The notes under the pieces: generated by a model
Told to the model about the DNA's origin: nothing
The model's database searches: none
Seen by the model: the letters and a program-made list of their open reading frames with translations, nothing else
Shown here: positions 1 through 64,000 of the stretch, piece after piece
Layout: each line of letters begins with the position of its first letter
How positions within the stretch are numbered: the first letter of the stretch is position 1
Origin: a plasmid
Strand: one strand, 5' to 3'
Sequence record: NZ_CP090684.1
Length of the DNA stretch: 64,000 nucleotides
Translations under genes and position numbers: made by a program

Positions 1-2151
1 GACGAGGCTGTCGAAAAATCCGCCAGCTTGCAACAAGAGTTCTTCACGAACATGCGCGGGTGCGGCTTCCATGACGTCGTGCAGCTCAATATTAATCAAC
101 TGGTCGGCGTGTATAGGCAGATCACCAATATTTATGAGCCGGCCACCGTTCCGGAGCTCGACCCTACGCTCGATCTGCGGTATCAGGTATTTGGCCCGGA
201 TCAGACTTTCGATTTCCGGGATCCCCACGTAGGCGAGATCAACGGGAACACGTACTGCACCACCGTCACGGTTAAAAAGTACCCCGAGCGTCCGTTCCAC
301 GGGATCATGAACCTGTTGAGCGGTGCACCGTTCAACTCGGGCAGCGTGCGCGAGGGGGGAGGCCAGCGGATCGAGGGGCCGTGCATCATCACGACCACGG
401 TGCGAGTCGCGAATCAGCGCCGCGAATGGACGCGTGTCGAGAGCGCAATCCGCTCGCGTCGACAGCATCAGCCCCTTCCCATCAAGCTCGGCGTCGAGGA
501 CACGCCACGCGTGCTCGCCGATCTCGAGGAGATTAAACGGCAATGCGCAGAAGACGGCACGAAGTTCGTCTATGTTTCGACGAACGCGTTCCTCTTCGGC
601 CGCGACCGCGACGAGGCGGTCCGCGCTGGCGCATCCGTCAAAGGCACGCTGGACAAACTCGGTTTCGACGGGCGGGATGTGGTCGCTACCGGCTTGGTAC
701 GACTCGCCCAGACCCTACCCCTGAACTTTTCCAACACGATCGCCGACGACCTCGCTGGCGAAGCGACGATGGCCAGCTCCGAGGTCGGGTGTTTGCTTCC
801 CGTCTACGGCGACTATCTCGGAAACGTCAACTCCGACTTTCCGCTGACGGGGATGGCCTACCCAACGCGTCGCGGGACGATGCACTACTTCGATCCGTAT
901 GTCAGCAACTCCAACTTCAACGGTGTTATGGCCGCTGAATCGGGTGTAGGCAAGTCGTTCAGTCTCCAAGCCAAGATAACCGCGGAGCTCGCCGAGGGCG
1001 ACAACATTGTTCTATTCGACAACGGCCGCAGCAGCCTGAAGTTCTGCGCACTCATCGGGGGAGAATATAACGAATTCGGTGGCGCTAAAGCTTGGCGGCC
1101 ATCGCTGCAGCCGTTCTCCAACCTGACAGACGAGGAATTCGACGAGCAGCAAGAGACCATCACATCGCTCCACATGCTGATGGCCTACGATGAGGAAAAG
1201 CCCGATCCCGGCGCAAGAATTGCATTAAGCGAAGCCGTCAAGGCTGCATGGGGGCAGCGCGGCAAGGATGCCGAAGTTTCGACGACGATCGCCTGTCTGC
1301 AGGCAATCGTCGAATCCGCTGCAGAGAACCAGATTCAGAACCAAGTCCACGTCGCCGCGGCCAACCTCATCCCTCGGCTCAAGGCTTTCGTTGACTCGCC
1401 GACCCGGGGCCCGTATTTCCGCGGTCCGAGCACACTCGACCCGAAAGCGCAGTTCACCGTTTTCGAACTCGCCGGACTCGGCGACGACAACCACCTCAAG
1501 CGAGTCGTCCTGTTCTGCTGCGTCAACATCCTGCTTTCCCGCATCAAGAAGTTCAAGGGACGAAAGCGCATCTATGTCGACGAGGCCCAAGACCTTTTTT
1601 CGATCGATTCGGCCGCTGACGCGTTCGAAGGCCTCTACCTCAAGGGGCGAAAAAACGGTGTCTCGGTCTGGGTCATCGTCCAATCGCTCTTGAAGCTTGC
1701 CAGCTTCAAAGCGGGCTCGGTCATCCTCAGGCAGTCGGCATGGAAGATGATCATGGCGCAGAAGAAGGACGAGATCGACGCCGTCATCGATCAGAAGGTA
1801 ATGACCGCGTTCGCGGACGACCCGTATTTTCAAAAGCTCATCAAGAGTGTCGAGTCGAAAAAGAACTTCTGGAGCGAAATTCTCATCATGAGCGACAAGA
1901 CGTACGAGGTAGTACGTCTCTACGTCGATAAGTTTACGGCAACGCTATTCAGCTCGGAGGGAGCCGCGCGCGATGACGTGCTGCAGATGATGGAGGAGGG
2001 GGTAGGGCCTCTCGAGGCCGTCCGGAAGGTGATGGGGGACAAGAAAGCGCGCCGGCGCGAATGGATGAGCGAATTTCTAGACATGTGCAAAAACATCGAC
2101 GGCCTGACCTTCAATGAGATCGTTAGAGAGCTCAAGGAGATCGCAAAATGA
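1..2151 (+). CDS. traC: F-type T4SS ATPase TraC (VirB4 family), 5' partial; frame is open to position 1
   Basis: Walker A motif GVMAAESGVGKSF and Walker B motif RIYVDEAQDLF. Size and position upstream of the peptidase/traH/traG block fit MPF-F TraC. Confidence 0.85.
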   Translation, partial: DEAVEKSASLQQEFFTNMRGCGFHDVVQLNINQLVGVYRQITNIYEPATVPELDPTLDLRYQVFGPDQTFDFRDPHVGEINGNTYCTTVTVKKYPERPFHGIMNLLSGAPFNSGSVREGGGQRIEGPCIITTTVRVANQRREWTRVESAIRSRRQHQPLPIKLGVEDTPRVLADLEEIKRQCAEDGTKFVYVSTNAFLFGRDRDEAVRAGASVKGTLDKLGFDGRDVVATGLVRLAQTLPLNFSNTIADDLAGEATMASSEVGCLLPVYGDYLGNVNSDFPLTGMAYPTRRGTMHYFDPYVSNSNFNGVMAAESGVGKSFSLQAKITAELAEGDNIVLFDNGRSSLKFCALIGGEYNEFGGAKAWRPSLQPFSNLTDEEFDEQQETITSLHMLMAYDEEKPDPGARIALSEAVKAAWGQRGKDAEVSTTIACLQAIVESAAENQIQNQVHVAAANLIPRLKAFVDSPTRGPYFRGPSTLDPKAQFTVFELAGLGDDNHLKRVVLFCCVNILLSRIKKFKGRKRIYVDEAQDLFSIDSAADAFEGLYLKGRKNGVSVWVIVQSLLKLASFKAGSVILRQSAWKMIMAQKKDEIDAVIDQKVMTAFADDPYFQKLIKSVESKKNFWSEILIMSDKTYEVVRLYVDKFTATLFSSEGAARDDVLQMMEEGVGPLEAVRKVMGDKKARRREWMSEFLDMCKNIDGLTFNEIVRELKEIAK

Positions 2152-2585
2152 AAGGGATCCTTAGTGGTGGGCGTGTACCGTACTCGGTGGTGTGCCTGCT
2201 ATCGTTCTCGGTGTATGCGATCGGTTACCAGGCTGGACACCATGCGGCAAAGCCACCGGTTCGTGTCGCGATCGCGGAGAAGGGCGCTGTCGTTCTAGAG
2301 GCTGCTCTCAATCATCCGTCCGCTACGCCGGCGCAGATGAAGGCACTTATCACGGATCCGATTAACTCCGTTTTGCGCCAATACCTCGCGCAAGGTTTCG
2401 TCGTCGTGGACACCAGCCGAAACGACCAGGGTGAAATGACCGTCACTGCGCTACCGGCCGACACGGTGGACATCACCAACGAACTGCGCAAAGCGGCACA
2501 GCTCCCTCTTCAGAAGTCAGCTGCCTCCGAAGTCGCGGTAAGCGCGCCCACCGTTTCGACGAGTGCCGAGGGAGCAAAACAATGA
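2148..2585 (+). CDS. small single-TM inner-membrane protein, possibly TrbI-like
   Basis: 4-nt start/stop overlap (ATGA) with traC. Has an N-terminal hydrophobic segment. In F the gene after traC is trbI; no diagnostic motif recognised. Confidence 0.35.
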   Translation: MKGILSGGRVPYSVVCLLSFSVYAIGYQAGHHAAKPPVRVAIAEKGAVVLEAALNHPSATPAQMKALITDPINSVLRQYLAQGFVVVDTSRNDQGEMTVTALPADTVDITNELRKAAQLPLQKSAASEVAVSAPTVSTSAEGAKQ

Positions 2586-3109
2586 CGACCGTAAGCGAAA
2601 TCGATGTGGAAACTCCACGTCCCGGCGAGCGCGGCAAGTTCGCCGCGTTTTTTTTCGCCATCCTCGTGCTGGTGCTCTTCTTCTGGATTCAACCCCCAAT
2701 CACGTTCGGCTTCGACCCGCAGAGCGAACGCTGTCTGCCGGACCTGCACCTCGCAATGATGGTTCACAGACAGCCGGGCGAAGTGCACCGCGGCGATCTG
2801 CTCTTCTGGCGACCGGACGGCGCACTCGCTGGCTTCAAGGAACAGTACATCCTTAAGATGGTTGCTGGCACACCCGGCGATCACCTCACGATTCGCGCGG
2901 GAAGAGTCTTCATCAACGGAAAGCAGGTCGTGCAGGGCTTCCCTCTCGCCGCGTCCTACGGTCGCGACCAACGAGCGTTTGAGCGAGACGAAGTTGTTCC
3001 ACCCAATGCCTACTTCATGGTCGGAGTGCATCCGAACTCAAACGACTCGCGGTACTGGGGCTATCTCGATGCGCGTAAGGTGTCAGGCTATGCATACCGC
3101 CTGTTTTGA
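2582..3109 (+). CDS. traF: conjugative transfer signal peptidase TraF/TrhF (S26 family)
   Basis: One TM segment followed by the LepB-like motif HPNSNDSRYWGYL (S-x-DSR-Y-x-G). 4-nt overlap with the upstream gene. Confidence 0.75.
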   Translation: MTTVSEIDVETPRPGERGKFAAFFFAILVLVLFFWIQPPITFGFDPQSERCLPDLHLAMMVHRQPGEVHRGDLLFWRPDGALAGFKEQYILKMVAGTPGDHLTIRAGRVFINGKQVVQGFPLAASYGRDQRAFERDEVVPPNAYFMVGVHPNSNDSRYWGYLDARKVSGYAYRLF

Positions 3110-4106
3110 CATCGCGCGCGGTCGGCGCATTGCCCAATGGATCGCGCTCGCCCTGCTGCCAGTCTCGATCCACGTCGTCGCGGCGCCAGCGACTGACTCG
3201 CCACGGGGTGACGCATACGGCGATGCTTTCCTCAACTATCAGCCTTACGTCACACCAGCTGCGCCCGTCCAAGCCTCCGCACCCGCGTCTAAGCCGCCCA
3301 CACAAACGGCGCCAGCGCCAGCTACAGTAGCCGAGACGGGCCCCCAAAAAGTCGACGTAGTCTTTCTTCGAAAGGTTTACCCGGTGCTAGAAGAGCGGGC
3401 GATCAATGACCCCACCGACGCCAATATCTCGGCGTACATGTATACGAAGCGCATTATTCTCGACAAGGCTCAACGATTCTCTCAGAGCGTTGCGCGTGTG
3501 CTTAGGCAGGACCCGTTACTCGACGAAAACAACCGGGTTCCGTATGCCTCGACCGGAGCGCTATCTGTACGCAACGCCGACTATCAAGCTCAACAAAAGG
3601 CCGTGGAAGAGCTCGCCCGCATCGGCGGGCTTGTCGCCTTCGTCGACAGTACATGCCGGTTCTGCGCAATGCAGATCCCTGTCCTCGACATGCTCAAACG
3701 CGCGCACAAGATCGAGTATCTGGTGGTGTCGCTTGACGGTGCTCGCCCTAAGGGATTTAACGGCCCGCTCATCTCAGATAACGGTCTGTTTCGAAAACTC
3801 GGGCTGAAACTAACGCCCTCCATCGTCTTCGTTCCCCGGCCTCGCGCATATGTCGGGGCCGACGATCCTAACCGTTATCTGGTGGTGTCCCAAGGGTTCT
3901 ATGCGATGGACGAACTCGTTAAACAGATCGCGTACGCTGGTCACGATACGAAGCTGTTAAGCGCGGAGGTAATGCGCGATCTCAACGTCTGGGACCGTGG
4001 CGTAACGACTACACAGGACCTCAACAAGCTGAGGCTCGATCCGAACAAGCCAGGCTCGTTCCGCGAGATCCTTCAGCCGTACCTCTTGAAGCAATACCAG
4101 AACTAA
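3090..4106 (+). CDS. thioredoxin-fold F-type pilus assembly protein (TraF/TrbB-like) with a CxxC motif
   Basis: Signal peptide, a Pro/Ala-rich linker, then FVDSTCRFCAMQIPVLD (CxxC thioredoxin motif). Start chosen at internal Met77 of ORF 2862..4106 because the upstream part overlaps the traF peptidase gene; start is uncertain (3069 is also possible). Confidence 0.6.
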   Translation: MHTACFDIARGRRIAQWIALALLPVSIHVVAAPATDSPRGDAYGDAFLNYQPYVTPAAPVQASAPASKPPTQTAPAPATVAETGPQKVDVVFLRKVYPVLEERAINDPTDANISAYMYTKRIILDKAQRFSQSVARVLRQDPLLDENNRVPYASTGALSVRNADYQAQQKAVEELARIGGLVAFVDSTCRFCAMQIPVLDMLKRAHKIEYLVVSLDGARPKGFNGPLISDNGLFRKLGLKLTPSIVFVPRPRAYVGADDPNRYLVVSQGFYAMDELVKQIAYAGHDTKLLSAEVMRDLNVWDRGVTTTQDLNKLRLDPNKPGSFREILQPYLLKQYQN

Positions 4107-4116
4107 GGAGGCGCCC

Positions 4117-5598
4117 GTGCGCGTGAAAAAATTTCTGTTGATTGTGGCGATGGTCGTCGTGCCGCATCTCGCATTCGCCGGCATTCTGGCTGACCTCGGT
4201 TCTATGGTGATGGCGAACAGTACCGCGCCAGGAGCCATGACCACGAAGGATCGTGTTGGCGTCTTTATGGGCGCATTCACGATGCGTTCGCCGATCAAAG
4301 CAGTCAATCTCGTCACATTCGATCCTCCGCGAATCGACGCCGGCTGCGGCGGTATCGACCTCTACGGTGGATCCTTCAGTTTCATCAACAGTCAGCAGCT
4401 AATTCAGATTTTCCGGCAGGTAGCCGCCGACGCGGCCGGGCTCGCGTTCAAAGCGGCGATCAAGTCAATCTCCCCCTCGCTCGACGCGTTGATCACCGAG
4501 TTTCAGACGCTGCTGCAAAATCTGAACAACCTTGCGAAGAACTCCTGCCAGATGGCGCACCTCATTGTTGATCCGATCGACAACGCTCTTTCCAACGCGG
4601 TGAACGGCGATGGCAATACAGGTGGAACCAACTCGAATATGTTCACAGATGTGATGGGCGGTCTCAAGAGCTACCTCTCCGACGCCAACTCGTACTTCAA
4701 GAATCAGTCTGCGAACAATCCGAAGAGCGGGAACCCTCTGGTGAAGAAGGTAGTCGCGTCCGGCGCGTCGTCGATCATGGGACTCGCCGGCTTACCGAAC
4801 GTCGACGGGAGCAGCGATAACCCATCCGATCCGAACAGTCTGAACAACATGGTGCTTTACGCACTGCTTGGCTACAACATCGATGCCGCGCCGTGTAACA
4901 GCCTTAATCAGGCGGGGCAGGGCATCCAGTCGTCACGTCCCGCCAACAACACCATTGGCCAAGTGACGTGTTCGGGGCCGGCCGTGATGACCCTCGACGA
5001 CTTGGTGAAGGGTGGCGGAACCGGGTCGCTTCGCCCCGATGTACCTCTGCAGCTTTATCGCTGCGCGAACCCCAACGGGAGTGTTTTTGGGGGCGTTGAT
5101 AACCAAATCTGTACGCAGATGCAGGTCATCTCCTTCAATTACGTTGGCATCGAGGGATGGGTTAACTCAATGCTGTTCGGCTCGGTTGACCCGGCGCTCT
5201 CCGTGGCGGGAAACTCGATCGTCGGTCAAATCAATAGCGTGAATTCGACCACCTTCTCCGCTCAGCAGGTCGCCTTCATGAAGCAAGCAGGCGTTCCGCT
5301 CGCGGGGCTCCTATCCAAGACGTCGAACACCGCGACCCGCGTCGCTATCGCGCAGCGGCTGGCTCCCCATATCGTCGACTGCGTGGCGGCTCGAATCGGT
5401 GAGGTCCTCTACAAGGGCGCAAACCTCATCCAAACGACACCTGGGTATGACCTCACCGACGATCAGAAGGACCGTATCAAGACGCTTCGAACCGACTATC
5501 TCGCCAAGCAGAACGCCTGCAATAACAGCGATGCACTTCTCCGGATCATCACTGAGATCAACGAAGGGACGCGCTTCGTGAATACCAACATCAAGTAA
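4117..5598 (+). CDS. traH: F-type pilus assembly protein TraH
   Basis: Signal peptide plus the conserved GCGGIDLYGGSFSFI block typical of TraH. ~490 aa. Sits between the TraF-like gene and traG as in F/SXT. Confidence 0.8.
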   Translation: MRVKKFLLIVAMVVVPHLAFAGILADLGSMVMANSTAPGAMTTKDRVGVFMGAFTMRSPIKAVNLVTFDPPRIDAGCGGIDLYGGSFSFINSQQLIQIFRQVAADAAGLAFKAAIKSISPSLDALITEFQTLLQNLNNLAKNSCQMAHLIVDPIDNALSNAVNGDGNTGGTNSNMFTDVMGGLKSYLSDANSYFKNQSANNPKSGNPLVKKVVASGASSIMGLAGLPNVDGSSDNPSDPNSLNNMVLYALLGYNIDAAPCNSLNQAGQGIQSSRPANNTIGQVTCSGPAVMTLDDLVKGGGTGSLRPDVPLQLYRCANPNGSVFGGVDNQICTQMQVISFNYVGIEGWVNSMLFGSVDPALSVAGNSIVGQINSVNSTTFSAQQVAFMKQAGVPLAGLLSKTSNTATRVAIAQRLAPHIVDCVAARIGEVLYKGANLIQTTPGYDLTDDQKDRIKTLRTDYLAKQNACNNSDALLRIITEINEGTRFVNTNIK

Positions 5599-5611
5599 AC
5601 CGGGGAAACTG

Positions 5612-8600
5612 ATGGCTATTCCAACTCTCACAATCTATTCCGCGACTGCGGACCCAACCACCCTGCGTGCCATCCTGGACAGCGTCGCAATGGTATGCAA
5701 GAACAACCTAATGGTTTGGGGTTTTGCCGTGATGGTGGCGCTATGGCGCCTGAGCGCGTCGACCGCTGCTGCCGCGCTGCGGTCGGCATCGGGACAGGGA
5801 GGGGCAGTTCTTGGAAATGGTGCGTTGAGCGCGGCGATGCCCTTTATCCTGGCCACGGTGCTTACAAACCCGATGTTGAAAAGCACGGTTCAGATCGAGT
5901 CAACGGTCAACGGGAGCCTTACTGAAGTCGACAATGTGCCGCTTGCGATCTCGATCATCCCGGTCGCTGGCAGCGTTCTATCAATGGACCTGAACGACAC
6001 CGTTTCGACAGCGTTCCAGCGTGCGAGCGCGGAGTATCCGACGATCTCCGCCAGTGCCAACGGCTTTCTCAATCCTCTAAAAGCGCTTCTCAGCGCCCGT
6101 ACGGCGACATCGCGACTTAGCGGGATTGACTCCGAGGTGAAAACCGTTCTCGCGTCATGCCTCGGCCCTGATTCTGGTGTCAACTACTCGAACATTCAAC
6201 GCCTCGTCATGAACGCGGGAAACACGGGGGCAACCAGCGCACAGTCGATCCCCGTCAATGGGATAAATCCGACAGCGATCGGCGCGCTTCTTTACCAGGC
6301 TTCGCTGAACAGTACAGGAAAGGTCAACGACATCGGCCTAGATTCGACCAACATTTTGTCATGCTCTGACGCAGCGTATCGCGTGGCGGACGACATCACG
6401 AACGCTCTGAATTCGCTCGAGTTCCCACGTGTCGTTCAAGGGGCGGTGAACGGCCTCGACTCACCGCGTCCAGGCGCGGACTACAGTTTTAACTCGCTTG
6501 CCTCGCAGTACTACGCAGTTTCCCGGGCGAATACTCTTGGCGGTGTGTTCGCCGGCGGGACCGGTCAGGCGAATGCAGAGTTCATGAATCTACTGTTTTC
6601 CGAGATGGTTCAAGGGGATTTAAGTTGCCTTCGTGCAGGCGGCGACACCTTAATTCAGTGCCAAGCTTCGGTACTACAAGCGGCTGAGGTCGAGCGCAAT
6701 AACCTTCAAGCGGCGGCCAGCGAGATTCCTGCCATGCGGTACGCCGGCGCCTTTGGTAACTACCTCATCGCGGTCATCATCGGCCTCGGGCCCGTCATCA
6801 TCATGTTCATGATGTTCGCTGGTATCGAGGCCGGCAAGTCGGTGAAGACGGCCGCACACATCATCGTGTGGCCGCTGTTGGTCAATAACGTCGGCGCCGA
6901 GATCGTCAACGGGATTATTTCGATCGACATCGCGAACTATCTCCAGGCACTGCGCCAAGGTGGGTGGCTTTCACAGGCCACTACGTACACCGCATACAAG
7001 GAGCTGAGCCTGCAGATTGGCGTCGGCTCTCACATCATGTCGAGTCTGCCGGTCTTGATGAGCATCATCTTCGGCCTGGGCGAATCGTCGGCTATGACAA
7101 CCGTCGCCACTAACATCGCACCACGATCCAAGGAAACGACTGACAACGTCGCGCCGGCGCCGCAAGCGACCCGCCCGATGTTCGAGGGCGGCCCGGTAGG
7201 AACAATCAGCCAGATGGGACATGGTGCGGGCAAGCTTTCGATGACTGGTAGCGTCGACGCGGTCTCGACGAGCATGAACTTCGGGAACATGGCACGCGAC
7301 GCGAGCCGATCGCTCACACAGTCGGAGGTACGCAGCCACAATCTCAGCGCAGGAGAGTCCAACCTCGCCGAATTTCGCCGCGCGTTCTCGACGGGCGATT
7401 TCAGCCGTCTCAACATTGACCGTCAGGTTGGGCAAACGCTCGCGGAGAACTTTAACAACGAGATTCGAAGCGGCAAAGAGCAACATGCCGGAAACGCGGT
7501 GACCGGTACACGCAGCAACTCAAATCGAACGACTATCGGAGCGGGCGGCAGCGTGAGCGCGAGCCTGAAGAGCGGCTTTAGCGCCGGTCTCGGGGCACAT
7601 GCCGACACAAGCACTTCAGCGGACGACGCGCTGCAACGCAACGATAACCGTGGCCAGTCGGACAACTATTCCGACTCGGTAGCGCTTAGCAGGGCACTGG
7701 CAAAGACTATGGCTCAGTATTCCAATACCAGCGCCGGTAGTCAGTCGACGTCTGAGCTGTCTCGCGCGCTGTCGACACAGCGCAGCTATCAGCAAACTCT
7801 GTCGGAAGTTCAATCCGTGAGCGACGCGGCAACACAAGGTGTCCGGGAGAGCTCGGGCTTCGTTAGCATGAGCGGAAAAATCGGCTCTGAGGAAATCGCG
7901 TGGCAACAGCGAGCGAACCCCGAATATGCCGCTTTCCAGATGACTCAAGGGCGCCGCTTCGAAGAGAATGGCGCGACGAGGCCGTACCTCCAAACTGCTG
8001 CGGCAGACGCGGCGTCCGGCGCGACGGGCCGTCTCGTCGGCGATCGAGCCGGGCAAGCGGCGATTAATCGGCATCGGGCAGCAGTGATGCTCGCGCAAGA
8101 CCAGAACGCCCGTCCCGAAGATCGAATCGCGGCCGCGCGCTATCTGGCTGATGAAGCTCGAGCTATGCAGCATATGAAGTTCGATCCAACGAATCCTGCA
8201 CCGATGAACCTCGAAATTGGATCGCCGCGTGATGGCACTGGCGTTAGCAGTAGCGAGATCGCACCCTTTGCGCGTCGCCATTTGCCGCCGCCCACAGCAC
8301 CGGCAGCGCGAATCGCGTCCACCACTTCCGCGTCGCCCGGCGACGACGGCGCCCATGAGGGGGCCATTCATCCTCGTGGTGGCCGCGTTGGAACCGTGCC
8401 GGCCTATCGGGGGCCCGGCGCTTCCAACCCGGTCGCGGAATCCCAACTGCCGCAAGCAAACACGTCCGCGCGGGCTGTTCAACCAGGTTCGAACGACCAT
8501 CACGCAGTACGGGCCGAAATGCCACTATCTCGGGCGCGCGAGTCCAAAGATCTCGGCGGTGTCACTGGCCGCCGGTCGACTGCCGCCGACACCGGCGCTG

Positions 8601-9034
8601 CCGTCGCTTCCGGTCGCCAGCCGTCCGGTACCGCGGCCGACCACTCCACCTCCGCGCCACAGATACCCCCCCATACTCCCAACGGGCCCGTTCATTCGCC
8701 ACGGGTCGCTCCGCCTCCAGTCCCCGAACAACTGCCGGCATTTGGCGGCGATTTCGAACGACAGATGCGCGACGAACTGGCTAGCCGAAGGGATCGAGTT
8801 AGCGCTTCGGTCCAGTCTGGCGACACTCAGGCGGCCAACGCCGGGCTCGACGCGAAGGGGCATGGCACGGCGATTCGCGCGGCCGCGAACGTCGTGGACA
8901 ATGTCGCGGACATCGGTCGCACGGCTGGCGCCGGCTCCAGAACCGGTCTGGCTCCGCCGGTAAATCCCCAAAAGGGTCGACCGTCAACTCCGAGCGCTAA
9001 CCCGGATTTAACGCCTGGAAAAAGAGGGAATTGA
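5612..9034 (+). CDS. traG: mating pair stabilisation protein TraG (F-type) with a long low-complexity C-terminal tail
   Basis: 1140 aa. N-terminal polytopic membrane domain followed by a large periplasmic domain. The last ~280 aa are Pro/Ala/Gly/Arg-rich low complexity. Position after traH matches F/SXT order. Confidence 0.8.
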   Translation: MAIPTLTIYSATADPTTLRAILDSVAMVCKNNLMVWGFAVMVALWRLSASTAAAALRSASGQGGAVLGNGALSAAMPFILATVLTNPMLKSTVQIESTVNGSLTEVDNVPLAISIIPVAGSVLSMDLNDTVSTAFQRASAEYPTISASANGFLNPLKALLSARTATSRLSGIDSEVKTVLASCLGPDSGVNYSNIQRLVMNAGNTGATSAQSIPVNGINPTAIGALLYQASLNSTGKVNDIGLDSTNILSCSDAAYRVADDITNALNSLEFPRVVQGAVNGLDSPRPGADYSFNSLASQYYAVSRANTLGGVFAGGTGQANAEFMNLLFSEMVQGDLSCLRAGGDTLIQCQASVLQAAEVERNNLQAAASEIPAMRYAGAFGNYLIAVIIGLGPVIIMFMMFAGIEAGKSVKTAAHIIVWPLLVNNVGAEIVNGIISIDIANYLQALRQGGWLSQATTYTAYKELSLQIGVGSHIMSSLPVLMSIIFGLGESSAMTTVATNIAPRSKETTDNVAPAPQATRPMFEGGPVGTISQMGHGAGKLSMTGSVDAVSTSMNFGNMARDASRSLTQSEVRSHNLSAGESNLAEFRRAFSTGDFSRLNIDRQVGQTLAENFNNEIRSGKEQHAGNAVTGTRSNSNRTTIGAGGSVSASLKSGFSAGLGAHADTSTSADDALQRNDNRGQSDNYSDSVALSRALAKTMAQYSNTSAGSQSTSELSRALSTQRSYQQTLSEVQSVSDAATQGVRESSGFVSMSGKIGSEEIAWQQRANPEYAAFQMTQGRRFEENGATRPYLQTAAADAASGATGRLVGDRAGQAAINRHRAAVMLAQDQNARPEDRIAAARYLADEARAMQHMKFDPTNPAPMNLEIGSPRDGTGVSSSEIAPFARRHLPPPTAPAARIASTTSASPGDDGAHEGAIHPRGGRVGTVPAYRGPGASNPVAESQLPQANTSARAVQPGSNDHHAVRAEMPLSRARESKDLGGVTGRRSTAADTGAAVASGRQPSGTAADHSTSAPQIPPHTPNGPVHSPRVAPPPVPEQLPAFGGDFERQMRDELASRRDRVSASVQSGDTQAANAGLDAKGHGTAIRAAANVVDNVADIGRTAGAGSRTGLAPPVNPQKGRPSTPSANPDLTPGKRGN

Positions 9035-9126
9035 AGGTTATCAAAGAGGGGTCGCGCAAGTTCAAGCGGCCTCTTCCATTCTGTGGTAGTCTCGTTGAAC
9101 ATCTACAAAAAGAGCAGGGGTGCAGA

Positions 9127-9321
9127 ATGGCATTCTTGAAACGTGCGGCGGTCAAGCTCCTGGCACTTCTAAAGCGAGTTTCCGCTGACGACGATTTTCG
9201 TGAAGATTATGTCGCGCGCGCCCGCAGGAATTCCGCAGGCGGCGATCCGCATAATGGATTCGGCATCGGCAGCCGCGGTCCGAATAACGATTGGGGAATG
9301 AATAGCCGTTCCGGCTGGTGA
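9127..9321 (+). CDS. hypothetical small protein (64 aa)
   Basis: Internal Met of ORF 9031..9321 with an AGGGG Shine-Dalgarno-like motif 8 nt upstream. Lower GC than flanks. No homology recognised. Confidence 0.2.
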   Translation: MAFLKRAAVKLLALLKRVSADDDFREDYVARARRNSAGGDPHNGFGIGSRGPNNDWGMNSRSGW

Positions 9322-9351
9322 ATCCCAAGTTCCGTTGTGACGTTCGCTGTA

Positions 9352-9397
9352 AAAGGGGGGTGGTTTCGCATGCGAAACCACCCCCTTCGATTTTTGG
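9352..9397. terminator. bidirectional rho-independent terminator between convergent traG and the HTH gene
   Basis: Perfect palindrome GGGGGTGGTTTCGCATGCGAAACCACCCCC, followed by TTCGATTTTTGG on the + strand and TTTTAC on the - strand. Confidence 0.6.
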
Positions 9398-9401
9398 CCG
9401 C

Positions 9402-9929
9402 CTACCAGTCGAAATTCTTCATGTCGGGAATGGCGGGCACCTCGGCTTCGGTAACCTTTCGTAACGCGTTGCGGACCGTGGCAGGCTTCACGTCGTACAG
9501 GTCGGCGATGGAGTCGATGGTCATGCCCGAGTCAAAGAGCCGCACCCAGGTCTCGATTTTTTTCTCTTGCGCATCTTTCAGAGTGACGCCGAGCGCCTTA
9601 CGGAAAGACGCATGGACGCTTCGGTGGCCACGCTTTTTCGCCTCCGTATAGGAGAAATCTCGCTTGCGGTACAGGCTATTCAGGATAGACTCGGCCTTCA
9701 CCTCATACATTTCGGCAACCGTTTCTAGAGCGACGCCTGACTCGAGGAGCCTGATCCAGGTGTCGTAACGTGCCTCAACCACTCGGGACGCCGGAATCCC
9801 AAGAGACGTGCGGTAAAGGTACACTTGCATGTGCTTTACGCCGAGCTTTTTCGCTATCAACGTGTCAGGAACGCCCCTGCTCAGACCCTTAGATATTAGT
9901 TTTTTCTGTTCGTCCGTCAGCATAAGCAC
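9402..9929 (-). CDS. DNA-binding protein with three tandem helix-turn-helix repeats
   Basis: Three repeats of a ~50-aa unit (e.g. TWIRLLESGVALETVAEMYEVK and TWVRLFDSGMTIDSIADLYDVKPATVRNAL) resembling sigma-70 region-4 / resolvase-type HTH. Confidence 0.55.
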   Translation of the reverse strand: MLMLTDEQKKLISKGLSRGVPDTLIAKKLGVKHMQVYLYRTSLGIPASRVVEARYDTWIRLLESGVALETVAEMYEVKAESILNSLYRKRDFSYTEAKKRGHRSVHASFRKALGVTLKDAQEKKIETWVRLFDSGMTIDSIADLYDVKPATVRNALRKVTEAEVPAIPDMKNFDW

Positions 9930-10217
9930 AGTCTTCGAGTGTCGCCGCGTGGCGGGAGGATCGCTAGATTACAACCACATAACAGTTGGTTCGGCAAGTT
10001 TTGCCGATCATTCTCCACCGAAACTGTACATGGCGGGCGCTTCTCAATAAAGGCGTAAACCCGGACCCTTGACGGCCACCATGGGGACGTCCAAGGTCAA
10101 ACATCCTCGCCCGTTCGCGCGAACCCAGCATGGTACCGCGCCGCGTGTGTCAAAGGGTTAATAAGTGTTAATAAATGTAATCTGGCCCATGCCGCCGGCG
10201 GATGCCCGGTCGGCACT

Positions 10218-10865
10218 TCACTTCGCCATCGAAATCAACCCGTTCACCAACTGGCTGAACAGTGCTGCGTCGCCAGACGTAAACTCAGGCGTTACGATAT
10301 AGGTGCCCGCGACGGAAACCGCGGGAGTGTTTGTGATTCCAAGCAGCTTTTGCCGAACGAGTGCGGCGCGCAGCTCGCGTTCGAGTTCAGTGGCGTGATC
10401 TGCGACGAGGCGGGGGACGGGAACTGGCACATGCGCAGCATGACCAATCCGCTCGATGCCCGCCCAATTCGACGTTGATATTCCTCGTTCTTGAGCGCCA
10501 ATAAATGACGCCTCCATGAAGTTCCTTAGATAGGTTGGGTAGTATTTTTGAACCGCGATAAAGCTCAACGCAAACTGGATGCCGTCTGCTTTATTTACCA
10601 ACGGAGTAAATTTGAAAATCTTTTGACGCGGAAGAGTGGCTTCCAAATTATTGAAAAATTGGAAGTAATTCCGGGAGAACTGGCAACTTGGAGAGAAGAA
10701 GACGCGAACCGTTTCTTCTTCCCCCTCTACCGGTTTGACTTGGAGGTAGGGTTTCAGCTGTTCCATTCCCGCGGGTACCTGAGCGATGGCCGGCAGCGGG
10801 CCGCAGAGCCAAAGGCCGACAGCAAGGGAGAGAAGAGGTGTTTTGCACCAGGCGATCGATGTCAT
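10218..10865 (-). CDS. periplasmic thioredoxin-like (DsbA-family-like) protein with a CxxS motif
   Basis: Signal peptide. FFSPSCQFS sits where a DsbA CxxC would be, but is monothiol. Stop overlaps the start of the upstream ATPase gene. Confidence 0.45.
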   Translation of the reverse strand: MTSIAWCKTPLLSLAVGLWLCGPLPAIAQVPAGMEQLKPYLQVKPVEGEEETVRVFFSPSCQFSRNYFQFFNNLEATLPRQKIFKFTPLVNKADGIQFALSFIAVQKYYPTYLRNFMEASFIGAQERGISTSNWAGIERIGHAAHVPVPVPRLVADHATELERELRAALVRQKLLGITNTPAVSVAGTYIVTPEFTSGDAALFSQLVNGLISMAK

Positions 10866-12394
10866 GCGACTTCTCCATAGGCCGTTTCACGCGACGACAC
10901 GAGGAATGCTTCTAGCGGTTTGTCACCGCCGGCGTCCGCCGCGCGGTGGTAGTCATCGATCGCACATGCGACCTCGACGAGATCAAGGCCAAACTCCTTG
11001 GCGAGCCGGAGGCGGCTGCACGGATAGCCTTTCGCATCGCTGCTGCCTTCCAGGCCCGCGATGCAGTCGCGCAGGAGAGTTTGCTGGCTTTGCACGGCAC
11101 GGACACCTCCAACCGCAAAGGGCTCGTACTGGTCCTGTTCGCAGGCTGCGCGATAAATCGCTGTCACGTCGACCCGCTTTGCGCGTAGCAATTGTTTGAC
11201 CTCTGGGGTAGTGACGATCACCTCGACAATCGCCACCTTTCCTACGTGCTTCGAGGGCACCACCTCTCTGATTGAATCGCCGAGATCAATCCCGTTCGCT
11301 TCAAGCCACAACTGCTCGTCGCGGGTGAGCGCGCGCACGACCGACTCCCCCGCGTACCGATCAATCCGCCGTAGGGAGATGACGGCCTTCAACGTTTCCG
11401 CGAGACGATACGCGTCGCGAGCCTTATCTTTCGTCAAATCCAGAGCGCGCGTATAGGTCTCGGCGCTGTTGTTGGTGTGCAGTGTTGAAAGCACGATGTG
11501 GCCGGTCTGCGCGGCCTGCAACGCGATTTCCATCGTTTCGGAATCTCGAATTTCCCCGACCATGATCACGTCTGGATCGGAGCGGAGAATAGACCGGAGT
11601 GCTCGAGCAAACGTTATGTTCCCGCTGACCTGTCGTTGCCGAATCGGACCATTTCCACGCAAAGCAATCTCTACGGGATTTTCGATCGTCTCGATGGCGC
11701 GAGTTTCATCGTTCAGCACCGACAAAATTGCATTAAGCAGCGTCGTCTTTCCGGACCCCGTCGGCCCAGTCACCAAGATCAGGCCACTTGGCTTACTGAT
11801 CGCTCGCATGATCGTTCGATAGACTGAATACGACAGCCCAAGCTCATGCAGCTCAGGGGCGCGCTGGGCGTCAAGCAGTCGGCATATGAATGCGAAGCCG
11901 TTGAACGTCTTCGTGTACTCGACGCGAACATCCACCGCATACGTCGGTGCATCCTCAAACGGCCTCAATCCATGGGCTTTCGCGAAGTCCAATGGCAGCT
12001 CGATCTCGAACCGAGTTGATGCGATCTCGGGGGTCGACGCGCCTTGCGGCGTTCCAGAGAGTTGAAGAAGCTTTGTCTCCCAATGCCGGCCTTCCTGCTT
12101 CGGATAGCGGAACCGAAAATTCCTGAAGCCCTCCGGCGTTCGGATGTGCAAATAGATCTCGATAGAGCCACGTCGATCGCGACCGGACACGTGCACGTCA
12201 GTCGACTGAGTAGTAATCGCCCAGACGAACACCTGCCGGATTGCCAATTCAACAGAGGCGTTCTCGTTGCCCCCCTCTCGCACCATCATGATGGCGCGGC
12301 GTTCATCATCCGTTAGTTCGTCCAGCCCTTCGACGACGGGTAAGCACGCATGGACATCCTGCATCTCCAATTCCCCGCAAGTGGCTTCCAGCAC
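10862..12394 (-). CDS. secretion ATPase of the GspE/PilB/PilT/VirB11 superfamily
   Basis: Walker A LVTGPTGSGKTT, Asp box / Walker B DPDVIMVGEIRD, His box LSTLHTN. ~180-aa N-terminal extension. Confidence 0.8.
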   Translation of the reverse strand: MLEATCGELEMQDVHACLPVVEGLDELTDDERRAIMMVREGGNENASVELAIRQVFVWAITTQSTDVHVSGRDRRGSIEIYLHIRTPEGFRNFRFRYPKQEGRHWETKLLQLSGTPQGASTPEIASTRFEIELPLDFAKAHGLRPFEDAPTYAVDVRVEYTKTFNGFAFICRLLDAQRAPELHELGLSYSVYRTIMRAISKPSGLILVTGPTGSGKTTLLNAILSVLNDETRAIETIENPVEIALRGNGPIRQRQVSGNITFARALRSILRSDPDVIMVGEIRDSETMEIALQAAQTGHIVLSTLHTNNSAETYTRALDLTKDKARDAYRLAETLKAVISLRRIDRYAGESVVRALTRDEQLWLEANGIDLGDSIREVVPSKHVGKVAIVEVIVTTPEVKQLLRAKRVDVTAIYRAACEQDQYEPFAVGGVRAVQSQQTLLRDCIAGLEGSSDAKGYPCSRLRLAKEFGLDLVEVACAIDDYHRAADAGGDKPLEAFLVSSRETAYGEVA

Positions 12395-12489
12395 GCGCCT
12401 CGTTGCAACTTGGCGAGCCCCAGAAATATAAATTTGGGTACACTTCCGAACTGATTATAATTTAGGTGACACGCGCTCTCAACATAGCA

Positions 12490-13668
12490 ATGCACATCAA
12501 CACAGTCCGAGTCCGACGCTTCGCTCTGAGTCTTCTAGTCAGCACTGCGCTGACAGGAGTGATGGTTGCGTACGCGCAGGAAAACGGAATAGAGCCCGGT
12601 GCAGTCAAAGGGCTCGCGGAATCGACGTTCAGCTCGCCAGTTTTCGCAGACCTCGTCAACGGCTACCGCACCCAAAACGGATCTATCGTGAAGAGTGTGA
12701 CGGCCGACGTTGTCGATCGTGCGAAGGCACTTCTTCCAAAGGCGAATCAACTCGGTGAACGTCTACGATTTGGCGACCACAACGTCGTGAGTAACGACGG
12801 CGAGACGGTGGTCATGTGGATGATTGAAGCGGCCAACGCGACCGGCGAAAAGCGCAAAGCGCTCTTGGCAAAGCTCGCCGAGCTCAGTGCGCGTGGCGTC
12901 CCCGAAGCCATGACCTTTCAGGGGTTCGCCTCGGAGTACGGGCTCTTCGGTTTTCCAAAGGATCTTGGTCGAGCACTTAGTCTATACAGGTCAGCCGCCG
13001 CGTCGAAATATCAGCCGGCCATCTATAACCTCGCGATTGCGGCTGGATACGGAAAACTGCAGCGACCCGACCTCGCATCTGCGCTCATGTATGCGGGTCA
13101 GGCAGCGGCGATCGCAGCCGATGCATCATATAGAGTGTGCGGGTTTGCGTCCTTCCTAAGCTACAGGCAAGGCGACCGTGTGCGCGCGCTCCAATACGCG
13201 ACCTCATGTTGGTCAGACCTCGCTGGCCTTTCCCGGGCCCGCTACGACGCGCGAGCATCGCTCTCCGAGCGAGTGACTCTTCTACGAAATTCAATTAGCA
13301 CCGGTATCGATGACGGCTATGCGCTCCTCGAGCAAGTGACCCGTGACGCCGGAGCAGAACCTCAATACCTCGCCTGTAAGTACGAGCTTGTCAACAAATA
13401 TCGCCGCCCGACCGGAGGTCGCAACCTACGCGACGATGCGGTTCTTTGCTATCGGCGATATACGCCAACGGGGACTCAGCGCGAAGCTTCGATCCGATTC
13501 AACACCGTAGTCCCGGGCATCATCGGTTTTGTCCCGACCGAAATCGCAGCCCTTGAGAAGTTGCGTGCATCAAACAAATTTCACTACGGTTGGAGTGTTC
13601 CGTATCTCCCGTTCCGGCAACAGGATGTGGACCTTTTCGCACCATACGTCTCCCACGCCAAGCAGTAA
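12490..13668 (+). CDS. secreted Sel1/TPR-like repeat protein
   Basis: Signal peptide after Met9 of the ORF. Repeated A-x-x-Y-x-L-A-x-x-Y-x-x-G style units (LYRSAAASKYQPAIYNLAIAAGYG). Confidence 0.45.
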   Translation: MHINTVRVRRFALSLLVSTALTGVMVAYAQENGIEPGAVKGLAESTFSSPVFADLVNGYRTQNGSIVKSVTADVVDRAKALLPKANQLGERLRFGDHNVVSNDGETVVMWMIEAANATGEKRKALLAKLAELSARGVPEAMTFQGFASEYGLFGFPKDLGRALSLYRSAAASKYQPAIYNLAIAAGYGKLQRPDLASALMYAGQAAAIAADASYRVCGFASFLSYRQGDRVRALQYATSCWSDLAGLSRARYDARASLSERVTLLRNSISTGIDDGYALLEQVTRDAGAEPQYLACKYELVNKYRRPTGGRNLRDDAVLCYRRYTPTGTQREASIRFNTVVPGIIGFVPTEIAALEKLRASNKFHYGWSVPYLPFRQQDVDLFAPYVSHAKQ

Positions 13669-13680
13669 AGGACCGCCAGC

Positions 13681-14229
13681 ATGCGCAAGCTCGCCATTAC
13701 AGCCATCTTGAGCCTTCTTTCCGCATCCTTGTCAGCTACAACGCTGTCCGGTGGTCCGCAAAGCGTGTTCATGATCGCGCTGGAAAATGGAACTGCAACC
13801 GCGCCGCTCGACAGCAACGGGCAGTACTCGGTTGCGATTTCGGCTATTCGCGAGAGGACCGGCGACAACGGTCCGGTTGTAGTACTCGCGAGGCGAATTG
13901 CGTCGTTCAAAGAACAACCGAGATGCGGACGTGTCGCATTCATCGTCGCGCAGCCGTCGTCCCACACCGCGTGGACCGATATGGGAGGGGAGCTCAACAT
14001 CTGCGACGACGGTAACCCACCCCTGCGTATCTGTGCCGCCGAACCTAGCAAGCTCGTTCTACCTGACTCGGCATGCGCCGACGGCTCGACGCCGGTCGAT
14101 ACACCTGAGGTCGCGGACGCGATCAAATCCGCCACGGCTGCAGGGGGAATGGATCCGCGCGAGGCGGCTCGCCGGGTCCGGGCGGCCGCGATGCCTGCCG
14201 GCGGCGCCGAAACGGAGCGCCTCAAATGA
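13681..14229 (+). CDS. secreted hypothetical protein
   Basis: Clear signal peptide MRKLAITAILSLLSASLSA. 4-nt overlap with the next gene. Confidence 0.5.
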   Translation: MRKLAITAILSLLSASLSATTLSGGPQSVFMIALENGTATAPLDSNGQYSVAISAIRERTGDNGPVVVLARRIASFKEQPRCGRVAFIVAQPSSHTAWTDMGGELNICDDGNPPLRICAAEPSKLVLPDSACADGSTPVDTPEVADAIKSATAAGGMDPREAARRVRAAAMPAGGAETERLK

Positions 14230-15527
14230 AGGTATTCATCGTCGCGCTCGCCTTCGCGTTCGCTAGCACCGCGCTCGCTCAGAATGCTTCGGATGTCAAC
14301 AACGGACGAACATTCGCCAACTCGATCGCCCCCACATCCCAGACCCAGATCGTGAATCCGGCCGGCGTGAACGCGAGCGCTTGGGCTGGGCAAACCAACA
14401 TGCCGACTAGTGTCCCATCGGGCTTTGCCGCATTTTCAAACCCGAACACAAGCTCGGCTGCGCTGATGGCCGCGCGAGGTAGTAGCCTCACCGCTCTCGG
14501 CAACCAAGCTCAAATTGATTGCGCGGCCTTCGTGCCAGGTAACGACCCATACCAGAATCAGTATTGTGCTGCAGTTAACTTCCTGAACAATCAGTGCATG
14601 CAGCCGACTACAGGTCAAAAGTCGGTTCTGGGCAAAACCGGACAGACAATCTCGAGCAACGCAAACTGTGCGGGAACGTTCGGCGCCGGGCAATCCCAGT
14701 TCGGCTACGGAGACCAGGTGACGATTGATGACCCCATGTTCAAGGTGATCCTTGGCCTCGGGGATAGCGCGCGAGACGCGCTCTCAACGATTTGCACGCC
14801 GAAAACCGTCGTCACGCAACCGGCGCAGTACGAAAACAACACGTGTGTCGTCTCTATCGACAAAGAAGAGAACGGCTGCTCGCAATACTTGAATGCGACC
14901 ATCACGAATTCAATCAGCCAAGCGCTCTCTGTCGAAAGCTGCCCGGACGGCATGACACTCCAAGGCGGAATGTGCCTCCACCAGGTCACCTACACGCCGT
15001 GGATCTCGTGTCCTGCGGGCTACATTCAGAGCGGCGCAAATCGCGACCAGTGCGTGCAAATTTCGAATCTTCAAGGTACACCGTATTGCCCTGGCGGCTT
15101 CGGGACAGGCCATACCGATAACGGAACGATGGTGTGCGTGTCCATGTCGTCTTATCCGGATCCGCCGCCAAACGTCCTCAACAACATGCCTTTGATTGAT
15201 CGTGGCTTGTGTATTGGAGGCAGCTGCTACAACCCGTCCTATTTGCCGCTCCAGTCCTGTCCCGATGGCTATACCTTCGACGGCACTCAATGCACGAAGA
15301 CCACCACGGTCGGCGCGACCTACAGCTGCCCGAACGGAGGGGCACTGCAGGGTCAGACTTGCGTGACTAATGACTCGGCTAACCCTACGGTGACATACAG
15401 TTGCCCGCCGGGGCAAACCCTGAATGGGTCGAACTGCGTCAAACAAGTGGTCAAGACGAGTTGGACCGATACCTGCACCGCGTATGAGCAGAGCGCCGGC
15501 GTCGCTCTGCCTACCCCGGCGAACTGA
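14226..15527 (+). CDS. cysteine-rich secreted protein, TraN N-terminal-region-like
   Basis: Signal peptide. More than 30 Cys in recurring CP-x-G / Q-C motifs. Lies immediately upstream of the TraN C-domain gene. Confidence 0.5.
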   Translation: MKVFIVALAFAFASTALAQNASDVNNGRTFANSIAPTSQTQIVNPAGVNASAWAGQTNMPTSVPSGFAAFSNPNTSSAALMAARGSSLTALGNQAQIDCAAFVPGNDPYQNQYCAAVNFLNNQCMQPTTGQKSVLGKTGQTISSNANCAGTFGAGQSQFGYGDQVTIDDPMFKVILGLGDSARDALSTICTPKTVVTQPAQYENNTCVVSIDKEENGCSQYLNATITNSISQALSVESCPDGMTLQGGMCLHQVTYTPWISCPAGYIQSGANRDQCVQISNLQGTPYCPGGFGTGHTDNGTMVCVSMSSYPDPPPNVLNNMPLIDRGLCIGGSCYNPSYLPLQSCPDGYTFDGTQCTKTTTVGATYSCPNGGALQGQTCVTNDSANPTVTYSCPPGQTLNGSNCVKQVVKTSWTDTCTAYEQSAGVALPTPAN

Positions 15528-15537
15528 GGAACCACCG

Positions 15538-16941
15538 ATGCTGATTACCCGTATTCGACGCCTCTTCACTTCGCTGGTCGTCACGGTGCTTTCCCTTCCC
15601 CTGCCGACAACGGCACAAACCTATGGCCCCGGCGCATGTTCCCCCGTCCCAGGGTCGCAGACTTGCATCGACACGACGCCGTGCAAAACGTCAGGCACTG
15701 GTCAGCAAATTTGCCTTTCCACTGCGACGCCGCCCGCAGGCGCACTGCAGGTCCCTTATAGCTGCTGGCAGTACTCCTACAGTTACGCTTGCACCGGCAC
15801 CACCGTCGACACCTGCGGTCAGTACCGCAGCAACTCAGCCTGCGGCGTGGTCGGTAGCGTTTGCAATGATACGATCGCCGAAACTGGGCAGTGCGACGAA
15901 TGGACGTATACCTACCGTTGTCAAACCAAGGCCGAGCAGACTGGCCAACAGATGAATTGCTCGAACGGTCTGTTTGACAACAGCGGCTTTCCGACGCCGC
16001 CGAACAACAACAACTCGTTCCTGACGGGAGCAATCGGGCTCGAACTGCTCGGTGAGGCACAGAAGTACACCGACGGCAATAGCATCTTCGCCGGGGTCGA
16101 GGAAAGCTGCAGAAAGGGTTACGAAGGAATCCAGAATTGCTGCAAGAGTACCCCTGGCGCGCAATCGAACAACATGGTAATGACAGCGGCCATCGGCGCA
16201 GCTGGTTCGGTCGCCAAGTATGCCGGCGAGAAGCTGATTGATCTCGCGTCGCCATACGTGTTCGACGCGATGTATACGAACGGAATTTTCTCCGAGGCGC
16301 TGACGCAGAACTTCACGACAGCATTCTCTCTTGATGCGGCCAATGGCGGCGGAACACTCGGTACTCAACTCGCTTCTGGCGGCATACAGTTCGGCGTATA
16401 TGGTTTCACGGTCGGGTTCGGAACGATGACCCCAGGGCTTTTCGGCGCGAACATGCAACTGGCTTCCTTCGGCTCCAACGGATACCTCGCGTTTAACCCA
16501 TATGTCTTCGCTGCGATGGTTGCAATTCAGGTCATCCAAGGCCTATCGAAGTGCTCGCAGGGCGAGCAGCTCCTGGCGCTTCATAAGGGTGCCGGTCTAA
16601 GCACGTTCATCAAAGAGGAGTGTGCCAAGAAGGCGCTGGGTGCCTGCGTTCAATACGTCGACACCTATTGTTCCTTCAACTCGCAACTCGCTCAGATCAT
16701 CAACATTCAAGGGAAGACGCAACTGGGCCTTCCGCTTGAGGGTTGCAGTGGCCTGACTCCGGACCAGATCAGCAAGATCGATTTCAAGAAGATTGACTTC
16801 AGTGCATTCTCGAGCCAGATGATGGATCAAGCTATGAAAGGCCTCCCGAAAAATATCACCGGGAATTACACACCGATCATGCAGAACACTCCGAGCGGAT
16901 CTTCCCAAAAGGGCGGCTCTGCCGTTCTTCCGACTTACTGA
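15538..16941 (+). CDS. traN: TraN (mating pair stabilisation) conserved C-terminal domain protein with its own signal peptide
   Basis: GAGGA Shine-Dalgarno 7 nt upstream of the ATG at 15538. Signal peptide MLITRIRRLFTSLVVTVLSLPLPTTAQ. C-terminal hallmark blocks NCCKS, SKCSQGEQLL, CVQYVDTYCSFNSQLAQIINIQGKTQLG, KIDFKKIDFSAF. Confidence 0.7.
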   Translation: MLITRIRRLFTSLVVTVLSLPLPTTAQTYGPGACSPVPGSQTCIDTTPCKTSGTGQQICLSTATPPAGALQVPYSCWQYSYSYACTGTTVDTCGQYRSNSACGVVGSVCNDTIAETGQCDEWTYTYRCQTKAEQTGQQMNCSNGLFDNSGFPTPPNNNNSFLTGAIGLELLGEAQKYTDGNSIFAGVEESCRKGYEGIQNCCKSTPGAQSNNMVMTAAIGAAGSVAKYAGEKLIDLASPYVFDAMYTNGIFSEALTQNFTTAFSLDAANGGGTLGTQLASGGIQFGVYGFTVGFGTMTPGLFGANMQLASFGSNGYLAFNPYVFAAMVAIQVIQGLSKCSQGEQLLALHKGAGLSTFIKEECAKKALGACVQYVDTYCSFNSQLAQIINIQGKTQLGLPLEGCSGLTPDQISKIDFKKIDFSAFSSQMMDQAMKGLPKNITGNYTPIMQNTPSGSSQKGGSAVLPTY

Positions 16942-16968
16942 TATACCAACAACGAGACCAGGACCTTC

Positions 16969-17301
16969 ATGAAAGCCAAAGTATTTGTGAAACGAGCGAT
17001 CTTCACTGTCGGAATCATCACGCTGCTTGCGTCGCTCGGCGCAGCTGCAATCGGTTACAAGCTGAACGTCAATTTGAGCAAACGGAACGCGGAGCAGGCG
17101 CGAGAAATTAGCGCACTGAAGGAGGACGTACGGAAGCTAGGCGAGCGTCTGTCTACCAGCGACGCCGAGCTCAAAGGGCTTCGGAACCAGGGGGACGCCA
17201 ACCAAGCGGAACTCAATAAACTCAAAGACAACGTTGATGCATTCGCTACCCAAGCAGCTGCGTGCGAGACCTTGCGCCGCTCGGTGAAGGGAGGTGCATA
17301 G
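16969..17301 (+). CDS. membrane-anchored coiled-coil protein (TrbE-like position)
   Basis: N-terminal TM helix followed by a heptad-rich segment. Follows traN as trbE does in F. No motif evidence. Confidence 0.4.
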   Translation: MKAKVFVKRAIFTVGIITLLASLGAAAIGYKLNVNLSKRNAEQAREISALKEDVRKLGERLSTSDAELKGLRNQGDANQAELNKLKDNVDAFATQAAACETLRRSVKGGA

Positions 17302-18211
17302 CGTGCCGCGCACTGACACGTTCATCGCGACGATCGCCGTTGCAGCGTCCTCGGCGATCGGCAGCGCAATGGCCTGCGCATCGCCTGTCGAGTTCGATAC
17401 AGCATCCGCGCACGTCATCGTCGCGCGTCCGATCGACAGTTGGTCTGGCGACTCATCGGCGCAGAAGCACTCCCTCGAGTCGCTCCGCGAGCGCAAGGTC
17501 TCCTACGACGTGATATTGGATGGCACCCGCTATCGCGGCAGTCCGCTCATTCTGCAGGGCATAAGCGACAACCCGATAACTCGCGGCGTAGAGGCAACCC
17601 TCGCCGAGGAACGGATCACGCTTGTGCGGAACGCGCCCTACCTCTTCCACGTCCTCGACGTGGCTACCTTCGCGGCCGACGCATACCCGACCTTCGCACG
17701 AGCTCAGGCCGAGTACTACAGGCGATTCGTAGAAAGAGCGGGGGACCCACGTACCCTGGCAACGCGGTACAACATCAAAGGGATGATCGGCAATGCCCTC
17801 TCTATTGGAGCACTGTTCTTACCGACCGGTAGCTTGGGCGTTGCAAATGGCGCTCAGGTGATGATGAATTCTGGTCTCGCAGAAGACATCGGCAAGCTTC
17901 CGCGCGGTTCGCGCGCGGCGCTGGTCCCAGTACGTTTGCCGGACCTCGATCCGGCGGCATATCGACAAATCGATGTGCGGCGAGTCGAATTCAAACCCGA
18001 CACCCCCGGAGAAATTGTTATCGCATACAAGGGGGAAAAAACCCCAGAGGCCGAGGCTGAAGCCTTGGTCCGTGCAATAGCGATTGTCGCGGGTGCTCAA
18101 ACCACCGCTGATGCCGTCGAATCGGCGCGGCGGGCCGATTTTCAAGAGCGCGTCTCGATTTGGGACGCATGTGTTAATGAAGGCAAGTGCCAAAATGGAG
18201 GCCAACAATGA
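17294..18211 (+). CDS. hypothetical protein, possibly lipoprotein-like
   Basis: Hydrophobic N-terminus with AMAC, an imperfect lipobox. No recognised domain. Confidence 0.45.
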   Translation: MHSVPRTDTFIATIAVAASSAIGSAMACASPVEFDTASAHVIVARPIDSWSGDSSAQKHSLESLRERKVSYDVILDGTRYRGSPLILQGISDNPITRGVEATLAEERITLVRNAPYLFHVLDVATFAADAYPTFARAQAEYYRRFVERAGDPRTLATRYNIKGMIGNALSIGALFLPTGSLGVANGAQVMMNSGLAEDIGKLPRGSRAALVPVRLPDLDPAAYRQIDVRRVEFKPDTPGEIVIAYKGEKTPEAEAEALVRAIAIVAGAQTTADAVESARRADFQERVSIWDACVNEGKCQNGGQQ

Positions 18212-18336
18212 CTGACTCGACCAAGCAACAAAAGCCCGTACCCAAGGTTCTGCGGAAGAATGGACTCCTGACCTGGGTCGCATTCGTGGCAATCCTCTTG
18301 GTCCTCGCCAACTCGTTCTGGAAGCATTTCGGCTAA
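18208..18336 (+). CDS. unannotated 42-aa single-TM peptide, translationally coupled to the upstream gene
   Basis: GGAGG 6 nt upstream. ATGA overlap with the stop of 17294..18211. Sequence MTDSTKQQKPVPKVLRKNGLLTWVAFVAILLVLANSFWKHFG. Below the 60-aa cut-off of the ORF track. Confidence 0.35.
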   Translation: MTDSTKQQKPVPKVLRKNGLLTWVAFVAILLVLANSFWKHFG

Positions 18337-18491
18337 CGCTGATAGCCCGGTCTGCAGCTCGCGGGCCGGGCGCGCCTCATGCAGGAACCGTGTCGACGAG
18401 GATCGACGCCCGACGAGAGGGCATTCGGCGAGGCGCTCAGTCTGCAATTGGTGCTGCGGCATGTCGATGCATGGACAGGACAGATAACGCG

Positions 18492-19145
18492 ATGGCAAGT
18501 GACGCTCATAAGCGGTTGGTAACGCTCGGCGAACGATGGCTTAAGCGGGAAGGTTTTTCAGTCGTTGCGACCGAGCTGGTCACAAGCGGCACGCGCGAGC
18601 AAGCCGATGTGATTGGTTTTCGATCGAACTGCTCTGCGGTGATCGAAGCGAAGGCGACGCGATCGGACTTTTTGGCCGACGCGCGGAAGCCACATCGCAT
18701 AAGTGGCGGGTTGGGCGTGTATCGATTCTACCTTTGCCCGCCGGACGTCATCAGAGTATCCGAATTGCCGGTGCGATGGGGGCTGTTGTATGCGGACCGC
18801 CGTGGCGTCCGCGAAGTCCTTCGGCCGACAGGCAACGGATGGCCATCGTTTCGATCGACGATCGGCGATTGGCCCGCGTTTCAACACGAACCAGACCTAG
18901 AAGCAGAGCGCGGCGTCCTCTTTTCTATTGCGCGCCGACGCTCACTTTCCCGTTCTGACGAATTGTACGAACGGAAGTTGCAGGACGCGACACGTCGCGC
19001 AGACCGGCTCGCACGCGAGAACGCCGCTCTGGCGGAGAACATACGGCGGCTGGAACTCGCGCTCTATCTGGCTGAGCGCGGCCTCAATGCCGGTGTCCCG
19101 GACGCGCACGAATTAAAATCCGCGATACGACGGAAGGTGGCATAG
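18492..19145 (+). CDS. PD-(D/E)xK nuclease family protein (MmcB-like)
   Basis: E...D (ADVIGF) ... VIEAKATRSDF is a classic D / E-x-K triad arrangement. C-terminal coiled coil. Start taken at Met35 (alternative 18471). Confidence 0.5.
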   Translation: MASDAHKRLVTLGERWLKREGFSVVATELVTSGTREQADVIGFRSNCSAVIEAKATRSDFLADARKPHRISGGLGVYRFYLCPPDVIRVSELPVRWGLLYADRRGVREVLRPTGNGWPSFRSTIGDWPAFQHEPDLEAERGVLFSIARRRSLSRSDELYERKLQDATRRADRLARENAALAENIRRLELALYLAERGLNAGVPDAHELKSAIRRKVA

Positions 19146-19326
19146 CGTTGTGGGCCGGCTAAGTTATAGCCTCGTTGAGCACCAACTGAATGAATCGGAG
19201 ACGCAAGTTAACGCCTCTGACGCACGAAGGTCGCGTCCGCGCGAGGGACGGCTTGCCGATCGGATTGATCGAAGATCGCTAGAGATTGCATAGCTCGGAA
19301 AGCGGTACGCCGCATTGGGGGTATAG

Positions 19327-19551
19327 ATGACACGAGTAACGTGGAAGCAAACGGTGCGAGGCGCGGAAATCCGCCTGGTCAGTAAGATCAAAGCCATCGA
19401 GGGGTGGCGTAACTTGTGGATGACACCGTTCTACGCATGGCTGCGCCGCAGTGTGCTGCACAAAGAGGAAGCTTGGATCGTTGCAGAGTGCAAACTCGAA
19501 GCGCTGCGTATGCGCCACGATCGCATCGTACGGCGCTATTCGCACTTTTAG
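19327..19551 (+). CDS. hypothetical small protein (74 aa)
   Basis: Protein-like composition in a lower-GC island. Weak Shine-Dalgarno. Confidence 0.3.
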   Translation: MTRVTWKQTVRGAEIRLVSKIKAIEGWRNLWMTPFYAWLRRSVLHKEEAWIVAECKLEALRMRHDRIVRRYSHF

Positions 19552-19572
19552 TAAGTTTGAGTGAGGGAAATA

Positions 19573-19779
19573 ATGACGATCCGCGTGATCGAAATTCCGT
19601 TCGTCCAACTCGGTGCCGACAGGCCGGAGTCGCAGACCAATGCAGCGATCGATGCGCTGAATTCTGCGATCGCGCGTGACGGCCTTGAGGTCCTGTCGGT
19701 CGAGACGGTTACGGTTCCGCGGTTCTTGTGGCTTGGAACCAAGGTGGTCGGTATCCGCGCATGGTGTCGGACACAATAG
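19573..19779 (+). CDS. hypothetical small protein (68 aa)
   Basis: Strong Shine-Dalgarno GAGGGAAATA before the ATG. Lower-GC island. Confidence 0.4.
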   Translation: MTIRVIEIPFVQLGADRPESQTNAAIDALNSAIARDGLEVLSVETVTVPRFLWLGTKVVGIRAWCRTQ

Positions 19780-19954
19780 CGCATTCCTATCGAAAACACC
19801 GATAAATTAGTTTATGTAAAATGGGGCCCTAACTATTGTTCTGCCGCTCGCCTTCGTTCTCGCCACTCCGGGCACGCAGACGTCTCGGGACGTCAATTTC
19901 TGACACAAACAGATCTGCAAAGTGGCGGGCACCCAACTCTCATATTGCAATGAA

Positions 19955-20140
19955 ATGACGCCGCTCACTATCCAAGCTCTCGTCACTGTCGCCGCAACGC
20001 TCATCGTCCTGGTTATCGGGGTGATCGGGGTAAAGAAAGCCGATCCGCTCATGGTACTTGGTGCGGTGTTCCTCGCAATCCCAACGGTAGGTCTTGGCTA
20101 CGGGGTCTGCCTTCGAGCGCTCGCTGCCCTTATTGGATAG
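19955..20140 (+). CDS. small two-TM membrane protein (61 aa)
   Basis: Two hydrophobic helices (LTIQALVTVAATLIVLVIGVIGV and LMVLGAVFLAIPTVGLGYGV). Confidence 0.35.
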   Translation: MTPLTIQALVTVAATLIVLVIGVIGVKKADPLMVLGAVFLAIPTVGLGYGVCLRALAALIG

Positions 20141-20675
20141 GTCGCGATATGCACCGATTCGAGGGTCGACTCGCTTGCCGCCCAAGGGTACGCGAGGACC
20201 GACCCAGCAATTCAGCCTTTCGCGGTCGATGCGAGGGTGGCGTGGACCGCGGGGTTCGTTCGCCGACTGGGTCGCGAAAGCAGCGCCGATGGCGGTGGAG
20301 TTTCCGGCACCAAACGTAACGGCCGGGCGCAAATGTCGGTCGGACCGCTTCAGTATCGGGTACTGGCGCTCTGCCGAGTTGGGCATGGGCTTCTTTTTGG
20401 CGACTGACTTCAACGAGATCGACGATCGCCTCAACGTTGTAACGCCCATGCTCTTCCACAGCGCCGCCCCCATTTCAGTTCACATTGCGACACAAAGCTT
20501 CACGGTTCGGCGCCGCCCGGCGTACGGCAAGAGAGAGCGCGTTGCTGGCTCGATCCAAATTGTCAGAATCCGTAAAACGTTTGCGCGAGACTTCCGTAAC
20601 CTCTCGTTTTCCCCTAAATTAGCGATGCCTCAGGCCGTCGGCCTGGCCGGCAGAACCTGAGACGAAGGAAGAACA

Positions 20676-22826
20676 ATGAGTTTCGCTCCGAATGGCGGTC
20701 TTCCGACCGGCCTCGGTGGCAGCCCACTTGGGGCTTTGACGCCGATCAGCAGCGCCCTGGGCGGCCTCGGCGGCTCGCTCGCCTCCGGCGTCGGCGGCCA
20801 GCTGGGCCCGCTGGCGGGCTTGGCCGGGCACGTCGACACCCTGCAGCGCGCGACGCAGCTCGCGCAGACCGGCTTTTCTTTGATGGAGAAGACGCCGGGG
20901 GCGATCGCCGCGGCACTGAACAACGCGACCGGCACCGCGCGCCTGACGCAACTGAACCGCTACGCGACGATCGATACGCCGCTCGGCCCCGACGTGCTGC
21001 TCCTCAGCGCCGCGATCATCGATGAACACGTCAATCGCCTGCCGGAAATCCACCTCGACCTGCTGTCGCACCAGCACGATCTCACGCCGGATCAACTGAT
21101 CGGCCAGCAGGTCAAGCTCAAGCTCGACCACAACGCGCGACAGTCCACGCTCGAGCGCATTGTCGCGGCCGGCGCGACCGACAACGAACGCTACTTCGAC
21201 GGCTACGTGTCCGCGTTCGACCGCGTCAGCCACCCCGGCCGCGTGACCCAGTACCAGATGACGGTGGTGCCGTGGTTCTGGTTCCTGACGCGCTCGACCG
21301 ACTGCCGAATTTTCCAGCACAAGACTGCGCAGGACATCCTGAACGAGATCTTCCTGGAACACGGCTTTTACGACTTCGTGTTCGACATTCGCACCGAGCA
21401 AAAGCCGCTCGAGTACATCGTGATGTACCAGGAGTCCTATTTCAATTTCTGCACGCGCTTGATGGAGCAGGAAGGCTTGATCTGGACGCACCGCTACGAG
21501 AAGGACAAGCACTTCCTGGTCATCGGTGACACGAACTTGCTGTTTCGACCGATCGACGGGCTCGCGACCGTACCGTATGCAGCCAGCCAATCAAGTGAGT
21601 TCAACGGGATTGACCAGTTGTACGAGGGCCGTCGCTTCGGGGTCGGCAAGGTCACATACCAGGATTTCAATCACCAGAATCCGTCGTCGCCGCTGATGCG
21701 AGTCGAAGCGAGCCCGGAGAACTTGAAGCACGCGCGGCTCGACTCGACCGAGCGCTTCGAGCATCAGTCGCTGTACGACCACGGTGACGACGGCAATCGA
21801 TATGCTCGTCTGGCCATGCAAGCCGAGGAAGCGCAGGCGCACCGCTATGCGGGCGGTGGCTATGCGTGGCGGATGACAACCGCCGGGTGCGTGACGGTCA
21901 CCGGTCACCCAGTGCCGGCGAACAACCAGGAATACGTAATCCTGCACGTGCGCCACGAAGTCGTGAACGACTACACGCAGCACGAAACGAAACTCCCCTA
22001 TCGCAACAGCTTCGCGCTGCTGCCGAAGAAAATTTCGTACCGGGCGCCGCGTATCACCCCCAAGCCGGTGATCCACGGCACGCATTCGGCCAAGGTGGTT
22101 GGCCCGAAAGGCGAGGAGATTCACACCAACGGCAGCTGCGTGAAACTGCACTTCCCCTGGGATCGGCGCGGCAAACAGGACGGCTCGGACTCGATGTGGG
22201 TGCGGGTGTCGCAACCATGGGCGGGCGATGGCTGGGGCGCGGCAGCGATTCCGCGGATACACCAGGAAGTGCTGGTCGCCTTCAATCAGGGGGACCCGGA
22301 TAATCCGGTAGTCGTGGGCCGCGTATACAACGGCGAGCAAAGCAATCCGTACCACGGCGCCGGCGGTCAAACTATGGGGATCAAGAGTCAGACGCACAAG
22401 GGCGCGGGCTCGAACGAGTTGCGTTTCTCCGACGTGAACGGCCAGGAAGAGTTCTTCATGCACGCGCAGAGGGACATGAATACCGTGGTCGAGAACAGCG
22501 AGACGCACAAGGTGCTCGGGCCGCTGCGCACCGTCCTGATCGCAACCGGCAGCGAAGAAAAGCAGATTCCGCAGGGCAACCTGACCGAGACGATCGCCGA
22601 GAAGCGCAGCACCACAGCCACTACCGTCGAAGTGACGACGCCGGCGAAGGACGGTGGCGGCGGCACGCAGGTCTACATGGCCGAGCGCGGCATCTTGCTG
22701 AAGGTCCAGGACAGCTCGATCTCCCTTGCACCGGAGGGCATCCGCCTCGAGCACAAGGGCTCCGTGATCCTGATGACCGACGACGGCGTGATGGTCAACG
22801 GCAAGCGCATCGACCTCAACAAGTAA
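20676..22826 (+). CDS. vgrG: type VI secretion tip protein VgrG (no C-terminal effector domain)
   Basis: gp27/gp5-like VgrG core blocks (e.g. VVPWFWFLTRSTDCRIFQ). 716 aa. Unusual ~80-aa Gly-rich N-terminal extension. Confidence 0.9.
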   Translation: MSFAPNGGLPTGLGGSPLGALTPISSALGGLGGSLASGVGGQLGPLAGLAGHVDTLQRATQLAQTGFSLMEKTPGAIAAALNNATGTARLTQLNRYATIDTPLGPDVLLLSAAIIDEHVNRLPEIHLDLLSHQHDLTPDQLIGQQVKLKLDHNARQSTLERIVAAGATDNERYFDGYVSAFDRVSHPGRVTQYQMTVVPWFWFLTRSTDCRIFQHKTAQDILNEIFLEHGFYDFVFDIRTEQKPLEYIVMYQESYFNFCTRLMEQEGLIWTHRYEKDKHFLVIGDTNLLFRPIDGLATVPYAASQSSEFNGIDQLYEGRRFGVGKVTYQDFNHQNPSSPLMRVEASPENLKHARLDSTERFEHQSLYDHGDDGNRYARLAMQAEEAQAHRYAGGGYAWRMTTAGCVTVTGHPVPANNQEYVILHVRHEVVNDYTQHETKLPYRNSFALLPKKISYRAPRITPKPVIHGTHSAKVVGPKGEEIHTNGSCVKLHFPWDRRGKQDGSDSMWVRVSQPWAGDGWGAAAIPRIHQEVLVAFNQGDPDNPVVVGRVYNGEQSNPYHGAGGQTMGIKSQTHKGAGSNELRFSDVNGQEEFFMHAQRDMNTVVENSETHKVLGPLRTVLIATGSEEKQIPQGNLTETIAEKRSTTATTVEVTTPAKDGGGGTQVYMAERGILLKVQDSSISLAPEGIRLEHKGSVILMTDDGVMVNGKRIDLNK

Positions 22827-22852
22827 TCGAACACGCACGACTATAACCTGCC

Positions 22853-23326
22853 ATGCACTACGCTATCCACGAAGGGACCTTCGACTTGCCGGACGCGGCG
22901 CTCGACCGCACCGTCAACATGCTAATTCTTCCGATCGGGACGGGTGGCTTGAGCCTGGTCGTGTCGCGCGGCCGATTGCGCGACGCGGAGTCAATCGACG
23001 CCTTCGTCGATCGGGAATGGGGACTGGCGTCGCGCACTGCCAAGGACCTCACTCTGCAGACCCGACGGCCGGTGACAGTAGGACGGAACGAGTGCCCGGG
23101 CGTCCAGACAGAATCCACGCACGAACAGGACGGTCGCACGTTTCATCAACACCAGACGGCGTTTCAGCTCGACGCCGGTGGCCATGTGATCGTCATGACG
23201 TTGACCAGCGCGGCGCCGCTGACCGACGAACAGCGTGCGCTCGCGAACCGGATGCTCGAGAGTTTCGAGCCGCGCCCTCACGACCCCGCGGCGCCCTCGC
23301 TCGTTTCCGATAGCCACCGCCCATGA
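22853..23326 (+). CDS. DUF1795 (DcrB-like) Eag chaperone for a prePAAR effector
   Basis: N-terminus MHYAIHEGTFDLPDAALDRTVNMLIL matches the DUF1795 signature M..NEG.F.LP..W.D.T.N. Immediately precedes and overlaps the Rhs gene. Confidence 0.75.
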   Translation: MHYAIHEGTFDLPDAALDRTVNMLILPIGTGGLSLVVSRGRLRDAESIDAFVDREWGLASRTAKDLTLQTRRPVTVGRNECPGVQTESTHEQDGRTFHQHQTAFQLDAGGHVIVMTLTSAAPLTDEQRALANRMLESFEPRPHDPAAPSLVSDSHRP

Positions 23327-26300
23327 GTCAGCCCGCCGCGCGCAAGGACGACCCGTTCACCCACACTACCCTGATGGGTGACCTGATTGGCATGGGGGGC
23401 TCGCTGCTAGCCGGCATGGGCATCGGCTGGTTGCTGACTGAGGGCGCCCTGCTTGCTGCGGCCGCCGTGCTCGAAGTCGGCACGGCCGGCCTGGCTACGC
23501 CGCTGGTGCTCGCGATTGGCGTGGGCGTTGCCGCCACCATGCAGGCCTCGGGGCTGAACGACAAGATCGACGAGGCCGCGAAGGGGCTCGGCAATGCGAT
23601 TTCACCGCCGCAAGAAAAAGGCCACATCAAGAGCGGCTCCCCGGACGTGTTCATCAACGGCGAACACGCTGCGCGTGCGGCGGACGGCGCCGACATGGAT
23701 ACCGTCGAATGTCAGGACCATCCTGGCCCGCAGATGATCGCGCAGGGTTCGGAGAGCGTCTACATCAACGATCTGCCCGCCGCACGTGTTGACGACAAGA
23801 CCACCTGCGACGGCACGATCTCCAAAGGATCGCCCAACGTGTTCGTGGGTGGCGGCACGAAAACGGTACGCGACATCAGCGCGGCGCGGCCGTGGGTTGC
23901 CTGGCTCGGTATGGCAATCGGCATTGCGCTCGCGCTGTGCGGGCGCGGAAATATGAAGTGGGGCAACCTGAAGGGCAAACTGCCGTGCCTCGGGATCGGC
24001 CTGTTGGCCGGTCTCGGCGGCACCCTCCTCGGCAGTCTGATGAGAGGCCACCCGGTCAACGTCATCACCGGCGGCAAGATCCTGGACGGTGCTGACGACA
24101 CCGACTTCGAACTGCCGGGCCCGCTGCCGATCGTCTGGCGGCGCTTCTACAGCAGTCACGACGATCGTGCGGACAGCCTGTTCGGACCGGGATGGAGTGT
24201 GCCGATCAGCGTAGAGCTGCAGCTTGTGCGCGAACGCGGCGAAGTCGTGTCGATCACGTACTGGGACGAACAAGGTCGCGACATCGTGTACCCGGCCGTG
24301 TCGCCCGGTGAAAGCTACTACAGCGTGCCGGAGGGCATGTATCTGATCTGCACTGCAGGCGGCCACTACGTGGTCGAAACCGTCGACGGTCTCTATCGCG
24401 ACTTCGGGCGTGCGCGGACGATTGCGGACACCGAGACGCTAAAGCTGCGGCGCCTTGAGGATCGCAACGGCAACTGGATCGAAGTGACGCACGAAACGGC
24501 CGGCGACGTCATCCGACCGGCCCGGTTGCACGACAGTGCTGGGCGCCTGTTGACGCTAGCCTACGACAATGCACACCCGCAGCGGATCGCCGCTGTCGAG
24601 CTGACGCTCGGCGTCGACGGCGAACAATCTGAGACGCTGGTGCGCTACGCGTATACCGACGCCGGCGAGTTGGCCGCCGTAACCGACCGCAGCGGGCATA
24701 CCGGCCGGAAGTTCGTATACGAGCACGGCCTGATGGTCCAGCATACGCTGCGCGGCGGCTTGAAGTGCTTCTATGCCTGGCAGGGTACAGGCCGCGACGC
24801 GCGCGTGGTGCGCCACTGGACCGACGACGGCGAAGCCTACACGTTCGATGCGGATCTGACCCAGCGCGAAGTGACGATCACCGACCAACTCGGGCGCATC
24901 ACGCGGTGGACGTGGAACGAGGATCGGCAGCCGACTCATCACGTAGATGCGGAAGGCCACGTGTGGCTGCTCGAGTGGAACGCGATGCGCCAATTAATTA
25001 GCGCGACCGACCCAGCCGGCCATGTGACGCGCTTCGAATACGACGAACGTGGTCGCCAGACCGCGCGCATCGACGCGCTCGGCCAGACTGCGCGCACCGA
25101 GTGGAACGGTTTTTATGACCTGCCGGTAGCAGAAATCGACCCGACCAATGCACGCTGGATCTACCGTTACGACGCGCGCGGCAACCTGACGATGACGCGC
25201 GATCCAGCGGGCTTCGCCACCGAGTATCACCGCGACGAGCGCGGCCTCGTGCACACGATTCGCGACGCGCGCGGCGGCTACAAATTTCTCGCATGGAATG
25301 CGCGCGCGCAGCTGACCTCCTATACTGACTGTTCGGGCAAGACCACTCGTTTCGAGTACGACGCGCGCGGTGCACTCGCACGCGTGACCGATGCCGCCGG
25401 CCATGCCACCGTGTACGAAGCCGATGCGATGGGTCGCGTGACGGCAATAGCGACCGCCGACGGCGCACGCCAGACGTTTCATTACGACGACGCCGGCCGG
25501 CTAGTCGAAGTCGTCGCCCCTAACCAGCGACGTACACGCTACGAACTGAATCCGCGCGGCCTGCTGCTGTCGCGAACCGATGCAGCGGATCGTGTCGTGC
25601 GCTTCGGCTACGACAATGCGTTCCGGCTCGCAAGCCTGACCAACGAGAACCGCGAAACCTATCGCTTCCGCTACGATCGCCGCGACCTACTGATCGAGGA
25701 AGTCGGGCTCGACGGCAACGTGCGCGCGTACGAATACGATATGCGCGGGCTGGGCATCGCGCTGCGCGAGGGAAAGCGCCAGACCATATTTGAACGAGAT
25801 GCGATCGGTCAGCTCGTCGCCAAGCAAGCCGCACGCGAGCGCTGTGAATACCGTTACGACAAGGCGGGTCGGATCGCAGCGGGCGAACTGTACGCGCTCA
25901 CGGGTCGCAAACCGTCGCTGAAGAATCGCGTTACCCTAAAATACGGCTCGCGCGGCGAGGTGCTCGAGGAGTACACGCCGACCGGATGGCTGGCGCACAC
26001 CTACGACGAGCTCGGCAATCGCGTCAGCACCACCGTCTCGGGGCAACAGACCATCGATTGGTTGCATTACGGCTCCGGACACGTGCACCAGATCCGCGTC
26101 GACGGCGCCGCGATCGCCGACATCGAGCGCGACGATCTGCATCGGGAGGTGCTGCGCACGCAGGGCAAACTGACCAGCCAGTTCGGCTACGACGCCGTTG
26201 GTCGCCGCGCGCGAGCGGCGGCGCAGCGCGGCGCATCGGCGGAAGTACTGCTCGCAAAGCAGTGGCAATATGACGCGGCGGGCGACGTCGTCCAGAAGCG

Positions 26301-27588
26301 TGATCAGCGCTACGGTACGACGAGCTACAGGTACGACCCGACCGGCCGCATTGAGCAGGCGACGGGGCCAGGCCTACCGTCCGAGGTGTTCCGCTGGGAT
26401 GCCGCCGCGAATCTGGTATCGAGTGACCACCCGGGTGGATACGTCGAATACAACCGGCTCAGGATGTTCGACGACAAGCGCTTCGAGTATGACGCGTACG
26501 GGCGGCTCGCGCGCAAGCTCAGCGGCCACGGCCCCGCCAGAGAGCAGACGTTCGAATACGACGACTGGAATCAGCTGAAGACCGTCGTGACGAAGGACCG
26601 GCTCGGCGTGTCGACCACGCACTTCGAATACGACGCGTTCGGTCGCCGCATCCGCAAGCTCAACGGCAGCTACTCGAGCACGGATTTCCTGTGGGACGGC
26701 ATGCGGCTCGTGCAGGAGACGTATCACGACCGGTGCGGCGAAGAGGCGCTGACGTATCTGTACGAAGCAAATAGCTACGCCCCGCTCGCACGGATCGATC
26801 ACGCTGCGCCGGCGGCCAACGACGCGGAGGCTCGAGATGCTGTCTATTATTTCCATAACGACGTGTCTGGATTGCCGGAGGAACTGACCGACGCTGACGG
26901 CGAGCTGGTCTGGCAGGCCCGCTACAAGGTGTGGGGCAACGCAGTTCAGGAGGAGTGGATCGCGCGTGCGCCGCAGCAACCTGCGGCTGCATGGGGGGAA
27001 GTGCAAACGGCGGCGACACCGGGCCACGTGCCGCGGCCGCAGAACCTCCGCTTCCAGGGCCAGTATTTAGACCGCGAGACCGGGCTGCACTACAACACGT
27101 TCCGCTTCTACGATCCCGATATCGGACGGTTCATCAACCCCGACCCGATTGGTCTGAACGGCGGCCACAACTTATACCGCTACACACCTAATCCGATCAC
27201 CTGGATCGATCCATGGGGATGGGCAGGATGTACGCTGACCAAAGCCAAATCGAAGGACTATGATTACACTCTGCGGTTGAAGCGATCCGAATATCCCCAG
27301 ACGTTCGGGCATATCTCTGATGCTATCGGCAATGGACACGCGGATATCGTGACCGTTCAGAGAGGCAGCGCGAAGCTGAATCGGAAGCTCAGTCTGGCCG
27401 GCATAAAGACCAAGGCCGGCATGGACCGAGACGAGTGGCCGATGGCGATGTTCAAGGAAGGTGGTGATGGCGCAAGCGTGAGATATATTGACCCAAGCGA
27501 TAACCGCGGTGCCGGATCAAGCATCGGCAACGCGTTGTCTGATTTGCCAGACGGAACAAGAGTAAAGGTAGAAATTTTCGATGAGTGA
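23323..27588 (+). CDS. rhs: prePAAR-PAAR-Rhs T6SS effector with a NucA/NucB-like DNase C-terminal toxin
   Basis: prePAAR AARKDDPFTH (AARxxDxxxH). Two TM regions, a PAAR domain and many YD/RHS repeats. Core ends at PxxxxDPxGL-like DPDIGRFINPDPIGL...IDPWGW near nt 27210. The ~120-aa C-terminus contains DRDEWPMAMFKEGGDGASVRYIDPSDNRGAGS, matching the B. subtilis NucB motif as recalled. GC drops over the C-terminus. Confidence 0.9.
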   Translation: MSQPAARKDDPFTHTTLMGDLIGMGGSLLAGMGIGWLLTEGALLAAAAVLEVGTAGLATPLVLAIGVGVAATMQASGLNDKIDEAAKGLGNAISPPQEKGHIKSGSPDVFINGEHAARAADGADMDTVECQDHPGPQMIAQGSESVYINDLPAARVDDKTTCDGTISKGSPNVFVGGGTKTVRDISAARPWVAWLGMAIGIALALCGRGNMKWGNLKGKLPCLGIGLLAGLGGTLLGSLMRGHPVNVITGGKILDGADDTDFELPGPLPIVWRRFYSSHDDRADSLFGPGWSVPISVELQLVRERGEVVSITYWDEQGRDIVYPAVSPGESYYSVPEGMYLICTAGGHYVVETVDGLYRDFGRARTIADTETLKLRRLEDRNGNWIEVTHETAGDVIRPARLHDSAGRLLTLAYDNAHPQRIAAVELTLGVDGEQSETLVRYAYTDAGELAAVTDRSGHTGRKFVYEHGLMVQHTLRGGLKCFYAWQGTGRDARVVRHWTDDGEAYTFDADLTQREVTITDQLGRITRWTWNEDRQPTHHVDAEGHVWLLEWNAMRQLISATDPAGHVTRFEYDERGRQTARIDALGQTARTEWNGFYDLPVAEIDPTNARWIYRYDARGNLTMTRDPAGFATEYHRDERGLVHTIRDARGGYKFLAWNARAQLTSYTDCSGKTTRFEYDARGALARVTDAAGHATVYEADAMGRVTAIATADGARQTFHYDDAGRLVEVVAPNQRRTRYELNPRGLLLSRTDAADRVVRFGYDNAFRLASLTNENRETYRFRYDRRDLLIEEVGLDGNVRAYEYDMRGLGIALREGKRQTIFERDAIGQLVAKQAARERCEYRYDKAGRIAAGELYALTGRKPSLKNRVTLKYGSRGEVLEEYTPTGWLAHTYDELGNRVSTTVSGQQTIDWLHYGSGHVHQIRVDGAAIADIERDDLHREVLRTQGKLTSQFGYDAVGRRARAAAQRGASAEVLLAKQWQYDAAGDVVQKRDQRYGTTSYRYDPTGRIEQATGPGLPSEVFRWDAAANLVSSDHPGGYVEYNRLRMFDDKRFEYDAYGRLARKLSGHGPAREQTFEYDDWNQLKTVVTKDRLGVSTTHFEYDAFGRRIRKLNGSYSSTDFLWDGMRLVQETYHDRCGEEALTYLYEANSYAPLARIDHAAPAANDAEARDAVYYFHNDVSGLPEELTDADGELVWQARYKVWGNAVQEEWIARAPQQPAAAWGEVQTAATPGHVPRPQNLRFQGQYLDRETGLHYNTFRFYDPDIGRFINPDPIGLNGGHNLYRYTPNPITWIDPWGWAGCTLTKAKSKDYDYTLRLKRSEYPQTFGHISDAIGNGHADIVTVQRGSAKLNRKLSLAGIKTKAGMDRDEWPMAMFKEGGDGASVRYIDPSDNRGAGSSIGNALSDLPDGTRVKVEIFDE

Positions 27589-28069
27589 CAATCTCAGCCA
27601 AACGGTTGATCTCCTTATTTCCCATAGTCAGATTCTGGTGCGGTCTCGACCCTATGACGAAGGTTTGAGCCAATGGGGAACGGGAAACATTGATCAGGGC
27701 GCGGTCTTGCATGCCGACTACCTCATTTTTGACCCGCTTCCGGACGATGCCTTCGGCGCAAAGGTCTACCTGCAAGTGCTGGACAAGTTCGAGATGGACG
27801 AGCGGGCCGCTCGGTGCATCGTTGCTCCCTTTCATATTACGGATCGTAACGCGCTCGAAGTCGCTTCCGCGACCGAAAAATTCAAAATCTCGCTGCAACT
27901 ACCGCTTAATGCTTACGACGTGTATTACGAGGTTTGCGAAGGCGACGAAGTTTTCTACAAATTTACGTTTGTCTCAGAAGCCAAGCATCATCAAGCAAAA
28001 TATTTGCGAGATGATCCCTGGGGTGGGAAAAAAGACATGCCTCTTGTTTCTGGGAAGTTCGATAGATAG
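27581..28069 (+). CDS. cognate immunity protein for the Rhs C-terminal toxin (putative)
   Basis: 8-nt overlap with the rhs stop. Markedly lower GC. 162 aa with no signal peptide. Confidence 0.6.
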   Translation: MSDNLSQTVDLLISHSQILVRSRPYDEGLSQWGTGNIDQGAVLHADYLIFDPLPDDAFGAKVYLQVLDKFEMDERAARCIVAPFHITDRNALEVASATEKFKISLQLPLNAYDVYYEVCEGDEVFYKFTFVSEAKHHQAKYLRDDPWGGKKDMPLVSGKFDR

Positions 28070-28092
28070 TTCGCCTTATCGGTGTCTGCGAT

Positions 28093-29157
28093 ATGAGCAG
28101 AGCTGATCGTTCTGACGCAGCCAAATTGGACGCCAGCCTCCGCTTTCGGTTGGCTGAAGCATTGAGTAAAAGTGCGCTCGCCGACGATCCGCGTTATGAG
28201 CGCTTGCCTGCTTTCGTCCGCTTCCGCGCGACAGGCGCGGCCAAAGCGTGGGAAGCGTGGCGCCGGGTCGTCGAACAGGGGCCGAACAACGTATCGGAGA
28301 TGCTGCGCACACGCTCGATCGTTGCACTGGTCAACCAGTTTGACGAGCTTGCAAAACGGCTGCTTCCATACGGCACCCCGGAAATGATGCCGGACGAGGC
28401 CGGAACAGTTGCAGCGCATAGTGCGATCTGGCAGGCGTTCGACCTCCGGAACGGGTTGATTTTCGAACCCACTCCGCCCCTGCATCGCCTGCTCGACGAC
28501 TCGTACATTTCTGACGATGTGCCGATCGGCGCCGTCGAGTTTCCCGCCGACACACTGTGCATCATTCCGGAGCCCTCGTCTTGGGGTCAAGGGGAGCGTA
28601 GTGACGCCACAGTCTTTTTCAGGAACGGGCAGACCTTGGGCTGTGCCACCTGGATCATGCGCCTTCACGACGGCCAGCGAGACGCGACGATTGACGTTGT
28701 CGAGCTGCCGTTGGACAAGCCGGATCGGACCATCGGCGCGTTGCTCGACGAGGTTTGCGGATCGTCGAAAACCTATCAAACGCTCCGCGCGTATCTGCGC
28801 GAATCAATCGACTACGCGGTCAAGATGCTCCTGTATCTCAAAGCCCGCGACGCAAACGTGGTCCATGAGCGCCCCTACTCCGATGCACCGCGATCGTTCC
28901 CTGGGCTAGGTCAGCGAAAGCGGAACGAGCGCCTAGCCGAAATCGACATGCTCTACGATCGGCACCTTATCGGGCCTGCGATTCTTGATGTCGACTCAGC
29001 AGGCAGTGTGCCGACGGAAGCTTCGGTCCACGAAGTACGCGGTCACTGGCGCCGCCCGCATTTCCGGATGCAACCGCACGGTCCGCAGGCATCGCTGCGC
29101 AAGCTGGTCTTCATTGGCCCGACGATCGTGCGGCCCGATCGCCTTGGTCTTTTGTGA
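28093..29157 (+). CDS. hypothetical protein (354 aa) downstream of the effector/immunity pair
   Basis: Long ORF with protein-like composition. No recognised domain. Confidence 0.45.
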   Translation: MSRADRSDAAKLDASLRFRLAEALSKSALADDPRYERLPAFVRFRATGAAKAWEAWRRVVEQGPNNVSEMLRTRSIVALVNQFDELAKRLLPYGTPEMMPDEAGTVAAHSAIWQAFDLRNGLIFEPTPPLHRLLDDSYISDDVPIGAVEFPADTLCIIPEPSSWGQGERSDATVFFRNGQTLGCATWIMRLHDGQRDATIDVVELPLDKPDRTIGALLDEVCGSSKTYQTLRAYLRESIDYAVKMLLYLKARDANVVHERPYSDAPRSFPGLGQRKRNERLAEIDMLYDRHLIGPAILDVDSAGSVPTEASVHEVRGHWRRPHFRMQPHGPQASLRKLVFIGPTIVRPDRLGLL

Positions 29158-29341
29158 TTGCTGCTGAGGTAGTGTCACGAGCGAGCACGATGGAAAGCAG
29201 AAAGTGTCCGCTGCGACGCACCTGTCGACCGGCTTGACTAGAGAGATGTAGTTGCCGCTGCGGACTAAAAAGTTGCGGACGCTGTCGCTCGAACCCGGAG
29301 ATGAGCATCACCGCTAATGGCCGGTTGCACCGGCCGCCAGA

Positions 29342-32300
29342 TTAAAAGCCTAACAAGTTTCCAGGGTCGGGTGAACGCTCCAAGGTTCGCTCGGTTTCCA
29401 CCGAACGAGTCGGTGCTACCTCAATACTCCGAGTAGCACCGTGCTTCGCCCCTTGGTCAGCACTCTGATCAAGGGAAGACTCAGCCCGTTCAAACTCGAC
29501 TGCTGTTGTCTTGCCCACTTCCCTACCGGCGTTGCGAAGTAGCGTATCCAAATCCGAGGTGATGATCTCGGTGTTGTCTTTCGCTCGCGACGCAGCAACA
29601 TACGCGGCCTCACGATTGAACACGCGCGCACCGATCTTGCTGACCGCCACAATTTCCCGGTGGTTCGTGGCCCCTTGCTCCTTGTACGACGTGTGAGCGT
29701 ACGCATGATCCACAAACCGCAGGTCGTCGTTCTTTAGGTCCGACTCCTTTCCATCTCGATACCATCGAATCTTGGCACCAAGGCTGTCGATCGCGACAAT
29801 AACGCCTTGCGTGCCATTGTCTAGCCGATTCAACTCCTGACCTGGAAGGCGTATGATCGCCCTGGTTTCGACTCGGTCACCTACGGCGAAAACGCGCGAC
29901 TCTTGAATCGCCGGGGAAAAGTAGTCTTGGCGTTGAGGGTTAATCTCCACCGACTTTCCTTTGGCATTCAGCGCATAGATCCGGTTCTTCTGGACGTCAT
30001 ACCCAGTCACTGTGAGCACGTCGCCTTTTTCAACGCCGATTTCGCGGTAGCTCTTTCGATAGATGAGCGCATCTACCCGATTTCGAGACAGCATTGATGC
30101 GTAGCGTTGCTCGGCGCCGGTCATCTTCGGGTCGTCAAGGTGTGGCTTTTCGAAGTGCGGGCCGCTGATGATCCCTACATCGGTCAAAGCCTGATGAACA
30201 GCGGCGTTTATCAATTTCCGGTCGCTGTTGGTGATCGCGACCACACCGACCTTCGGCGCATCGACACCCTTTGCCGTCAATTCCTGGAGGTTCTCCAGGT
30301 ACCTCTCCGCTACAGTTTTTGCAAGGTCTGATTCCGCTACACGCAGGGTGTCGAGACGCGCGATCGCCTGTGCGTAGTTCCCCGCCTTCATGTCCGCGAG
30401 GGCTTGGCGTGTTTGCGCGGTAGCGTCCCGAAAACGCCGCGTCTCCTCGAGAATTGACACGTTCATCCCTGCGATCTGCGCTTGTTCGAACGCCCGACCG
30501 GCTGCAACACTGCCGTGCTGCTTCACGTCGCCTTGCAGGACGGTCCGCGCGCCGATTTCGCGCGCGAATCGTAGGAGTTTCTCCGTGTCGTCCACGCCGG
30601 TCAAGGACGATTCATCCATCACGATCAGAGTCTTCTTTCCGTCAACGTTCCCGTACCGCCGAAGGTTTTCGAGCTTTGCCTGCGTCCGAGCGTATTCCGC
30701 ATCGAGTTCCGTTGCGGACCCTTGCCGCTCAAGGTAAAGCGTGTTCCGCGCCGCGACAGCCTCTGCTGTTCCGATCTGTTCGAATGTCATGAGTCGACGG
30801 CCGAGGGACGCCGCAACGTTAGCCGCTGCAGCACGCACCGTCTCCCTAGCCTGTTCGCCGAGCGTTACAGGGTGTCCCTGTTCAGTTCCGGCCGCTTCTC
30901 TGTGACGCGCCGCGATTTCCGATAACGCTGCCCCGATCGCATTGCGAAGGTTCTCCGGCGACCGGAAGACTTCACCCCGCTGATGATCAAACGTGTACCT
31001 GTGGGTGCCGTAGTCAATATCTTCGCTCTTTACCGCCAACGTCCGAGCCTCGATTCGCTGATCGTCGAGGCCCCGGAGCGTCGCCCGTTCCGAGATCGAC
31101 TTCCGTAGGTCTTGAAGCCGAAGCTCGACCGCCCGGATGGCACTGTCTCGTTTCGCGAAATACCCTGCAACGGTATCGCTTTGGATGCCGCTCGAAGCCT
31201 CGAGCTCCTTCGCGGCCGCTGCGGAGGTCGCCACGCCAATTACCTCCCACCCCATCGCTTGAGCGACGTCCTTCACCATCGCTAACGCCGCCGTCTTGCC
31301 TGTCCCGGCCTCGCCCTGAATGCCCTGAATCGAATCTTCATGCATCAGGACATTGCGAGCCGCCTGTATCTGTTCCCCGGAGAGCTTAAACTGCTCTCCA
31401 ATTTCGGCTGTCTTCTTCGCTTCGAATGCCGCGACCGCGGCGTCGAATTGGTCTTCCGCATCGAGCACAACGTTTCCCTGACCTCGGCCGGCGAGAATGT
31501 GCTCCGCAAGCTTAAGCTCGTTATCGATCGCCTTGTGGGTCGTGTATTGGATCTGGCCGCCCACCGTGATGCCGCGATCGACCAGCATATGGTTACGCAC
31601 ATGCTGATCGATCGCCCACTCGATCTCAGAAATGCTGCCGCGACTGAACTTCAACGCCGTGACCTCGAGATCAACGAGTGTGAAAGCCTGCTCCCGTTCG
31701 GTCAAATGTTCGATCGCCCAGGAGACTGCCCGCAGAGCGTTCGCTCGAGCATCGTTCGAAACGCTAACTGCTGCGCCCCGACTTGGCCCGGAATCCTGCC
31801 CCATCGCCGCCCCGTGCTCCACCGTTCGCTCTACACCGCGTCGCGGAACTTGCCGATCAGCGAACGCCTCCCGCGCGCGTTCTACGATCGAGGCCACGTC
31901 CAAATTTGCTTCTTTCGCCGTCTCCTCCCACACCGACTGCAGAATCTCCCGGGGGTGCTCCTGCTTGGCTGCTCGGCTGTCGAGTTTGGCTACCCTGCGT
32001 GCATCAAAGCTAGCTTCGCCCGGATCTATGCCATGCTTCAAAAGCGCCTCGCGGACCTGGACCGCGCGGGTACTGAATGTGTCGACGTGATCGCGTGAAA
32101 AGCCCTTCAGCTCGAAATCGATGCCGTTCTCCGCATACACAAGTTGGTAACCAAGATGTCGCAGGGCAGCCGCGAGCTCCGCTTTGTAAATGATGTCGCC
32201 GCGCGCCCGTAGCGTGTACAACAGGTCGTTGGTAAGGCTGCGCCACGAATGGCGTGCCCCATCGTAAACAGCGGATACGATCACGTTGTGGTTATGAAGC

Positions 32301-32818
32301 TGCGGCTCGTTCTCCCGGTTAGTTTCGTGCAGCACCGTCGCATACAGCAAGTTGCCGGCCACTTCCGGCCGGTTTCTTCCCTTTTCGTCTTTCACGCGAA
32401 TCAGAGAAGCATGCTTCTCAAACCATTCCATCGTCCGCGCATTCGCTGCAAGGTGCGCCGCGATCACACGGTCGTCCTTCCCAACCAATGCCGCGATCGA
32501 CACGCTTTTCGGCGGCGCAATCGTGAAGTCGATACCCGCCCGGCGCTTGTCCCCCTTACTGTTGTTCGCCAGATTCTGGATCTTGCCAGTGTCCGGATGC
32601 GGCATCCGCCCGCTTAGGAATTGAATGAACTCCTCTTTCGTAACTGCCTTCCCCCTGATACCGAGAAAATCGGCACCGCGTCCCTGCCAGTGAGCCGTCG
32701 CTTTCTCGTTTACATAGTAGTTGTCAGCCTTCTTCCCCGCGTCTTTGTTAAAAGACTTGTCGTGATATCTCGCAGCATCGGCGACGCTACGAATCGGTTC
32801 CTTCGAAATCACCCTCAC
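29342..32818 (-). CDS. traI: MobF-family conjugative relaxase-helicase (TrwC/TraI-like)
   Basis: N-terminal relaxase domain with the LHNHNVIV histidine motif. C-terminal helicase Walker A GIQGEAGTGKTAAL. 1158 aa. Confidence 0.85.
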   Translation of the reverse strand: MRVISKEPIRSVADAARYHDKSFNKDAGKKADNYYVNEKATAHWQGRGADFLGIRGKAVTKEEFIQFLSGRMPHPDTGKIQNLANNSKGDKRRAGIDFTIAPPKSVSIAALVGKDDRVIAAHLAANARTMEWFEKHASLIRVKDEKGRNRPEVAGNLLYATVLHETNRENEPQLHNHNVIVSAVYDGARHSWRSLTNDLLYTLRARGDIIYKAELAAALRHLGYQLVYAENGIDFELKGFSRDHVDTFSTRAVQVREALLKHGIDPGEASFDARRVAKLDSRAAKQEHPREILQSVWEETAKEANLDVASIVERAREAFADRQVPRRGVERTVEHGAAMGQDSGPSRGAAVSVSNDARANALRAVSWAIEHLTEREQAFTLVDLEVTALKFSRGSISEIEWAIDQHVRNHMLVDRGITVGGQIQYTTHKAIDNELKLAEHILAGRGQGNVVLDAEDQFDAAVAAFEAKKTAEIGEQFKLSGEQIQAARNVLMHEDSIQGIQGEAGTGKTAALAMVKDVAQAMGWEVIGVATSAAAAKELEASSGIQSDTVAGYFAKRDSAIRAVELRLQDLRKSISERATLRGLDDQRIEARTLAVKSEDIDYGTHRYTFDHQRGEVFRSPENLRNAIGAALSEIAARHREAAGTEQGHPVTLGEQARETVRAAAANVAASLGRRLMTFEQIGTAEAVAARNTLYLERQGSATELDAEYARTQAKLENLRRYGNVDGKKTLIVMDESSLTGVDDTEKLLRFAREIGARTVLQGDVKQHGSVAAGRAFEQAQIAGMNVSILEETRRFRDATAQTRQALADMKAGNYAQAIARLDTLRVAESDLAKTVAERYLENLQELTAKGVDAPKVGVVAITNSDRKLINAAVHQALTDVGIISGPHFEKPHLDDPKMTGAEQRYASMLSRNRVDALIYRKSYREIGVEKGDVLTVTGYDVQKNRIYALNAKGKSVEINPQRQDYFSPAIQESRVFAVGDRVETRAIIRLPGQELNRLDNGTQGVIVAIDSLGAKIRWYRDGKESDLKNDDLRFVDHAYAHTSYKEQGATNHREIVAVSKIGARVFNREAAYVAASRAKDNTEIITSDLDTLLRNAGREVGKTTAVEFERAESSLDQSADQGAKHGATRSIEVAPTRSVETERTLERSPDPGNLLGF

Positions 32819-33288
32819 ACCCCACTGAAGTCGAAGAATGCTGTCGCAGTGAATCCCGTTTCCCCTGCTTGCAGCGGGATGACAAGGCGTACCGGTTCGC
32901 TTTCAAGGCGGTCGCGATGTGCGTATTCTGTCGCTCGATAAAGCAGCGTGCGAACGGTGCGACTTCCTGATCGCAAGTACACGCGAATTGCTGGGTAGAG
33001 CATCGTGGGTTTGCTGCTCGCCAGTTGCAATTCGACGGTTGCTGTCTTCCCGTTATGCGCAAGCACGCGGAGATCCGATACCGTGACTGTGGTCACCTGG
33101 TGGTCCTCGGGTAGATAACGGATCGCTCGAATTTCAGCGATTTCCGCAGCTGATAGAACTCGCGTTGCGCCGTCCTGGCGCCCTATCCAATCCGCAGCGA
33201 TGCCCCACAGTTGAGAGGAAAACAACCAGCTTACGATGACGGCGCCCGCGGCTACCATCAGCAGCCATTTTCGAAATAGCGACTTCAT
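32815..33288 (-). CDS. membrane-anchored hypothetical protein
   Basis: N-terminal TM helix. Stop overlaps the traI start. No homology recognised. Confidence 0.4.
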   Translation of the reverse strand: MKSLFRKWLLMVAAGAVIVSWLFSSQLWGIAADWIGRQDGATRVLSAAEIAEIRAIRYLPEDHQVTTVTVSDLRVLAHNGKTATVELQLASSKPTMLYPAIRVYLRSGSRTVRTLLYRATEYAHRDRLESEPVRLVIPLQAGETGFTATAFFDFSGV

Positions 33289-35315
33289 CAGAACAACCCC
33301 TCATTTTCTTGCGAGACCGGCTCTCGACCGTCGCTATGTTCATCGCCACGCCCGACGTCGGCTGTCGGAAGCATCACTTCGCCAGTGTCTAGATCGGTGA
33401 CGATCCACTTTCCCTGCGTCGTTACGGCCGCCGTCGGACTGGTTGCCGCTGCCGCTGCCGCTGCAGCAGCTTGGGCCTTCATTGCTTCCGCCTCGGCCCG
33501 GACGCTTTCTATCGCATCTTGACCATCCGCGGCGGATATCTTGAACCGCGGATCGCGTGGCGGGTCCGGCTGCCTCTCGCGGAATCGCAAGGTTCGTGGC
33601 CACGGTCGATACCATCGAGGTAGCCAGTGGCGGTAGTTCACCAATGCCGGCGGAAAGTCACCGGCAACCTGAACGTATGCCATGCAGTTTTTCAGCAACC
33701 CAATCTTCGATGGCATGACCACCCACTTTTCGCGCTCGTCCTGGCTAAGCTGCCCCCCGTCACGCCAATCGGTCACGGCGATCGCCTGTCCCGCCCTGAC
33801 TACGGCTGTCTCACTCTTCCCCAAGCGCCGCGCCATTCGCTCCTGCATGTTCGGTTCATTGAGACGGAGCGTAACAGTGGTGTTGAAGCAGTTCATTAGC
33901 GTTTCGGCGCGGTCCGCACCCATGGACGTATTGAACTGCTTGTCTGCTTGAATGCCAGCGGCGACGCAAACCCCGTACTTCCGCAACTCCGCTTGCCGGG
34001 CGTCCAGCTTGATGTCACCAAGGACATGCGTTTCATCAAGAAAAAACCAATAGCGGTCCTCGTGACGAATTTCCCGGCGCGCGGCAATCGTCTGAAATGC
34101 CATCGTGATCAAGAGGCGAAATAGCGGTGCGAACATCGCATACGTGTCCTCGGTGCCGATGAGGAAAAGTCGCGTGTCGTCGTCCTTTTCGTAGAACTCG
34201 CGGAGCGTCCAAGTGCCGTCCTGAACCGCGGCGATTCCGTTCAAGTAGATGGCGATTGAACTGATCACCCCTTGACGCTGCCCCTTGGAGTCGCCGCCGA
34301 CTGCCGAGCTCGCAACAGAATTCTTGATCAAGAGCTCAAGCTCGTCCTCCGGCATGGAAAGGATGGCCTCGGAAATCAGGCGGGTATAGACCGCCCCGCG
34401 TTGACGCAAGCGTAAGGCCATCACCGAAAATAGCACTCGCGCTGCGTCCTCAAAGAATGCGCTCGCACCATGCACGACCCCCGCCTTAGGCGGCAAGAAT
34501 GCGTGTGCAAGCGTGTCCGAATCGTAGGTGTTCTCCATCTCCATGAACATCGACCAAGGGACCGAGCCAAGCAGGGCGGGATTAAAGAACAGGTCTTTTC
34601 CGGGACGGTAGTACGCTCGAAAGTATTCGCCGGCATGATCGTAAATTACCGACTTTCGGCCGCGCGCGAACACCTGGCCCATAAGATCGTGAATACCCAA
34701 CGATTTGCCTGTTCCTTGCGCCCCGACAAACATAATGCCCTGCATCGGCGCAGATCGAGGAAGGGCCACGTCAAGGACGGTATACGGCCCCGCCTCCTCG
34801 CGGCGTACAGCTTTCGACAGCTCTTCAGCCGAGACGACGTCCAACGCTCCGTCGACGCGCTTGTTCTCACGAGCCCGCCGACCGAGCCGCGCAAGGGACC
34901 GCCAAACCGCGTAATAGCCGGCCGCACCAAGTCCGACGCTGACCCACGCGACATATCGGAATGCCGTGACTGGCCGAGCAAGGTCGGGTACAACGTTCCT
35001 AAACTGAGGGGGAGTTAACCACTGGGCGAGCTCGCCGTCGGATTTGACGACGGTGAGGATCTTTTTCTCCCCAACACCATCGCGAATCCGCCAGCGTCGC
35101 GGTACCTCCTGATCGACGACGTGGGACAAGATATTGGCCTTAACGAGGTCGACATCATGAGCAGTAAGCGTGTTCATCCACCAGACGCTCGGCAGAACCA
35201 TCGCCGGCAACGCCCCGACAAAAAATGCCATCGAGGCAGCATGGACAGTCAGCTTGACCCGAGTCATGAAAAGCGCGCGTCCCGCGCCGGCATCGGAGAT
35301 TACCTTTTCGGTCAT
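33288..35315 (-). CDS. traD: type IV coupling protein TraD/VirD4 family
   Basis: Two N-terminal TM helices. Walker A FVGAQGTGKS. Walker B-like FFLDETH. Ala-rich acidic C-terminal tail. Confidence 0.8.
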   Translation of the reverse strand: MTEKVISDAGAGRALFMTRVKLTVHAASMAFFVGALPAMVLPSVWWMNTLTAHDVDLVKANILSHVVDQEVPRRWRIRDGVGEKKILTVVKSDGELAQWLTPPQFRNVVPDLARPVTAFRYVAWVSVGLGAAGYYAVWRSLARLGRRARENKRVDGALDVVSAEELSKAVRREEAGPYTVLDVALPRSAPMQGIMFVGAQGTGKSLGIHDLMGQVFARGRKSVIYDHAGEYFRAYYRPGKDLFFNPALLGSVPWSMFMEMENTYDSDTLAHAFLPPKAGVVHGASAFFEDAARVLFSVMALRLRQRGAVYTRLISEAILSMPEDELELLIKNSVASSAVGGDSKGQRQGVISSIAIYLNGIAAVQDGTWTLREFYEKDDDTRLFLIGTEDTYAMFAPLFRLLITMAFQTIAARREIRHEDRYWFFLDETHVLGDIKLDARQAELRKYGVCVAAGIQADKQFNTSMGADRAETLMNCFNTTVTLRLNEPNMQERMARRLGKSETAVVRAGQAIAVTDWRDGGQLSQDEREKWVVMPSKIGLLKNCMAYVQVAGDFPPALVNYRHWLPRWYRPWPRTLRFRERQPDPPRDPRFKISAADGQDAIESVRAEAEAMKAQAAAAAAAAATSPTAAVTTQGKWIVTDLDTGEVMLPTADVGRGDEHSDGREPVSQENEGLF

Positions 35316-35662
35316 GCCGCCTCCGCTATGACCTGAACGCCGCAGTCGTCAACGCGGACAAGTTGAAAATCGAGTACTTCCGTCGGCAACAGCATGGCCA
35401 GCTCCTCAGACCGCGCACCGAAATTGTCGCGCCATCTCCTATCAGGCATTCTCAGAAAATCGGCCGCTCGGATAGCTCCGTCACGTCCCACAAAAATCAT
35501 GTCGATCGCAGTAACGGTTGGCCCCCCCGCGAGTTGGTATTCGAACTGAAACGCACACTCGCTACGGGACGGACTCACGTAGGTCGAACACGTGACGCGG
35601 TATTTGCCTGGCCGCAAATGCACCGGCTCGTTTATAGAGGCAAACTTAATCGGCAGCAGCAT
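35312..35662 (-). CDS. hypothetical protein (116 aa)
   Basis: Protein-like composition. Overlaps the traD start. No motif. Confidence 0.35.
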   Translation of the reverse strand: MLLPIKFASINEPVHLRPGKYRVTCSTYVSPSRSECAFQFEYQLAGGPTVTAIDMIFVGRDGAIRAADFLRMPDRRWRDNFGARSEELAMLLPTEVLDFQLVRVDDCGVQVIAEAA

Positions 35663-36107
35663 CGGGGCCCCCTACCCTGAAGACACCTTCATCAAACGCG
35701 CGACTGATCCGCTCGCCTTCCCTCACCGAAGCGGTGATATGGCCTTTCACCTGTTCCCTCATTGGCGCCGGTATAGACGTCGCCATACCGGGTGGAATTG
35801 AAGCCGCGGCAACGGCCCCGGCCGAGAGGGCTGCCGTCTTTACCAACAGCGTATGCAGCTCCGCGTACTGGCCCCGGAGGGCCTCAAGTTGATCCAGCAA
35901 CACTTCATGCCGTCTGTCGTAGTTCGCTAAAGCGTCACGATGAAGAAGCTTCGCGTACGCGTTAGGGGTTAGCTTTCTCTTCCTGGCCTCTTCCTCCAGC
36001 ATCTCGAATTCCTTCCAGTCCACGCGGAAGTGGACAGATTTCAGAGTCACGGTTTGGTCTCTCCGCAAAAACTTGGTTTTGATATCGGGTGGTGCAATCT
36101 GCACCAC
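35646..36107 (-). CDS. MobC-like relaxosome accessory protein (ribbon-helix-helix)
   Basis: RRDQTVTLKSVHFRVDWKEFEMLEEEARKRKLTPNAYAKLL resembles MobC/RHH mobilisation proteins. First gene next to the AT-richer non-coding region. Confidence 0.5.
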   Translation of the reverse strand: MVQIAPPDIKTKFLRRDQTVTLKSVHFRVDWKEFEMLEEEARKRKLTPNAYAKLLHRDALANYDRRHEVLLDQLEALRGQYAELHTLLVKTAALSAGAVAAASIPPGMATSIPAPMREQVKGHITASVREGERISRAFDEGVFRVGGPDAAAD

Positions 36108-36428
36108 TTACTAACCCAATGATTCTGTTGCTGATTCTAGACAGAAATTTACATCAGTGGAAGTAGTGATTATAATTGTGGTGCGCAAAAAAGCGCGATA
36201 AATCATCTGCTTGCGATGGTTTTGACGTCTGCACGGTACGTGCGTCATGTCTGTGCTTTTGTGGAGGGGCGGCTTTGACTTTCCCGCGATCGGATAGATG
36301 GCGGACAACGGCATGCGCCACGACAACAGGACGATGCCGGGAATTGCTTTTGAGGCGTGAGAAAGCGGGGATTCTCGGGCGCACGCAGCCGGCATCGTCC
36401 GGTCCATCATCACTATTCGAGGAGTCCA
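36108..36428. promoter_or_regulatory. candidate oriT
   Basis: Lowest-GC stretch in the region (TTACATCAGTGGAAGTAGTGATTATAATTGTGG). Imperfect inverted repeat TGACGTCTGCACG-GTA-CGTGCGTCA at about 36225-36250. Followed by TTTTGTGGAGGGGCGGCTTT, reminiscent of the F nic region GTGGGGTGTGGTGCTTT. Lies between the relaxosome gene and the leading region. Confidence 0.45.
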
Positions 36429-36743
36429 ATGAACCAGGAAAAATCAGGAACTCACAAGCCGCGCGGCCGCCGACCGGCAGCGTCTCTTGAGGAGAGGATC
36501 GCCGAGGCCGAAAGGCTCGTGGCGAGTCTGAAAGAGCAGAAGAAGCTTGAAGAGCGTCAGAACTTGGAGAGGAACCGTAAGGCGATTCTCGACCTGTTCA
36601 AAAGCGAAGGCGTCGATACGATTCCGATCGAAAAGTGGAAGGCGGCGATGCCGGAGCTGAAGACGGTCCTCGGCGTTGGTCGCGGTGCGACCGACGTCGG
36701 GAGCGGTGTAAGCGAAGCCAAAGGCGCGGAACAGGCGGCATAG
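36429..36743 (+). CDS. small basic coiled-coil protein (105 aa)
   Basis: Met at MNQEKSG. Lys/Glu-rich helix LEERIAEAERLVASLKEQKKLEERQNLERNRKAIL. Only plus-strand gene on the leading side. Confidence 0.4.
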   Translation: MNQEKSGTHKPRGRRPAASLEERIAEAERLVASLKEQKKLEERQNLERNRKAILDLFKSEGVDTIPIEKWKAAMPELKTVLGVGRGATDVGSGVSEAKGAEQAA

Positions 36744-37568
36744 CGTTTTCCACAAATCCACGGCAGCGAACGGACGGCAGCGATTCGTTTGGATCGCAAG
36801 AGCCGTCCGCCGCGCGAGATATCCACAACGTCGTTTGTTGTGGGTATCTCATTCGGCGCGGGCTGCGGTGGGGCTTGTTGGGAAACGCGCTGCACTGGGC
36901 CACGGGCGGCTGCGGTGCGACCGGCGGTCGAAAGCGATCGCGGCGCGGATGCGCCGCGAGAGCGCCGGCCGACGTCGTCAATCCGACGTCAGGGAGTGTA
37001 GGCGGCGCAGCCGTCGAAACTCACTCAAAAATCACCTTATCCCGATCGGAGACGAGCGGGATCTGGATAGCAGCTTCCGACAACCGCGCTGTCCCCGAGA
37101 ATCGTTGATTTTTCGTGATCGGTACTCTCGCGAAAGGCTGGGGCTTCTCGCGAGCGGGTCACAGGGTGACCGGCTCGCGACGGCGCGAGCATGTGCATTG
37201 CGCAGCAATGCAATGCGGAGCGGATACCCGTACGGTAGATCTGACGAGTGGCGCGCTAGCGCCAGGAGACGGATCGGACGATTCAATTTGGAGCAAGGAA
37301 TTGCGCCAAATCTGGATAGCAGCGCTAGGGGCCCGAAACTGCCCACCCTAGCTCGCCGAGGTGCGACTTTCGCAGGCGAAAGTCGAGATTTCAATTCGGT
37401 GCGCCCTGCTACCCGCAAGCCTTCGATTCGAAGCATTCGCAACGCACGGCGAGCCGTCCATCGTCAAATTTCTTCACTTCGGCGGGCGTCGGCGCGCCGG
37501 GTGTTTCTACCTTGGTCATAGTAACTCCGGGCTGTTGTGGCCCGCCGCAGCGGGCCGGATTGGCACAC

Positions 37569-37850
37569 TCAGCCGTGCACCGGGCAGGGGTTGCCGCTAT
37601 CGTTCTGGCAGTCGGGGCACTGCGAAACCGCGTCGCATTCTTCGGCCATCTGCTGCCCCCACTCCCACTCGGCGACCAGTTCCGGCACGTCCGCAAACAT
37701 CGTCGGCACGCTGTAGACCCCTGCCTGATAGTCGTAATACCCCTCGGCCTGCGCGTCGTACAGCGAGGCGATCACCAAATCCGATTGAGGGTCGACAATC
37801 GCTTTGATCTTTGCAAGCGCGTAGTTCACTCGAACATCCAAGCCACGCAT
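37569..37850 (-). CDS. hypothetical Cys-motif protein (93 aa)
   Basis: AGGAGA 5 nt upstream of the ATG. C-terminal CPDCQNDSGNPCPVHG, a possible metal-binding motif. Confidence 0.5.
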   Translation of the reverse strand: MRGLDVRVNYALAKIKAIVDPQSDLVIASLYDAQAEGYYDYQAGVYSVPTMFADVPELVAEWEWGQQMAEECDAVSQCPDCQNDSGNPCPVHG

Positions 37851-37931
37851 TTTTATCTCCTGTATCACGTGTGGGTTCCGTCTCTTAAGTGATCGATAGC
37901 CCGGGCTGACCGGGGCGAACCTTCCGGGGCG

Positions 37932-38132
37932 TTACAGTGGCATCGGCGACCAAGCGCCGGGGGCGTGGCGGTACAGCGTGACGCGCTTGCGCTGGCCGTT
38001 CACCACCGTCTCCACGCGGACCGCGCGAACATCGTCTTCCTCGCGGCGCCACCGGTGCAGTACACGGATTTCCGCGTTCAGGTCACAGCCCAGAAAGAAA
38101 GCGGCGATGCGGCGAAGAAGATTCGATTTCAT
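37932..38132 (-). CDS. small basic protein (66 aa), copy 1 of 2 identical genes
   Basis: Identical 66-aa product also encoded at 40738..40938. GGAG Shine-Dalgarno. Immediately downstream of hairpin element A. Confidence 0.5.
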   Translation of the reverse strand: MKSNLLRRIAAFFLGCDLNAEIRVLHRWRREEDDVRAVRVETVVNGQRKRVTLYRHAPGAWSPMPL

Positions 38133-38520
38133 GGTTGCTCCGTGCGGTTTAAGGGTTTCAGGCTGACCGGGACCCTAGATTCCGAGTCCCTTCGTAGGGT
38201 TTGTTTTAGCCCGACCGGCAGCTGCTTCTGTGCTGCCGCCAGTCCCCTGAGTTCGTCGTCCCGGCGACAAAGGAGCCCGTAGCCGCGCCCGGACAAGGGC
38301 GTGCCCGGAGGCCGCATGCGGAGCGCAGCCGCAGGCGAGCACCGAACGGGCGAGGACACGGCGAAGCGAACCCTTGGCCGGGCGCGGCGAAGGGCTACTG
38401 TCGCGAAAAGGGACGGCGGACTCAGGGGACTGGCGACGGCGTGTCCGCGCGAGAGGGCAAAAACGCCGCGCGGCGAGCGCCCTTCATGCGGCCGCAGGCC
38501 GCATCACTTCAGGGGTGAAT
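38133..38520 (-). repeat. leading-region hairpin element A (core hairpin plus long imperfect inverted repeat); candidate ssDNA promoter
   Basis: Core CTGACCGGGACCCTAGATTCCGAGTCCC. Arms GCCAGTCCCCTGAGTTCGTCGTCCCGGCGACA ... TGTCGCGAAAAGGGACGGCGGACTCAGGGGACTGGCG. Conserved distal block ACGCCGCGCGGCGAGCGCCC. Near-identical to element B. Confidence 0.6.
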
Positions 38521-38526
38521 GTCCGA

Positions 38527-38650
38527 AAGGGCCGAAGGCCCTTTTCGGCTCCCGCGCAAGCGGGCATATCGCTAATCATGCCGCTTGGCGGCACTAGATG
38601 GCGGCGCTGCTTCGTCTACAGCGAAGCGAAGAAAAAGGCCCTTTCGGGCC
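38527..38650 (-). terminator. two hairpin plus T-run terminators ending the upstream small-gene operon
   Basis: GGGCCGAAGGCCCTTTTC, and GGCCCTTTCGGGCC flanked by an A-run (reads as T-run on the minus strand). Confidence 0.4.
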
Positions 38651-38655
38651 TTACG

Positions 38656-38847
38656 TCAGAAACCGGTCTGCTCCCAATGCGCGCGTATTAGAAGGTACTC
38701 CCGCAGCCCGGTGCAACGTCCGTCAACGATGCCTCCACGGCGCACTCTCACCCACCCGTGTCCCATGATCGAAAGCAGCCCTCCGGTGCACTGGTGGATG
38801 GCGACAATGCAGAGTTCGACGGTATTTGCGCTGTCCGCTGTCTTCAT
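38656..38847 (-). CDS. hypothetical small protein (63 aa), translationally coupled
   Basis: ATGA overlap with the stop of 38844..39113. Confidence 0.3.
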   Translation of the reverse strand: MKTADSANTVELCIVAIHQCTGGLLSIMGHGWVRVRRGGIVDGRCTGLREYLLIRAHWEQTGF

Positions 38848-39113
38848 ACCTCGGTGCCTCCGATCCACTCCTTACCGATAAAGACATCTGCGCCGAAGGC
38901 GTCGATCACACACTCGCACGCACGCGGACTGCCGAGCAGACCGACAAGCCGCTCTATCGTCCACGCACCGTCTGCGGGCACTTCGAGCAATACTGAGCCT
39001 CCGAGGTCGCGGAGAATTAGCGGCGGGACCGCATCCGTGCTTTCGGCGCTCACGGTCAGCAGACTGTCCTTGGCGGGAACGATTTTTACACCGCAGCGAG
39101 TCGGATAAATCAC
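38844..39113 (-). CDS. hypothetical protein (89 aa, GTG start)
   Basis: AGGAGA 5 nt upstream of the GTG. Protein-like composition. Confidence 0.4.
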   Translation of the reverse strand: MIYPTRCGVKIVPAKDSLLTVSAESTDAVPPLILRDLGGSVLLEVPADGAWTIERLVGLLGSPRACECVIDAFGADVFIGKEWIGGTEV

Positions 39114-39122
39114 CTGATTCTC

Positions 39123-39305
39123 CTAGTAACCTAGCCAGTCGAGCACTTCCTTACCCTCATACTCCGGGCGATCGCCAACCTCGGCGAGAAAGGCAGAAAA
39201 GCCGCCTTCGACATCGTGGCGTCCAATTTCGGCCTCGGCTTCAGCACGCGTTACTGTCATATCGCATGCGTCTTCGTAGGTGTATGCGGTCATTCCAATC
39301 TCCAT
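39123..39305 (-). CDS. small acidic protein (60 aa)
   Basis: TGATG stop/start overlap with the upstream 187-aa gene. Asp/Glu-rich, typical of leading-region small acidic proteins. Confidence 0.35.
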   Translation of the reverse strand: MEIGMTAYTYEDACDMTVTRAEAEAEIGRHDVEGGFSAFLAEVGDRPEYEGKEVLDWLGY

Positions 39306-39868
39306 CAGTAAAGCTGCTGGGTCGTTCGCCTGATCCAGTTCCTCGCGACAGCTCCATATGCGTTCAGAGCGAGTCGCCATGCAGGCGCATTCAGGGCGAA
39401 CAGCAGATAGCGGTGCGCAGTCGGGTCGATGCCTCCAGTACGTCCGATATTCATAAGCGCGTGCGCAGCGACGAGCGGCGGAACGTCGCTTTCAGCATAT
39501 TCGGCGTCGAACTGCTCCTGTGTCATCCACTGTGTTACGACGCGTCCACGTTCGACCGCAAGTACCTGCGTCGTGGCGCGCGTCTGGTGGCTGTAGCCGA
39601 AGGACAAGCGGATCGCCGGGTTCTCGTTAGCGTCCAGGTACACCGAGCTGCGCGTAGTCGGACGCGCCGGGTCGGTTCCGGTGAGCTGGCATTCGGGCGC
39701 GTCCGGTTCACGGTTGAAGGGCTCAACGGTTGGAATGATATGCGCCTTTGTCCGGACACGGTTACCCGTTTCGGCGTGTGCATAGTGGACGAATTCCAGC
39801 GTATAGGAACGTCCGGCGCGGTCGATGTCGGCGTAGTGCTCGCGGGTGATGGTGCATGGAATTTGCAT
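39305..39868 (-). CDS. hypothetical protein (187 aa)
   Basis: Protein-like composition. First gene of a small operon. No motif recognised. Confidence 0.45.
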   Translation of the reverse strand: MQIPCTITREHYADIDRAGRSYTLEFVHYAHAETGNRVRTKAHIIPTVEPFNREPDAPECQLTGTDPARPTTRSSVYLDANENPAIRLSFGYSHQTRATTQVLAVERGRVVTQWMTQEQFDAEYAESDVPPLVAAHALMNIGRTGGIDPTAHRYLLFALNAPAWRLALNAYGAVARNWIRRTTQQLY

Positions 39869-39877
39869 GATGGTCTC

Positions 39878-40078
39878 TCAATTCTCGCGGGCGTCGAGCG
39901 CGCCCTGCAGCGCGACGGCCTGGAATGCGTTCAGGCCGGCGGCGTCGATGAACGTTTCGCGGTTGAAAATCATCACCGCGTAAACGTTGGCAAGCTCGCG
40001 CGCCTCGGCGCAAAGCGTGGGGCATTCGTTCGTGCCTTCCGGGGCCGGTGACGTGCGCGCCAGATATTGATTGCGCAC
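39878..40078 (-). CDS. small protein; a better ATG plus RBS lies 40 nt upstream in the +1 frame, so possibly frameshifted
   Basis: GTG-start ORF VRNQYLARTSPAPEGTNECPTL.... An upstream ATG with GAAAGGGG Shine-Dalgarno encodes MSLTTIEQIECAINI in another frame that meets this ORF. Confidence 0.3.
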   Translation of the reverse strand: MRNQYLARTSPAPEGTNECPTLCAEARELANVYAVMIFNRETFIDAAGLNAFQAVALQGALDAREN

Positions 40079-40161
40079 TCGATCTGCTCAATAGTGGTTA
40101 GCGACATGGCTCAGCCCCTTTCTTCCGAATTTTTGATATCCAGTGGTTTCACGTCGCGCCT

Positions 40162-40671
40162 TCAAAATCCGATCTGGCTCCAGTGAGTCACCATCTGCTT
40201 GTATTCACCGCGCTTCGCCCGAAGCCAACGAAGCATTCGCGCGACTGCGGCTCGCCTCCGCGCGACTTGTCGGAGCGCATGCGGACCGCCGCAACAGAGA
40301 TCCTCCTCTTCATCGCGTTGACTGGTTGCCTCATTAAGATAGCCTGCTGCGATCGCTCGAAGCGCCGCGTTTCCCCGTGCATGAATCGCAACCAAGTCGA
40401 ACTCTTTCCAAGGATCCTCCACCTGAAAGGCACGGGCGTACTCCGCTAGGAGCGCCCCGACGAAACTCCACTTACCTCTACGCAAGTACTTGCAAGCCAA
40501 GTCGTATGCAGACGGTCGATGGCTGGCTATGCCAATCGCTTGCTCGAGCTCGAGGTACAGCATGTGCAATCCAGGATATTGAAATCGATCTGGAACGGCC
40601 CTTTTCCTGCCATACGGTTTGAACTGGAAGCTGAGGGCATCCACCGCGTCGTGGTTCTCGATATGCGTCAT
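40162..40671 (-). CDS. hypothetical protein (169 aa)
   Basis: Protein-like composition. No motif. Confidence 0.45.
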   Translation of the reverse strand: MTHIENHDAVDALSFQFKPYGRKRAVPDRFQYPGLHMLYLELEQAIGIASHRPSAYDLACKYLRRGKWSFVGALLAEYARAFQVEDPWKEFDLVAIHARGNAALRAIAAGYLNEATSQRDEEEDLCCGGPHALRQVARRRAAVARMLRWLRAKRGEYKQMVTHWSQIGF

Positions 40672-40737
40672 GGGCGACTCCTATTCATCGTTAGGTTGGA
40701 CGGCCCCGATCGCTCAGGGCACGCTTCGAGTTACCTT

Positions 40738-40938
40738 TTAGAGTGGCATCGGCGACCAAGCGCCGGGGGCGTGGCGGTACAGCGTGACGCGCTTGCGCTG
40801 GCCGTTCACCACCGTCTCCACGCGGACCGCGCGAACATCGTCTTCCTCGCGGCGCCACCGGTGCAGTACACGGATTTCCGCGTTCAGGTCACAGCCCAGA
40901 AAGAAAGCGGCGATGCGGCGAAGAAGATTCGATTTCAT
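40738..40938 (-). CDS. small basic protein (66 aa), copy 2
   Basis: Product identical to 37932..38132. Preceded by hairpin element B. Confidence 0.5.
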   Translation of the reverse strand: MKSNLLRRIAAFFLGCDLNAEIRVLHRWRREEDDVRAVRVETVVNGQRKRVTLYRHAPGAWSPMPL

Positions 40939-41325
40939 GGTTGCTCCGTGCGGTTTAAGGGTTTCAGGCTGACCGGGACCCTAGATTCCGAGTCCCCTCG
41001 TAGGGTTTGTTTCTGCCCGACCGGCAGCTGCTTCTGTGCTGCCGCCAGTCCCCTGAGTTCGTCGTCCCGGCGACAAAGGAGCCCGTAGCCGCGGCCGGAC
41101 AAGGGCGTGCCCGGAGGCCGCATGCGGAGCGCAGCCGCAGGCGAGCACCGAACGGGCGAGGACACGGCGAAGCGAACCCTTGGCCGGGCGCGGCGAAGGG
41201 CTACTGTCGCGGAAAGGGACGGCGAACTCAGGGGGCTGGCGAAGGGCGCTGCACACCGCGCGAGGGCAGAAACGCCGCGCGGCGAGCGCCCACAAGCGGC
41301 CGTAGGCCGCTTCACTTCAGGCGTT
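40939..41325 (-). repeat. leading-region hairpin element B
   Basis: ~440 bp near-identical to element A, then diverging. Followed upstream by a terminator hairpin AGGGGCTCAGCCCCT at about 41330-41352. Confidence 0.6.
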
Positions 41326-41498
41326 CGGGAGAAAGGGGCTCAGCCCCTTTCGTCCGGCGAAGCCGGGCCACGGACACGTGTGGTCCGACCACATGAGATC
41401 AGGGGCGATTTCGCCTTGGGTCCATTGCAGCGCTACGGTGCGAATTGCCGCGTTTCCACCGCAGGCGCCTCGAGATCGCTTGGCGAGCTGGAGTGCAC

Positions 41499-42110
41499 CT
41501 AGCGCACTTGATCGAGCGGTCGGCATTGCGCCAGCCTTGACCGAAAGTGCTGCTCGAAGGCTTCCGCCAATACCGGGTCATTCCATGCGATCACCACGTT
41601 CTCGCTGTTCGATTTTGCGCCCGCCGCGGTGTAGTTGATGCTTCCAGTCTGGACGCTCCGGTGGTCCAGTATCATTGCCTTGTCGTGCATTAAGCGATAT
41701 CGGTCCACGACGCATATGGCAGCACCGGCGCGCGCGAGATAGTCGAGCCCGCGGCGGATGTAGCCATCTCGATCGTTCGCGATGCTTTCGCCATAGTCAA
41801 CGGCGATTGCAACGGGGACCCCCGCTCGTGCCTTCGCTGCCAGCGCCTCGATTAGCGGCCGATACGTCATTACGTACGCCAGGACGTGAATGGAACGATG
41901 CGCCGAACCCACGCCGTACAAGACGAGATCCATCCCCTTACCGTCCGGAGAAAAAGCATATGAGGTCACACGACCCTCGGGGGCTGCGGTCGTGAGCACC
42001 GTTGCGACGCTCGCGACTGGCGAGGCAAATGCCGCCAACGCGATCGCAAGCTCGGCAATACATCCGGCGATCACTGCGGGGGCTGTCCATGACAGCAGCT
42101 TTAGTGTCAT
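41499..42110 (-). CDS. nuc: periplasmic PLD-family endonuclease (Nuc-like)
   Basis: Signal peptide MTLKLLSWTAPAVIAGCIA. HKD motif LMHDKAMILD...GSINYT (H-x-K-x4-D-x6-GSxN). ATGA coupling with the upstream gene. Confidence 0.7.
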   Translation of the reverse strand: MTLKLLSWTAPAVIAGCIAELAIALAAFASPVASVATVLTTAAPEGRVTSYAFSPDGKGMDLVLYGVGSAHRSIHVLAYVMTYRPLIEALAAKARAGVPVAIAVDYGESIANDRDGYIRRGLDYLARAGAAICVVDRYRLMHDKAMILDHRSVQTGSINYTAAGAKSNSENVVIAWNDPVLAEAFEQHFRSRLAQCRPLDQVR

Positions 42111-42580
42111 GTCCGCGCGCTCCCCGAAGTAACCGGCCGGAGCCGTGCGACCGGGGGAAACTGATTCGCCGGGATGACGCGTCCAACGCTCACGTGTGTC
42201 TGGCAGCGATCGGCCTGCGTCGTCACGTAAACCCACGTCGCCGGATCGAGCGAAAACCGCGAGGTGACGATGCCCCCCTCGGCGATCGCCAGTTGATTCG
42301 CAAGATGCTCAGTCGACGGGAGCTCCGACCAATCTCCGATCGCGTGCCGAATGACGAACTCCATCTCACGGCGATCAAGTGACGCGAGCACCGCTCGAGC
42401 GGCTGTCGACATTTTGATGCTACCGGTCTCAACGATTGGGTGAAGAGGAAGCGCCTGCGCCACCTCACCGCGACCACTGACTAGATAACAATGCCATTCC
42501 GGCAGGAGGTCTCCAACGAGGGCGCGGGCTTGCAGCTGCTGACTGCTATCGAGCTCGAAAAAATAACGGATTGTGGGCAT
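42107..42580 (-). CDS. hypothetical leading-region protein (157 aa)
   Basis: Protein-like composition. Coupled to nuc. No motif recognised. Confidence 0.45.
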   Translation of the reverse strand: MPTIRYFFELDSSQQLQARALVGDLLPEWHCYLVSGRGEVAQALPLHPIVETGSIKMSTAARAVLASLDRREMEFVIRHAIGDWSELPSTEHLANQLAIAEGGIVTSRFSLDPATWVYVTTQADRCQTHVSVGRVIPANQFPPVARLRPVTSGSART

Positions 42581-42583
42581 AGG

Positions 42584-44155
42584 TCACCGTTCAGTGGCGT
42601 TGGTCGATACAAGTTCCCTTGGCAGCATCACCCTGACCTGCTCCCGCACGGCCGCCAAACCTTCGGCGCTTGCGAGGTCATTGAAATCGGTCGGACGCCC
42701 GACGAGGGAGTTGAATACAGGCACGATCGCCTGGCATCTGAGGATCCGTGCTGCTTCGGCGGCTGAGTCGACACCTCTGTTGGACGTCGTGGACCGGACA
42801 TGCTTTCCGTCGCTCCCCGTGATCACATCAACGGTCACAGAACGAGCAACCCCGCAGCGGCATTCCACCGCAAGCCGGTACTTTCCGTGTGCGCTCGCAT
42901 GCCATTGCCCGTCCGCGATCGCATCGACGATTCTCACGGTTCGAGTCGCGTCCCGGGGTCCCGCGTTGACCTTGAAAGAGCATTCGGTCTCAGGCGCCAC
43001 GCTACCTAGTTCGGCAATCCGCGTGACGGCTGTCTCAAGAAAAAACTGGTCGTTGTCGGCGCAAACGAGCTTCGGTTGCCGCCGCGGCAGGACGTGCACG
43101 AGGTCTTTCGCAACCGCAACGAGGTTGCCTGCGTCGAAGCACACAACCACCGGTAGGCCCGTCGCTTCGTAAATCGACGCTCCCGTTGCGTACCCTTCCG
43201 AGAGCAGCACCGCCGGCGCGCTTACGAGGTCAGCGACACGTCGCGCGCCGATCAGGTGAAAGGCACCGGTCTTTCGCGCTCCCTTCGTGAATAGCTTGCT
43301 TCCGTCGGGACCGAGCGCCTGGACAGTTCGCAGCCGGTCTTGAATATCCCGTCCGGGAGCGATCAAGTATTCGTCGGATGTCGACTTGAAGTGCTCCAGG
43401 TTCAGCAGGGTAATCATGTCCATACCCCGGCCGCTCGCAATCCGGAGACCGTGCGCGGCTACCCCTTTGCGGGCCAAATACGGGTGCGCGTCACATTCGA
43501 CTTCCGGCAGGGTCACGAGCACCTTTAATGCCCTCGCCGCTATCTCGCGCTGCTCCTCGATCACCTTTGCAGCGCGCGCCGCACGGCGATCGCTATCGGC
43601 CGCCTCGAGTGCGGCGCGTTGCTCGCGTGTCAGGCGTCCCTTCTGAAAGCGCCACGGGCCAGATGCCCCCTTAAAATTTCGGATGTAACCCCGCCACTCC
43701 CCACCAACACGCTCGAGCTTGTAGCTTCCGCTGTTGCGTGGTCCGGCCGGCGTTTCGACTTTGGCCGTATGCCAGGCTCCATCCGCACGTACGGTGTCGG
43801 GGATAAGCCCAAAGGTACGCATCGCGAGGCTGAAGTCCGCGATCGCTTCCTCTGGGTCAATGCCGGCATTCGCAAGCACGGTCTCATCGACGATCCACTC
43901 GGCAAAAGGCGTCCGATCCATCGACGCGTCGATCCAGCAAAGGCGCCGATCGTAATCGAGATGCGCCCCGAGAGACCGAGCCTTCGGAATGTCTCTGGGG
44001 GGTACCGCAAGGTAAATTCGCTGCGCTTGCGATGCGTTGGACTTGATGTTTCCTTGCTGCCGTGACGATTTTCCCTGCGGAACTGAGGCGAGAAAGCGCT
44101 CAACGGCCCTGGCCTGCCCACTAGTCGAACGTTTTGCCATGGTTGTGCTGTACAT
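42584..44155 (-). CDS. Toprim-domain primase-like protein
   Basis: Toprim signatures LLSEGYATGASI (conserved Glu) and VCADNDQF (DxD). N-terminal region LYLAVPPRDIPKARSLGAHLDYDRRLCWIDA. Confidence 0.55.
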   Translation of the reverse strand: MYSTTMAKRSTSGQARAVERFLASVPQGKSSRQQGNIKSNASQAQRIYLAVPPRDIPKARSLGAHLDYDRRLCWIDASMDRTPFAEWIVDETVLANAGIDPEEAIADFSLAMRTFGLIPDTVRADGAWHTAKVETPAGPRNSGSYKLERVGGEWRGYIRNFKGASGPWRFQKGRLTREQRAALEAADSDRRAARAAKVIEEQREIAARALKVLVTLPEVECDAHPYLARKGVAAHGLRIASGRGMDMITLLNLEHFKSTSDEYLIAPGRDIQDRLRTVQALGPDGSKLFTKGARKTGAFHLIGARRVADLVSAPAVLLSEGYATGASIYEATGLPVVVCFDAGNLVAVAKDLVHVLPRRQPKLVCADNDQFFLETAVTRIAELGSVAPETECSFKVNAGPRDATRTVRIVDAIADGQWHASAHGKYRLAVECRCGVARSVTVDVITGSDGKHVRSTTSNRGVDSAAEAARILRCQAIVPVFNSLVGRPTDFNDLASAEGLAAVREQVRVMLPRELVSTNATER

Positions 44156-44645
44156 GAGACACCTCCTTTCTCAGAGGCGGATCGCGTCGAGCGGCAGGCA
44201 GCCGACCACAACGGTCAGCGCCGCTGCATGAAATTCTTTGCTTATCCCCTGCCCCGAAACCTTCCCGTTGCGTACCATCGCGTTCTCCGTTGGTTTTGAG
44301 CCGACCGGAACCCAAGATTCTGAGTCCCGGCGTACCGGCCGAGTCGACGCAGCGCTACCCGCAGCTGCTGCCGCCGTTCCCCTGAGTTCCTCGTCCCGCG
44401 AACTAGTCAGGTGAGGTGACCCGTCGGTCAAGGGGGCAAGCGAGGGGATAGGGGCGGGCAGTCGCGTAGCGACAACACGGCCCCGAGCGCCTTGACCGAC
44501 GGGCCGCCGAACCTACGGTCGCGCGCAAGGACGAGGACAAAGGGGGGGACGGAGCTGCAGGGCAGGAATACCGGAGGCTCGGCGCCGCGCGGCGAGCGCC
44601 CATCGCGCGAAGCGCGACGCGACAGCGCGTCCGGATGGACGAAGA
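44156..44645 (-). repeat. leading-region hairpin element C
   Basis: Core GCCGACCGGAACCCAAGATTCTGAGTCCCGGCG, GCTGCCGCCGTTCCCCTGAGTTCCTCGTCCCGCGA, GTCAAGGGGG...CCTTGAC inner inverted repeat, and distal GCCGCGCGGCGAGCGCCC. Confidence 0.55.
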
Positions 44646-44650
44646 GCGAA

Positions 44651-44676
44651 GCGAAAAAAAAGCCCCGCTGGTGCGG
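44651..44676 (-). terminator. rho-independent terminator
   Basis: GCCCCGCTGGTGCGGGGC hairpin. On the minus strand it is followed by T8. Confidence 0.55.
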
Positions 44677-44957
44677 GGCAAAACATGCTGCTTCCGAGGG
44701 CACGGCACGAGCAAACCGCAGCATGCTAAGAGCAGGAAAGAGCGAAGGTGAGCCTTTCCGGGAGCGCAGCGAGCGGCCGGCGAGGCGCTGGCAGCCCCGC
44801 CCGAAGGGCGCGGGGCGAGACTCCGCAGGAGGCTCGACGCTTAGGCCGCGCATCGCGCGGACGTAGCGCAACATAGCCGGTCTTTGCGGAGCAAAGACGC
44901 CCCAAGTGAATTCTTCGCATACCTCCTCAATTCGGTTACGTAAGCCAAGAGTGGCGT

Positions 44958-45524
44958 TCAATTTGCAACTCGCCGCTTCCGTTTCAAAATAAGAAACCGT
45001 ACACCTAGGCACACGAACAGGCCGCCCAGCAACAGCACACACATCGCCGCGTATCCAACTAGCACCCTTTTGACGAGATACCAATCGCGAGCTGCAGCGG
45101 TACAGCCCACAACCTCGCGGAAATCCGTCAGATCCTCCAGTGAGGGCACCACCCAACCAACTAAAGAAGCAAAGTGCGGAGCGAGTATCCATAGCAGTGC
45201 ACCAGCAGTCGCGATTGCGACGATATACGCGAAGAATGCGATCGCCCGACGCCGAAAAGACCACGATGTATCTGGCTGCTCGAGAGCCAGTTGGATGTGG
45301 TATCGGTCGGCGAGCTTAACGCTCGCGAATTCTTCCTCTATCGAACGACGCACGTCCGGCACCACCACACCATCCGATTCTGAGGAACGACTCGATGAAT
45401 CCCAGGCTCGCGATGGATATATGGTCGCCCCGGTCGCCGTGCGTAGTGCGTCGCGAAGGCGACCGGCACTGCGCACGGCGACGTGTTCCGGGGTGACGTG
45501 CTCATTCTGATTGGTCTCTCTCAC
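44958..45524 (-). CDS. two-TM membrane protein (188 aa, GTG start)
   Basis: Two hydrophobic helices in the C-terminal half. sigma70-like promoter upstream. Confidence 0.4.
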   Translation of the reverse strand: MRETNQNEHVTPEHVAVRSAGRLRDALRTATGATIYPSRAWDSSSRSSESDGVVVPDVRRSIEEEFASVKLADRYHIQLALEQPDTSWSFRRRAIAFFAYIVAIATAGALLWILAPHFASLVGWVVPSLEDLTDFREVVGCTAAARDWYLVKRVLVGYAAMCVLLLGGLFVCLGVRFLILKRKRRVAN

Positions 45525-45560
45525 GCATTAATTTCGTCCCGCTGGCGGGACGGTGGATAA

Positions 45561-45589
45561 ATTTTAATCACCTTTGCACATGATTGCAA
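45561..45589 (-). promoter_or_regulatory. sigma70-type promoter TTGCAA-N17-TAAAAT
   Basis: On the minus strand, TTGCAATCATGTGCAAAGGTGATTAAAAT sits ~40 nt upstream of the GTG start. A TTATCCACC DnaA-box-like sequence lies just downstream. Confidence 0.5.
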
Positions 45590-45767
45590 TTGATATGTAT
45601 GGAGCGGTTCACGCCCGAGGGAGGGGGATCCAAGGGGGAACCGGGTCGGGGTTCCCCCTTGGTCGGCGTCCGCCGATATCCCGCTCGGCGCACGGCCCGG
45701 ACGATTTAGCGCCGCCAGGCGCGTTGAGGAAGGCGCCGTGCGACGCTGGATGGCGCGAGGTAGTGCA

Positions 45768-45798
45768 CAAAAAAAAACCCCGTCACCGACGGGGCAAA
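45768..45798 (-). terminator. rho-independent terminator after the ParB-like gene
   Basis: CCCCGTCACCGACGGGG hairpin. On the minus strand it is followed by T9-T10. Confidence 0.6.
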
Positions 45799-45826
45799 TT
45801 TGCGACTGCTCAGAGATATCGTTGAA

Positions 45827-48082
45827 TTAAGCCGCCGGCCGGCTTCCAGCGAGCACGTTCGGCGTCGGCGTCGCAAACGGCCACGGGAATCGCGCCGATT
45901 GAGTGACTCGGCCTCCCGCAAATTCCGTCGGCGCGACGTCGGCTGGCTTCACGCCGGTCTCAGCACCGTCCGGACTATCCGAGACCGTGTCAGGTTGCGC
46001 CGGTTCATCACCCAGCACTTCCTCGTGGGCTCCGAGATTGTCCGCCGTCGCGAGCTCGCCGTCCGCATCCTCCTGCTCATTACCGTCATCGCCGAAATAG
46101 GTTCGCGCGGTACGGACTTCGGCAGCAGCCATGAATTCGGGAAGCCAGTTCTTGTCGGCAAGCAGTTTTTCCGCTTCCTGCGCCGCCTCTGCCTTCTTCA
46201 TTTTCCCCAACCTCGCCCCATGCTCCTTCGAAATGACGTCACTCACGATCGCAACGATTCGATCCTTCGAGACATGATTAAGGTACGACTCGCAGGTGGG
46301 CTTCCAGTACTTCGTGAGGTCAAGTTCCAGAGCGCCGGCGAGCGCATTGATAGCATTCGGTTCTTCCGTGCGGCTCACACCATTCAGACTCAGAGCCGTG
46401 CAAACGGCGAGAATGTTCAGGACTACCGCTTGCGGCTGTTCGAGCAACCATCCGAACAGTTCGTTCGGGTTTTTCGGAATCATGCGAGTGACCGCCAGCA
46501 CCGACCGTGCAAGCTGGTCGTACTGGGGCAACTCCTTGATGCCGGGCACAGCTCGATCCGCGCTGTACATCGGCTGCTGTTCCTTGATCTGCACAGCACT
46601 GAGGTCGCTATAGTGCTCATAGACGAACTCCAGCAACAGTCGGTGTGCGACAGCGACGAGCGCAACGCCGGGGTTCGCAACAAGCGCGGTTTGAACCGCT
46701 GCCGTGCGGTGCGACGTCAGATTGAGCAGCAGTTTCTCCGAATGCAGCCCCTTAACCTTCTTGGTCAGGCTACGCGGGACCGACTGACCTGCCTCTTCCA
46801 TCATCGCACGCGCTTGCGCCCGATTCTCGCGACGCACCAAGCCGCGCACGATTTCAAGTGCTCCGTCGTAGCCGACCGTGACGATCGCCCCGCTCACTTT
46901 CATCTGCTCCGAGGTGAACTCTCCGTCGCGGTCGTCCATTTCCTGCATGATCGCGTAAAGCTGATTGCACTCGCCGTCCAGCTTTTCCCGGTCCTCGTCG
47001 CTGAGGTACGCAGCATCGCCCACTTCGGCATCGTAGCTTGCCTCGATTTTCTCGCTGAGTTCGTCGGCCCGCATTTGAGCTTCTTCGTATTTTGCCTTTT
47101 CGTCGCTAGTGAGCGGAACCGGAGTGGAATAAAGTTGCGTAAACTGGTTGCGGTCGTCATAGTCGAAGGTCGGTCGGGCTTCAACCCAATTCCAGCCTTC
47201 GGCCTTGATCGATTCGACCGTGCAGGCGATTTTCTCATCGAACAATCGAGCCAGCAGCTCACGATTGACGATGAAACCGTCATCTTGCTCCGCGAACAGG
47301 TCGCGCTCCACCTCTCCCCCGGCTGCTTCGTATGCGGCGACAGTCACGAATCGCACCATCCGGTCCCCGAACGACAGTTTCTCGCCTTTCAGCACATTGC
47401 GCAGTGCGTTAGGGCTCTGGTTCCAGTGTCCCTTTGCACCGAACCACGCCGCTTCCTGTCGCTCGTGGTTGTCGGTGATGGCAAGCGCCTTGATCTGTTC
47501 GAGGCTGATGACGTCCGCAGCAAACAGTTCAAAGAGCTTCGGGGAAACGTTCGCGAGCTTCAATCGACCGGCGACGACCTTCGGACTGACATTGAAGACT
47601 GCCGCAATGAACTCAGGGCTTCGGCCCTCGTCTGCAAGCGCCTTGTAGGCAGCGAATTGGTCTGCAGGGTGCGGGGGTACGTGCAAGTCATTTTCTGACG
47701 CACTAGCAAGGATCGCCTGCGCCTCCGAAATCTCGATGCAACGCACTTCATCGTCCATCGACATGTAGCCGCGCTCGACGTTGAACAGGAACGCTTGACG
47801 GCGCGTTTCCCCCGCGTCGACGCCCCACTCCTGCGCCTTCTTCGCCCTCTGCGGCATTTTATGCACAACGAGGTTCTGTAGTTGACCGACAGCAAGCATG
47901 TTGTCTGCGATTGCCACAATGGTCGCTTGATCGCGCTTCTTCTTACGCTGGTTATACGGCGAAGCGACCAGCCGTTTCAACGGAATCATCACTTCCCGTT
48001 GCCCTGCGCGAAGCATGTTCGGCATGTCGGCGGGCAGTGCATCGGCGTTCACGTTGGCGTCTTGTGCAATCACGGTTTTCAT
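45827..48082 (-). CDS. ParB/Srx-fold (ParB-like nuclease domain) protein, 751 aa
   Basis: N-terminal ParB-like block PLKRLVASPYNQRK...IADNMLAVGQLQNLVV. GAGGAA Shine-Dalgarno before the ATG at 48082. Long acidic C-terminus. Confidence 0.65.
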   Translation of the reverse strand: MKTVIAQDANVNADALPADMPNMLRAGQREVMIPLKRLVASPYNQRKKKRDQATIVAIADNMLAVGQLQNLVVHKMPQRAKKAQEWGVDAGETRRQAFLFNVERGYMSMDDEVRCIEISEAQAILASASENDLHVPPHPADQFAAYKALADEGRSPEFIAAVFNVSPKVVAGRLKLANVSPKLFELFAADVISLEQIKALAITDNHERQEAAWFGAKGHWNQSPNALRNVLKGEKLSFGDRMVRFVTVAAYEAAGGEVERDLFAEQDDGFIVNRELLARLFDEKIACTVESIKAEGWNWVEARPTFDYDDRNQFTQLYSTPVPLTSDEKAKYEEAQMRADELSEKIEASYDAEVGDAAYLSDEDREKLDGECNQLYAIMQEMDDRDGEFTSEQMKVSGAIVTVGYDGALEIVRGLVRRENRAQARAMMEEAGQSVPRSLTKKVKGLHSEKLLLNLTSHRTAAVQTALVANPGVALVAVAHRLLLEFVYEHYSDLSAVQIKEQQPMYSADRAVPGIKELPQYDQLARSVLAVTRMIPKNPNELFGWLLEQPQAVVLNILAVCTALSLNGVSRTEEPNAINALAGALELDLTKYWKPTCESYLNHVSKDRIVAIVSDVISKEHGARLGKMKKAEAAQEAEKLLADKNWLPEFMAAAEVRTARTYFGDDGNEQEDADGELATADNLGAHEEVLGDEPAQPDTVSDSPDGAETGVKPADVAPTEFAGGRVTQSARFPWPFATPTPNVLAGSRPAA

Positions 48083-48760
48083 AGCATTCCTCAAAATTAA
48101 CATTGAAGTTGTGACGGGACCGCCGGGCCCCAAGATTCTGAGTCCCGGCGTAAGCCGTTCTGTCGAGTCGGCGGGCCGCGCTCCGCAGCTGCCGCCGTTC
48201 CCCTGAGTTCGTCGTCCCGCGACGATCGGAGCGAGGACCAGTGCATCGTCAAGGGGTGACGCGCGGGTCGGTGCGGGAGGGAGCGCAGCGACTGACACGG
48301 TCCCGCGCGCCCTTGACGTTGCGCTGGCCGCAGCTACAGTCGCGGAGGTGGACGGCGAACGAGGGGGACGGAGATGAAGGCAGCACCCGTACCACGACGA
48401 GCCAGAACGCCCCGCGCGGCGAGCGCGCTATCCGAGCGGCGCGACGTCAGGAGCGCCGAGAGGCTGGAGGGATGGCCCGCGCCGGGGCAAGTCCGCGGGA
48501 CGCGGCGCAGCCCCAAGAGCGGAAGTGTTTGGTCTCCGGGCCGCCGCGTGCGCGGCTTGCGTGTCGGCCGGTAGTGCCGGCCGGCGCGCAAGGTGCGGCG
48601 GCCCGGCTGGCTTCCGGGCCCAGGTCCACCGTCAGTGCAGCGTCGGTAGGTCCGCGCCTTCTTCCGTTCCCACGCCCCACGAGAATTCGGCCAATACGTA
48701 TGGGGCGAGCGTCGCGCTCGCCCAACGATAGTTACGCGCTTTGCTCAGTGCGATCTCGGT
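48083..48760 (-). repeat. leading-region hairpin element D
   Basis: Core GCCGGGCCCCAAGATTCTGAGTCCCGGCG. Arms CCGTTCCCCTGAGTTCGTCGTCCCGCGACG / CGTCGCGGAGGTGGACGGCGAACGAGGGGGACGG. Inner GTCAAGGGGTGACGCGCGGG / CCCGCGCGCCCTTGAC. ~85-90% identical to element E over ~500 bp. Confidence 0.6.
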
Positions 48761-48923
48761 TCTGCACGTGTTTCGTGATCGCGCGTCGCGCGCTAACTAA
48801 TGTCCTGCGGCGCTCTAGATCGAAACCTCCATCATTCCGCATGATCTGTGTTTGGACTGTCTCAACTCCCCGCTCGATCGAGACATGGATGAAATGCCCC
48901 TTGTAGCCAATGGTGTGAAACAT
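48732..48923 (-). CDS. hypothetical small protein (63 aa)
   Basis: Met at MFHTIGYKGHFIHV. Protein-like composition. Overlaps the distal end of element D. Confidence 0.25.
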   Translation of the reverse strand: MFHTIGYKGHFIHVSIERGVETVQTQIMRNDGGFDLERRRTLVSARRAITKHVQNRDRTEQSA

Positions 48924-48924
48924 A

Positions 48925-49278
48925 TCAGACCACCTCAGAGACAGGGAAACCGGCTTCAGTGAGCTCACGGCGCGCATCGTCATCCCAGGTCGTCGGCGAC
49001 TCGGACTCACAGCGATACGCGTAGGCGATTGCCGCTTCGCGTGCGTCGGCCGACAGACCGCCGGTTACTTTGACCACGACCTCCCAGTATGTCCCGAAGT
49101 CGTGGGCGCTGCTCTTGATGAACAGGCTGGCACCGTCGGGGGGTTCGCCCAAGGTGCGCCTGATTTGGTTGATGAAGGCCGTGCATTCGGCTCGGCTACG
49201 CTCCAGGTAGCGCATGTCGCCCACTTGCGCACATGCCTCATCACATGGCGCTGGTCCAATCTCAATCGTTTCCACCAT
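48925..49278 (-). CDS. hypothetical protein (117 aa)
   Basis: Protein-like composition. Follows element E. Confidence 0.45.
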   Translation of the reverse strand: MVETIEIGPAPCDEACAQVGDMRYLERSRAECTAFINQIRRTLGEPPDGASLFIKSSAHDFGTYWEVVVKVTGGLSADAREAAIAYAYRCESESPTTWDDDARRELTEAGFPVSEVV

Positions 49279-49911
49279 CGTACAGCTCTCCTAAAAAATA
49301 TAGACTGACCGGGCCCCAAGATTCTGAGTCCCGGCGTGAAAGGTTCTGGCGAGTCGGCGGGCCGCGCTTCGCAGCTGCCGCCGTTCCCCTGAGTTCGTCG
49401 TCCCGCGACGCCTCGAGCGACGAGCCGGCGACGCGTCAAGGAGTCAAGCGCGGGGTGGGCGCGGGAGGGAGCGCAGTGACCGACACGGACCCCGCGCGCC
49501 TTGACGCGGCAGAGGCCGACGCTACGGTCGCGGGGAATGGACGACGAACGAGGGGGACGGGGGTGCGGACAGTGCTTGCTCCGTGACGAGCCGGAACGCC
49601 CGCGCGGCGAGCGCGCTATCCGAGCCGGCGCGACGCGAGGAGCGCCGCGAGGCTGGAGGGATGGCCCGCGCCGGGGCAAGTCCGCGGCACGCGGCGCAGC
49701 CCCAAGAGCGGAAGTGTCCGGATTCCGGGCCGCCGCGTGCGCAGCTTACGTGCCGGCCGGCAGCGCCGGCCGGCGCGGAAGGCGCTGCCCGGCGGCCCGC
49801 ATGTCACCGGCGATCCCGGTCGAGGACTCGGATCGCCGTCCCTGCCAATTGCGGTCCGATGGCGGTCCCATGGAGTGCGGTCGAGCGAGTTGAAGCTCAT
49901 GAAGATGACGG
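49279..49911 (-). repeat. leading-region hairpin element E
   Basis: Same core and arms as D. Distal half near-identical to D. Confidence 0.6.
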
Positions 49912-50325
49912 CTACCCGTCCCCCTGCTGCCCGCTTCGGCGGGCCTGGGTAGTGCGCGCAGGAGTTCGACACACGCGGTGGGCATCCATAGATCCATCGA
50001 ACGCCGCGGGTGGATCGCTCACTCGGCGTCCGAAGTCAACAATGGCGCGGTCAACGTTCGACACGAAGAATTCAACAGCAATTGCCTGAACAGTCGGAGC
50101 AAGCACGCCCGCGTTCGGGTAAAGCCGGTCGAGCGTCGCCATTTGGCGGAGGACCAGTCTGCTAATGTCTTTCCACGTTCTGTGGGGAGCACGTTGCCAC
50201 GCGTATAAGGCGTCAGTAACGATCGTGTTGAGGATGATGCGAATTTGTGCGTTCCGAACGCGGTTCGATGTGGCAAGCGGCCACTCTCGCGGCAACGTCA
50301 CGGAATACAAGTTGGATTCCTTCAT
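49912..50325 (-). CDS. hypothetical protein (137 aa; C-terminal end uncertain)
   Basis: Protein-like N-terminal 100 aa. C-terminal tail is GC-rich and runs into element E. Confidence 0.35.
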   Translation of the reverse strand: MKESNLYSVTLPREWPLATSNRVRNAQIRIILNTIVTDALYAWQRAPHRTWKDISRLVLRQMATLDRLYPNAGVLAPTVQAIAVEFFVSNVDRAIVDFGRRVSDPPAAFDGSMDAHRVCRTPARTTQARRSGQQGDG

Positions 50326-50384
50326 GATGGATTGCGTGACGCGGACACCGGATTGAGTGCCCGCGTCCGATCAGTTTTTTCAGT

Positions 50385-50918
50385 TTAGAGGTCCGCCCAT
50401 GCAACGTCGGCTTTCGTTTCCACTTCGCCGCCGAACATATGCTCGACCTGATACCGCACGCGCGCACGTGCACCGTCGATCACAAGCGTTCCGCGACCAA
50501 AGTAGCGGCCCAGCAGAGCTCGTTGTTCTTCCGCCCGGAGCTTGCCGCGCCACTTACCGTTGCAGTTCCCGATGCGATTTACGAGGAATAGGCGCAGTTT
50601 CGCTGCCTGTTCGTGCTGGTTCGGCGGCGGCGTCAGCACAAGCACGCCGTCCCGGTCAATCGGCGCGAGGTTTGTGTCTCGGTAGGTGCGCTTGTATTGG
50701 GTTGGGCCGATAGCCAGCCCCCAATCGACCGTATGCTGAATCCGTTGCCGTGCCTCTGATGAAGAGCGGGCAACCACCGAATCGTATGCGCGGCCGGCGC
50801 GCGACTTCCGGATATTGAAGAACGGGACACCCGGTCGCGATTCGAATCGTTCGACGTCGATTTGATAGTGGCCATGCTTGCCACCACCCTCCCATCGCTC
50901 AACTAGTTGCGCAGTCAT
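50385..50918 (-). CDS. hypothetical protein (177 aa)
   Basis: Protein-like composition. Overlaps the stop of the upstream gene. Confidence 0.45.
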   Translation of the reverse strand: MTAQLVERWEGGGKHGHYQIDVERFESRPGVPFFNIRKSRAGRAYDSVVARSSSEARQRIQHTVDWGLAIGPTQYKRTYRDTNLAPIDRDGVLVLTPPPNQHEQAAKLRLFLVNRIGNCNGKWRGKLRAEEQRALLGRYFGRGTLVIDGARARVRYQVEHMFGGEVETKADVAWADL

Positions 50919-51418
50919 GCTGCCTCCACACGACGGCCGAACAGCATCAGTGCGACTGCTTCGAGGCGTGCTGCTGTATCGATAAGGACGCCATCGTCGT
51001 CGGCAAGCACGGTGATGTAGCTGGATTCGCCGCGTGGACGACCAGCCGCATCTCGCGCAACGTGTACTACACTGACGCCGGCCGCCTGCAGCCCGCGCCG
51101 GGCATATTCCGCAAAGGTGTCTGCCTCGCCGTGCTCCCTTTCAACCCTTCGCATACGCTGCTGAATGCGTTCGATCTTGCGGACGGCAGCGCGCAATTCG
51201 CCCAATTCCGGGGTGAGACTGTTCAACACGACGCGATGGCCGAATGCCACTGCATGGTCGCGACTGACGAAGGCGCGAAGCTCAATCGTCCCCGAATACT
51301 CGTACCCCACCGCACTGACCACCGCGCGTTGAATCTCAACGACGAGTTCAGTAACGTTGTGGTCCCGTTCGACGTACAGCATGGCATGCAGTTGGGGTTT
51401 CGTTGCGCGTCGTGTCAT
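50915..51418 (-). CDS. hypothetical protein (167 aa)
   Basis: Start at Met40 of ORF 50915..51535, with GGAGC before the ATG. Follows element F. Confidence 0.4.
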   Translation of the reverse strand: MTRRATKPQLHAMLYVERDHNVTELVVEIQRAVVSAVGYEYSGTIELRAFVSRDHAVAFGHRVVLNSLTPELGELRAAVRKIERIQQRMRRVEREHGEADTFAEYARRGLQAAGVSVVHVARDAAGRPRGESSYITVLADDDGVLIDTAARLEAVALMLFGRRVEAA

Positions 51419-51810
51419 TGCATAGCTCCGTGGATGTTTGCTGACCGGGCCCCAAGATTCGGAGCCCTTCGTAGGGGTTTCCTTTCGGCGGACGCTGATT
51501 GGGTCGCAGCGTTGCCGCCGTTCCCCTGAGTTCATCGCCCTGCGACTCCGGAAGTTCGAGGAGGCGTCGCGTCAAGGAGGCAAGGGCGGGGGCGGTGCGG
51601 GACGAAGCGCAGCGAAGGACACGGCCCCGCACGCCTTGACGCGAGGCTGACGAGGACTACGGTCGCAGAACTGGGCGATGACGGGGAACGGTGCGTAACG
51701 CGTGACCTGCGATCGCGCGAAAGGCCCGCGCGGGTAGCGCCTGTTCGCGCAGCGAAGCGGAGCGACTGGAATGGGCGGCAAGCGCCGGGCGAAGCCCTGG
51801 AGCGTTCAGT
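51419..51810 (-). repeat. leading-region hairpin element F
   Basis: Core GCTGACCGGGCCCCAAGATTCGGAGCCC. CCGTTCCCCTGAGTTCATCGCCCTGCGAC. GTCAAGGAGGCAAGGGCGGGGG...CCTTGAC. Confidence 0.55.
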
Positions 51811-52196
51811 TTGTTTCCCGGTCCGTGGCGAGTTTCCTCGCCACGGATCCGGCTCGATGCCGACAGCTTTACCGCTGAAAGGCCTGATATTGGGCAGCAA
51901 CGACCACTTAGGTCGCGCGTGTGGCGCTATGGTCGCCCCCGATCCCCCGACGCGTACTCCGAAATCGAGGGGGCGACCGCGCAAACCGCCCTCCTCTCGC
52001 GCTTTCGACGCTATTGGCGCCTGGTCCCGCATCGGCCCGATGCGACGAGCCGCAGCGAGTGCGAGTACCCTGCAATGGCAAAAAACCCCACAGCTCCGAC
52101 CGCGCGCACTTACGGGCGACCGTCGCTGCCGCCATCTCGGTGTTGTTTGACTGAAGGTGCTGGGCACGGACCTTGAGAATTCCAGCACTCGTTTGC

Positions 52197-53990
52197 TCAA
52201 AGCACGAACGGCAGGTCTGCTTGCGCACTGGAGGTCGTTGCCTTGTGTGCCCATGCAGTGCGCGCCGGCGACGGCAACGCCGCAAAACGCACCGCGCGGC
52301 GAAGCAGATCAGCAACGGCATAGTCGAGCGTTAGTCCAAGCCGATCTTTGAAATCTGTACGACGCGCGATCTCGTCGTGTTCTCGTTGCTGTGCTCGTGA
52401 CAATGTCAGCGTGCCATAGTTTAGGTACCAACGGTACCCAGCCGTGATGCCTCCAGGGAAGAATCCGGCATCATGCATTTCGACCAGGCGCTCGAATTCG
52501 AAGTCCAGGATCATCTCGGCCGATTCCTCGTCGACTTCGAACCGCTTACCGGTCGGCACCTCCCAAGTGGTTCGCCCGCCCTTGAGATGGTGAACTTTCC
52601 GAGCACATGGAGAGTCTTCAGTCAAAGCCTCGAACAGCGGATCTCGGAACCCTGTCCACTGATCCGCGGTGTCGTCCCAGTGCTCTCCGACATGCAGAAA
52701 CATAGGCTCCGGCATTGGCTGCGGCGCGACCGGCATAACGTCCGGAACATCGTATCGAACGCCGTTGCAGTAGATGTCACGATAGTCAGCCCATATCGCG
52801 AAGGGTGGTGCCAGGCCTTGAAGCGATTGCATAGCATCGACGGCAATCATCATCGTCAAGGGCAACGTTTGAAATTTGGGCCGCGATCCAGTGCGCTTTG
52901 CGCGGACCAGCTCGTCTCGGTCGATCGTCATCATGTACCGCACAAGCTCTCGCACAGTGGCCGCGTTGAATGTGTCCGGCTCTATGCAGATGTAGCCTTC
53001 TTTAATGGTACGACCGACCCAATTTCGGCGGGACCAGTCATACCGAATCGCACGGATGAACTTGTTGAGGCGGTTCAGTCCACTCGCATACGCGTAGCGA
53101 TCCTCATCAAATTTGATCATCTCTTCGAGCGATCGGTCTTCCGCCTGTTGGCACGTCCAACATCCTGTCCGCGCGTCGCAGTGCCCCCTGCGCTTCCGTT
53201 TTCCGGCCGACGCCTCTTCGAATGAGAGGTCTGAGACGATCGCGCAGCTGCTGTTGCCTGCGTGCGCATAGATTCGCGAGGTTTCTCGGAAGTCCGTGTA
53301 GGTAGACCGAAGACCTGACGTTACTTCGCCGATGTACTCCCAGACGTCCTCAGTCTCCCAGTCAGCGATCACACACAGCGTGAGGTCACCCTCGTCGTTG
53401 CGCACGGGTGTATCGGCACGATCGCCACGGGCTTGCATGCCGGCCTTCCGCTTCGCGCTTTCGGCAAACCTCGATCCGAGGCATACGACCGGCTCAGCAT
53501 ACCCCTGCTGCTTCGCAGCGCGCGCGAGTTGATTTCGGAACACTCTGGAAGGCTCGATCTTCAAGCTCACTGAGCAGTCCGAGTTCGTACCTGCATAGCT
53601 TGGGAGCGCTCGACCGCTGAGAATCGTGACCTGCCAAGAGGTGGCCAGTGACGGCGCGACCGTTTGCACGTGGACCCTGACGTTGTGCCGCTTTCCGTAC
53701 GCGTGCATTTTCGCCAACTCCCGCTGGGCGTGCGCTACGATCTCAGGCGACTCGACCCCGGTGTCAGCGGTAACGACGTAGACGACCGCCTCGCCTCCTT
53801 CTGCCGCGTGTCGACGGGCGGCTTCGAGAGTCAGCGCCGCTACGACGCCACTGTCCTTACCGGCGCTGAACTGGCAGATCGCGATACGGCGCTCGTGAAA
53901 TAGCCGCCGCAAGGCCGCGACGGCACGCTCTACTCGCTGATCAAGCGTCGGCCGTTGTTGAAGATGAGGAAACAAATCGATCGTTTGCAT
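52197..53990 (-). CDS. PAPS-reductase-like (PP-loop ATPase) family protein, IbrA/DndC-like, 597 aa
   Basis: PP-loop motif QFSAGKDSGVVAALT (SGGKDS-like). Long C-terminal extension. Confidence 0.6.
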   Translation of the reverse strand: MQTIDLFPHLQQRPTLDQRVERAVAALRRLFHERRIAICQFSAGKDSGVVAALTLEAARRHAAEGGEAVVYVVTADTGVESPEIVAHAQRELAKMHAYGKRHNVRVHVQTVAPSLATSWQVTILSGRALPSYAGTNSDCSVSLKIEPSRVFRNQLARAAKQQGYAEPVVCLGSRFAESAKRKAGMQARGDRADTPVRNDEGDLTLCVIADWETEDVWEYIGEVTSGLRSTYTDFRETSRIYAHAGNSSCAIVSDLSFEEASAGKRKRRGHCDARTGCWTCQQAEDRSLEEMIKFDEDRYAYASGLNRLNKFIRAIRYDWSRRNWVGRTIKEGYICIEPDTFNAATVRELVRYMMTIDRDELVRAKRTGSRPKFQTLPLTMMIAVDAMQSLQGLAPPFAIWADYRDIYCNGVRYDVPDVMPVAPQPMPEPMFLHVGEHWDDTADQWTGFRDPLFEALTEDSPCARKVHHLKGGRTTWEVPTGKRFEVDEESAEMILDFEFERLVEMHDAGFFPGGITAGYRWYLNYGTLTLSRAQQREHDEIARRTDFKDRLGLTLDYAVADLLRRAVRFAALPSPARTAWAHKATTSSAQADLPFVL

Positions 53991-54480
53991 GGCTGCTCTA
54001 TCCGCATGTTGGGTGGCGCCGGGCCCATAGATTCCGAGTCCCGGCGTAAGCCGTTCTGTCGAGTCGGCGGGGCCGCTGCTGCGCCTGCCGCCGTTCCCCT
54101 GAGTTCGTCGTCCCGCGACGATCGGAGCGAGGACCGGAGCAACGTCAAGGGCGACGCGCGGGGCGGTGCGGGATGGAGCGCAGCGACTGACACGGCCCCG
54201 CGCGCCTTGATGGTGCGCAGGCCGCAGCTACAGTCGCGGAGATGGACGACGAATGAGGGGGAAGAAGGAGTCAGGGCGTGACGTCGCGCGAGACAGAACG
54301 CCGCGCGGCGAGCGCCCTTTCACGCGGCAAGCGCCAGCGGCGCCGCGTGACACAATTTCGGCCTTTTAGTGCGCAGGACGGTAGAACAGCGCACTCGTCA
54401 GATACCGTCGCGCGGTACGGGTGGGGCTGGCGCACCGGTCCACCCGTACCGCGCGACGGCTGGTTCCTAACGCGGATCCG
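53991..54480 (-). repeat. leading-region hairpin element G
   Basis: Core GGCGCCGGGCCCATAGATTCCGAGTCCCGGCG. Arms CCGTTCCCCTGAGTTCGTCGTCCCGCGACG / GTCGCGGAGATGGACGACGAATGAGGGGGAAG. Distal ACGCCGCGCGGCGAGCGCCC. Confidence 0.6.
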
Positions 54481-54483
54481 CGG

Positions 54484-54753
54484 CTAGAAGCGTCCGGCGA
54501 TCTTCGGTTCAATTACGGCGAAGAGCGCTGCCGACTGCTCGGCGTCGAGTCCGCTGGTAAGCGCGTAGTCGATGCAACGCAAAGCGACACGCTTCGCTTC
54601 CGCTTCGAGCGCACAAACGTCAAAGAGGCTGCAGATCATGTCGGGGTGCACGATAGACGCGAGTACGTCGAGTAGCGACTCATTGCGACTATCAATGCTG
54701 GCGTCTAGGACAGCCAAGGCGTCAACGAAGGGTTGTGGAAGCGTTCGGATCAT
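54484..54753 (-). CDS. hypothetical small protein (89 aa)
   Basis: Met at MIRTLPQPFVD. AT-rich promoter-like region upstream, around 54820-54900. Confidence 0.4.
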   Translation of the reverse strand: MIRTLPQPFVDALAVLDASIDSRNESLLDVLASIVHPDMICSLFDVCALEAEAKRVALRCIDYALTSGLDAEQSAALFAVIEPKIAGRF

Positions 54754-55439
54754 GGCTGAAAAAAAGCCGGACAAGCCGCGGCCGCGTACATCAAACCACC
54801 GCGCGTGGTGGTTCTTGACCGACAGAAAATATTAATTCTTATCACTTAATGAAATGACGATACTTTTAAACGTATATTGCAAACGGAGCCATTGTACGGT
54901 TAAATTAACCGGCCCTGACGATCAGGGCGTCTCTAGCAGTTCTCTTTCCCAAAGGCAGTCAAAGGCCCGCGCAAGCGGGCCTTTGGCTTTGTGCAGCGGG
55001 CATGGCCAAAAGTTAAGCACGTCGGGCGGCCCTTGTTGCCCGCGTCCGCGCCGCACGTTAGATCCGACGCGTTCGTCGGGACCGCTTCCACTAAACCGCT
55101 ATCGATCGCTGGGCGCCCCGCACGCTCATAGGTGCGCCTTGCCGGGGCGTTGCGCCCTGTTGGTATGGTCAGTTTCGCGAGCGAACGCTTATCCGCGCGC
55201 TGACCGGTTGCCCAGCGCCCTCGGCGCCTCAACCCCTTTCGGACTCTTCCGGACCGCGCCAAGAGCCTCTACGCGCTTCCATGGGAGCCTTTTTCAGACC
55301 GCGAGCCCCCTCCTTGCAGAGCATGGGGTAGACGGTGGTTGCGCGAGGGCGCGTCTCGGCAATGGGCGAGCACACGAGCGCGTTGATCACCGGGGTGGCG
55401 GGCCACCCCGGTGATCTTTTACGCGCACTTGGGGGCCGG

Positions 55440-55680
55440 CGTGCCATAGGCACGTCGGCGCCTTAGTGCCTGCCGCGCGAAAGGGGTGACTTGAGGGGGG
55501 TGTTTCGTATCCATGCCCCGTAGGGGCCACGATATTGCAGTTCGGGGGGGGGGGCCGGGTGGGTGGGGCCGGCTTTAGCCGGCGAACCCGGCCGGGGGGG
55601 CTCTTTGGAGCCCCCCCTCACTGAGGGTGGCGCCGTTCCATTCCGGAGTTAAAACCAAGTTAAAAAATTCGGTTAACCGC
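55440..55680. other. G-rich highly structured block followed by AT-rich direct repeats (candidate DNA-unwinding element)
   Basis: G11 run. Perfect 10-bp hairpin GGGGGGGCTC-TTT-GGAGCCCCCCC. GGCCGGCTTTAGCCGGC. Then GAGTTAAAACCAAGTTAAAAAATTCGGTTAACC, with GTTAA(AA) x3. Confidence 0.45.
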
Positions 55681-55732
55681 GCGCGCGTTTACGCATTTGC
55701 TGAACGCCGGTGCACAAGGGACATGGGCTGAT

Positions 55733-56141
55733 GAGGTGGTCCGTTCGACGCGCGACCGGTGGTGCGAAAGACGATCTCTGCGGGACTGATAGACGCGCAC
55801 GGTGGCGCCATAGACGCACAGCATCCGGACTTATCCACAGATTCGGTTCCGGTGGTCCAATAGACGCCCGCAAAAAATACAGCGAACACATGGCACTCGC
55901 CTGCCGCGCCGGCTGGTCCTACTGCAGAAACCCTTACTGCGTAAGCTATTGAAAGAACATGACCTTCAACTCCGGTGGTGCGATAGACGTCCCGAACGGT
56001 GGTGCGATCGACACTTCAGGAGCGACAAAGCCTCGCGACAGAGTGGTGCAATAGACGCCGGATTATGGTGGCGTGATAGACACGACGCCTCGTCACCTCG
56101 CCGGGAACGTGTCGGTTAGCGTGAGGTGGCGCGATAGACGT
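55733..56141 (+). repeat. array of ~10 direct 17-bp iterons, consensus GGTGGYGCRATAGACGY
   Basis: Copies: GGTGGTGCGAAAGACGA, GGTGGCGCCATAGACGC, GGTGGTCCAATAGACGC, GGTGGTGCGATAGACGT, GGTGGTGCGATCGACAC, AGTGGTGCAATAGACGC, GGTGGCGTGATAGACAC, GGTGGCGCGATAGACGT, plus two degenerate copies. All in the same orientation with irregular spacing. Confidence 0.7.
55831..55839 (+). promoter_or_regulatory. consensus DnaA box TTATCCACA inside the iteron array
   Basis: Exact 9-mer match, between iterons 4 and 5. Confidence 0.5.
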
Positions 56142-56405
56142 ATCAGCCGACGCAACAATCGATCGGTACAGTATCCATGCGAGCCGTATGAATTCTCCCG
56201 CCGGATACTCGGTCTCGATGCTGATACACGAGCGCGGTTTGGCAGTGGCGGCCTGCCCGTTGGAGTCCGGTTGATTAAGTTGCCGCACGCGTTGCGATCT
56301 CAATTACGGTCGCGATGGAGACGCTAGCCAGGCCGAACGCGCCGGTCCCTTCACTCAGATCCGAACCCTACGGAAGCTGGAAAAAAGCGGGTGGAGGTTC
56401 TCGTA

Positions 56406-56630
56406 TCAGTGAGGGTTCTGTGCGTCGAAGCAGTCCTCAACCCAAGCCCACCGACCGTTAGCAAGCCCGCACCATTCTTGCCCTTCTCCGGTCCATCGGT
56501 TGATTCGAACCGTACCTTCACGATCGTATTGGTACCGAAGCATGATGGCAGCAATCAGCACCGCGAAGGCAATCGCGAATGCAAGCCAGCTAAGTCCTTT
56601 GTCTGCGTTCATCTTCGCGACCTCGTTCAT
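56406..56630 (-). CDS. small membrane protein (75 aa)
   Basis: Hydrophobic helix LSWLAFAIAFAVLIAAIML. Last gene of a tightly packed six-gene minus-strand cluster. Confidence 0.35.
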   Translation of the reverse strand: MNEVAKMNADKGLSWLAFAIAFAVLIAAIMLRYQYDREGTVRINRWTGEGQEWCGLANGRWAWVEDCFDAQNPH

Positions 56631-56646
56631 GGACCGCTTTCCGTTG

Positions 56647-56832
56647 TTATAGACCAAGAGCGCGACAGGCGTCTGCCCACGCCCACGATTCGCGTTGGCC
56701 ATAACCGACAGGCTTGCGCGAGTTAGGCTTCAGTTTGACGACATATCGCACGCGCCCTCCGGCGAACGTGCCGACTTCGCGCACTACCACTGCGTCCGGA
56801 TGTTTCGCTCTCAGGCGCTGTTTTGCCGTCAT
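56647..56832 (-). CDS. small basic protein (61 aa)
   Basis: Protein-like composition. 31-nt spacing to the neighbouring gene. Confidence 0.3.
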   Translation of the reverse strand: MTAKQRLRAKHPDAVVVREVGTFAGGRVRYVVKLKPNSRKPVGYGQRESWAWADACRALGL

Positions 56833-56889
56833 CGCTTTTCCTATCGCACTTCGCGGCACATCGCGTGCCCCCTCGATCTGGCCGACCCG

Positions 56890-57210
56890 TTACTTCGGTG
56901 AGTGCGCCAGCACGACCGACCCAGCCGCGTATCCCGGCTCAGCGTTGAGGTTCCGCAACGGCACGATGAGGGAGACGCGTGAAACGACAGCATCCTCGCA
57001 TGTCTTTTCCGTGATGGTGATTTGCCAACCAATCGACGGCTGAAGTGTACCAACGTACTTGCAATGCGCAGCGTCACTCAGGCGGATTATCCGAGGATTT
57101 GCGTCTTGCAAGCTCGTCTCCAGCATCAAAGGAACTTGCTGGCCCGCTGCCGCGCTTGTTGCAAGCGTCGCCAGTGTCACAGTCAGCGACAGCTTCTTCA
57201 TCGCGTTCAC
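56890..57210 (-). CDS. small secreted protein (106 aa)
   Basis: Signal peptide MNAMKKLSLTVTLATLATSAAAGQ. Confidence 0.45.
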   Translation of the reverse strand: MNAMKKLSLTVTLATLATSAAAGQQVPLMLETSLQDANPRIIRLSDAAHCKYVGTLQPSIGWQITITEKTCEDAVVSRVSLIVPLRNLNAEPGYAAGSVVLAHSPK

Positions 57211-57212
57211 CG

Positions 57213-57398
57213 TTACAGGTCGTATTTCGCGCGCAATTCAACAATCCGCTCTAAGCGCGCGTGATGCGCCGCGCGAGCTTCTGCCGAAACGTCCGCGAGA
57301 TTCACCTTTCCGCAGGCGACCGACGTTTCCCATTGAGTCGTTTCCTCAACAAGGTTGACGAGCTCCCGCATTTCGCGCTTCATCATGTCGAACACCAT
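57213..57398 (-). CDS. small hypothetical protein (61 aa)
   Basis: 3-nt gap to the downstream gene. Helical, charged. Confidence 0.35.
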   Translation of the reverse strand: MVFDMMKREMRELVNLVEETTQWETSVACGKVNLADVSAEARAAHHARLERIVELRAKYDL

Positions 57399-57413
57399 CC
57401 CTTTCCCCTGTTC

Positions 57414-57656
57414 CTAGCCGTTAGTGAGGCCGTGAGCACCCACGCCGCGCATGAGCCGTTGCGCAATAAGACGCACGATCGCGATCGCCTCTCCGTCGTC
57501 GGACGCGAGTTCACCAAGAAGCATGGCCCGCGCAACAGCATCGCACTGCGCCGGGACTGACGCTTGGGTGAGAACAACCGCGCTCTCGTAGCCCTCAGTG
57601 CCGAGCAGCTTCTGAACTGCTCGGTCAAAATCACTTCGCTTGACGTCCATCATCAC
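57414..57656 (-). CDS. small hypothetical protein (80 aa)
   Basis: 16-nt gaps to both flanking genes. Confidence 0.4.
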   Translation of the reverse strand: MMMDVKRSDFDRAVQKLLGTEGYESAVVLTQASVPAQCDAVARAMLLGELASDDGEAIAIVRLIAQRLMRGVGAHGLTNG

Positions 57657-57671
57657 GCCTTTTCTCAGTTC

Positions 57672-57863
57672 TCAGCCGCTCTGTTTTTGATGTGCCTGAG
57701 CTGCTTCGAGGCTGTCGAAGTTACCGCGGTGATCGCGACCTTGCCAAAGCATGAAACGAGACACACCGGAAACGACGTATCTTCCGATCGTCCACCCGCT
57801 AGCGTGTGACCAGCCGTAGGGCGATTCTTGCTTCCACTCTGCTTCTGCGACTACCTCGGACAT
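57672..57863 (-). CDS. small hypothetical protein (63 aa), Trp-rich
   Basis: First gene of the six-gene cluster. Confidence 0.35.
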   Translation of the reverse strand: MSEVVAEAEWKQESPYGWSHASGWTIGRYVVSGVSRFMLWQGRDHRGNFDSLEAAQAHQKQSG

Positions 57864-58035
57864 CGTTCTGTTTTCCTACAGTTCGTGATTCGCGGGGCAC
57901 ATCAGCGCGGAGTCGCGCTCGCTGCTCGCGATAGCCTTCCATGTGAGCAATTGTTCAATCGAGTTGCTCGATCTCTGCCTTTTCCGACCCGCGCATTCCT
58001 GTATCAGCGCTTCGGTCATTTTGTTTTCTGCTAGG

Positions 58036-58293
58036 TCAGTGGCCGAGCGGCGCGACGATTTCAATTGCCGCTGCGATCGCGAGGTAGAAGCCGACGAGAC
58101 CGAATGCGATGATCCCGATCCGCCGACTGGGACCTGGCTGAATCTGGAAAAGGTGAGCCAACACCGTTCCAGTTTTCCGCCAACTGTCCATATACGCCGC
58201 ACTCAGCGACGTCTCCGACGACCAGATGAGCATCGCCATCTGGAAACTGACGATCAACATTACGGCTACCCCAAGCGCTTGCAGTACCAACAA
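58036..58293 (-). CDS. small polytopic membrane protein (85 aa)
   Basis: Three hydrophobic segments. Confidence 0.35.
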   Translation of the reverse strand: MLVLQALGVAVMLIVSFQMAMLIWSSETSLSAAYMDSWRKTGTVLAHLFQIQPGPSRRIGIIAFGLVGFYLAIAAAIEIVAPLGH

Positions 58294-58593
58294 AATTTGC
58301 CTCTCTTCTTCGATGCCGGCGTGCCGGCGTTTTCTAGGTGCCGGCTGCTCCGGCCGTTCGCGCGCTCAACGACAGGACCAAGCCAGCGGCTCCGGGCCTT
58401 CCCGTTCAGTGTTCCGAGGAGTTGTCGCTGGGCGCGTTGCATAATCGATCACCCCAGGTGCTCGATCTGCCACCGGTAGGTATCCAACTCTGTATCTAAT
58501 TTCTGCGCCATCTCAATCTTTTCCTTGTGACCTTCGAGCCAGCATTGACTAGTTTCCGCACTCCTATCGGCTCGACGCGCTGACGGCGACTCA

Positions 58594-58755
58594 TCAGTGG
58601 CGGGTAGCCACTAGCAACAGGATCACAACGGTGCCGGACGCGATCGCCGCGAAGGTGCTGGCCGGATGGGGGAGGTGCTGTGCAATCTCAAGGCCGAAAG
58701 ACAGACAGCCCATACCGAGAGTAGCCAGGGCCACCAAAGTTGCGAGCATTCGCAT
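58594..58755 (-). CDS. small two-TM membrane peptide (53 aa)
   Basis: Internal Met of ORF 58594..58983. MRMLATLVALATLGMGCLSFGLEIAQHLPHPASTFAAIASGTVVILLLVATRH. Confidence 0.3.
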   Translation of the reverse strand: MRMLATLVALATLGMGCLSFGLEIAQHLPHPASTFAAIASGTVVILLLVATRH

Positions 58756-58865
58756 TTTTTGTTTCCTCTTTGTCAGCCTGAGCGCTACGCTTCGAACGAA
58801 ATCAGTTACGCGTGTGTGCCCGTTCCACCGTTTTCCTTCATGTCGGCAGCGCCGGCTTTTGCCGG

Positions 58866-59090
58866 TCAATCGTAGCGTCTGATCGGAGCAAGACCGCGTT
58901 GCTCGCGAAGCGCATCTTCTGCCCGCTCCATCGACGCCAAGCGGTACTGTGCTGACGAACAGTCCGGAGGGTCCAGCGCCCATACGTGCGGCTCCCGCGT
59001 ACGTGCCAGAGACTCAATCTCGGCCTTCCTCGGCTCGTCGTTTTCGGATTTCATCATCGCGATTTTCACGTTGTCTGTCCCTCGGATCAA
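58866..59090 (-). CDS. hypothetical small protein (74 aa)
   Basis: Protein-like, charged. Confidence 0.3.
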   Translation of the reverse strand: MIRGTDNVKIAMMKSENDEPRKAEIESLARTREPHVWALDPPDCSSAQYRLASMERAEDALREQRGLAPIRRYD

Positions 59091-59439
59091 TCACGTCGGC
59101 GAAAGCCGGCCGCAAGCGATCCGGGTCATAGAGTCCAAGTACCCGACCCAGACGCATCCCTACTGTCGGGCAGCCGAGCTTTTCCAGGTAGATCATCGCG
59201 CCCGCACACATGCTCTCCTGGCCGCTGGCCACATAGTTGCCATCGCCATCCCACTCCCCGCCAGTTCGCTCGTTATGCACGGTCTTGTGGCAGTGAAACG
59301 TGCCTCGATCGTCCTTCACCAAGGCGTCCACGATACCGTCGAGGCGGCCAGGCGCGAGCTCGATAGCCCCGACCTTGAGAAACGGGCAGTTCTCACATGG
59401 GCGACGCAGCTTGAAGTGCGAGTCATTTCCAGACGCCAT
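59014..59439 (-). CDS. Cys/His-motif protein (CENCPF...HCHKTVH); N-terminus unresolved
   Basis: Protein-like from Met80 of ORF 59014..59676. The upstream part of that ORF is junk-like. An alternative-frame ORF 59567..59812 overlaps, so a possible frameshift or mis-set start. Confidence 0.3.
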   Translation of the reverse strand: MASGNDSHFKLRRPCENCPFLKVGAIELAPGRLDGIVDALVKDDRGTFHCHKTVHNERTGGEWDGDGNYVASGQESMCAGAMIYLEKLGCPTVGMRLGRVLGLYDPDRLRPAFADVIDPRDRQRENRDDEIRKRRAEEGRD

Positions 59440-59840
59440 TACGTTTTCCGTTGCGTAGATGCTGCGCGCGTTCGCGCCGTTACCGTCGGTAATACATGGG
59501 TCGCAGGCCTGCCTCCAAAGCTCCAAATTCCACTGCGAAACCGTGCGACCGTCCAAAGCTTTTCGTTCATTGCGTTTTCCGGTGCGGTATCCGCTGAACG
59601 TCGAAGTGGGCTGCTGCGTAACGCGCGTTGCAGTTCCAAACTTCCGCGCCGTCGCGGGTGAATGTCGCGCAACCATTCTTCACGACCATCCTTGCGCGCG
59701 GAAACACAGCACTGTGGCCATTCGCGGCTGCCGAGAATATTGTGCGCTCGCGGCACGTTGCCTCGTATTCACCGTCGGCAAGCATTCGGTTGGCTCGTTT
59801 GCTGTTCATCATGTTGACCTTGCTCAGTATTTTTCCTTGC

Positions 59841-60110
59841 TCAGTTTTCGAGCGTCTGACTCAATGCACAAACAGCATCGCTAAAAAGCCTAACCTGCCA
59901 ACCGAGCCCCTTATACACATCTTCGGCGGCGTCTCGCGCTCGTCGTACCTTCGCCACTCCCAAGGTGTAACCTCGTGCCTTCGTGCAGACCGTCACCGAG
60001 CCTGCCGGTCGTCCGCGTGCGTCGATTGCGGTGATTACGGTCCCTCGGGAATCGTCTTCTGCAATCCATCCTGCAGGTAGCTCGATCGGCAATCTTTCAG
60101 TTCCCACCAT
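59841..60110 (-). CDS. hypothetical protein (90 aa)
   Basis: GGAGAAA Shine-Dalgarno before the ATG at 60110. Confidence 0.4.
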   Translation of the reverse strand: MVGTERLPIELPAGWIAEDDSRGTVITAIDARGRPAGSVTVCTKARGYTLGVAKVRRARDAAEDVYKGLGWQVRLFSDAVCALSQTLEN

Positions 60111-60258
60111 AGTTTCTCCGGTTTTCCGGCTCACAAATTTTCACTTTGCGTTGTCGTGCGGACACTGCTTCTGATTGTGGTCAGCCGGTTTCCCCCGAAC
60201 GGTCGCTGCGCACAATGTGGTGCACGACTCGTCTGGTCAACTTTTCGCTTCCCGTCCT

Positions 60259-60480
60259 CTATCGCGCCGTTGCCTTCAGCGGCATTCCTGTGCGCCTACG
60301 ACGCAATACGGTTTCGCCGACGGCGCTTGCTAGTGCAATCGCTAGGCTGGCGCACGTCGCCGCGAACCACGCGGGCACATCGAGCGGAAACGACCAAAGC
60401 ACGCCGACGCAGAAGACCGATCCGCCAAGAGCGAGGATCGTTGTGTATTTCAGGACTGAGATCGCGCGGTCGAGGTTCAT
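60259..60480 (-). CDS. small two-TM membrane protein (73 aa)
   Basis: Two hydrophobic helices. Confidence 0.35.
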   Translation of the reverse strand: MNLDRAISVLKYTTILALGGSVFCVGVLWSFPLDVPAWFAATCASLAIALASAVGETVLRRRRTGMPLKATAR

Positions 60481-60526
60481 TGTCTTCCTTCCCGGGTTAT
60501 CGGTAAGCGTGCGTCGATCATGAAGG

Positions 60527-60781
60527 TCAATATAGCCTCTTTTTTCGTTGCGCGCAACGCTTACTAAGATCGATCAATGCTGCTTCGATCGCGGCTCTGT
60601 CCGTCCCAAAATGCCCGGACAGCGCAGCCAGCGCGGCTGTTGCCTCGGGCGACAGGCGGGTGCGATTCAAGATCCGCCCCCCCGACGCCTTTAGTGCCTC
60701 ATCTAAGGCGTTGACGCGCTGAGTAGCAGTCTTCGCTTCGCGGGTCGGCGGACGGCCTCTGGGGCGCTTTGCTTCAGTCAT
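60527..60781 (-). CDS. small DNA-binding protein with an AT-hook-like N-terminus
   Basis: Start at Met42. AKRPRGRPPTREAK (GRP AT-hook) followed by a helical domain. Confidence 0.4.
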   Translation of the reverse strand: MTEAKRPRGRPPTREAKTATQRVNALDEALKASGGRILNRTRLSPEATAALAALSGHFGTDRAAIEAALIDLSKRCAQRKKRLY

Positions 60782-61111
60782 TGGTCCCACCAAAATAGAA
60801 TGAGAGCGGCCTCGTGTGCGGCATGAGGCATGTCTTGGTGCAATATAACATTGCGCGCAACGGTTGCATCGATAGATGAACGCAGCGTTGTTTCTGCTGC
60901 GCATCTATGCTCGTAATGCCTCCACTTCGAAGACTGTTACGAGGAAGTCCGTCTGACGCCCGGTATGGGCGTTCGTACCCCGGAAATACGCGATTCCTCG
61001 GAAAACCGGCGCAGCGATCCGGTCGACGCTTGCCAACTGCATCGCGCGATATTCGCCGCCGTTTCAGTGCCCGCTGTTCTCGGCTACCATCCTGCGGTTT
61101 TCCAACAGACG

Positions 61112-61444
61112 ATGAACGACATGTTGACGGATATCGAGGCTCTTCAGGCCCAATTGCGTGAAGTGAACGCCCGACTCGCGGAGGTGAAGCGCGACGAGAA
61201 GCGTGCCGCACTGGACGCCATTCGCGAGCAGGTCGCGCTATACGGCATCTCCGAGGAGGAGCTTTTGCTGGCTGCAGGCTTTCGTAAGCCGCGTAAGCGC
61301 CGCACTTCGGCGAAATACTACGACCCGTCGACGGGTAAGGAATGGTCCGGATTCGGCCCTCGTCCGAAATGGCTGGTCGGGAAGAACCTCGACGACTATC
61401 GGATAGATCGCGCCCCGAAGCCGTGGTGGCCCGGCGAGTCGTAA
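61112..61444 (+). CDS. H-NS-family nucleoid-associated protein (plasmid-borne H-NS-like)
   Basis: N-terminal coiled coil. C-terminal YYDPSTGKEWSGFGPRPKWL matches the H-NS DNA-binding motif (T-W-S/T-G-R-G-R-x-P-x-W type). Confidence 0.65.
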   Translation: MNDMLTDIEALQAQLREVNARLAEVKRDEKRAALDAIREQVALYGISEEELLLAAGFRKPRKRRTSAKYYDPSTGKEWSGFGPRPKWLVGKNLDDYRIDRAPKPWWPGES

Positions 61445-61578
61445 TACGCGGCGCCACGTCAAACGTCACACTGTCCAGACCGATTCTCTCGTGCGGTGGG
61501 ACGCTCAGCGTCCGGTGTTTATCGTGATCCGCGACTTGCTGTAACCTGCCTTTATGCCGCAGCTGACTGGAGACGTCG

Positions 61579-62373
61579 ATGTGCTATTCCGCCAAGGTCG
61601 AAGCTAACTACCGCGAATACGTGCGCCGCTACGGCGCCGACATGGACATCGAGTCATTCAGGCGCCTGTATTTTGCGCGTGCAGCGTCCGGCGACATCAA
61701 GATCCCGAAAGCGGTCGACGCGGCGCTTGCAGCAGCTGGAGACGACGAGATTTCGGCCGCGATCTTCGCGTATCGCACTCACCGTGCCAGCGAGCTTGAA
61801 TCCGAGCTCTTTAAGCAGCGGACACGGCTTGCGGCCGCGGAGAAAAAGCTGGCGGCGAAGGTCACCAAGGCCGCCAGCGAGGACGTTCGAATCGCCACCG
61901 ACAAGATCGAAGCGGCGATGCGCGGCCTCGAGGATCTTCGTCGGACCGACCTGCAGGAGCGCGATTCCCGAATTTTCCCTGGTTGGTATGCGCCCGTGTT
62001 GATTGAGCTCGATGGGAAGCGCGTGATTGTTCCGATGCGCTATCGGTGCCGACTGCCTGGATGGACGGAGCGCGATGAGAGGCAAAAGCCCGGCACCTAC
62101 AATGCGCGCGTCGATTCGTTGTCGACGGCGTGGCGCAAGGTGTTCGGGTTCTCGCATGGGCTAATGCTGGTCGACGCATTCTTCGAGAACGTGAAGCGCG
62201 ACGAGCGGAACGTCGTGCTGCGCTTTGATCCGACGCCCCGGCAGCACATGCAGGTCGCTTGCTTGTGGACGCGCACCGAAATCCCTGGCTCGGACGATCT
62301 CTGGTCGTTTGCGGCGATCACTGACGATCCGCCGCCGGAAGTCGCCGCGGCCGGACACGACCGATGCATCTGA
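61579..62373 (+). CDS. SOS-response-associated peptidase (SRAP/YedK family) with a ~100-aa helical insertion
   Basis: Starts MC (catalytic Cys2). C-terminal AAAGHDRCI resembles the HDRMP motif. WRKVFGFSHGLMLVDAFFE block. 264 aa versus ~220 typical. Confidence 0.6.
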   Translation: MCYSAKVEANYREYVRRYGADMDIESFRRLYFARAASGDIKIPKAVDAALAAAGDDEISAAIFAYRTHRASELESELFKQRTRLAAAEKKLAAKVTKAASEDVRIATDKIEAAMRGLEDLRRTDLQERDSRIFPGWYAPVLIELDGKRVIVPMRYRCRLPGWTERDERQKPGTYNARVDSLSTAWRKVFGFSHGLMLVDAFFENVKRDERNVVLRFDPTPRQHMQVACLWTRTEIPGSDDLWSFAAITDDPPPEVAAAGHDRCI

Positions 62374-62649
62374 ATACTATTAGCCGTTAGACGATCGTAA
62401 CTCGTTGATTGAATGTGGATTTTGACAACGAATAGTTTGCCGCGCGCCGGCCACGTTAATACGATTCAATAATCGTCAGCTATCCTCCGACTGAGTTTCC
62501 AGCCATTGTCAAATGCCACGATCCTGAAGTCCCTTCCGGGTATTCGATCCCTAATTCGCCGTTGGACGAGTTCGCTGCCGCTTCCGGCATGACGGAATCG
62601 TGTATCGCTACCTGGCTTCAGCCCTACCCGCCTGCCACACGCCAACCGC

Positions 62650-63384
62650 TTGGACTCCATGACACCGACTGCAAAGCTCGCCTTGCTCACGTTACCGCCC
62701 GTGCTGGCGGCCTGTTTCGGCGCCCTCGCGGCCGCTTGGCGAGCGCCGGGCCCGAAAACGTCGAGCGTGATCCAGCATTTCACGGGCGGCATCGTGTTCG
62801 CGGCCGCCGCGCTTGAACTGCTGCCCCAAGACCGTGCGCATGCGTTGATTCCGGTCGTCGTCGGTTTCGTGCTCGGGATCGCACTGATGCTCGCGATCAG
62901 CGAGCTATCCGGATCGATCGAAACGCGCTTCGAGACAGCGCGGCTGCCGGTGAGCCTGATCATCATCACCGCGATCGACCTCGTCGTTGACGGCCTGGTG
63001 CTCGGCATTGCCTTTTCCGCGAGCGACGAAAGCGGCATCATCCTGACCGTCGCACTGACGCTCGAGGTGTTGTTCCTCGCCCTTTCGGTCAGCGCGGCGC
63101 TGGCCGCGGCTGGCATCGGCCGCTTGCTGTCGATCGTCGTTCCGGTCGCGCTCGCGGCCCTGCTGAGCGTCGCGGCCGTTGTCGGCAATGCGGCGTTCGC
63201 CGGGCTGCCGGCGAATATCTATGCAGCGCTGCTGGGGCTGGGCACCGTCGCTCTGTTGTACCTCGTCACTGAGGAACTGCTGGTCGAAGCGCACGAAGTG
63301 CCCGAATCGCCGTTCGCGACGGCTTCGTTCTTCATCGGCTTCATCGTGTTCTTCCTGATCGAAGGATCGGTGAAAGTCGGATGA
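62650..63384 (+). CDS. ZIP-family divalent metal transporter (ZupT-like)
   Basis: Polytopic. QHFTGG and HEVPES sit at the positions of the ZIP HNFxEG and HExPxE motifs. Confidence 0.6.
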   Translation: MDSMTPTAKLALLTLPPVLAACFGALAAAWRAPGPKTSSVIQHFTGGIVFAAAALELLPQDRAHALIPVVVGFVLGIALMLAISELSGSIETRFETARLPVSLIIITAIDLVVDGLVLGIAFSASDESGIILTVALTLEVLFLALSVSAALAAAGIGRLLSIVVPVALAALLSVAAVVGNAAFAGLPANIYAALLGLGTVALLYLVTEELLVEAHEVPESPFATASFFIGFIVFFLIEGSVKVG

Positions 63385-63406
63385 ACCGGGCGTAACGGCG
63401 CGGCGG

Positions 63407-63910
63407 TTACCAGGTCGTCGCGCCAGTCGGATAGGTATCGACGATCCGCGTGCCGTTGACCGGCGTGACACCCTCGTCGCGTAACGCGGTCCAGAGATCG
63501 ATTGCATGTTCGCGCGACTTGCGGCTGCCGTCGTCGGCCAGCACGTTCAGCGCGATCACTTCGTCGCGTGTGGTCAGCTGCAGTTGCTCCTTCAGCTTGC
63601 GTGACTGATGCGACGCGGTGCGAACGTCGCCGAGCATGATCCGCGTCTCCGCGACCGCCGAATCGTCTCCGGTATCGGCCGGCACGAACGTCAACCAGCC
63701 GTTGTCGACTTCGCATAGCCCGCGCGCAAACCTCGCGGTCCACGCGCCGGCTGGCACGACCGCGAATTCGCAAAGCATCCGCTCGTTCGCGCGGCTGCCG
63801 ACGTCGTGGGCCGGCGCGTGCGACAGCGCACGTTCCGGCCAGCCTGCCGCCGTCGCGGCCGTCGACATCAGGCACGCCGCCAGCACGATTCCTTTCACGA
63901 TATTTCGCAT
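63407..63910 (-). CDS. secreted hypothetical protein (168 aa)
   Basis: Signal peptide MRNIVKGIVLAACLMSTAATAAG. Confidence 0.45.
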   Translation of the reverse strand: MRNIVKGIVLAACLMSTAATAAGWPERALSHAPAHDVGSRANERMLCEFAVVPAGAWTARFARGLCEVDNGWLTFVPADTGDDSAVAETRIMLGDVRTASHQSRKLKEQLQLTTRDEVIALNVLADDGSRKSREHAIDLWTALRDEGVTPVNGTRIVDTYPTGATTW

Positions 63911-63941
63911 CGCCCCTCCTTTTCTTGAATCAACGATCAAA

Positions 63942-64000
63942 GCACCGCGAAGCGGTTGTCGTGCGCGTCGACCATCGGCATCTTCTCGCCTCGATGAACG
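63942..64000 (-). CDS. 3' end of a minus-strand gene running off the window
   Basis: Open frame ending ...EKMPMVDAHDNRFAVL then stop near 63942. Too short to classify. Confidence 0.2.

Follow-up and report, generated by a model that had tools for sequence, protein, structure and literature searches.

The 64,000-nt stretch of DNA analysed here (the window) matches the pBMUL01-type plasmids of Burkholderia multivorans. Between the F-type T4SS genes and the MOBF relaxase lies a cassette of five genes, and the following features were identified in and around it:

15424-19168, plus strand: traN (TraN itself 15424-16941, plus strand) and three backbone ORFs
20141-20675: upstream intergenic region, 535 bp
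20676-22826, plus strand: vgrG (tssI), 716 aa
22853-23326, plus strand: chaperone of the Eag family (DUF1795/DcrB), 157 aa
23323-27588, plus strand: Rhs effector, whole gene, 1421 aa
23323-27222, plus strand: N-terminal loading region and Rhs cage of the effector (prePAAR, TMD1, PAAR, TMD2, DUF6531, YD shell, RHS core)
27223-27588, plus strand: C-terminal toxin of the effector, about 121 aa, with a NucA/NucB (Tox-ComI) DNase domain
27581-28069, plus strand: immunity gene of the ComJ/Nin family, 162 aa
28093-29157, plus strand: gene of the AcrVA2/FinQ family (PF26125), 354 aa
29158-29292: tail of the transferred block, as defined by homology edges
29342-32818, minus strand: MOBF (TrwC-type) relaxase-helicase, 1158 aa
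between the relaxase-helicase and T4CP genes: 157-aa ORF
33288-35315, minus strand: T4CP of the TrwB/TraD type

The VgrG protein matches Phage_GPD (1e-72), Phage_base_V, Gp5_trimer_C and TIGR03361 (2e-145), and carries no C-terminal effector or adaptor extension. The vgrG gene is located 27 nt upstream of eag, which is immediately upstream of rhs and has a stop codon that overlaps the rhs start codon. The Eag protein (DcrB/DUF1795, 5e-28) resembles the structures of SciW and EagT6, with a SciW alignment at 1e-15. In the Rhs protein, residues 5-14 (AARKDDPFTH) fit the prePAAR motif AARxxDxxxH, and the PAAR domain (96-175, or 96-166 in the narrower delimitation) is flanked by two hydrophobic regions, TMD1 (residues ~20-75, Kyte-Doolittle peak at 30-70) and TMD2 (~188-240, peak at 194-231). 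These are followed by RHS repeats and an RHS core that ends at DPWGW, residue 1300, within a DPxG...DPWGW cleavage motif at residues 1273-1300. The nearest solved relative is RhsA of P. protegens (7Q97, E 1.5e-244), which aligns over residues 121-1301. Judged by the prePAAR motif, the two transmembrane regions around PAAR, the Rhs cage and the accompanying eag and vgrG genes, the protein is predicted to be a class II prePAAR Rhs effector. The sequence-only reading had proposed a VgrG, a DUF1795 chaperone, a class II prePAAR-PAAR-Rhs protein and an immunity gene at this locus, and all four are present.

The gene order vgrG-eag-rhs-immunity is the same as in the RhsA-EagR1-VgrG1 system of P. protegens (7Q97) and in Rhs1-SciW of Salmonella, and the likeness extends to the prePAAR motif, the two transmembrane regions flanking PAAR, the Rhs cage and the C-terminal DPxGW cleavage site. 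The plasmid cassette differs from these systems in its NucB-like DNase toxin, in its location on a conjugative plasmid away from a T6SS core cluster, and in the addition of the AcrVA2/FinQ-like gene.

The toxin matched NucB of B. licheniformis (5OMT) and 6EJS in a phmmer search (E 2e-35) over 102 residues, which is the whole length of mature NucB; its DE motif (DRDEWP) is intact, and it scored 25.9 bits against PF14040, for which the cutoff is 23.8. The start of comJ (PF11033, 2e-15, 57 bits) overlaps the stop of rhs, and the homology to NucA/NucB with its DE motif, together with a ComJ-family gene directly 3', suggests a Tox-ComI/Imm-ComJ pair. Both members are also present in Burkholderia sp. 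IMCC1007, with 94% and 85% identity, respectively. Imm-ComJ has been described as the cognate immunity family of Tox-ComI, and RHS-linked, T6SS-exported members of Tox-ComI with ComJ immunity were already recognized in proteobacteria (Zhang et al., 2012); our literature search found no experimental study of such a T6SS-exported member. The match to NucB and the Pfam ComJ assignment also relate the pair to NucA-Nin (ComI-ComJ) of B. subtilis and NucB of B. licheniformis, but the nuclease is here the cargo of an Rhs cage, whereas in those species it is a secreted or membrane nuclease of competence or sporulation.

The placement of the cassette inside a transfer region was borne out by TraN on its left and by the TrwC-type relaxase and the T4CP on its right. 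The conjugation genes on the same element comprise those for the TrwC relaxase, T4CP, TraC, TraF, TraH, TraG and TraN, and related plasmids have been typed as MOBF/MPF_F conjugative. No other T6SS families were found among the scanned ORFs of at least 150 aa in the window, in agreement with the claim that core genes are absent from it. The full pBMUL01 replicon is presumably NC_010070.1, with which adjacent WP accession numbers agree. That record is listed as a "tssI island" with tssI as its sole T6SS gene in the available part of a survey of plasmid-borne T6SS genes (Quinonero-Coronel and Garcillan-Barcia, 2025, preprint). According to the same part of that preprint, 272 plasmids carry only orphan hcp/vgrG/PAAR islands, of which 55.8% are conjugative, with an enrichment of MOBF, and the accessible text of a study of Ralstonia describes auxiliary clusters that conjugative plasmids carry (mBio, 2024). 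It was therefore mistaken to regard such islands as rarely documented: plasmid cargo that consists of a spike, chaperone, toxin and immunity protein is of a kind that has already been catalogued. Like the cassette studied here, the islands and clusters in these surveys are led by vgrG, lack core genes and reside on MOBF/MPF_F plasmids, but the available parts of the surveys make no mention of the Eag-Rhs-NucB/ComJ content, the slot between traN and the relaxase or an AcrVA2/FinQ-like companion.

A chromosomal T6SS-1 has been reported in B. multivorans ATCC 17616 (BMULJ_00300-00329), and a T6SS-1 also in B. multivorans CGD2M. Along its full length the plasmid VgrG shows 84% identity to chromosomal VgrGs in at least 12 species of the Burkholderia cepacia complex, and its identity to the pBPSE01 VgrG is 73-74%; no close match was found in the GTDB representative of B. 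multivorans. From the orthologues in other species we infer that the VgrG is probably compatible with T6SS-1 of B. multivorans. Taken together, the sequence data point, with a probability of roughly 75%, to an orphan (auxiliary) T6SS effector module that is functional, carried as cargo by a conjugative plasmid of the pBMUL01 type (MOBF/MPF_F) and fired via T6SS-1 of the host.

The homology to chromosomal clusters allows the source of the module to be traced. It extends at the DNA level from ~20574 to ~27220, which lies within rhs, and the identity to clusters on chromosomes of the B. cepacia complex is 84% for VgrG, 64-83% for Eag and 81-85% for the Rhs core. The block common to the plasmid and B. 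territorii begins at 20469 and ends at 29170, while homology to a chromosomal island in B. pseudomallei ends at 29292, only 50 nt from the stop codon of the relaxase gene. The gap upstream of vgrG, which had been described as non-coding, is 535 bp long; ORFs called across it have no family match, but its last 62 nt (20614-20675) are a leader that is conserved with the chromosomal homologues when the sequences upstream of 10 homologous vgrG genes are aligned. This leader contains CTAxATTA, a GC-rich hairpin-like stretch, GAACCTGAGA and the ribosome-binding site AAGGAA. The cassette has a high GC content (0.63-0.65, GC3 0.79-0.84), with low values in the toxin (0.54) and the immunity gene (0.50), and this is the real compositional signal at the locus. 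The left flank, previously noted for its lower GC content, is indeed lower, but only marginally so (0.557 versus 0.583 in the backbone).

In the chromosomal homologues examined (B. anthina, and also the B. pseudomallei island), as well as in pBPSE01 and pBcp895-1, tssF is located directly upstream of vgrG, and the plasmid module represents a copy of an auxiliary cluster from B. cepacia complex chromosomes minus this usual tssF, of which no remnant was found in the upstream region (20141-20675). The lack of the tssF paralogue that usually stands beside vgrG counts against a working module; if docking of the spike requires TssF, the plasmid copy could be at a disadvantage. The cassette might then be a passive hitchhiker that the T6SS of B. 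multivorans does not use, for example for want of the cognate tssF paralogue or of expression, and a promoter search gave no signal above chance. We consider this very unlikely. Every ORF is intact, start and stop codons are coupled, and the conserved leader has been kept. Purifying selection acts on all five genes, with dN/dS values of 0.09-0.16 and a uniform dS of 0.15-0.20 relative to the copy in B. territorii, which, like B. pseudomallei, also maintains a tssF-less copy. Finally, CP000871.1 (167,422 bp) and at least 24 contigs encode exactly this Rhs protein, and ATCC 17616 carries the identical protein on pBMUL01.

Relatives carry other VgrG cargo at the plasmid site between traN and the relaxase. 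The stretch that ends with the traN region is 99.4% identical to the B. multivorans plasmid P2Bm2011a (NZ_CP048444.1), which at the same site has genes for a VgrG, an alpha/beta hydrolase, Tli4 and PAAR, while the cargo of pBPSE01 from B. pseudomallei consists of tssF, VgrG, Eag, Rhs and Imm26. These two plasmids, pMSMB43 of B. humptydooensis and p1 of B. gladioli Co14 are all relatives of the MOBF/MPF_F type, each with a VgrG-effector-immunity cassette in the vicinity of the relaxase or transfer genes. They differ in VgrG lineage and effector (Rhs-Imm26, alpha/beta hydrolase with Tli4, and others), and pBPSE01 retains tssF, unlike the plasmid studied here. An AcrVA2-like gene is found at the 3' end of the cassette in three of the four.

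That near-identical backbones refill one slot with differing toxin-immunity sets is expected if exclusivity is selected. Along with the co-inheritance of toxin and immunity on a conjugative element and the enrichment of orphan islands on conjugative plasmids in the available part of the preprint, it would fit a cassette that mainly benefits the plasmid, as a contact-dependent device for addiction or kin exclusion that removes segregants without the plasmid as well as non-carriers, and not as a weapon of the host against other species; it is this role that the sequence-only reading stressed. This is rather unlikely as the main role, since chromosomes, for which plasmid addiction is irrelevant, hold near-identical modules, and the killing of non-carriers also removes recipients for conjugation. 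The two roles are not mutually exclusive, and sequence cannot separate them.

The last ORF of the interval had been counted as part of the toxin-immunity set, but profile membership and fold place it in the AcrVA2/FinQ family and not among immunity genes. It starts 23 nt after comJ. AcrVA2 is an anti-Cas12a protein of Moraxella bovoculi (PDB 7CI1), and FinQ is a fertility inhibitor of IncI/F-like plasmids that inhibits transfer of the F plasmid; the mechanism is a polypeptide-directed loss of target mRNA, the target being Cas12a for AcrVA2 and, as has been suggested, the tra genes for FinQ. The plasmid protein has no sequence-level match in the PDB and is ~11-14% identical to AcrVA2 in structure-based alignments. 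Its HWRRPH motif contains H318, R320 and H323, which are (nearly) invariant across 42 homologues. Their spacing is that of the C-terminal H286, R288 and H291 (H-x-R-x-x-H) that are required for the activity of AcrVA2, and by this criterion they may be the counterparts of those residues.

The gene also differs from AcrVA2 and FinQ in its genomic niche, since it terminates VgrG auxiliary clusters on their 3' side, often beside PAAR and tssF. T6SS genes were found nearby at all 24 metagenome loci and in 11 of 11 called or annotated contexts, which span Burkholderia, Ralstonia, Robbsia, Pseudomonas and unrelated effector types. In most contexts the gene shares its strand with a PAAR, immunity or other gene and lies close 3' of it, from which it is separated by between an 8-nt overlap and +43 nt, apart from two contexts with 247 and 686 nt. 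It turns out that this gene ends T6SS toxin cassettes in many bacteria, a role in which it has not been described before. Moreover, it is only ~45% identical between the two plasmids with 99.4% identical backbones, which indicates that gene and cargo were exchanged together. A Cas12a system is not known from these hosts.

We tentatively propose that the gene is an unrecognized, T6SS-associated, conserved and co-transcribed terminal part of the mobile VgrG auxiliary modules that Burkholderiaceae and Pseudomonas carry, and that it would use polypeptide-specific mRNA silencing for the benefit of the module. The strand, spacing, association and exchange described above argue against an ordinary conflict gene of mobile elements, active in anti-defence or fertility inhibition, that shares variable regions with T6SS islands and has no functional tie to the T6SS. 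Such a gene is nevertheless a possibility to be taken seriously, if at somewhat less than even odds. The family, FinQ included, is widespread on mobile elements, the gene was absent within 10 kb at 70 of 70 loci of the plasmid's VgrG lineage (68 from representative genomes and two plasmid loci), and in ATCC 17616 it is interrupted by IS408 while the plasmid has been retained.

For the effector module fired via T6SS-1, a sequence of events can be modelled on the characterized RhsA/EagR1/VgrG1 and NucA-Nin systems. The Eag chaperone would shield both transmembrane regions of Rhs, the plasmid-encoded VgrG trimer would be capped by the PAAR domain, and the resulting VgrG-PAAR-Rhs spike would be fired by the chromosomal T6SS-1 of the host. 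Autoproteolysis of the Rhs cage would then free the DNase in neighbouring cells, while in plasmid carriers the DNase would be neutralized by ComJ. The AcrVA2/FinQ-like protein is predicted to reduce the expression of a target via polypeptide-directed mRNA loss.

It is reasonable to suppose that the cassette would arm and immunize recipients, or serve in addiction. Conjugative spread is at odds with the killing of potential recipients, a consideration that speaks against the module. At the level of the population, carriers would kill neighbours that lack ComJ, plasmid-free kin included, and transconjugants would acquire the weapon and the immunity at once. If the proposed role of the AcrVA2/FinQ-like gene is correct, the silencing may be directed at a spike or baseplate component of a rival, at host defence or, on plasmids, at conflicting transfer or T6SS functions, and chromosomes and conjugative plasmids would exchange the module as a unit, with the tssF paralogue as an optional part.

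The interval 20676-29157 of the B. multivorans plasmid contains five tightly packed genes in one orientation:

20676-22826, + strand, VgrG (Phage_GPD, 1e-72; Phage_base_V; Gp5_trimer_C; TIGR03361, 2e-145)
22853-23326, + strand, DUF1795/DcrB protein (Eag; 5e-28), similar to the solved Eag chaperones SciW and EagT6
23323-27588, + strand, Rhs protein of 1421 aa with prePAAR, PAAR, YD-repeat cage and cleavage motif
27581-28069, + strand, ComJ-family gene (2e-15)
28093-29157, + strand, AcrVA2/FinQ-like gene of 354 aa (precomputed Pfam family PF26125, "AcrVA2-like")

Overlapping stop and start codons were observed for eag/rhs and rhs/comJ. The Rhs protein starts with a prePAAR motif, AARKDDPFTH (residues 5-14), followed by a PAAR domain flanked on both sides by hydrophobic regions (ca. 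20-75 and 188-240), the YD-repeat cage and a canonical PDPIGL...IDPWGW cleavage motif at residues 1273-1300. Its closest solved relative is RhsA from P. protegens (7Q97, E 1.5e-244), a class II prePAAR effector. The domain matches, motifs and codon overlaps thus bear out the genes, the coordinates and the class II label that had been assigned to the cassette from the sequence alone.

The approximately 121 residues that follow DPWGW align over 102 residues with NucB of Bacillus licheniformis (PDB 5OMT, 6EJS; E 2e-35), with the DRDEWP and SDNRGAGS stretches retained. This toxin/immunity pair has already been defined as Tox-ComI with Imm-ComJ; members in proteobacteria that are linked to RHS and exported by the T6SS were listed, and a parallel was drawn to the competence nuclease of B. 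subtilis and its inhibitor ComJ (Zhang et al., 2012). Based on the NucB alignment and this classification, the C-terminal toxin, which belongs to a known family of polymorphic toxins, is predicted to be a metal-dependent non-specific DNase. Our literature searches recovered no experimental study of a T6SS member of the Tox-ComI/NucB type; hits to strings such as "Nuc^BB22" were false positives.

The remainder of the window encodes an F-type conjugation system:

Transfer genes: TraC, TraF, TraH, TraG, TraN and a VirB11-like ATPase
29342-32818 (-), TrwC-type relaxase
33288-35315 (-), T4CP
Farther along the window: ParB, DUF5710-Toprim, PLD and SRAP genes

No other T6SS families were found among the scanned ORFs of at least 150 aa in the window. 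At least 24 contigs encode an identical Rhs protein, among them CP000871.1 (pBMUL01 of B. multivorans ATCC 17616, 167,422 bp), and annotations for B. multivorans place the cassette proteins on plasmids. NC_010070.1 is here taken to be pBMUL01, in keeping with neighbouring WP accession numbers. A 2025 preprint supplement gives NC_010070.1 with one T6SS gene, tssI (WP_012211021.1), as "Orphan island, tssI island". A chromosomal T6SS-1 has been described for ATCC 17616 (BMULJ_00300-00329), and a T6SS-1 has been predicted in B. multivorans CGD2M, in which tssC1 was disrupted for competition assays. With NC_010070.1 listed with a single T6SS gene and a chromosomal T6SS-1 described for ATCC 17616, the two points that could have refuted the sequence-only reading come out in its favour, as far as sequence and literature reach.

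The sequence-only reading was largely sound in its interpretation but overstated the rarity of such islands. The published 2025 survey counts 272 plasmids with orphan islands only, of which 55.8% are conjugative, with an enrichment of MOBF relaxases, and auxiliary clusters are known on conjugative plasmids of Ralstonia; "rarely documented" no longer applies. The cassette is one well-resolved example of an already catalogued class.

Several other features of the plasmids were observed. In two comparison loci (L007 and L008, at ca. 15.1-16.9 kb), a DDE transposase has inserted into the gene that corresponds to the window T4CP (33288-35315), and these variants are therefore probably no longer self-transmissible; the T6SS cassette is retained. 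Beyond the relaxase operon, genes for a nuclease of the PLD family, a DUF5710-Toprim protein and a PAPS-reductase-domain protein of 597 aa lie in the regions 41499-44155 (-) and 52197-53990 (-); they may be cargo for establishment in the leading region or for anti-defence. Of the genes in the window that lack annotation, the largest is an 823-aa ORF at 45827-48298 (-), which has no Pfam match and shares its position with a 632-aa ORF on the opposite strand. The SRAP gene, for a YedK-like SOS-response-associated peptidase, is located at 61579-62373.

Complete vgrG-eag-rhs modules were identified in the chromosomes of at least 12 species of the Burkholderia cepacia complex in a scan of one genome per species. 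The identity to these clusters is 84% over all 716 residues of VgrG, 64-83% for Eag and 81-85% for the Rhs core, and the C-terminal toxins differ among the clusters. Homology at the DNA level starts at position 20574, about 100 nt 5' of the vgrG start codon, and ends around 27220, where the Rhs core ends. In Burkholderia sp. IMCC1007, the homology extends further, across a toxin of the same type (94% identical) and ComJ (85% identical). The GC content is 0.58 in the backbone (GC3 ca. 0.66 for relaxase, traN and traG), 0.63-0.65 from vgrG to the Rhs core (GC3 0.79-0.84), 0.54 in the toxin (GC3 0.61) and 0.50 in comJ (GC3 0.55), which agrees with a mosaic origin of the cassette. Direct or inverted repeats bounding the cassette were limited to short pairs at chance level.

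Wherever the upstream region was examined (B. anthina, pBPSE01, pBcp895-1 and a chromosomal island of B. pseudomallei), a full-length tssF paralogue was located directly 5' of vgrG (PF05947, 1e-115 in B. anthina). No tssF remnant was found in the 535-bp gap upstream of vgrG in the window with tblastn and the TssF protein of pBPSE01 as the query. Full-length tssF paralogues (L017 7985-9868; L001 17992-19872; L011 13005-14885; L086 7862-9736; L090 9163-11040) adjoin orphan vgrG clusters and are distant from T6SS core loci. They are located 5' of vgrG in some units; elsewhere they follow the AcrVA2-like gene, as though the unit had been circularly permuted. B. cenocepacia tssI clusters with tssF homologues have been mentioned previously (Spiewak et al., 2019).

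The last 62 nt before the vgrG start codon (20614-20675) are conserved in all ten aligned homologues, plasmid-borne as well as chromosomal, and include CTAxATTA, a GC-rich palindromic stretch, an invariant GAACCTGAGA and a ribosome-binding site. This leader may be a common promoter or a 5' UTR regulatory element. Scans for sigma-70 promoters and terminators gave no signal above shuffle level.

We compared the site between traN and the relaxase, here called the cargo slot, among related plasmids. Positions 1-19168 of the window are 99.4% identical to the B. multivorans plasmid NZ_CP048444.1, which past the shared stretch contains ISBmu23, a VgrG unrelated to that of the window (23% identity), an alpha/beta hydrolase, and genes for Tli4 immunity and a PAAR protein. 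In the syntenic plasmid pBPSE01 from B. pseudomallei, the site is occupied by tssF, VgrG, an ankyrin gene, Eag, Rhs and Imm26. Likewise, p1 of B. gladioli and pMSMB43 of B. humptydooensis, both MOBF/MPF_F, each carry a VgrG cassette. This recurrence fits the published Ralstonia auxiliary clusters and the orphan-island survey. NZ_CP090706.1 was considered as an empty-site comparator and discarded as uninformative, being rearranged by IS elements. Three small ORFs with only weak, sub-threshold family matches separate the conserved backbone from the cassette (19169-20140). One of these, 19922-20140, has a 60% identical homologue beside the different cassette of NZ_CP048444.1 and thus marks the left edge of the slot. 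The presence of different toxin sets at one site in near-identical backbones points to rapid swapping of weapons among strains and species.

The fifth gene is part of this exchange. The 354-aa ORF had no real match in the Pfam profile scan, NCBIfam, PADLOC or PDB (phmmer and profile). A study of AcrVA2 found that H286, R288 and H291 are needed for its polypeptide-directed mRNA silencing and that members of the family occur widely on mobile elements in the absence of Cas12a. The window subfamily contains H318-W-R320-R-P-H323, with the same spacing and invariant or nearly so. We considered that the ORF could be a second immunity gene or purely a backbone gene. Both were ruled out, since it is 79% identical to the gene in pBPSE01 and only about 45% identical to that in NZ_CP048444.1, despite backbones that are 99.4% identical, and travels with the cassette; the fifth gene has thus been exchanged together with the cargo. 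In pBMUL01 of ATCC 17616 (CP000871.1) and one other assembly (L004 and L006, ca. 15535-18200 of the locus), the AcrVA2-like gene is broken up by an IS21-family element (IS408-like, with IstA and IstB), a natural knockout to set against the intact window allele.

A B. territorii contig (L084) contains a block that corresponds to window positions 20469-29170 with 95% identity, and both flanks differ. Between the two copies, dS is 0.15-0.20 across all five genes, and dN/dS is 0.087 for vgrG, 0.159 for eag, 0.102 for rhs, 0.106 for comJ and 0.146 for the fifth gene. The uniform dS and low dN/dS values indicate that the block has diverged as a single unit with each gene under constraint. On the opposite strand of the contig, 3.6 kb 5' of the cassette copy, lies a gene (1-6344) whose product of about 4825 aa contains RHS repeats and LysM.

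Every context examined had a homologue of the fifth gene (X; 33-55% identical) at the 3' end of its VgrG-effector-immunity cluster:

P. aeruginosa: VgrG, PLD, Sel1, Sel1, X
R. solanacearum chromosome: VgrG, Tle3, ..., PAAR, X
R. solanacearum megaplasmid: VgrG, DUF2169, ..., X
B. gladioli: VgrG, DUF4123, VasX_N, DUF6708, PAAR, X, TssF
B. pseudomallei chromosome 2: Tn3, TssF, VgrG, Eag, Rhs, Imm, X, integrase
Robbsia, B. humptydooensis and B. contaminans plasmids: X adjacent to T6SS genes

X usually shares its strand with the preceding gene, and in most contexts the two overlap by up to 8 nt or are at most 43 nt apart. In a metagenome scan, VgrG, PAAR or TssF was present in all 24 X loci for which 5 kb or more of upstream sequence was available, and VgrG was 5' of X on the same strand in 18 of the 24, several loci being near-duplicates and not independent. 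The linkage was assessed from window 28093-29157 and comparison loci L001, L002, L084, L086, L088-L090 and L091-L146. PF26125 genes terminate VgrG auxiliary clusters in Pseudomonas as well as in Burkholderia, Ralstonia and Robbsia, with PAAR, X, TssF as a frequent order. Among 70 loci with a VgrG of the window's lineage (68 in representative genomes and two on plasmids), not one had X within 10 kb; X therefore marks only some auxiliary clusters, apparently those that are mobile. The linkage appears to be undescribed, and our literature search found no paper in which AcrVA2 and VgrG occur together.

The architecture, homology, mobility and selection of the cassette are established; its mode of action we infer by analogy with the RhsA/EagR1/VgrG1 and NucA-Nin systems. 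Eag would stabilise the transmembrane regions of Rhs, which would be mounted through PAAR on the plasmid-encoded VgrG, and the spike would be fired by the T6SS-1 of the host. Self-cleavage of the Rhs cage would allow the DNase to act inside the target cell, with plasmid carriers protected by ComJ. Either the host or the plasmid may be the chief beneficiary. In this cystic fibrosis pathogen, a conjugative plasmid carries a ready-to-load T6SS spike with a predicted DNase toxin and its antidote. Most novel are the AcrVA2/FinQ-like companion gene and the refilling of the cargo slot across related plasmids, and the appended gene is a more useful lead than the cassette itself. Should its tight association with VgrG clusters prove functional, the gene would join nascent-polypeptide-triggered gene silencing, a newly described mode, to interbacterial warfare, and would provide natural, testable targets for the AcrVA2/FinQ family outside CRISPR.

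Follow-up and report, generated by a model that had tools for sequence, protein, structure and literature searches.

What is the function of the large hairpins that stand in front of the minus-strand operons in this plasmid leading region? Between 38.1 and 54.3 kb of the window (the whole 64-kb stretch of DNA that was analysed), each minus-strand operon is preceded by one tripartite element, in which a ~200-nt imperfect hairpin lies between a proximal motif and a distal palindromic block. The first-pass annotation described a seven-copy family with one element per gene unit, and a profile search of the entire window indeed gives seven hairpins and no others, every one on the + strand. The elements are spaced 1.2-3.9 kb apart, and a direct-repeat search places their seven-copy core at 38226, 41032, 44361, 48182, 49368, 51505 and 54078. 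Their parts are listed below with the putative -35 and -10 hexamers; the hairpins of copies B to G are from the profile search.

Copy A, + strand: proximal motif 38167..38186 and distal block 38466..38480 (both by pattern search); hairpin 38225..38430 (nhmmer E = 1e-24); -35 TTGGCC 38374-38379; -10 TACTGT 38396-38401
Copy B, + strand: proximal motif 40973-40992; hairpin 41031..41233; -35 41180-41185; -10 41202-41207; distal block 41275-41289
Copy C, + strand: proximal motif 44305-44324; hairpin 44364..44560; -35 TTGACC 44492-44497; -10 TACGGT 44514-44519; distal block 44585-44599
Copy D, + strand: proximal motif 48123-48142; hairpin 48182..48390; -35 TTGACG 48313-48318; -10 TACAGT 48335-48340; distal block 48412-48426
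Copy E, + strand: proximal motif 49309-49328; hairpin 49367..49575; -35 49501-49506; -10 TACGGT 49523-49528; distal block 49600-49614
Copy F, + strand: proximal motif 51445-51464; hairpin 51507..51684; -35 51636-51641; -10 TACGGT 51658-51663; distal block 51726-51740
Copy G, + strand: proximal motif 54019-54038; hairpin 54085..54270; -35 TTGATG 54207-54212; -10 TACAGT 54229-54234; distal block 54301-54315

The proximal motif, CCGGnnnCCWAGATTCnGAG, occurs seven times against a chance expectation of 0.06 (pattern search). The distal block, CCGCGCGGnnAGCGC, has seven exact occurrences and two with one mismatch, against 1.1 expected, and holds an 8-12-bp palindrome with a CCGCGCGG core. One of each is found per element. 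The proximal motif had been taken for a core hairpin; it stands as a conserved sequence motif, but the mRNA sense, not the + strand, gives the better pairing. Copies A and B are 95% identical. For copies D and E, the 85-90% identity over about 500 bp given earlier has to be lowered to ~81% across ~535 nt (78% for the core alone), and the other pairs mostly share 59-71%.

The genes headed by the elements, and the terminator that precedes copy C, are as follows.

Copy A: 37932-38132, - strand, and the ORFs downstream of it
Copy B: 40738-40938, 40162-40671, a DUF3717 gene, 39305-39868 and 38844-39113, - strand (list taken from the annotation of a near-identical plasmid)
Copy C: 42584-44155, - strand, primase-like DUF5710/Toprim gene (Pfam and PHROG primase matches); 41499-42110, - strand, PLD-family gene
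Copy D: 45827-48082, - strand, ParB-like gene
Copy E: 48925-49278, - strand
Copy F: 50915-51418 and 50385-50918, - strand
Copy G: 52197-53990, - strand, DndC-like PAPS-reductase gene (NCBIfam DndC 2e-32)
44662..44679, - strand: intrinsic terminator (terminator scan)

This terminator lies just past the distal end of copy C, where it closes the unit that lies upstream, and the terminator scan gives a second, similar site at 38635-38652. Families typical of leading regions are found behind the hairpins: DUF932, ParB-like, orphan methyltransferases, a primase-like protein and a DndC-like protein. Elements were said to begin directly at the start codon of the first gene given for each copy. The stated starts do abut these start codons, but in copy C the conserved element itself begins ~145 nt away from the start codon of the DUF5710 gene, with a possible small ORF in between.

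The strand that enters the recipient was identified from the transfer genes and the origin of transfer.

29342..32818, - strand: MOBF (TrwC-type) relaxase gene (Pfam TrwC 2.8e-65 plus AAA_30)
33288..35315, - strand: type IV coupling protein gene, TrwB-type (Pfam TrwB_AAD_bind 4.1e-66)
36231..36253, + strand: oriT core, inverted repeat GCACG-gta-CGTGC, then GTCATGTCT|G

The relaxase gene has the order and strand of mobF in R388 (IncW, MOBF), and the R388 topology trwC-trwB-trwA-oriT-leading is identical to that of the window. An oriT at 36.1-36.4 kb had been proposed; it narrows to 36231-36253, where an R388-like inverted repeat and nic form the block that is best conserved among the oriT regions of three related plasmids. 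The core matches GTGCGTATTGTCT|A of R388 (a sequence verified at 100% identity) at 11 of 13 bases, and nic is predicted between 36252 and 36253 on the + strand. In both plasmids the inverted repeat is followed 8 nt on by GTCT| and lies on the template strand of the leading genes, which point toward oriT. Because the R388-like repeat and nic lie on the + strand, and from the identical topology, we judge the + strand to be the transferred strand, in agreement with the first-pass annotation.

On this strand all seven copies form the stable long hairpin that had been anticipated. As single-stranded DNA the hairpins fold with z = -4.2 to -9.9 relative to dinucleotide shuffles, none of 200 shuffles being equally stable (copy A, -85.6 kcal/mol and z = -9.9; C, -5.1; D, -6.6; E, -5.9; F, -5.1; G, -4.2). 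In 61 of 61 representatives folding favours the + strand over its complement, the mean difference being 10.6 kcal/mol with DNA parameters. Isolated G·T pairs within helices outnumber A·C by 128 to 10, and by 200 to 52 on the consensus structures, in whose derivation G·T was permitted. The excess of G·T, together with the better + strand folding, therefore indicates that the template strand is the folding strand. Local base composition does not explain the bias, because the adjoining proximal motif is biased in the opposite sense.

Covariation was analysed in two sets of sequences. In the plasmid-type set (26 sequences, all seven window copies among them) 87.1% of cells are paired against 36-44% in slid controls, and in the ICE-type set (46 sequences) 94.3% against 36-45%, a comparison inflated by the relatedness of the sequences and by consensus structures taken from the same alignments. 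Changes on both sides occur in 20 pairs (104 cells) of the plasmid-type set and in 16 pairs (118 cells) of the ICE-type set; in each, the covariation score was equalled by 0 of 500 shuffles. Compensatory changes lie mostly in pairs adjoining the -35 hexamer. These data indicate that the base pairing of the stem is selected.

The 3' arm of every window copy contains TTGnnn-16 nt-TAnnnT on the + strand, with conserved hexamers and a variable spacer. The pair had been expected in the stem, and it is oriented such that the + strand would be transcribed toward the downstream gene and oriT. At six other loci, where copies were found by the 5'-arm motif, all but one have the signature, the exception being truncated at the end of the locus. 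A genome-wide scan with a pattern that left the promoter out found it at a fixed offset in 139 of 147 copies, and two of the eight exceptions are chance matches. TTG and TA...T are conserved at 90% or more and the middle -10 position at 0.5; the spacer is constant in length and variable in sequence (0.4-0.8), so that conservation of hexamers and spacer follows the sigma-70 pattern. The -35 hexamer has a predicted pairing probability of at least 0.9, A(-11) one of 0.2, and a 5-nt bulge 6-10 nt past the -10 one of 0-0.3; this bulge lies on the non-template side at the predicted transcription start and is followed by a long duplex. In copies A and B the -35 (TTGGCC) is weak. A simple consensus scan of the elements turned up no conserved promoter of sigma-70 type on the minus strand. 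The hexamers can also be read as a moderate duplex promoter firing away from the gene (9 of 12 matches in copy D), which may be an additional activity.

The family is widespread in other plasmids and ICEs, and its copies are tied to leading regions of conjugative elements, not spread chromosome-wide as a REP-like repeat would be. At least 120 genome loci match the hairpin family. It is found in Burkholderiales MOBF plasmids with up to 13 copies each (10 in pBPSE01, 13 in P. dioscoreae pI and 3 in a Pandoraea plasmid), and in these three as in the window all copies have one orientation and lie on the leading side only. In pBPSE01 and P. dioscoreae pI, copy F has counterparts at orthologous positions; copies are positionally orthologous between plasmids of different genera and not recently dispersed. 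Tn4371-type ICEs carry one copy upstream of DUF932, ParB-like and methyltransferase genes, and 100 of 132 chromosomal copies lie directly upstream of the DUF932 gene of an ICE. The oriT of these ICEs is the traF-traI spacer (PMC11448139), relative to which the copy has the same side and strand. ICE-type copies have no distal block but retain the hairpin and hexamers. An IncP plasmid (L006) has one copy, in an accessory region with no downstream gene.

It is likely that each element is a promoter active only while the incoming plasmid strand is single-stranded, a reading that is well supported in silico. TrwC would nick the + strand at about 36252/36253 and the strand would enter the recipient 5' to 3', so that 36.3-55 kb would arrive first. 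Each ~200-nt inverted repeat would fold on arrival into a long imperfect hairpin, whose 3' arm would supply the non-template strand of the sigma-70 promoter, with the -35 within a completely paired stretch of stem, the critical -10 adenine mostly unpaired and the start placed at the 5-nt bulge. Host RNA polymerase would bind the hairpin and transcribe the + strand out of the stem base, across a ~120-140-nt leader, into the minus-strand operon. In the leader, the proximal motif probably forms an RNA stem-loop. Second-strand synthesis would remove the hairpin, and since the hexamers face away from the gene once the DNA is duplex, expression would stop. The same transcripts may serve as primers for synthesis of the complementary strand, a role demonstrated for Frpo. 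Polymerase binding, start site, silence in double-stranded DNA and primer role are what we infer from these features. If this is true, the plasmid turns on its establishment genes before the second DNA strand exists. This model assigns no role to the distal block.

We consider it unlikely that the hairpins are ssi signals for complementary-strand DNA synthesis only, that is, structured sites for host PriA or DnaG or for the primase-like Toprim protein encoded in the same region. Selection of structure on the transferred strand and a copy spacing resembling that of lagging-strand priming sites would suit such a role, and Frpo was itself originally isolated as an ssi (ssiD; PMC11541004 supplement). 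However, a pure primase or PriA site needs neither a fixed-spacing TTG-16-TA...T with sigma-70-type conservation, nor a constant distance to a ribosome-binding site and start codon downstream of it, nor the sense in which the arriving strand is the template. Priming through RNA polymerase transcripts would fit the single-strand promoter and is not a true alternative.

An action in duplex DNA, as a cruciform, an operator for a plasmid regulator or an ordinary + direction promoter, is very unlikely. The short RNA from such a promoter would span the distal block and be antisense to the neighbouring operon at its 3' end; the hexamers can indeed be read as a normal + strand promoter in duplex, some copies are followed by hairpin-plus-T-run sequences on the + strand, and the palindrome, once per element, is operator-like. 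However, the covariation of the opposite arm with the spacer and -35 flank would have no cause, and nor would the G·T bias, which matters only if one strand folds alone. The GC-flanked -10 (GC-TACnGT-CGCGG) should melt poorly in duplex, the distal block is missing from ICE-type copies that keep hairpin and hexamers, and the orientation relative to oriT is constant in plasmids and ICEs.

That the hairpin acts in mRNA, as a long structured 5' leader or a 3' stabiliser, or is a REP/BIME/MITE-like repeat spread by transposition, is highly improbable: the elements are multi-copy, GC-rich and intergenic, the proximal motif looks RNA-level and the reverse complement of copy D folds well too (z = -4.0), but in the mRNA sense wobbles become A·C mismatches and stability falls in all representatives, upstream units end at intrinsic terminators before the hairpin, no Rfam family matching the hairpin was found, and the single leading-side orientation, the positional orthology and the link to ICE DUF932 genes are not those of a mobile repeat.

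The single-strand-promoter reading of the first-pass annotation is thus supported by sequence evidence, all the computational checks suggested there having turned out in its favour. "Frpo-like" holds for the predicted function and the architecture but not for sequence. No homology to F, ColIb-P9 or R388 is detectable: the F leading region and published Frpo/ssi sequences gave no significant nhmmer matches, R388 did not match the hairpin profile, and blastn among 72,556 plasmids found no IncF or IncI match. With the class 1 ssDNA promoters, Frpo1/Frpo2 (ssiD) of F and ssi1-3 of ColIb-P9/pESBL, the family shares a long imperfect hairpin (~200-330 nt) on the transferred strand of the leading region, stem-borne -35 and -10 elements, a position upstream of operons pointing toward oriT, several copies per plasmid, and downstream DUF932 and ParB-like genes. 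In F, Frpo1 heads ygeA-ygeB and Frpo2 heads ssb-yfjA-yfjB (PMC9849209); ygeB encodes a DUF932 protein and yfjB a ParB-like one. Unlike class 1, the family is GC-rich and betaproteobacterial, has a conserved proximal motif flanking the hairpin and, in plasmids, the distal block, reaches 13 copies per plasmid and occurs in ICEs as well; activity has been demonstrated for Frpo and is predicted for the present family.

An array of such elements had been thought undescribed. However, six 5'-RACE-mapped ssDNA promoters were reported in 2025 to head six operons of pESBL (PMC12672017), and several Frpo-like candidates per island have been predicted widely (Samuel et al. 2024; PMC11541004). The six, of classes 1-3, form an array in one leading region with the same layout of one promoter per unit. 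Class 2 (ardA/klcA) and class 3 (M.EcoGIX) are sequence-unrelated hairpins with reconstituted -35/-10 (PMC12672017), each heading one early operon as in our family; their sequences are enterobacterial and their start sites mapped, whereas ours are predicted. F carries class 2/3 homologues (PMC12672017), and its leading region did not match our profile. Samuel et al. 2024 (Supplementary Table 2) also list low-certainty "Frpo*" candidates from a conjugative element of an insect-gut metagenome; these are likewise GC-rich hairpins in intergenic DNA and carry CTTGnnn-15/16-GGCTAnnnT in the 3' arm. Frpo*1 matches the profile weakly, with the same motif order AGCGCA..TGCGG..GAGGAnACGGC..CTTG..GGCTA, but not significantly (E = 0.13-1.1, against just 6 kb), and Frpo* does not have the defining 5'-arm motif CCTGAGTTC; any relationship would be very distant at most. 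Experiments in F and pESBL have shown that early operons are each headed by an ssDNA promoter (PMC9849209, PMC12672017). The principle is thus already known from E. coli plasmids, and the hairpins described here appear to be single-strand promoters of a new sequence class.

A profile built from family members and searched against the whole 64-kb window found seven hairpins, all on the + strand between 38.2 and 54.3 kb, and no copies in the other 47 kb. The size that the first-pass annotation had given for this repeat family is therefore exact. An ungapped direct-repeat search recovered a 41-nt core seven times, at 38226, 41032, 44361, 48182, 49368, 51505 and 54078. Each of the elements, designated copies A–G, also contains one gene-proximal motif, CCGGnnnCCWAGATTCnGAG (seven matches against 0.06 expected), and one distal block, CCGCGCGGnnAGCGC (seven exact matches), both of which are absent elsewhere in the window.

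Elements of the window (hairpins on the + strand; the proximal motif has an AGATTCnGAG core)
Copy A: proximal motif 38167–38186, hairpin 38225–38430, distal block 38466–38480
Copy B: proximal motif 40973–40992, hairpin 41031–41233, distal block 41275–41289
Copy C: proximal motif 44305–44324, hairpin 44364–44560, distal block 44585–44599
Copy D: proximal motif 48123–48142, hairpin 48182–48390, distal block 48412–48426
Copy E: proximal motif 49309–49328, hairpin 49367–49575, distal block 49600–49614
Copy F: proximal motif 51445–51464, hairpin 51507–51684, distal block 51726–51740
Copy G: proximal motif 54019–54038, hairpin 54085–54270, distal block 54301–54315

Copies A and B are 95% identical and most other pairs 59–71%; for D and E we measured about 81% over some 535 nt, below the 85–90% estimated at first. 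The elements generally lie directly after the start codons of minus-strand genes, as had been described, but copy C is situated about 145 nt from the DUF5710 start. A possible small ORF (44156–44290, minus strand; some 38 codons, ribosome-binding site GGAGA) lies between the proximal motif of copy C and the DUF5710/Toprim gene. A 300-nt duplication (37932–38231 and 40738–41037, 99% identity) comprises a 66-aa gene and the proximal part of elements A and B; recombination between these direct repeats, 2.8 kb apart, could lead to the loss of unit B.

The transfer genes and the origin of transfer of the plasmid are arranged as follows.

29342–32818, − strand: TrwC-type MOBF relaxase, left of the elements
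33288–35315, − strand: TrwB-type coupling protein, left of the elements
Left of the elements, − strand: two small genes in the TrwA position
36231–36253, + strand: oriT core GCACG-gta-CGTGC-GTCATGTCT-G, an R388-like inverted repeat plus nic

The block at 36231–36253 is the best-conserved part of the intergenic oriT region among three related plasmids. Around nic it matches the R388 IR2-plus-nic sequence GGTGCGT-ATTGTCT|A, which was checked in the R388 record at 100% identity, in 11 of 13 bases, and the predicted nic position is GTCATGTCT|G. The layout is also that of R388, where mobF, the T4CP gene and trwA are on one strand, the inverted repeat and nic are on the other, and the leading genes point toward oriT. 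Based on this homology, the + strand would be the one transferred, as previously proposed, and the DNA from 36.25 kb upward would enter the recipient first. Copies A–G lie in the leading region so defined (38–54 kb), on the + strand, ahead of minus-strand genes that have the + strand as template. The first gene after oriT (36430–36745) is on the + strand and is therefore not transcribable from the incoming strand. B. pseudomallei pBPSE01, P. dioscoreae pI and a Pandoraea plasmid have an annotated gene in the same position and strand, and in R388 the equivalent position is occupied by stbABC. A search under the wider ORF 36835–37521 gave no Pfam match.

Folded as ssDNA, the + strand forms a stable long hairpin in all seven copies, as the first-pass annotation had anticipated, with energies of −57 to −86 kcal/mol and z scores of −4.2 to −9.9; none of 200 dinucleotide shuffles was as stable. 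The family falls into two sequence subfamilies, the plasmid type of Burkholderiales MOBF plasmids and the ICE type of Tn4371-type ICEs. A mixed alignment of both gave only a partial stem with RNAalifold, MAFFT having misaligned the subfamilies by one base around CCCGCGAC, and they were therefore analyzed separately. Consensus structures were then derived with a relaxed non-compatibility penalty.

Pairing and covariation in the two subfamilies
Plasmid-type set, n = 26 including all seven window copies: 87.1% of cells paired (slid controls 36–44%); 20 pairs and 104 cells changed on both sides; covariation score 0.202 against about 0.05, reached by 0 of 500 shuffles
ICE-type set, n = 46: 94.3% of cells paired (slid controls 36–45%); 16 pairs and 118 cells changed on both sides; covariation score 0.188 against 0.03–0.05, reached by 0 of 500 shuffles

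Covariation thus supports the stem of each subfamily, for sequences that are related and structures derived from the same alignments. Most compensatory changes fall in pairs that adjoin the −35 hexamer or run along the spacer.

The strand on which the structure acts can be judged from its stability and its mismatches. With DNA parameters, all 61 representatives fold more stably on the + strand than on its complement (mean difference 10.6 kcal/mol); with RNA parameters, 59 of the 61 do. Isolated G·T pairs inside helices outnumber A·C pairs 128 to 10, and on the ICE consensus structure the ratio is 200 to 52. Because a G·T pair on the + strand becomes A·C in the mRNA sense, the structure appears to be selected on the transferred and transcribed strand and not in the mRNA. 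The alternative of a 5′-UTR structure of the mRNA was rejected for the main hairpin on the strand bias and is kept for the proximal motif only. The mRNA sense of the proximal motif folds better in 50 of 53 family members, opposite to the main hairpin, and since neighboring sequences prefer opposite strands, a simple artifact of base composition is also argued against. No other short block is as well conserved between copies of the plasmid and ICE types as this motif. It folds into a stem GGGNCUC/GGNNCCC with a GAAUCUW loop, about 25–35 nt before the start codon, and the stem shows one C-G to U-A exchange between the subfamilies. It is probably a conserved 5′-leader RNA stem-loop.

The reading that is best supported for the main hairpin is that of a single-strand promoter. 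The hairpin's 3′ arm contains TTGnnn-16 nt-TAnnnT, read on the + strand, in all seven window copies. This bears out the earlier observation of TTGAC(G)-like −35 hexamers in the stem and the expectation that a promoter would be reconstituted there.

Copy D, + strand: TTGACG-16-TACAGT
Copies A and B, + strand: TTGGCC-16-TACTGT
Remaining copies, + strand: TTGACC, TTGACG or TTGATG with TACGGT or TACAGT

To avoid circularity, further copies were collected with a pattern from the 5′ arm and loop only, CCTGAGTTCnTCGnCC-N70–100-GACACGG, using one genome per species; this gave at least 120 loci. Among the matches listed, 139 of 147 copies have TTGnnn-16-TAnnnT at a fixed 11–12 nt past GACACGG. Two of the eight copies without the signature are chance matches, and most of the others have single point changes in the −10. 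Conservation is sigma-70-like, with TTG and TA...T at 90% or more. The middle of the −10 is variable (0.5; TACAGT, TACGGT, TACTGT, TATGGT, TACGAT and TAAGGT were seen), and the spacer is constant in length and variable in sequence (conservation 0.4–0.8).

Base-pair probabilities averaged over 50 representatives show the −35 hexamer paired (0.9 or higher) and the −11 adenine paired at only 0.2. The spacer is mostly paired, with mismatches, and the −10 is followed by four to five pairs (CGCGG). A conserved 5-nt bulge on the non-template side, 6–10 nt past the −10 (pairing 0–0.3), is situated at the expected initiation site, and beyond it runs a long duplex of about 20 bp. The hairpin would accordingly resemble a partly pre-opened promoter, with a GC-flanked −10 that would melt poorly in duplex DNA. 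As duplex, the hexamers would direct transcription away from the gene. Once the strand is folded, they would lie on the non-template strand with the 5′ arm as template, so that transcription would exit the stem base toward the gene and oriT. Frpo has the same geometry. The hexamers may additionally act as an outward promoter in duplex DNA.

A blastn search of PLSDB with copy D matched 109 plasmids, 85 of them typed as conjugative. The matches include Burkholderia (80), Paraburkholderia (5), Mycetohabitans (6), Pandoraea (5) and Ralstonia (4), with partial matches in Pseudomonas, Delftia and Citrobacter. Three plasmids were compared with the window.

pBPSE01 (B. pseudomallei): 10 copies
P. dioscoreae pI: 13 copies
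Pandoraea plasmid: 3 copies

Their copies are all on one strand, on the leading side of mobF-T4CP-oriT, and head same-strand operons. Copy F of the window is the positional orthologue of the copies at 26099 in pBPSE01 and 35873 in pI, with the same genes behind it, and this orthology between plasmids indicates that the array is old and not a recent burst. The Pandoraea array (locus L130) also has GC-rich gaps of 500 nt at 7427–7936 and 12620–13136, which did not match the hairpin profile; they may hold further, unrelated hairpin classes. A Mycetohabitans copy in an IS-ridden region without a close downstream gene is apparently a remnant and uninformative.

The Pseudomonas and Citrobacter matches lie in Tn4371-type ICE backbones (relaxase-traF-DUF2840-parB-parA-repA...int), where the copy is directly upstream of a DUF932-ParB-like operon. 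Experiments have identified the traF-traI spacer as the oriT of these ICEs (PMC11448139), so the ICE copy would also be leading-side and on the template strand. The search of other Burkholderiales plasmids and ICEs that had been advised thus found the family in both, on the leading side. In the genome scan, 100 of the 132 hairpins among the matches listed have a correctly oriented DUF932 homologue starting less than 400 nt downstream; most others lie ahead of a gene for a ParB-like protein or small DNA methyltransferase, or sit in plasmid-type arrays. Individual loci include a hairpin in a Tn4371-type ICE backbone within a clinical 530-kb P. aeruginosa megaplasmid (L004, 11991–12204) and one in such a backbone inserted in a Citrobacter IncC plasmid (L005, 11991–12205). 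On the IncP plasmid pJS3066 (L006, 11991–12203) a hairpin without a downstream gene, between IS21 and chromate-resistance genes, is probably a remnant.

A generic REP/BIME/MITE-type repeat, scattered across chromosomes, is rejected by the uniform orientation of the copies, their absence from the other 47 kb, the conjugative typing (85/109) and the listed positions upstream of DUF932 (100/132); the linkage found is to DUF932 genes and conjugative plasmids. No Rfam family matched the window at gathering score, searches at E up to 1 (36–56 kb) and up to 5 (ICE copy) gave weak terminator-like, miRNA and snoRNA matches far below it, and the weak ncS54/anti-hemB matches at 44655–44745 are simply an intrinsic terminator.

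The units of the window encode a primase-like Toprim protein, a PLD-family protein, a 751-aa ParB-like protein, a DndC-like PAPS reductase and many small unknown proteins. The sole array unit without a hairpin (44958–45827, minus strand) is flanked by intrinsic terminators at 45795–45777 and 44679–44662, and on the strand of its gene 44958–45524 there is a site resembling a conventional promoter (TTGCAA-17-TAAAAT, 45589–45561). The unit resembles a later insertion that is expressed from duplex DNA in the ordinary way. The window follows the B. multivorans plasmid NZ_CP048444.1 (L001) at about 97–99% identity as far as the distal end of element E and diverges from about 49782; the methyltransferase gene of that plasmid at the divergence point had no tblastn match in the window. 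This suggests that leading-region operon cassettes are exchanged at the repeated elements. The same plasmid carries an IS5 insertion near unit A. The distal block contains an 8–12-bp palindrome with a CCGCGCGG core, extending up to CGCCGCGCGGCG; it is specific to the plasmid subfamily, ICE-type copies being without it, and could be an operator for a duplex-DNA regulator.

Leading-region position, fold, covariation, strand bias and the −35/−10 signature together make it likely, from sequence analysis, that the elements are single-strand promoters. We give about even chances to the wider proposal of an unrecognized and very widespread class of ssDNA promoters, with design rules derived from covariation and a cassette that is possibly a junction for operon exchange. 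If true, the class would be common to Burkholderiales MOBF plasmids, in arrays of 7–13, and to Tn4371-type ICEs of many Beta- and Gammaproteobacteria, and in ICEs as well as plasmids the incoming strand would serve for the expression of establishment genes. Under the design rules, the −35 would be paired and the adenine at −11 unpaired, and a non-template bulge of 5 nt at the start site would imitate an open complex. The cassette of RNA-level leader stem-loop, DNA-level hairpin and distal palindrome might serve as the inter-plasmid junction. The family offers more than 100 diverged copies for comparison, from which base pairing, the strand of action and the geometry of the promoter can be deduced; these also yield mutational predictions for the adenine at −11, the bulge at the start site and the stem of the −35. 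For annotation, the hairpins mark leading regions, transfer polarity and early-expressed operons, probably for anti-defense or establishment. Among the hosts are Burkholderia plasmids from cystic-fibrosis isolates and B. pseudomallei. The Tn4371 ICE family is a vehicle of catabolic and resistance genes, and P. aeruginosa megaplasmids and a Citrobacter IncC plasmid are among its destinations. Promoters of this kind are usually found through BLAST similarity to Frpo, and to our knowledge the demonstrated cases are all from enterobacterial IncF and IncI plasmids; the same solution would here be reached with unrelated sequence in GC-rich Betaproteobacteria.

That Frpo/ssiD acts as a single-strand promoter was established by Masai and Arai (1997), as cited in later papers. 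By BLAST similarity, Samuel et al. (2024, PMC11541004) recognized 13,089 Frpo homologues in 6,006 elements, with several candidates per island, and in pESBL each induced operon has its own ssDNA promoter, six in all, which belong to three sequence classes and whose start sites were determined by 5′-RACE (PMC12672017). The one-per-unit array, which the first-pass annotation believed to be undescribed, is therefore already known. No IncF or IncI plasmid was among the 109 PLSDB matches of copy D. With the hairpin profile, nhmmer gave a best E of 0.65 in the F leading region, located elsewhere, no match in the ColIb Frpo1 and F ssiD sequences, and no significant match in R388 or the published Frpo, Frpo′ and Frpo* sequences. 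An insect-metagenome Frpo* candidate matched weakly (E 0.13 or worse) with a shared motif order, and the resemblance of TTTTGAGTTTCGGGAGCC in F to the proximal motif or 5′ arm, seen by eye, was not upheld by the profile search. F holds homologues of the pESBL class 2 (ardA/klcA) and class 3 (M.EcoGIX) promoters (PMC12672017); likeness to these classes, tested indirectly through the F homologues, was not found in the 15.5-kb F leading region. A literature search on DUF932 with leading regions and on Burkholderia single-stranded promoters, with most subscription journals outside its scope, found no description of the elements. The genes behind the elements are of the same families as those behind Frpo in F, where Frpo1 heads ygeA-ygeB (ygeB being DUF932) and Frpo2 heads ssb-yfjA-yfjB (yfjB being ParB-like) (PMC9849209). 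Since homology to Frpo/ssi and Rfam fails, the elements are placed as a new sequence class of a known kind, one that appears widespread and unusually well constrained. The concept of ssDNA promoters was already established and is unchanged by this family; its addition would be the extension of the mechanism to ICEs.

Follow-up and report, generated by a model that had tools for sequence, protein, structure and literature searches.

A window of 64,000 nucleotides of the plasmid sequence NZ_CP090684.1 was analysed here. Its region from about 55300 to 56141 is very probably where an iteron-controlled theta replicon has its vegetative origin (oriV). The origin would be served by a Rep protein of the RPA family (PF10134), whose gene would originally have abutted it and later been displaced by cargo. 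A sequence-only reading had already proposed an iteron-type vegetative origin on a plasmid. That proposal is now backed by the position-exact layout of the same elements in 13 other replicons, by their linkage to an RPA-type rep gene, and by the abutment of gene and origin in Ralstonia. The origin is ordinary in kind and is a new, uncharacterised member, undescribed before. In the literature searched there is no paper on the origin of pBPSE01, pOLGA2, pTGL1 or pBMUL01 and no experimentally mapped origin for these plasmids, and the iteron sequence string is absent as well.

How is the array built? With up to three mismatches allowed, the 17-mer GGTGGYGCRATAGACGY has 10 matches in the whole 64-kb window against 1.75 expected, and none of 100 shuffles reaches 10. 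Nine of the ten matches lie within 55735-56141, on the + strand only. A degenerate tenth copy with five mismatches is located at 55780-55796, a spot where the relatives have an intact iteron. About ten direct repeats had been claimed for 55733-56141; nine plus one degenerate were found, all on one strand. The proximal cluster (55735..55867, + strand) has five copies, at 55735-55751 (three mismatches), 55758-55774, 55780-55796 (the degenerate one), 55801-55817 and 55851-55867, and the start-to-start spacing of iterons 1 to 4 is 23, 22 and 21 bp, about two helical turns. The copies of the distal cluster (55974..56141, + strand) start at 55974, 55998, 56042, 56067 and 56125 and are unevenly spaced (24, 44, 25 and 58 bp). 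Iteron 6 starts 123 bp after iteron 5, across a less stable spacer between the clusters. An exact DnaA box, TTATCCACA, stands at 55831-55839 (+ strand) between iterons 4 and 5, just where it had been placed before (about 55831), and it is the sole exact copy in the window.

To the left of iteron 1 there is an AT-rich patch (55644..55678), in which the triple GTTAA repeat reported earlier at about 55646-55678 was located at 55648, 55659 and 55672. The 40-mer at 55637-55676 has a GC content of 0.33 and belongs to the lowest 0.3% of the window by 40-mer stability. The patch, a candidate DNA-unwinding element, adjoins the iterons, and its GTTAA repeats are kept in all relatives and in the Ralstonia outgroup; its shortness (about 35 bp, GC 0.33) tells against the origin reading. 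Between the patch and iteron 1 lies an anchor block of 21 bp, GTTAAC-(CG)5-TTTAC (55672..55692). The anchor is invariant in 14 of 14 replicons and unique within the window even at three mismatches, and its (CG)5 core is also retained in the Ralstonia outgroup.

The iterons, the DnaA box and the anchor recur with near base-pair exact spacing in 13 other replicons of Burkholderia, Paraburkholderia and Caballeronia, that is, in 14 with the window. Counted from the anchor, the proximal iterons of the 14 replicons are found at +63, +86, +108/109, +129/130 and +179/180, and the DnaA box at +159/160 in 12 of them. The exceptions are also of note: pBPSE01 has neither a DnaA box nor a distal iteron cluster, which tells against the origin reading, and in a P. 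xenovorans contig a 2.6-kb insertion detaches the distal cluster. Searches of plasmid DNA with the array region gave matches only in Burkholderia and Paraburkholderia plasmids. A solitary iteron-like site, GGGTGCACGATAGACGC (54644-54660, + strand, three mismatches), lies inside a leftward 89-aa open reading frame (54484-54753). Judged in the window alone, it may be due to chance or coding constraint. Four relatives (L001, L002, L003 and L008) retain the site at a distance of about 1006-1031 bp to the left of the anchor, and three others (L004, L005 and L034) have better-matching solitary copies about 530 bp left. In the relatives' flanking DNA, of which 23-41 kb was searched, there are no further iteron copies.

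Which initiator belongs to this array? In ten of the array-bearing replicons an RPA-family initiator gene is visible on the same replicon. In the relatives it is the last gene of an operon, hyp-parA-parB-korA(trfB-like)-rep, which is transcribed towards the origin. The rep strand is opposite to that of the array in all ten, and the 3' end of rep always faces the distal cluster. The gap between them varies from 0.14 kb (L005) through 1.1 kb (L010), 1.8 kb (L006), 2.8-2.9 kb (L004, L011 and L034) and 4.4 kb (L032) to 8.2 kb (L003), 11.4 kb (L001) and 14.9 kb (L002). The linkage is seen wherever the flank is long enough; the 10-kb flanks at the B. multivorans and B. ubonensis rep genes are too short to reach an origin. 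The content of the interval is as variable as its length and includes H-NS, an SRAP peptidase, an imuA-imuB-dnaE2 cassette and IS elements, and in the window a heavy-metal island, which begins right of 62370. This island is itself widespread.

Then why is there no rep gene next to the array in the window? No initiator of the RPA, RepO or RepA type is detectable by tblastn in the whole window, so the earlier remark that no Rep-like ORF lies near the array holds. The lack of an adjacent rep gene is explained by the interval between rep and oriV being a site of cargo insertion (0.14-15 kb in relatives), and by the window extending only 7.9 kb past the array on its right side. The rep gene of this replicon is most likely located beyond base 64000, behind the heavy-metal island.

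Two Ralstonia plasmids, L036 and L037 (= CP191331.1), form the outgroup. Their Rep is 48-51% identical, and the distance from the rep stop codon to the start of the origin is 3 bp in L036 and 42 bp in L037, in contrast to the cargo gap in the Burkholderia lineage. They are like the window in the order and spacing of iterons and DnaA box (start-to-start iteron spacings of 23, 23, 22, 50, 112-123, 22 and 45 bp), in the patch with three GTTAA, in the CG-alternating block, in the GC hairpins, and in a distal solitary iteron, here 900-965 bp away. Their iterons, ACGGCGATAGACGAG and TACCGCGATAGACGA, have the GATAGACG half in common with those of the window, while the other, 5' half differs (ACGGC or TACCGC instead of GGTGGTGC), and the DnaA box is at the same place but inverted. 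These uncharacterised Ralstonia RPA plasmid origins are true homologues of the window's array. The original arrangement would have been rep abutting the origin, with cargo inserted between them later in the Burkholderia lineage.

The relatives' Rep has PF10134 (RPA) as its sole Pfam match and has no match by sequence among PDB chains. Its predicted fold (pLDDT 75.6, pTM 0.72) matches domains 2-3 of RctB of Vibrio cholerae chromosome 2 (E 1.9e-9, probability 1.0) and, more weakly, RepE of the F plasmid in its operator complex (E 0.023, probability 0.82). Both proteins bind direct repeats at their own origins, but their sequence identity to Rep is only 10-14%, and their origin sequences are unrelated to this one.

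There is a further question of concern, whether it is Rep that would bind the repeats. The operon that accompanies the array has, besides rep, genes for ParA, for a protein with a ParB_N domain and for a repressor of the KorA/TrfB type, and since rep is co-operonic with parB and korA, linkage alone cannot tell which of the three DNA-binding proteins does so. Instead of an origin, the array might be a centromere for partition or a set of operators for global regulation, bound by the ParB/KorB-like or KorA-like protein of the operon or by the protein encoded at 45827-48082. Some centromeres are indeed built as direct-repeat arrays, and the irregular spacing of the distal cluster would suit this. 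For ParB_N-type proteins, palindromic sites are expected, as in parS and the IncP-1 KorB operator, whereas the repeats here are asymmetric 17-mers in a single orientation, 21-23 bp apart in the proximal cluster. A 14-bp perfect palindrome, TTTCGCATGCGAAA, would seem the better operator or centromere candidate. In L001 and L002 it precedes the first gene of the operon by about 140 bp, in L004 and L005 it likewise stands before that gene, and it recurs at other intergenic sites, including position 9364 of the window. The gene at 45827-48082, which had been called ParB-like, has only a sub-threshold HTH_ParB match (E 0.01) and no ParA partner. The DnaA box at a fixed position, the adjoining AT-rich patch and the abutment of rep in the outgroup are hallmarks of an origin. 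Thus the ParB/KorB centromere or operator reading, which had been offered as an alternative, is very improbable.

If the array is an origin, is it the one in use? Several relatives carry more than one replicon: pOLGA2, pI, L032 and L034 have a RepO-like module with ParAB, and NZ_CP090706.1 has a ParAB-RepA module with its own, unrelated iterons. An argument that the array must be the origin because it is the sole replicon therefore fails, and replication need not proceed from the array. The occurrence of the other initiators does not follow that of the array: 105 PLSDB plasmids have the RepO-like protein, and 6 have the array. In the complete plasmid pOLGA2, the extrema of cumulative GC skew are at 45.9 and 90.5 kb, with none at the array (about 8 kb), but the skew is weak, follows gene orientation and is uninformative. 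Conceivably, then, the array is a relic conserved by descent and nonfunctional here, with the plasmid kept by another replicon outside the window. Iterons 1 and 3 of the window are degenerate, the right flank has been replaced by the heavy-metal island, with which rep could have gone, and in L025, a B. multivorans contig of 1 Mb, the genes after rep are unrelated, with no array within the 10 kb read downstream. Against this, the same degenerate iteron pattern is common to three B. multivorans-type plasmids, at 94-98% identity, anchor, DnaA box and spacing have all been preserved, and in the closest complete relatives, L001 and L002, rep is intact. The operator-like palindrome that goes with the rep operon is also present in the window, which suggests that the control operon is on the replicon. 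A relic is thus quite improbable.

The region might also be an origin of transfer for the MOBF relaxase, or belong to another initiator of the RepO-like or RepA type. Regions of oriT, too, lie between genes and have many inverted and direct repeats (PMC4853378), and the genes left of the array look like those for establishment or anti-restriction; relatives have an ArdC-like protein and methyltransferases there. However, the functional oriT of a related Ptw plasmid adjoins ptwA and the genes of the coupling protein and relaxase (ptwA/B/C; PMC4853378), whereas the annotated genes of the coupling protein and MobF in pOLGA2 are about 38-44 kb from the array. By collinearity, the transfer genes of the window would be expected at about 29-37 kb (large ORFs at 29342-35315), about 18 kb from the array. 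As for the other initiators, neither the window nor most of the array-bearing loci have one of the RepO-like or RepA type, and the RepA type has different iterons. Either assignment is hardly credible, and a replication origin of the RPA type is the reading we retain.

How does this origin compare with known systems? The oriV of RK2 has 17-bp iterons in a proximal five and a separate distal cluster, and an AT-rich element followed by a GC-rich region. The origin described here is like those of IncP-1 plasmids (RK2 and R751) in all these respects and in having a DnaA box, and also in its KorA/IncC/KorB-like control and partition context. In both, the initiator gene is transcribed towards the origin across variable accessory DNA (PMC4980987, PMC11628540), and the variable region between oriV and trfA in IncP-1 is a precedent for the separation of rep and origin (PMC11628540). 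The differences are that the initiator is of the Pfam RPA family instead of TrfA, that the iteron sequence is unrelated, that one DnaA box lies between the iterons instead of a block of four, and that rep is in one operon with parA-parB-korA. The Rep match to PF10134 only and the confinement of the array DNA to Burkholderia and Paraburkholderia plasmids place the system outside IncP-1 oriV/TrfA. In PromA plasmids (pMOL98, pSFA231 and pIPO2), whose backbone has korA, incC, korB and kfrA, the predicted theta origin also consists of iterons, a DnaA box and an AT-rich region; its position 5.1 kb downstream of repA is a second precedent for the separation (PMC4290620). Their RepA is of another lineage, grouped with IncW RepA (PMC4290620), and they have four iterons of a different sequence; the plasmid DNA searches gave no PromA homology to the array region.

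By analogy with RK2, F and R6K, initiation may be pictured as follows. Rep monomers would bind the five proximal 17-bp iterons, and the host DnaA would bind the box between iterons 4 and 5. The resulting nucleoprotein complex would then melt the GTTAA patch about 60 bp left of iteron 1, and the single strand might be held by Rep and/or DnaA while DnaB is recruited. The five iterons of the distal cluster and the solitary iteron could serve copy-number control by handcuffing. RK2 and other iteron plasmids follow the same general scheme of iterons, DnaA box and unwinding element (PMC4980987).

With the array, an origin and its likely cognate initiator are defined for a family of conjugative plasmids known from B. 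multivorans isolated in cystic fibrosis, from B. pseudomallei, and from Paraburkholderia and Caballeronia that live with plants and insects. The 17-mer and the invariant 21-bp anchor are ready markers for replicon typing and could seed Burkholderia-specific vectors. As in IncP-1, the interval between rep and oriV is a recurrent site of cargo insertion, for mutagenic-polymerase cassettes, IS elements and metal-resistance islands. Such cargo explains why automated tools fail to type these plasmids or overlook their origin.

To the left of the unwinding element, alignments with relatives define a conserved GC-rich structured module of about 330 bp (55307..55635, + strand), which is part of the origin. 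It holds hairpins H1 (55385-55416), H2 (55425-55469), H3 (55515-55527), H4 (55553-55593) and H5 (55594-55617), the invariant CTTAGTGCCTGCCGC (55462-55476) and a G-run or G-quadruplex-type motif (55544-55568), all given on the + strand. Blocks that stay single-stranded in the predicted structure are invariant. The G11 tract and the perfect 10-bp hairpin that had been noticed after it are confirmed at 55544-55554 and, as H5, with arms 55594-55603/55608-55617. Compensatory changes were found in 18 of 82 predicted pairs of the module, and H1 has 10/11. Folded as single-stranded DNA, the module gives z = -5.9 for the + strand and -6.5 for the - strand. G.T pairs outnumber A.C pairs (24 vs 6), a hint that the + strand is the folded one; we do not rely on it, since the structure itself was predicted on that strand. 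What is the module for? As a best guess, it may signal priming or primosome assembly, or else act on unwinding and transcription as a boundary or insulator. A bolder and rather doubtful idea is that the module and the invariant (CG)5 together are an obligatory, previously undescribed working part of this origin class, and not a passive spacer or a terminator set. They might act as a structured priming or primosome-assembly signal, as an origin-proximal RNA, or as a supercoil-sensing Z-DNA/G4 switch that sets the place and time of opening. With the module and (CG)5 it becomes practicable to ask what function the 'GC-rich region' has in iteron origins.

Farther left, the description of 54900-55440 as non-coding stands. 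A 186-aa ORF (54854-55414) was considered as a gene and rejected as spurious, since it has no Pfam match, is unannotated in every relative, and its DNA is not conserved even in close relatives. Rfam 15 gave no match at gathering score in the whole window and only chance-level matches in 54400-56600 at E <= 1 (E 0.12-0.87), and a promoter and terminator scan gave counts no higher than shuffles. The left boundary region (54800..54995, + strand) contains the most AT-rich 40-mer of the window (54829-54868), followed by two conserved hairpins on the + strand. The first is at 54912-54928. The second, at 54957-54988, is the stem with a GCAA loop that had been pointed out before; it is followed by CTTTG and is conserved with compensatory changes in two relatives. 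The region, which probably lies outside the origin core, could represent a promoter with terminators, or else a small RNA. It is confined to a subgroup formed by the window, pBPSE01 and WTPI3, and the GCAA hairpin is found in pOLGA2 too.

A search of the 64 kb for GGTGGYGCRATAGACGY at up to three mismatches gave 10 matches against 1.75 expected, nine of them on the + strand between 55735 and 56141. A degenerate tenth copy of the repeat sits at 55780-55796, in a slot that holds an intact repeat in relatives, and at 55831-55839 lies TTATCCACA, the one exact DnaA box in the window. Left of the iterons come three GTTAA repeats (55648, 55659 and 55672), in a patch that falls, by stability, in the bottom 0.3% of 40-mers in the window; beyond them, on the same side, lie a G11 run (55544-55554) and several hairpins, perfect or nearly so. 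Every element that the sequence-only reading listed is present, and its interpretation of the array region as an iteron-type oriV is supported: the layout is conserved, it is linked to a rep gene in relatives, and the same origin occurs in a Ralstonia outgroup. The stretch 54640-56406 (1.77 kb) is without a credible gene. An ORF at 54854-55414 was rejected, since it has no Pfam match and no counterpart in annotated relatives and the DNA it spans is unconserved. A conserved 89-aa ORF on the - strand (54484-54753), also lacking a Pfam match, opens a long leftward gene block; in RefSeq the pBPSE01 version has 89 aa, and those of two relatives have 51 aa. A solitary iteron-like site (54644-54660) lies inside it.

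How far is this arrangement conserved? Two complete Burkholderia multivorans plasmids (L001, L002), both from human isolates, one recorded as sputum, carry non-annotated counterparts of the array region with 98% and 94% identity, and the remaining window DNA finds its match in that same F-type (MPF_F) conjugative plasmid backbone. With a more sensitive search, 55402-55876 proved to have diverged counterparts in plasmids of B. pseudomallei (pBPSE01), Paraburkholderia phytofirmans (pOLGA2), P. dioscoreae and B. thailandensis. The 21-bp block GTTAAC(CG)5TTTAC (55672-55692) is invariant in all six related plasmids. As a query against species-representative genomes it gave five more replicons of Burkholderia and Caballeronia, two others were found via the contexts of Rep homologues, and the layout was compared in 14 replicons with offsets counted from this block. 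Iterons 1-4 lie at +63, +86, +108/109 and +129/130, followed by the DnaA box at +159/160, iteron 5 at +179/180, and iterons 6-10 at +301-304, +325-328, +369-373, +393-397 and +452-485, and the orientation is the same for all. Individual elements are missing or shifted in a few replicons: of the array pBPSE01 (15330-15413) retains just the four proximal iterons, having lost the DnaA box, iteron 5 and the distal cluster (iterons 6-10), and a P. xenovorans contig (15523-18534) carries an insertion of about 2.6 kb between the two clusters. B. thailandensis has CTATCCACA as its DnaA box. The iterons, 128 copies taken together, give the consensus GGTGGTGCGATAGACGC, in which GAC never varies.

In every relative with enough flanking sequence, a hyp-parA-parB-korA/trfB-like-rep operon lies right of the array and reads towards it. 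Its last gene matches Pfam RPA, 'replication initiator protein A' (2e-56), and other matches are KorA (4e-9) and ParB_N (4e-7). How far the last iteron lies from the rep stop codon differs between replicons, as does the cargo in the gap. This gap is 143 bp without cargo in P. dioscoreae, 1.1 kb in C. zhejiangensis, 1.8 kb with a NucS-domain endonuclease gene in B. thailandensis, 2.8-2.9 kb in pOLGA2, a further relative (L011) and a metagenome contig (an HNH endonuclease gene in pOLGA2 and the metagenome contig), and 4.4 kb, including a weak HNH_5 match, in P. xenovorans. In pBPSE01 it reaches 8.2 kb, with H-NS, an SRAP peptidase and an imuA-Y-family polymerase-dnaE2 cassette, and in L001 and L002 11.4 and 14.9 kb, with the same cassette plus IS elements.

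Where, then, is rep of the window's replicon? The window reaches just 7.9 kb past the array and holds no RPA homologue anywhere in its 64 kb, so the earlier remark that no rep gene is adjacent was correct; the gene most likely lies beyond base 64000. At 62370 the window departs from the B. multivorans pattern: the gene for an SRAP (SOS-response-associated peptidase) protein (61579-62373) is truncated at about 62373, where homology to the imuABC-bearing relatives stops and a heavy-metal and arsenic resistance island starts (62370-64000). This island is common to many Burkholderia plasmids and megaplasmids at 99-100% identity; its presence amounts to an exchange of cargo between rep and oriV. 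With rep unseen in the window and origin-bearing plasmids often multi-replicon, the array might be a relic origin in its replicon, which we consider improbable. A 1.0-Mb B. multivorans contig (CP020601.1) has an identical rep operon followed by IS256 and unrelated genes, with no array seen in the 10 kb downstream of the operon; it may represent a plasmid cointegrated into a large replicon.

That the array belongs to another initiator, RepO-like or RepA, is very improbable. A RepO-like protein with ParAB does stand beside the rep operon in some relatives, as an integrase-ParA-ParB-'replication protein O' module adjoining the RPA operon in pOLGA2 (L023, 30839-36679) and P. dioscoreae (21224-27084). 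However, the RepO-like protein occurs in 105 plasmids, and there is none in the window or in the sequenced parts of L001 and L002. The ParA-ParB-RepA module of NZ_CP090706.1 (6879-10491), for its part, has its own unrelated iterons, 15 or more of GCGCATAAnTTGGGGCG.

Could the repeats instead be a centromere or operator array, as had been suggested? Linkage cannot tell Rep from ParB or KorA, because all are in one operon. But the repeats are asymmetric and unidirectional, the array has the origin hallmarks of a DnaA box and an AT-rich patch, and an operator role better suits a separate 14-bp perfect palindrome, TTTCGCATGCGAAA; the suggestion is therefore disfavoured, and we regard it as very improbable. 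In four relatives the palindrome precedes the first gene of the rep operon, in its promoter region (by about 140 bp in L001 and L002), and there are copies at other intergenic sites too. Its positions in relatives, operon sites included, are L001 37178; L002 32323; pOLGA2, L004, 7938 and 23219; P. dioscoreae 4987, 20450 and 25149; B. thailandensis 13243. It may be a global operator of KorA/KorB type, or parS. That two copies lie in the window (9364-9377, exact; 37368-37381, one mismatch) hints that the control operon is on the window's replicon. The large protein at 45827-48298 (- strand), previously called ParB-like and placed at 45827-48082, has RefSeq homologues named 'ParB/RepB/Spo0J family partition protein', yet it gives no Pfam match at E <= 0.001, HTH_ParB being sub-threshold only. 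It is unlikely to be the partition ParB, because its gene lies among establishment-type genes without a ParA partner.

An oriT is also unlikely. The oriT of the related Ptw plasmid adjoins relaxase genes (PMC4853378), whereas the pOLGA2 genes annotated as coupling protein and MobF relaxase are about 38-44 kb from the array; judging from collinearity, the window's large leftward ORFs at about 29-35 kb would correspond to them.

For the oriV, the Ralstonia plasmids give outside evidence. Their Rep homologues are 48-51% identical, and a 1.4-1.5-kb non-coding gap immediately 3' of rep contains the same origin. The iterons begin 3 bp (L036) or 42 bp (L037) past the stop codon, with start-to-start spacings of 23, 23, 22, 50, 112-123, 22 and 45 and the DnaA box in the same slot but inverted; next come a GTTAA x3 AT-rich patch, an alternating CGCGCGCG block and GC-rich hairpins, and a solitary iteron lies 900-965 bp away. 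These origins directly follow rep, which shows adjacency to be ancestral and the separation in Burkholderia secondary. The Ralstonia iterons, ACGGCGATAGACGAG and TACCGCGATAGACGA, retain the GATAGACG half and differ in the other, a pattern that would be expected if one half co-evolves with initiator specificity. These RPA plasmids are true homologues of the window origin, while the IncP-1 and PromA origins are its nearest analogues.

The Rep sequence had no match in PDB. Its AlphaFold model, for which 37 homologues were used (pLDDT 75.6, pTM 0.72), matches the Vibrio chromosome-2 initiator RctB in domains 2-3 (E 1.9e-9, probability 1.0) and more weakly operator-bound RepE of F (E 0.023, probability 0.82); both share the fold of iteron-binding initiators. 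RPA proteins are common: 1186 plasmids of the PLSDB collection have a match, of which only five exceed 60% identity to Rep, close to the six plasmids with array homology.

In RK2 and other iteron plasmids the minimal origin consists of DnaA boxes, iterons and an unwinding element, and Rep also touches one strand of the opened element (PMC4980987). On this model, the proximal iterons, five in number, would be filled by Rep monomers and the box separating iterons 4 and 5 by DnaA; the complex would melt the patch of GTTAA repeats, which lies 60 bp to the left, and DnaB would then be loaded. Copy control might work by handcuffing via the distal cluster and the solitary iteron. The distal cluster is lost in pBPSE01 and displaced in P. 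xenovorans, which is consistent with its being non-essential. The origin is an experimentally uncharacterised example of a well-known kind of element, of value for replicon typing, for Burkholderia vector building and for its conserved structured module.

This GC-rich module (55307-55635) has five hairpins, with compensatory changes in 18 of 82 predicted pairs and in 10 of 11 in hairpin H1 (55385-55416). As single-stranded DNA it folds much better than shuffles on both strands (z = -5.9, -6.5). It contains invariant unpaired blocks, e.g. CTTAGTGCCTGCCGC, and a G-quadruplex-type run that the whole family keeps, GGGGGGTGGGGCCGGGTGGGTGGGG in relatives and G11-CC-GGG-T-GGG-T-GGGG in the window (55544-55568). 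The alternating (CG)5 tract (55678-55687) stands between AT-rich patch and first iteron; it is invariant, the Ralstonia outgroup included, and could potentially form Z-DNA. This tract and the G-quadruplex-type run flank the AT-rich patch. Module and tract are reminiscent of the GC-rich region in the oriV of RK2, itself unexplained. They may be priming signals, terminators or an RNA, or alternative DNA structures. Rfam gave nothing credible, for the whole window at gathering score or for 54400-56600 at E <= 1.

Farther left, the region 54800-54995 includes 54829-54868, which at GC 0.20 is more AT-rich than any other 40-mer of the window, then two hairpins, 54912-54928 and, with a GCAA loop and followed by CTTTG, 54957-54988. 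Their pairing is kept via compensatory changes in pBPSE01 and Burkholderia sp. WTPI3. The region could hold a divergent promoter with a bidirectional terminator, or a small RNA of about 100 nt.
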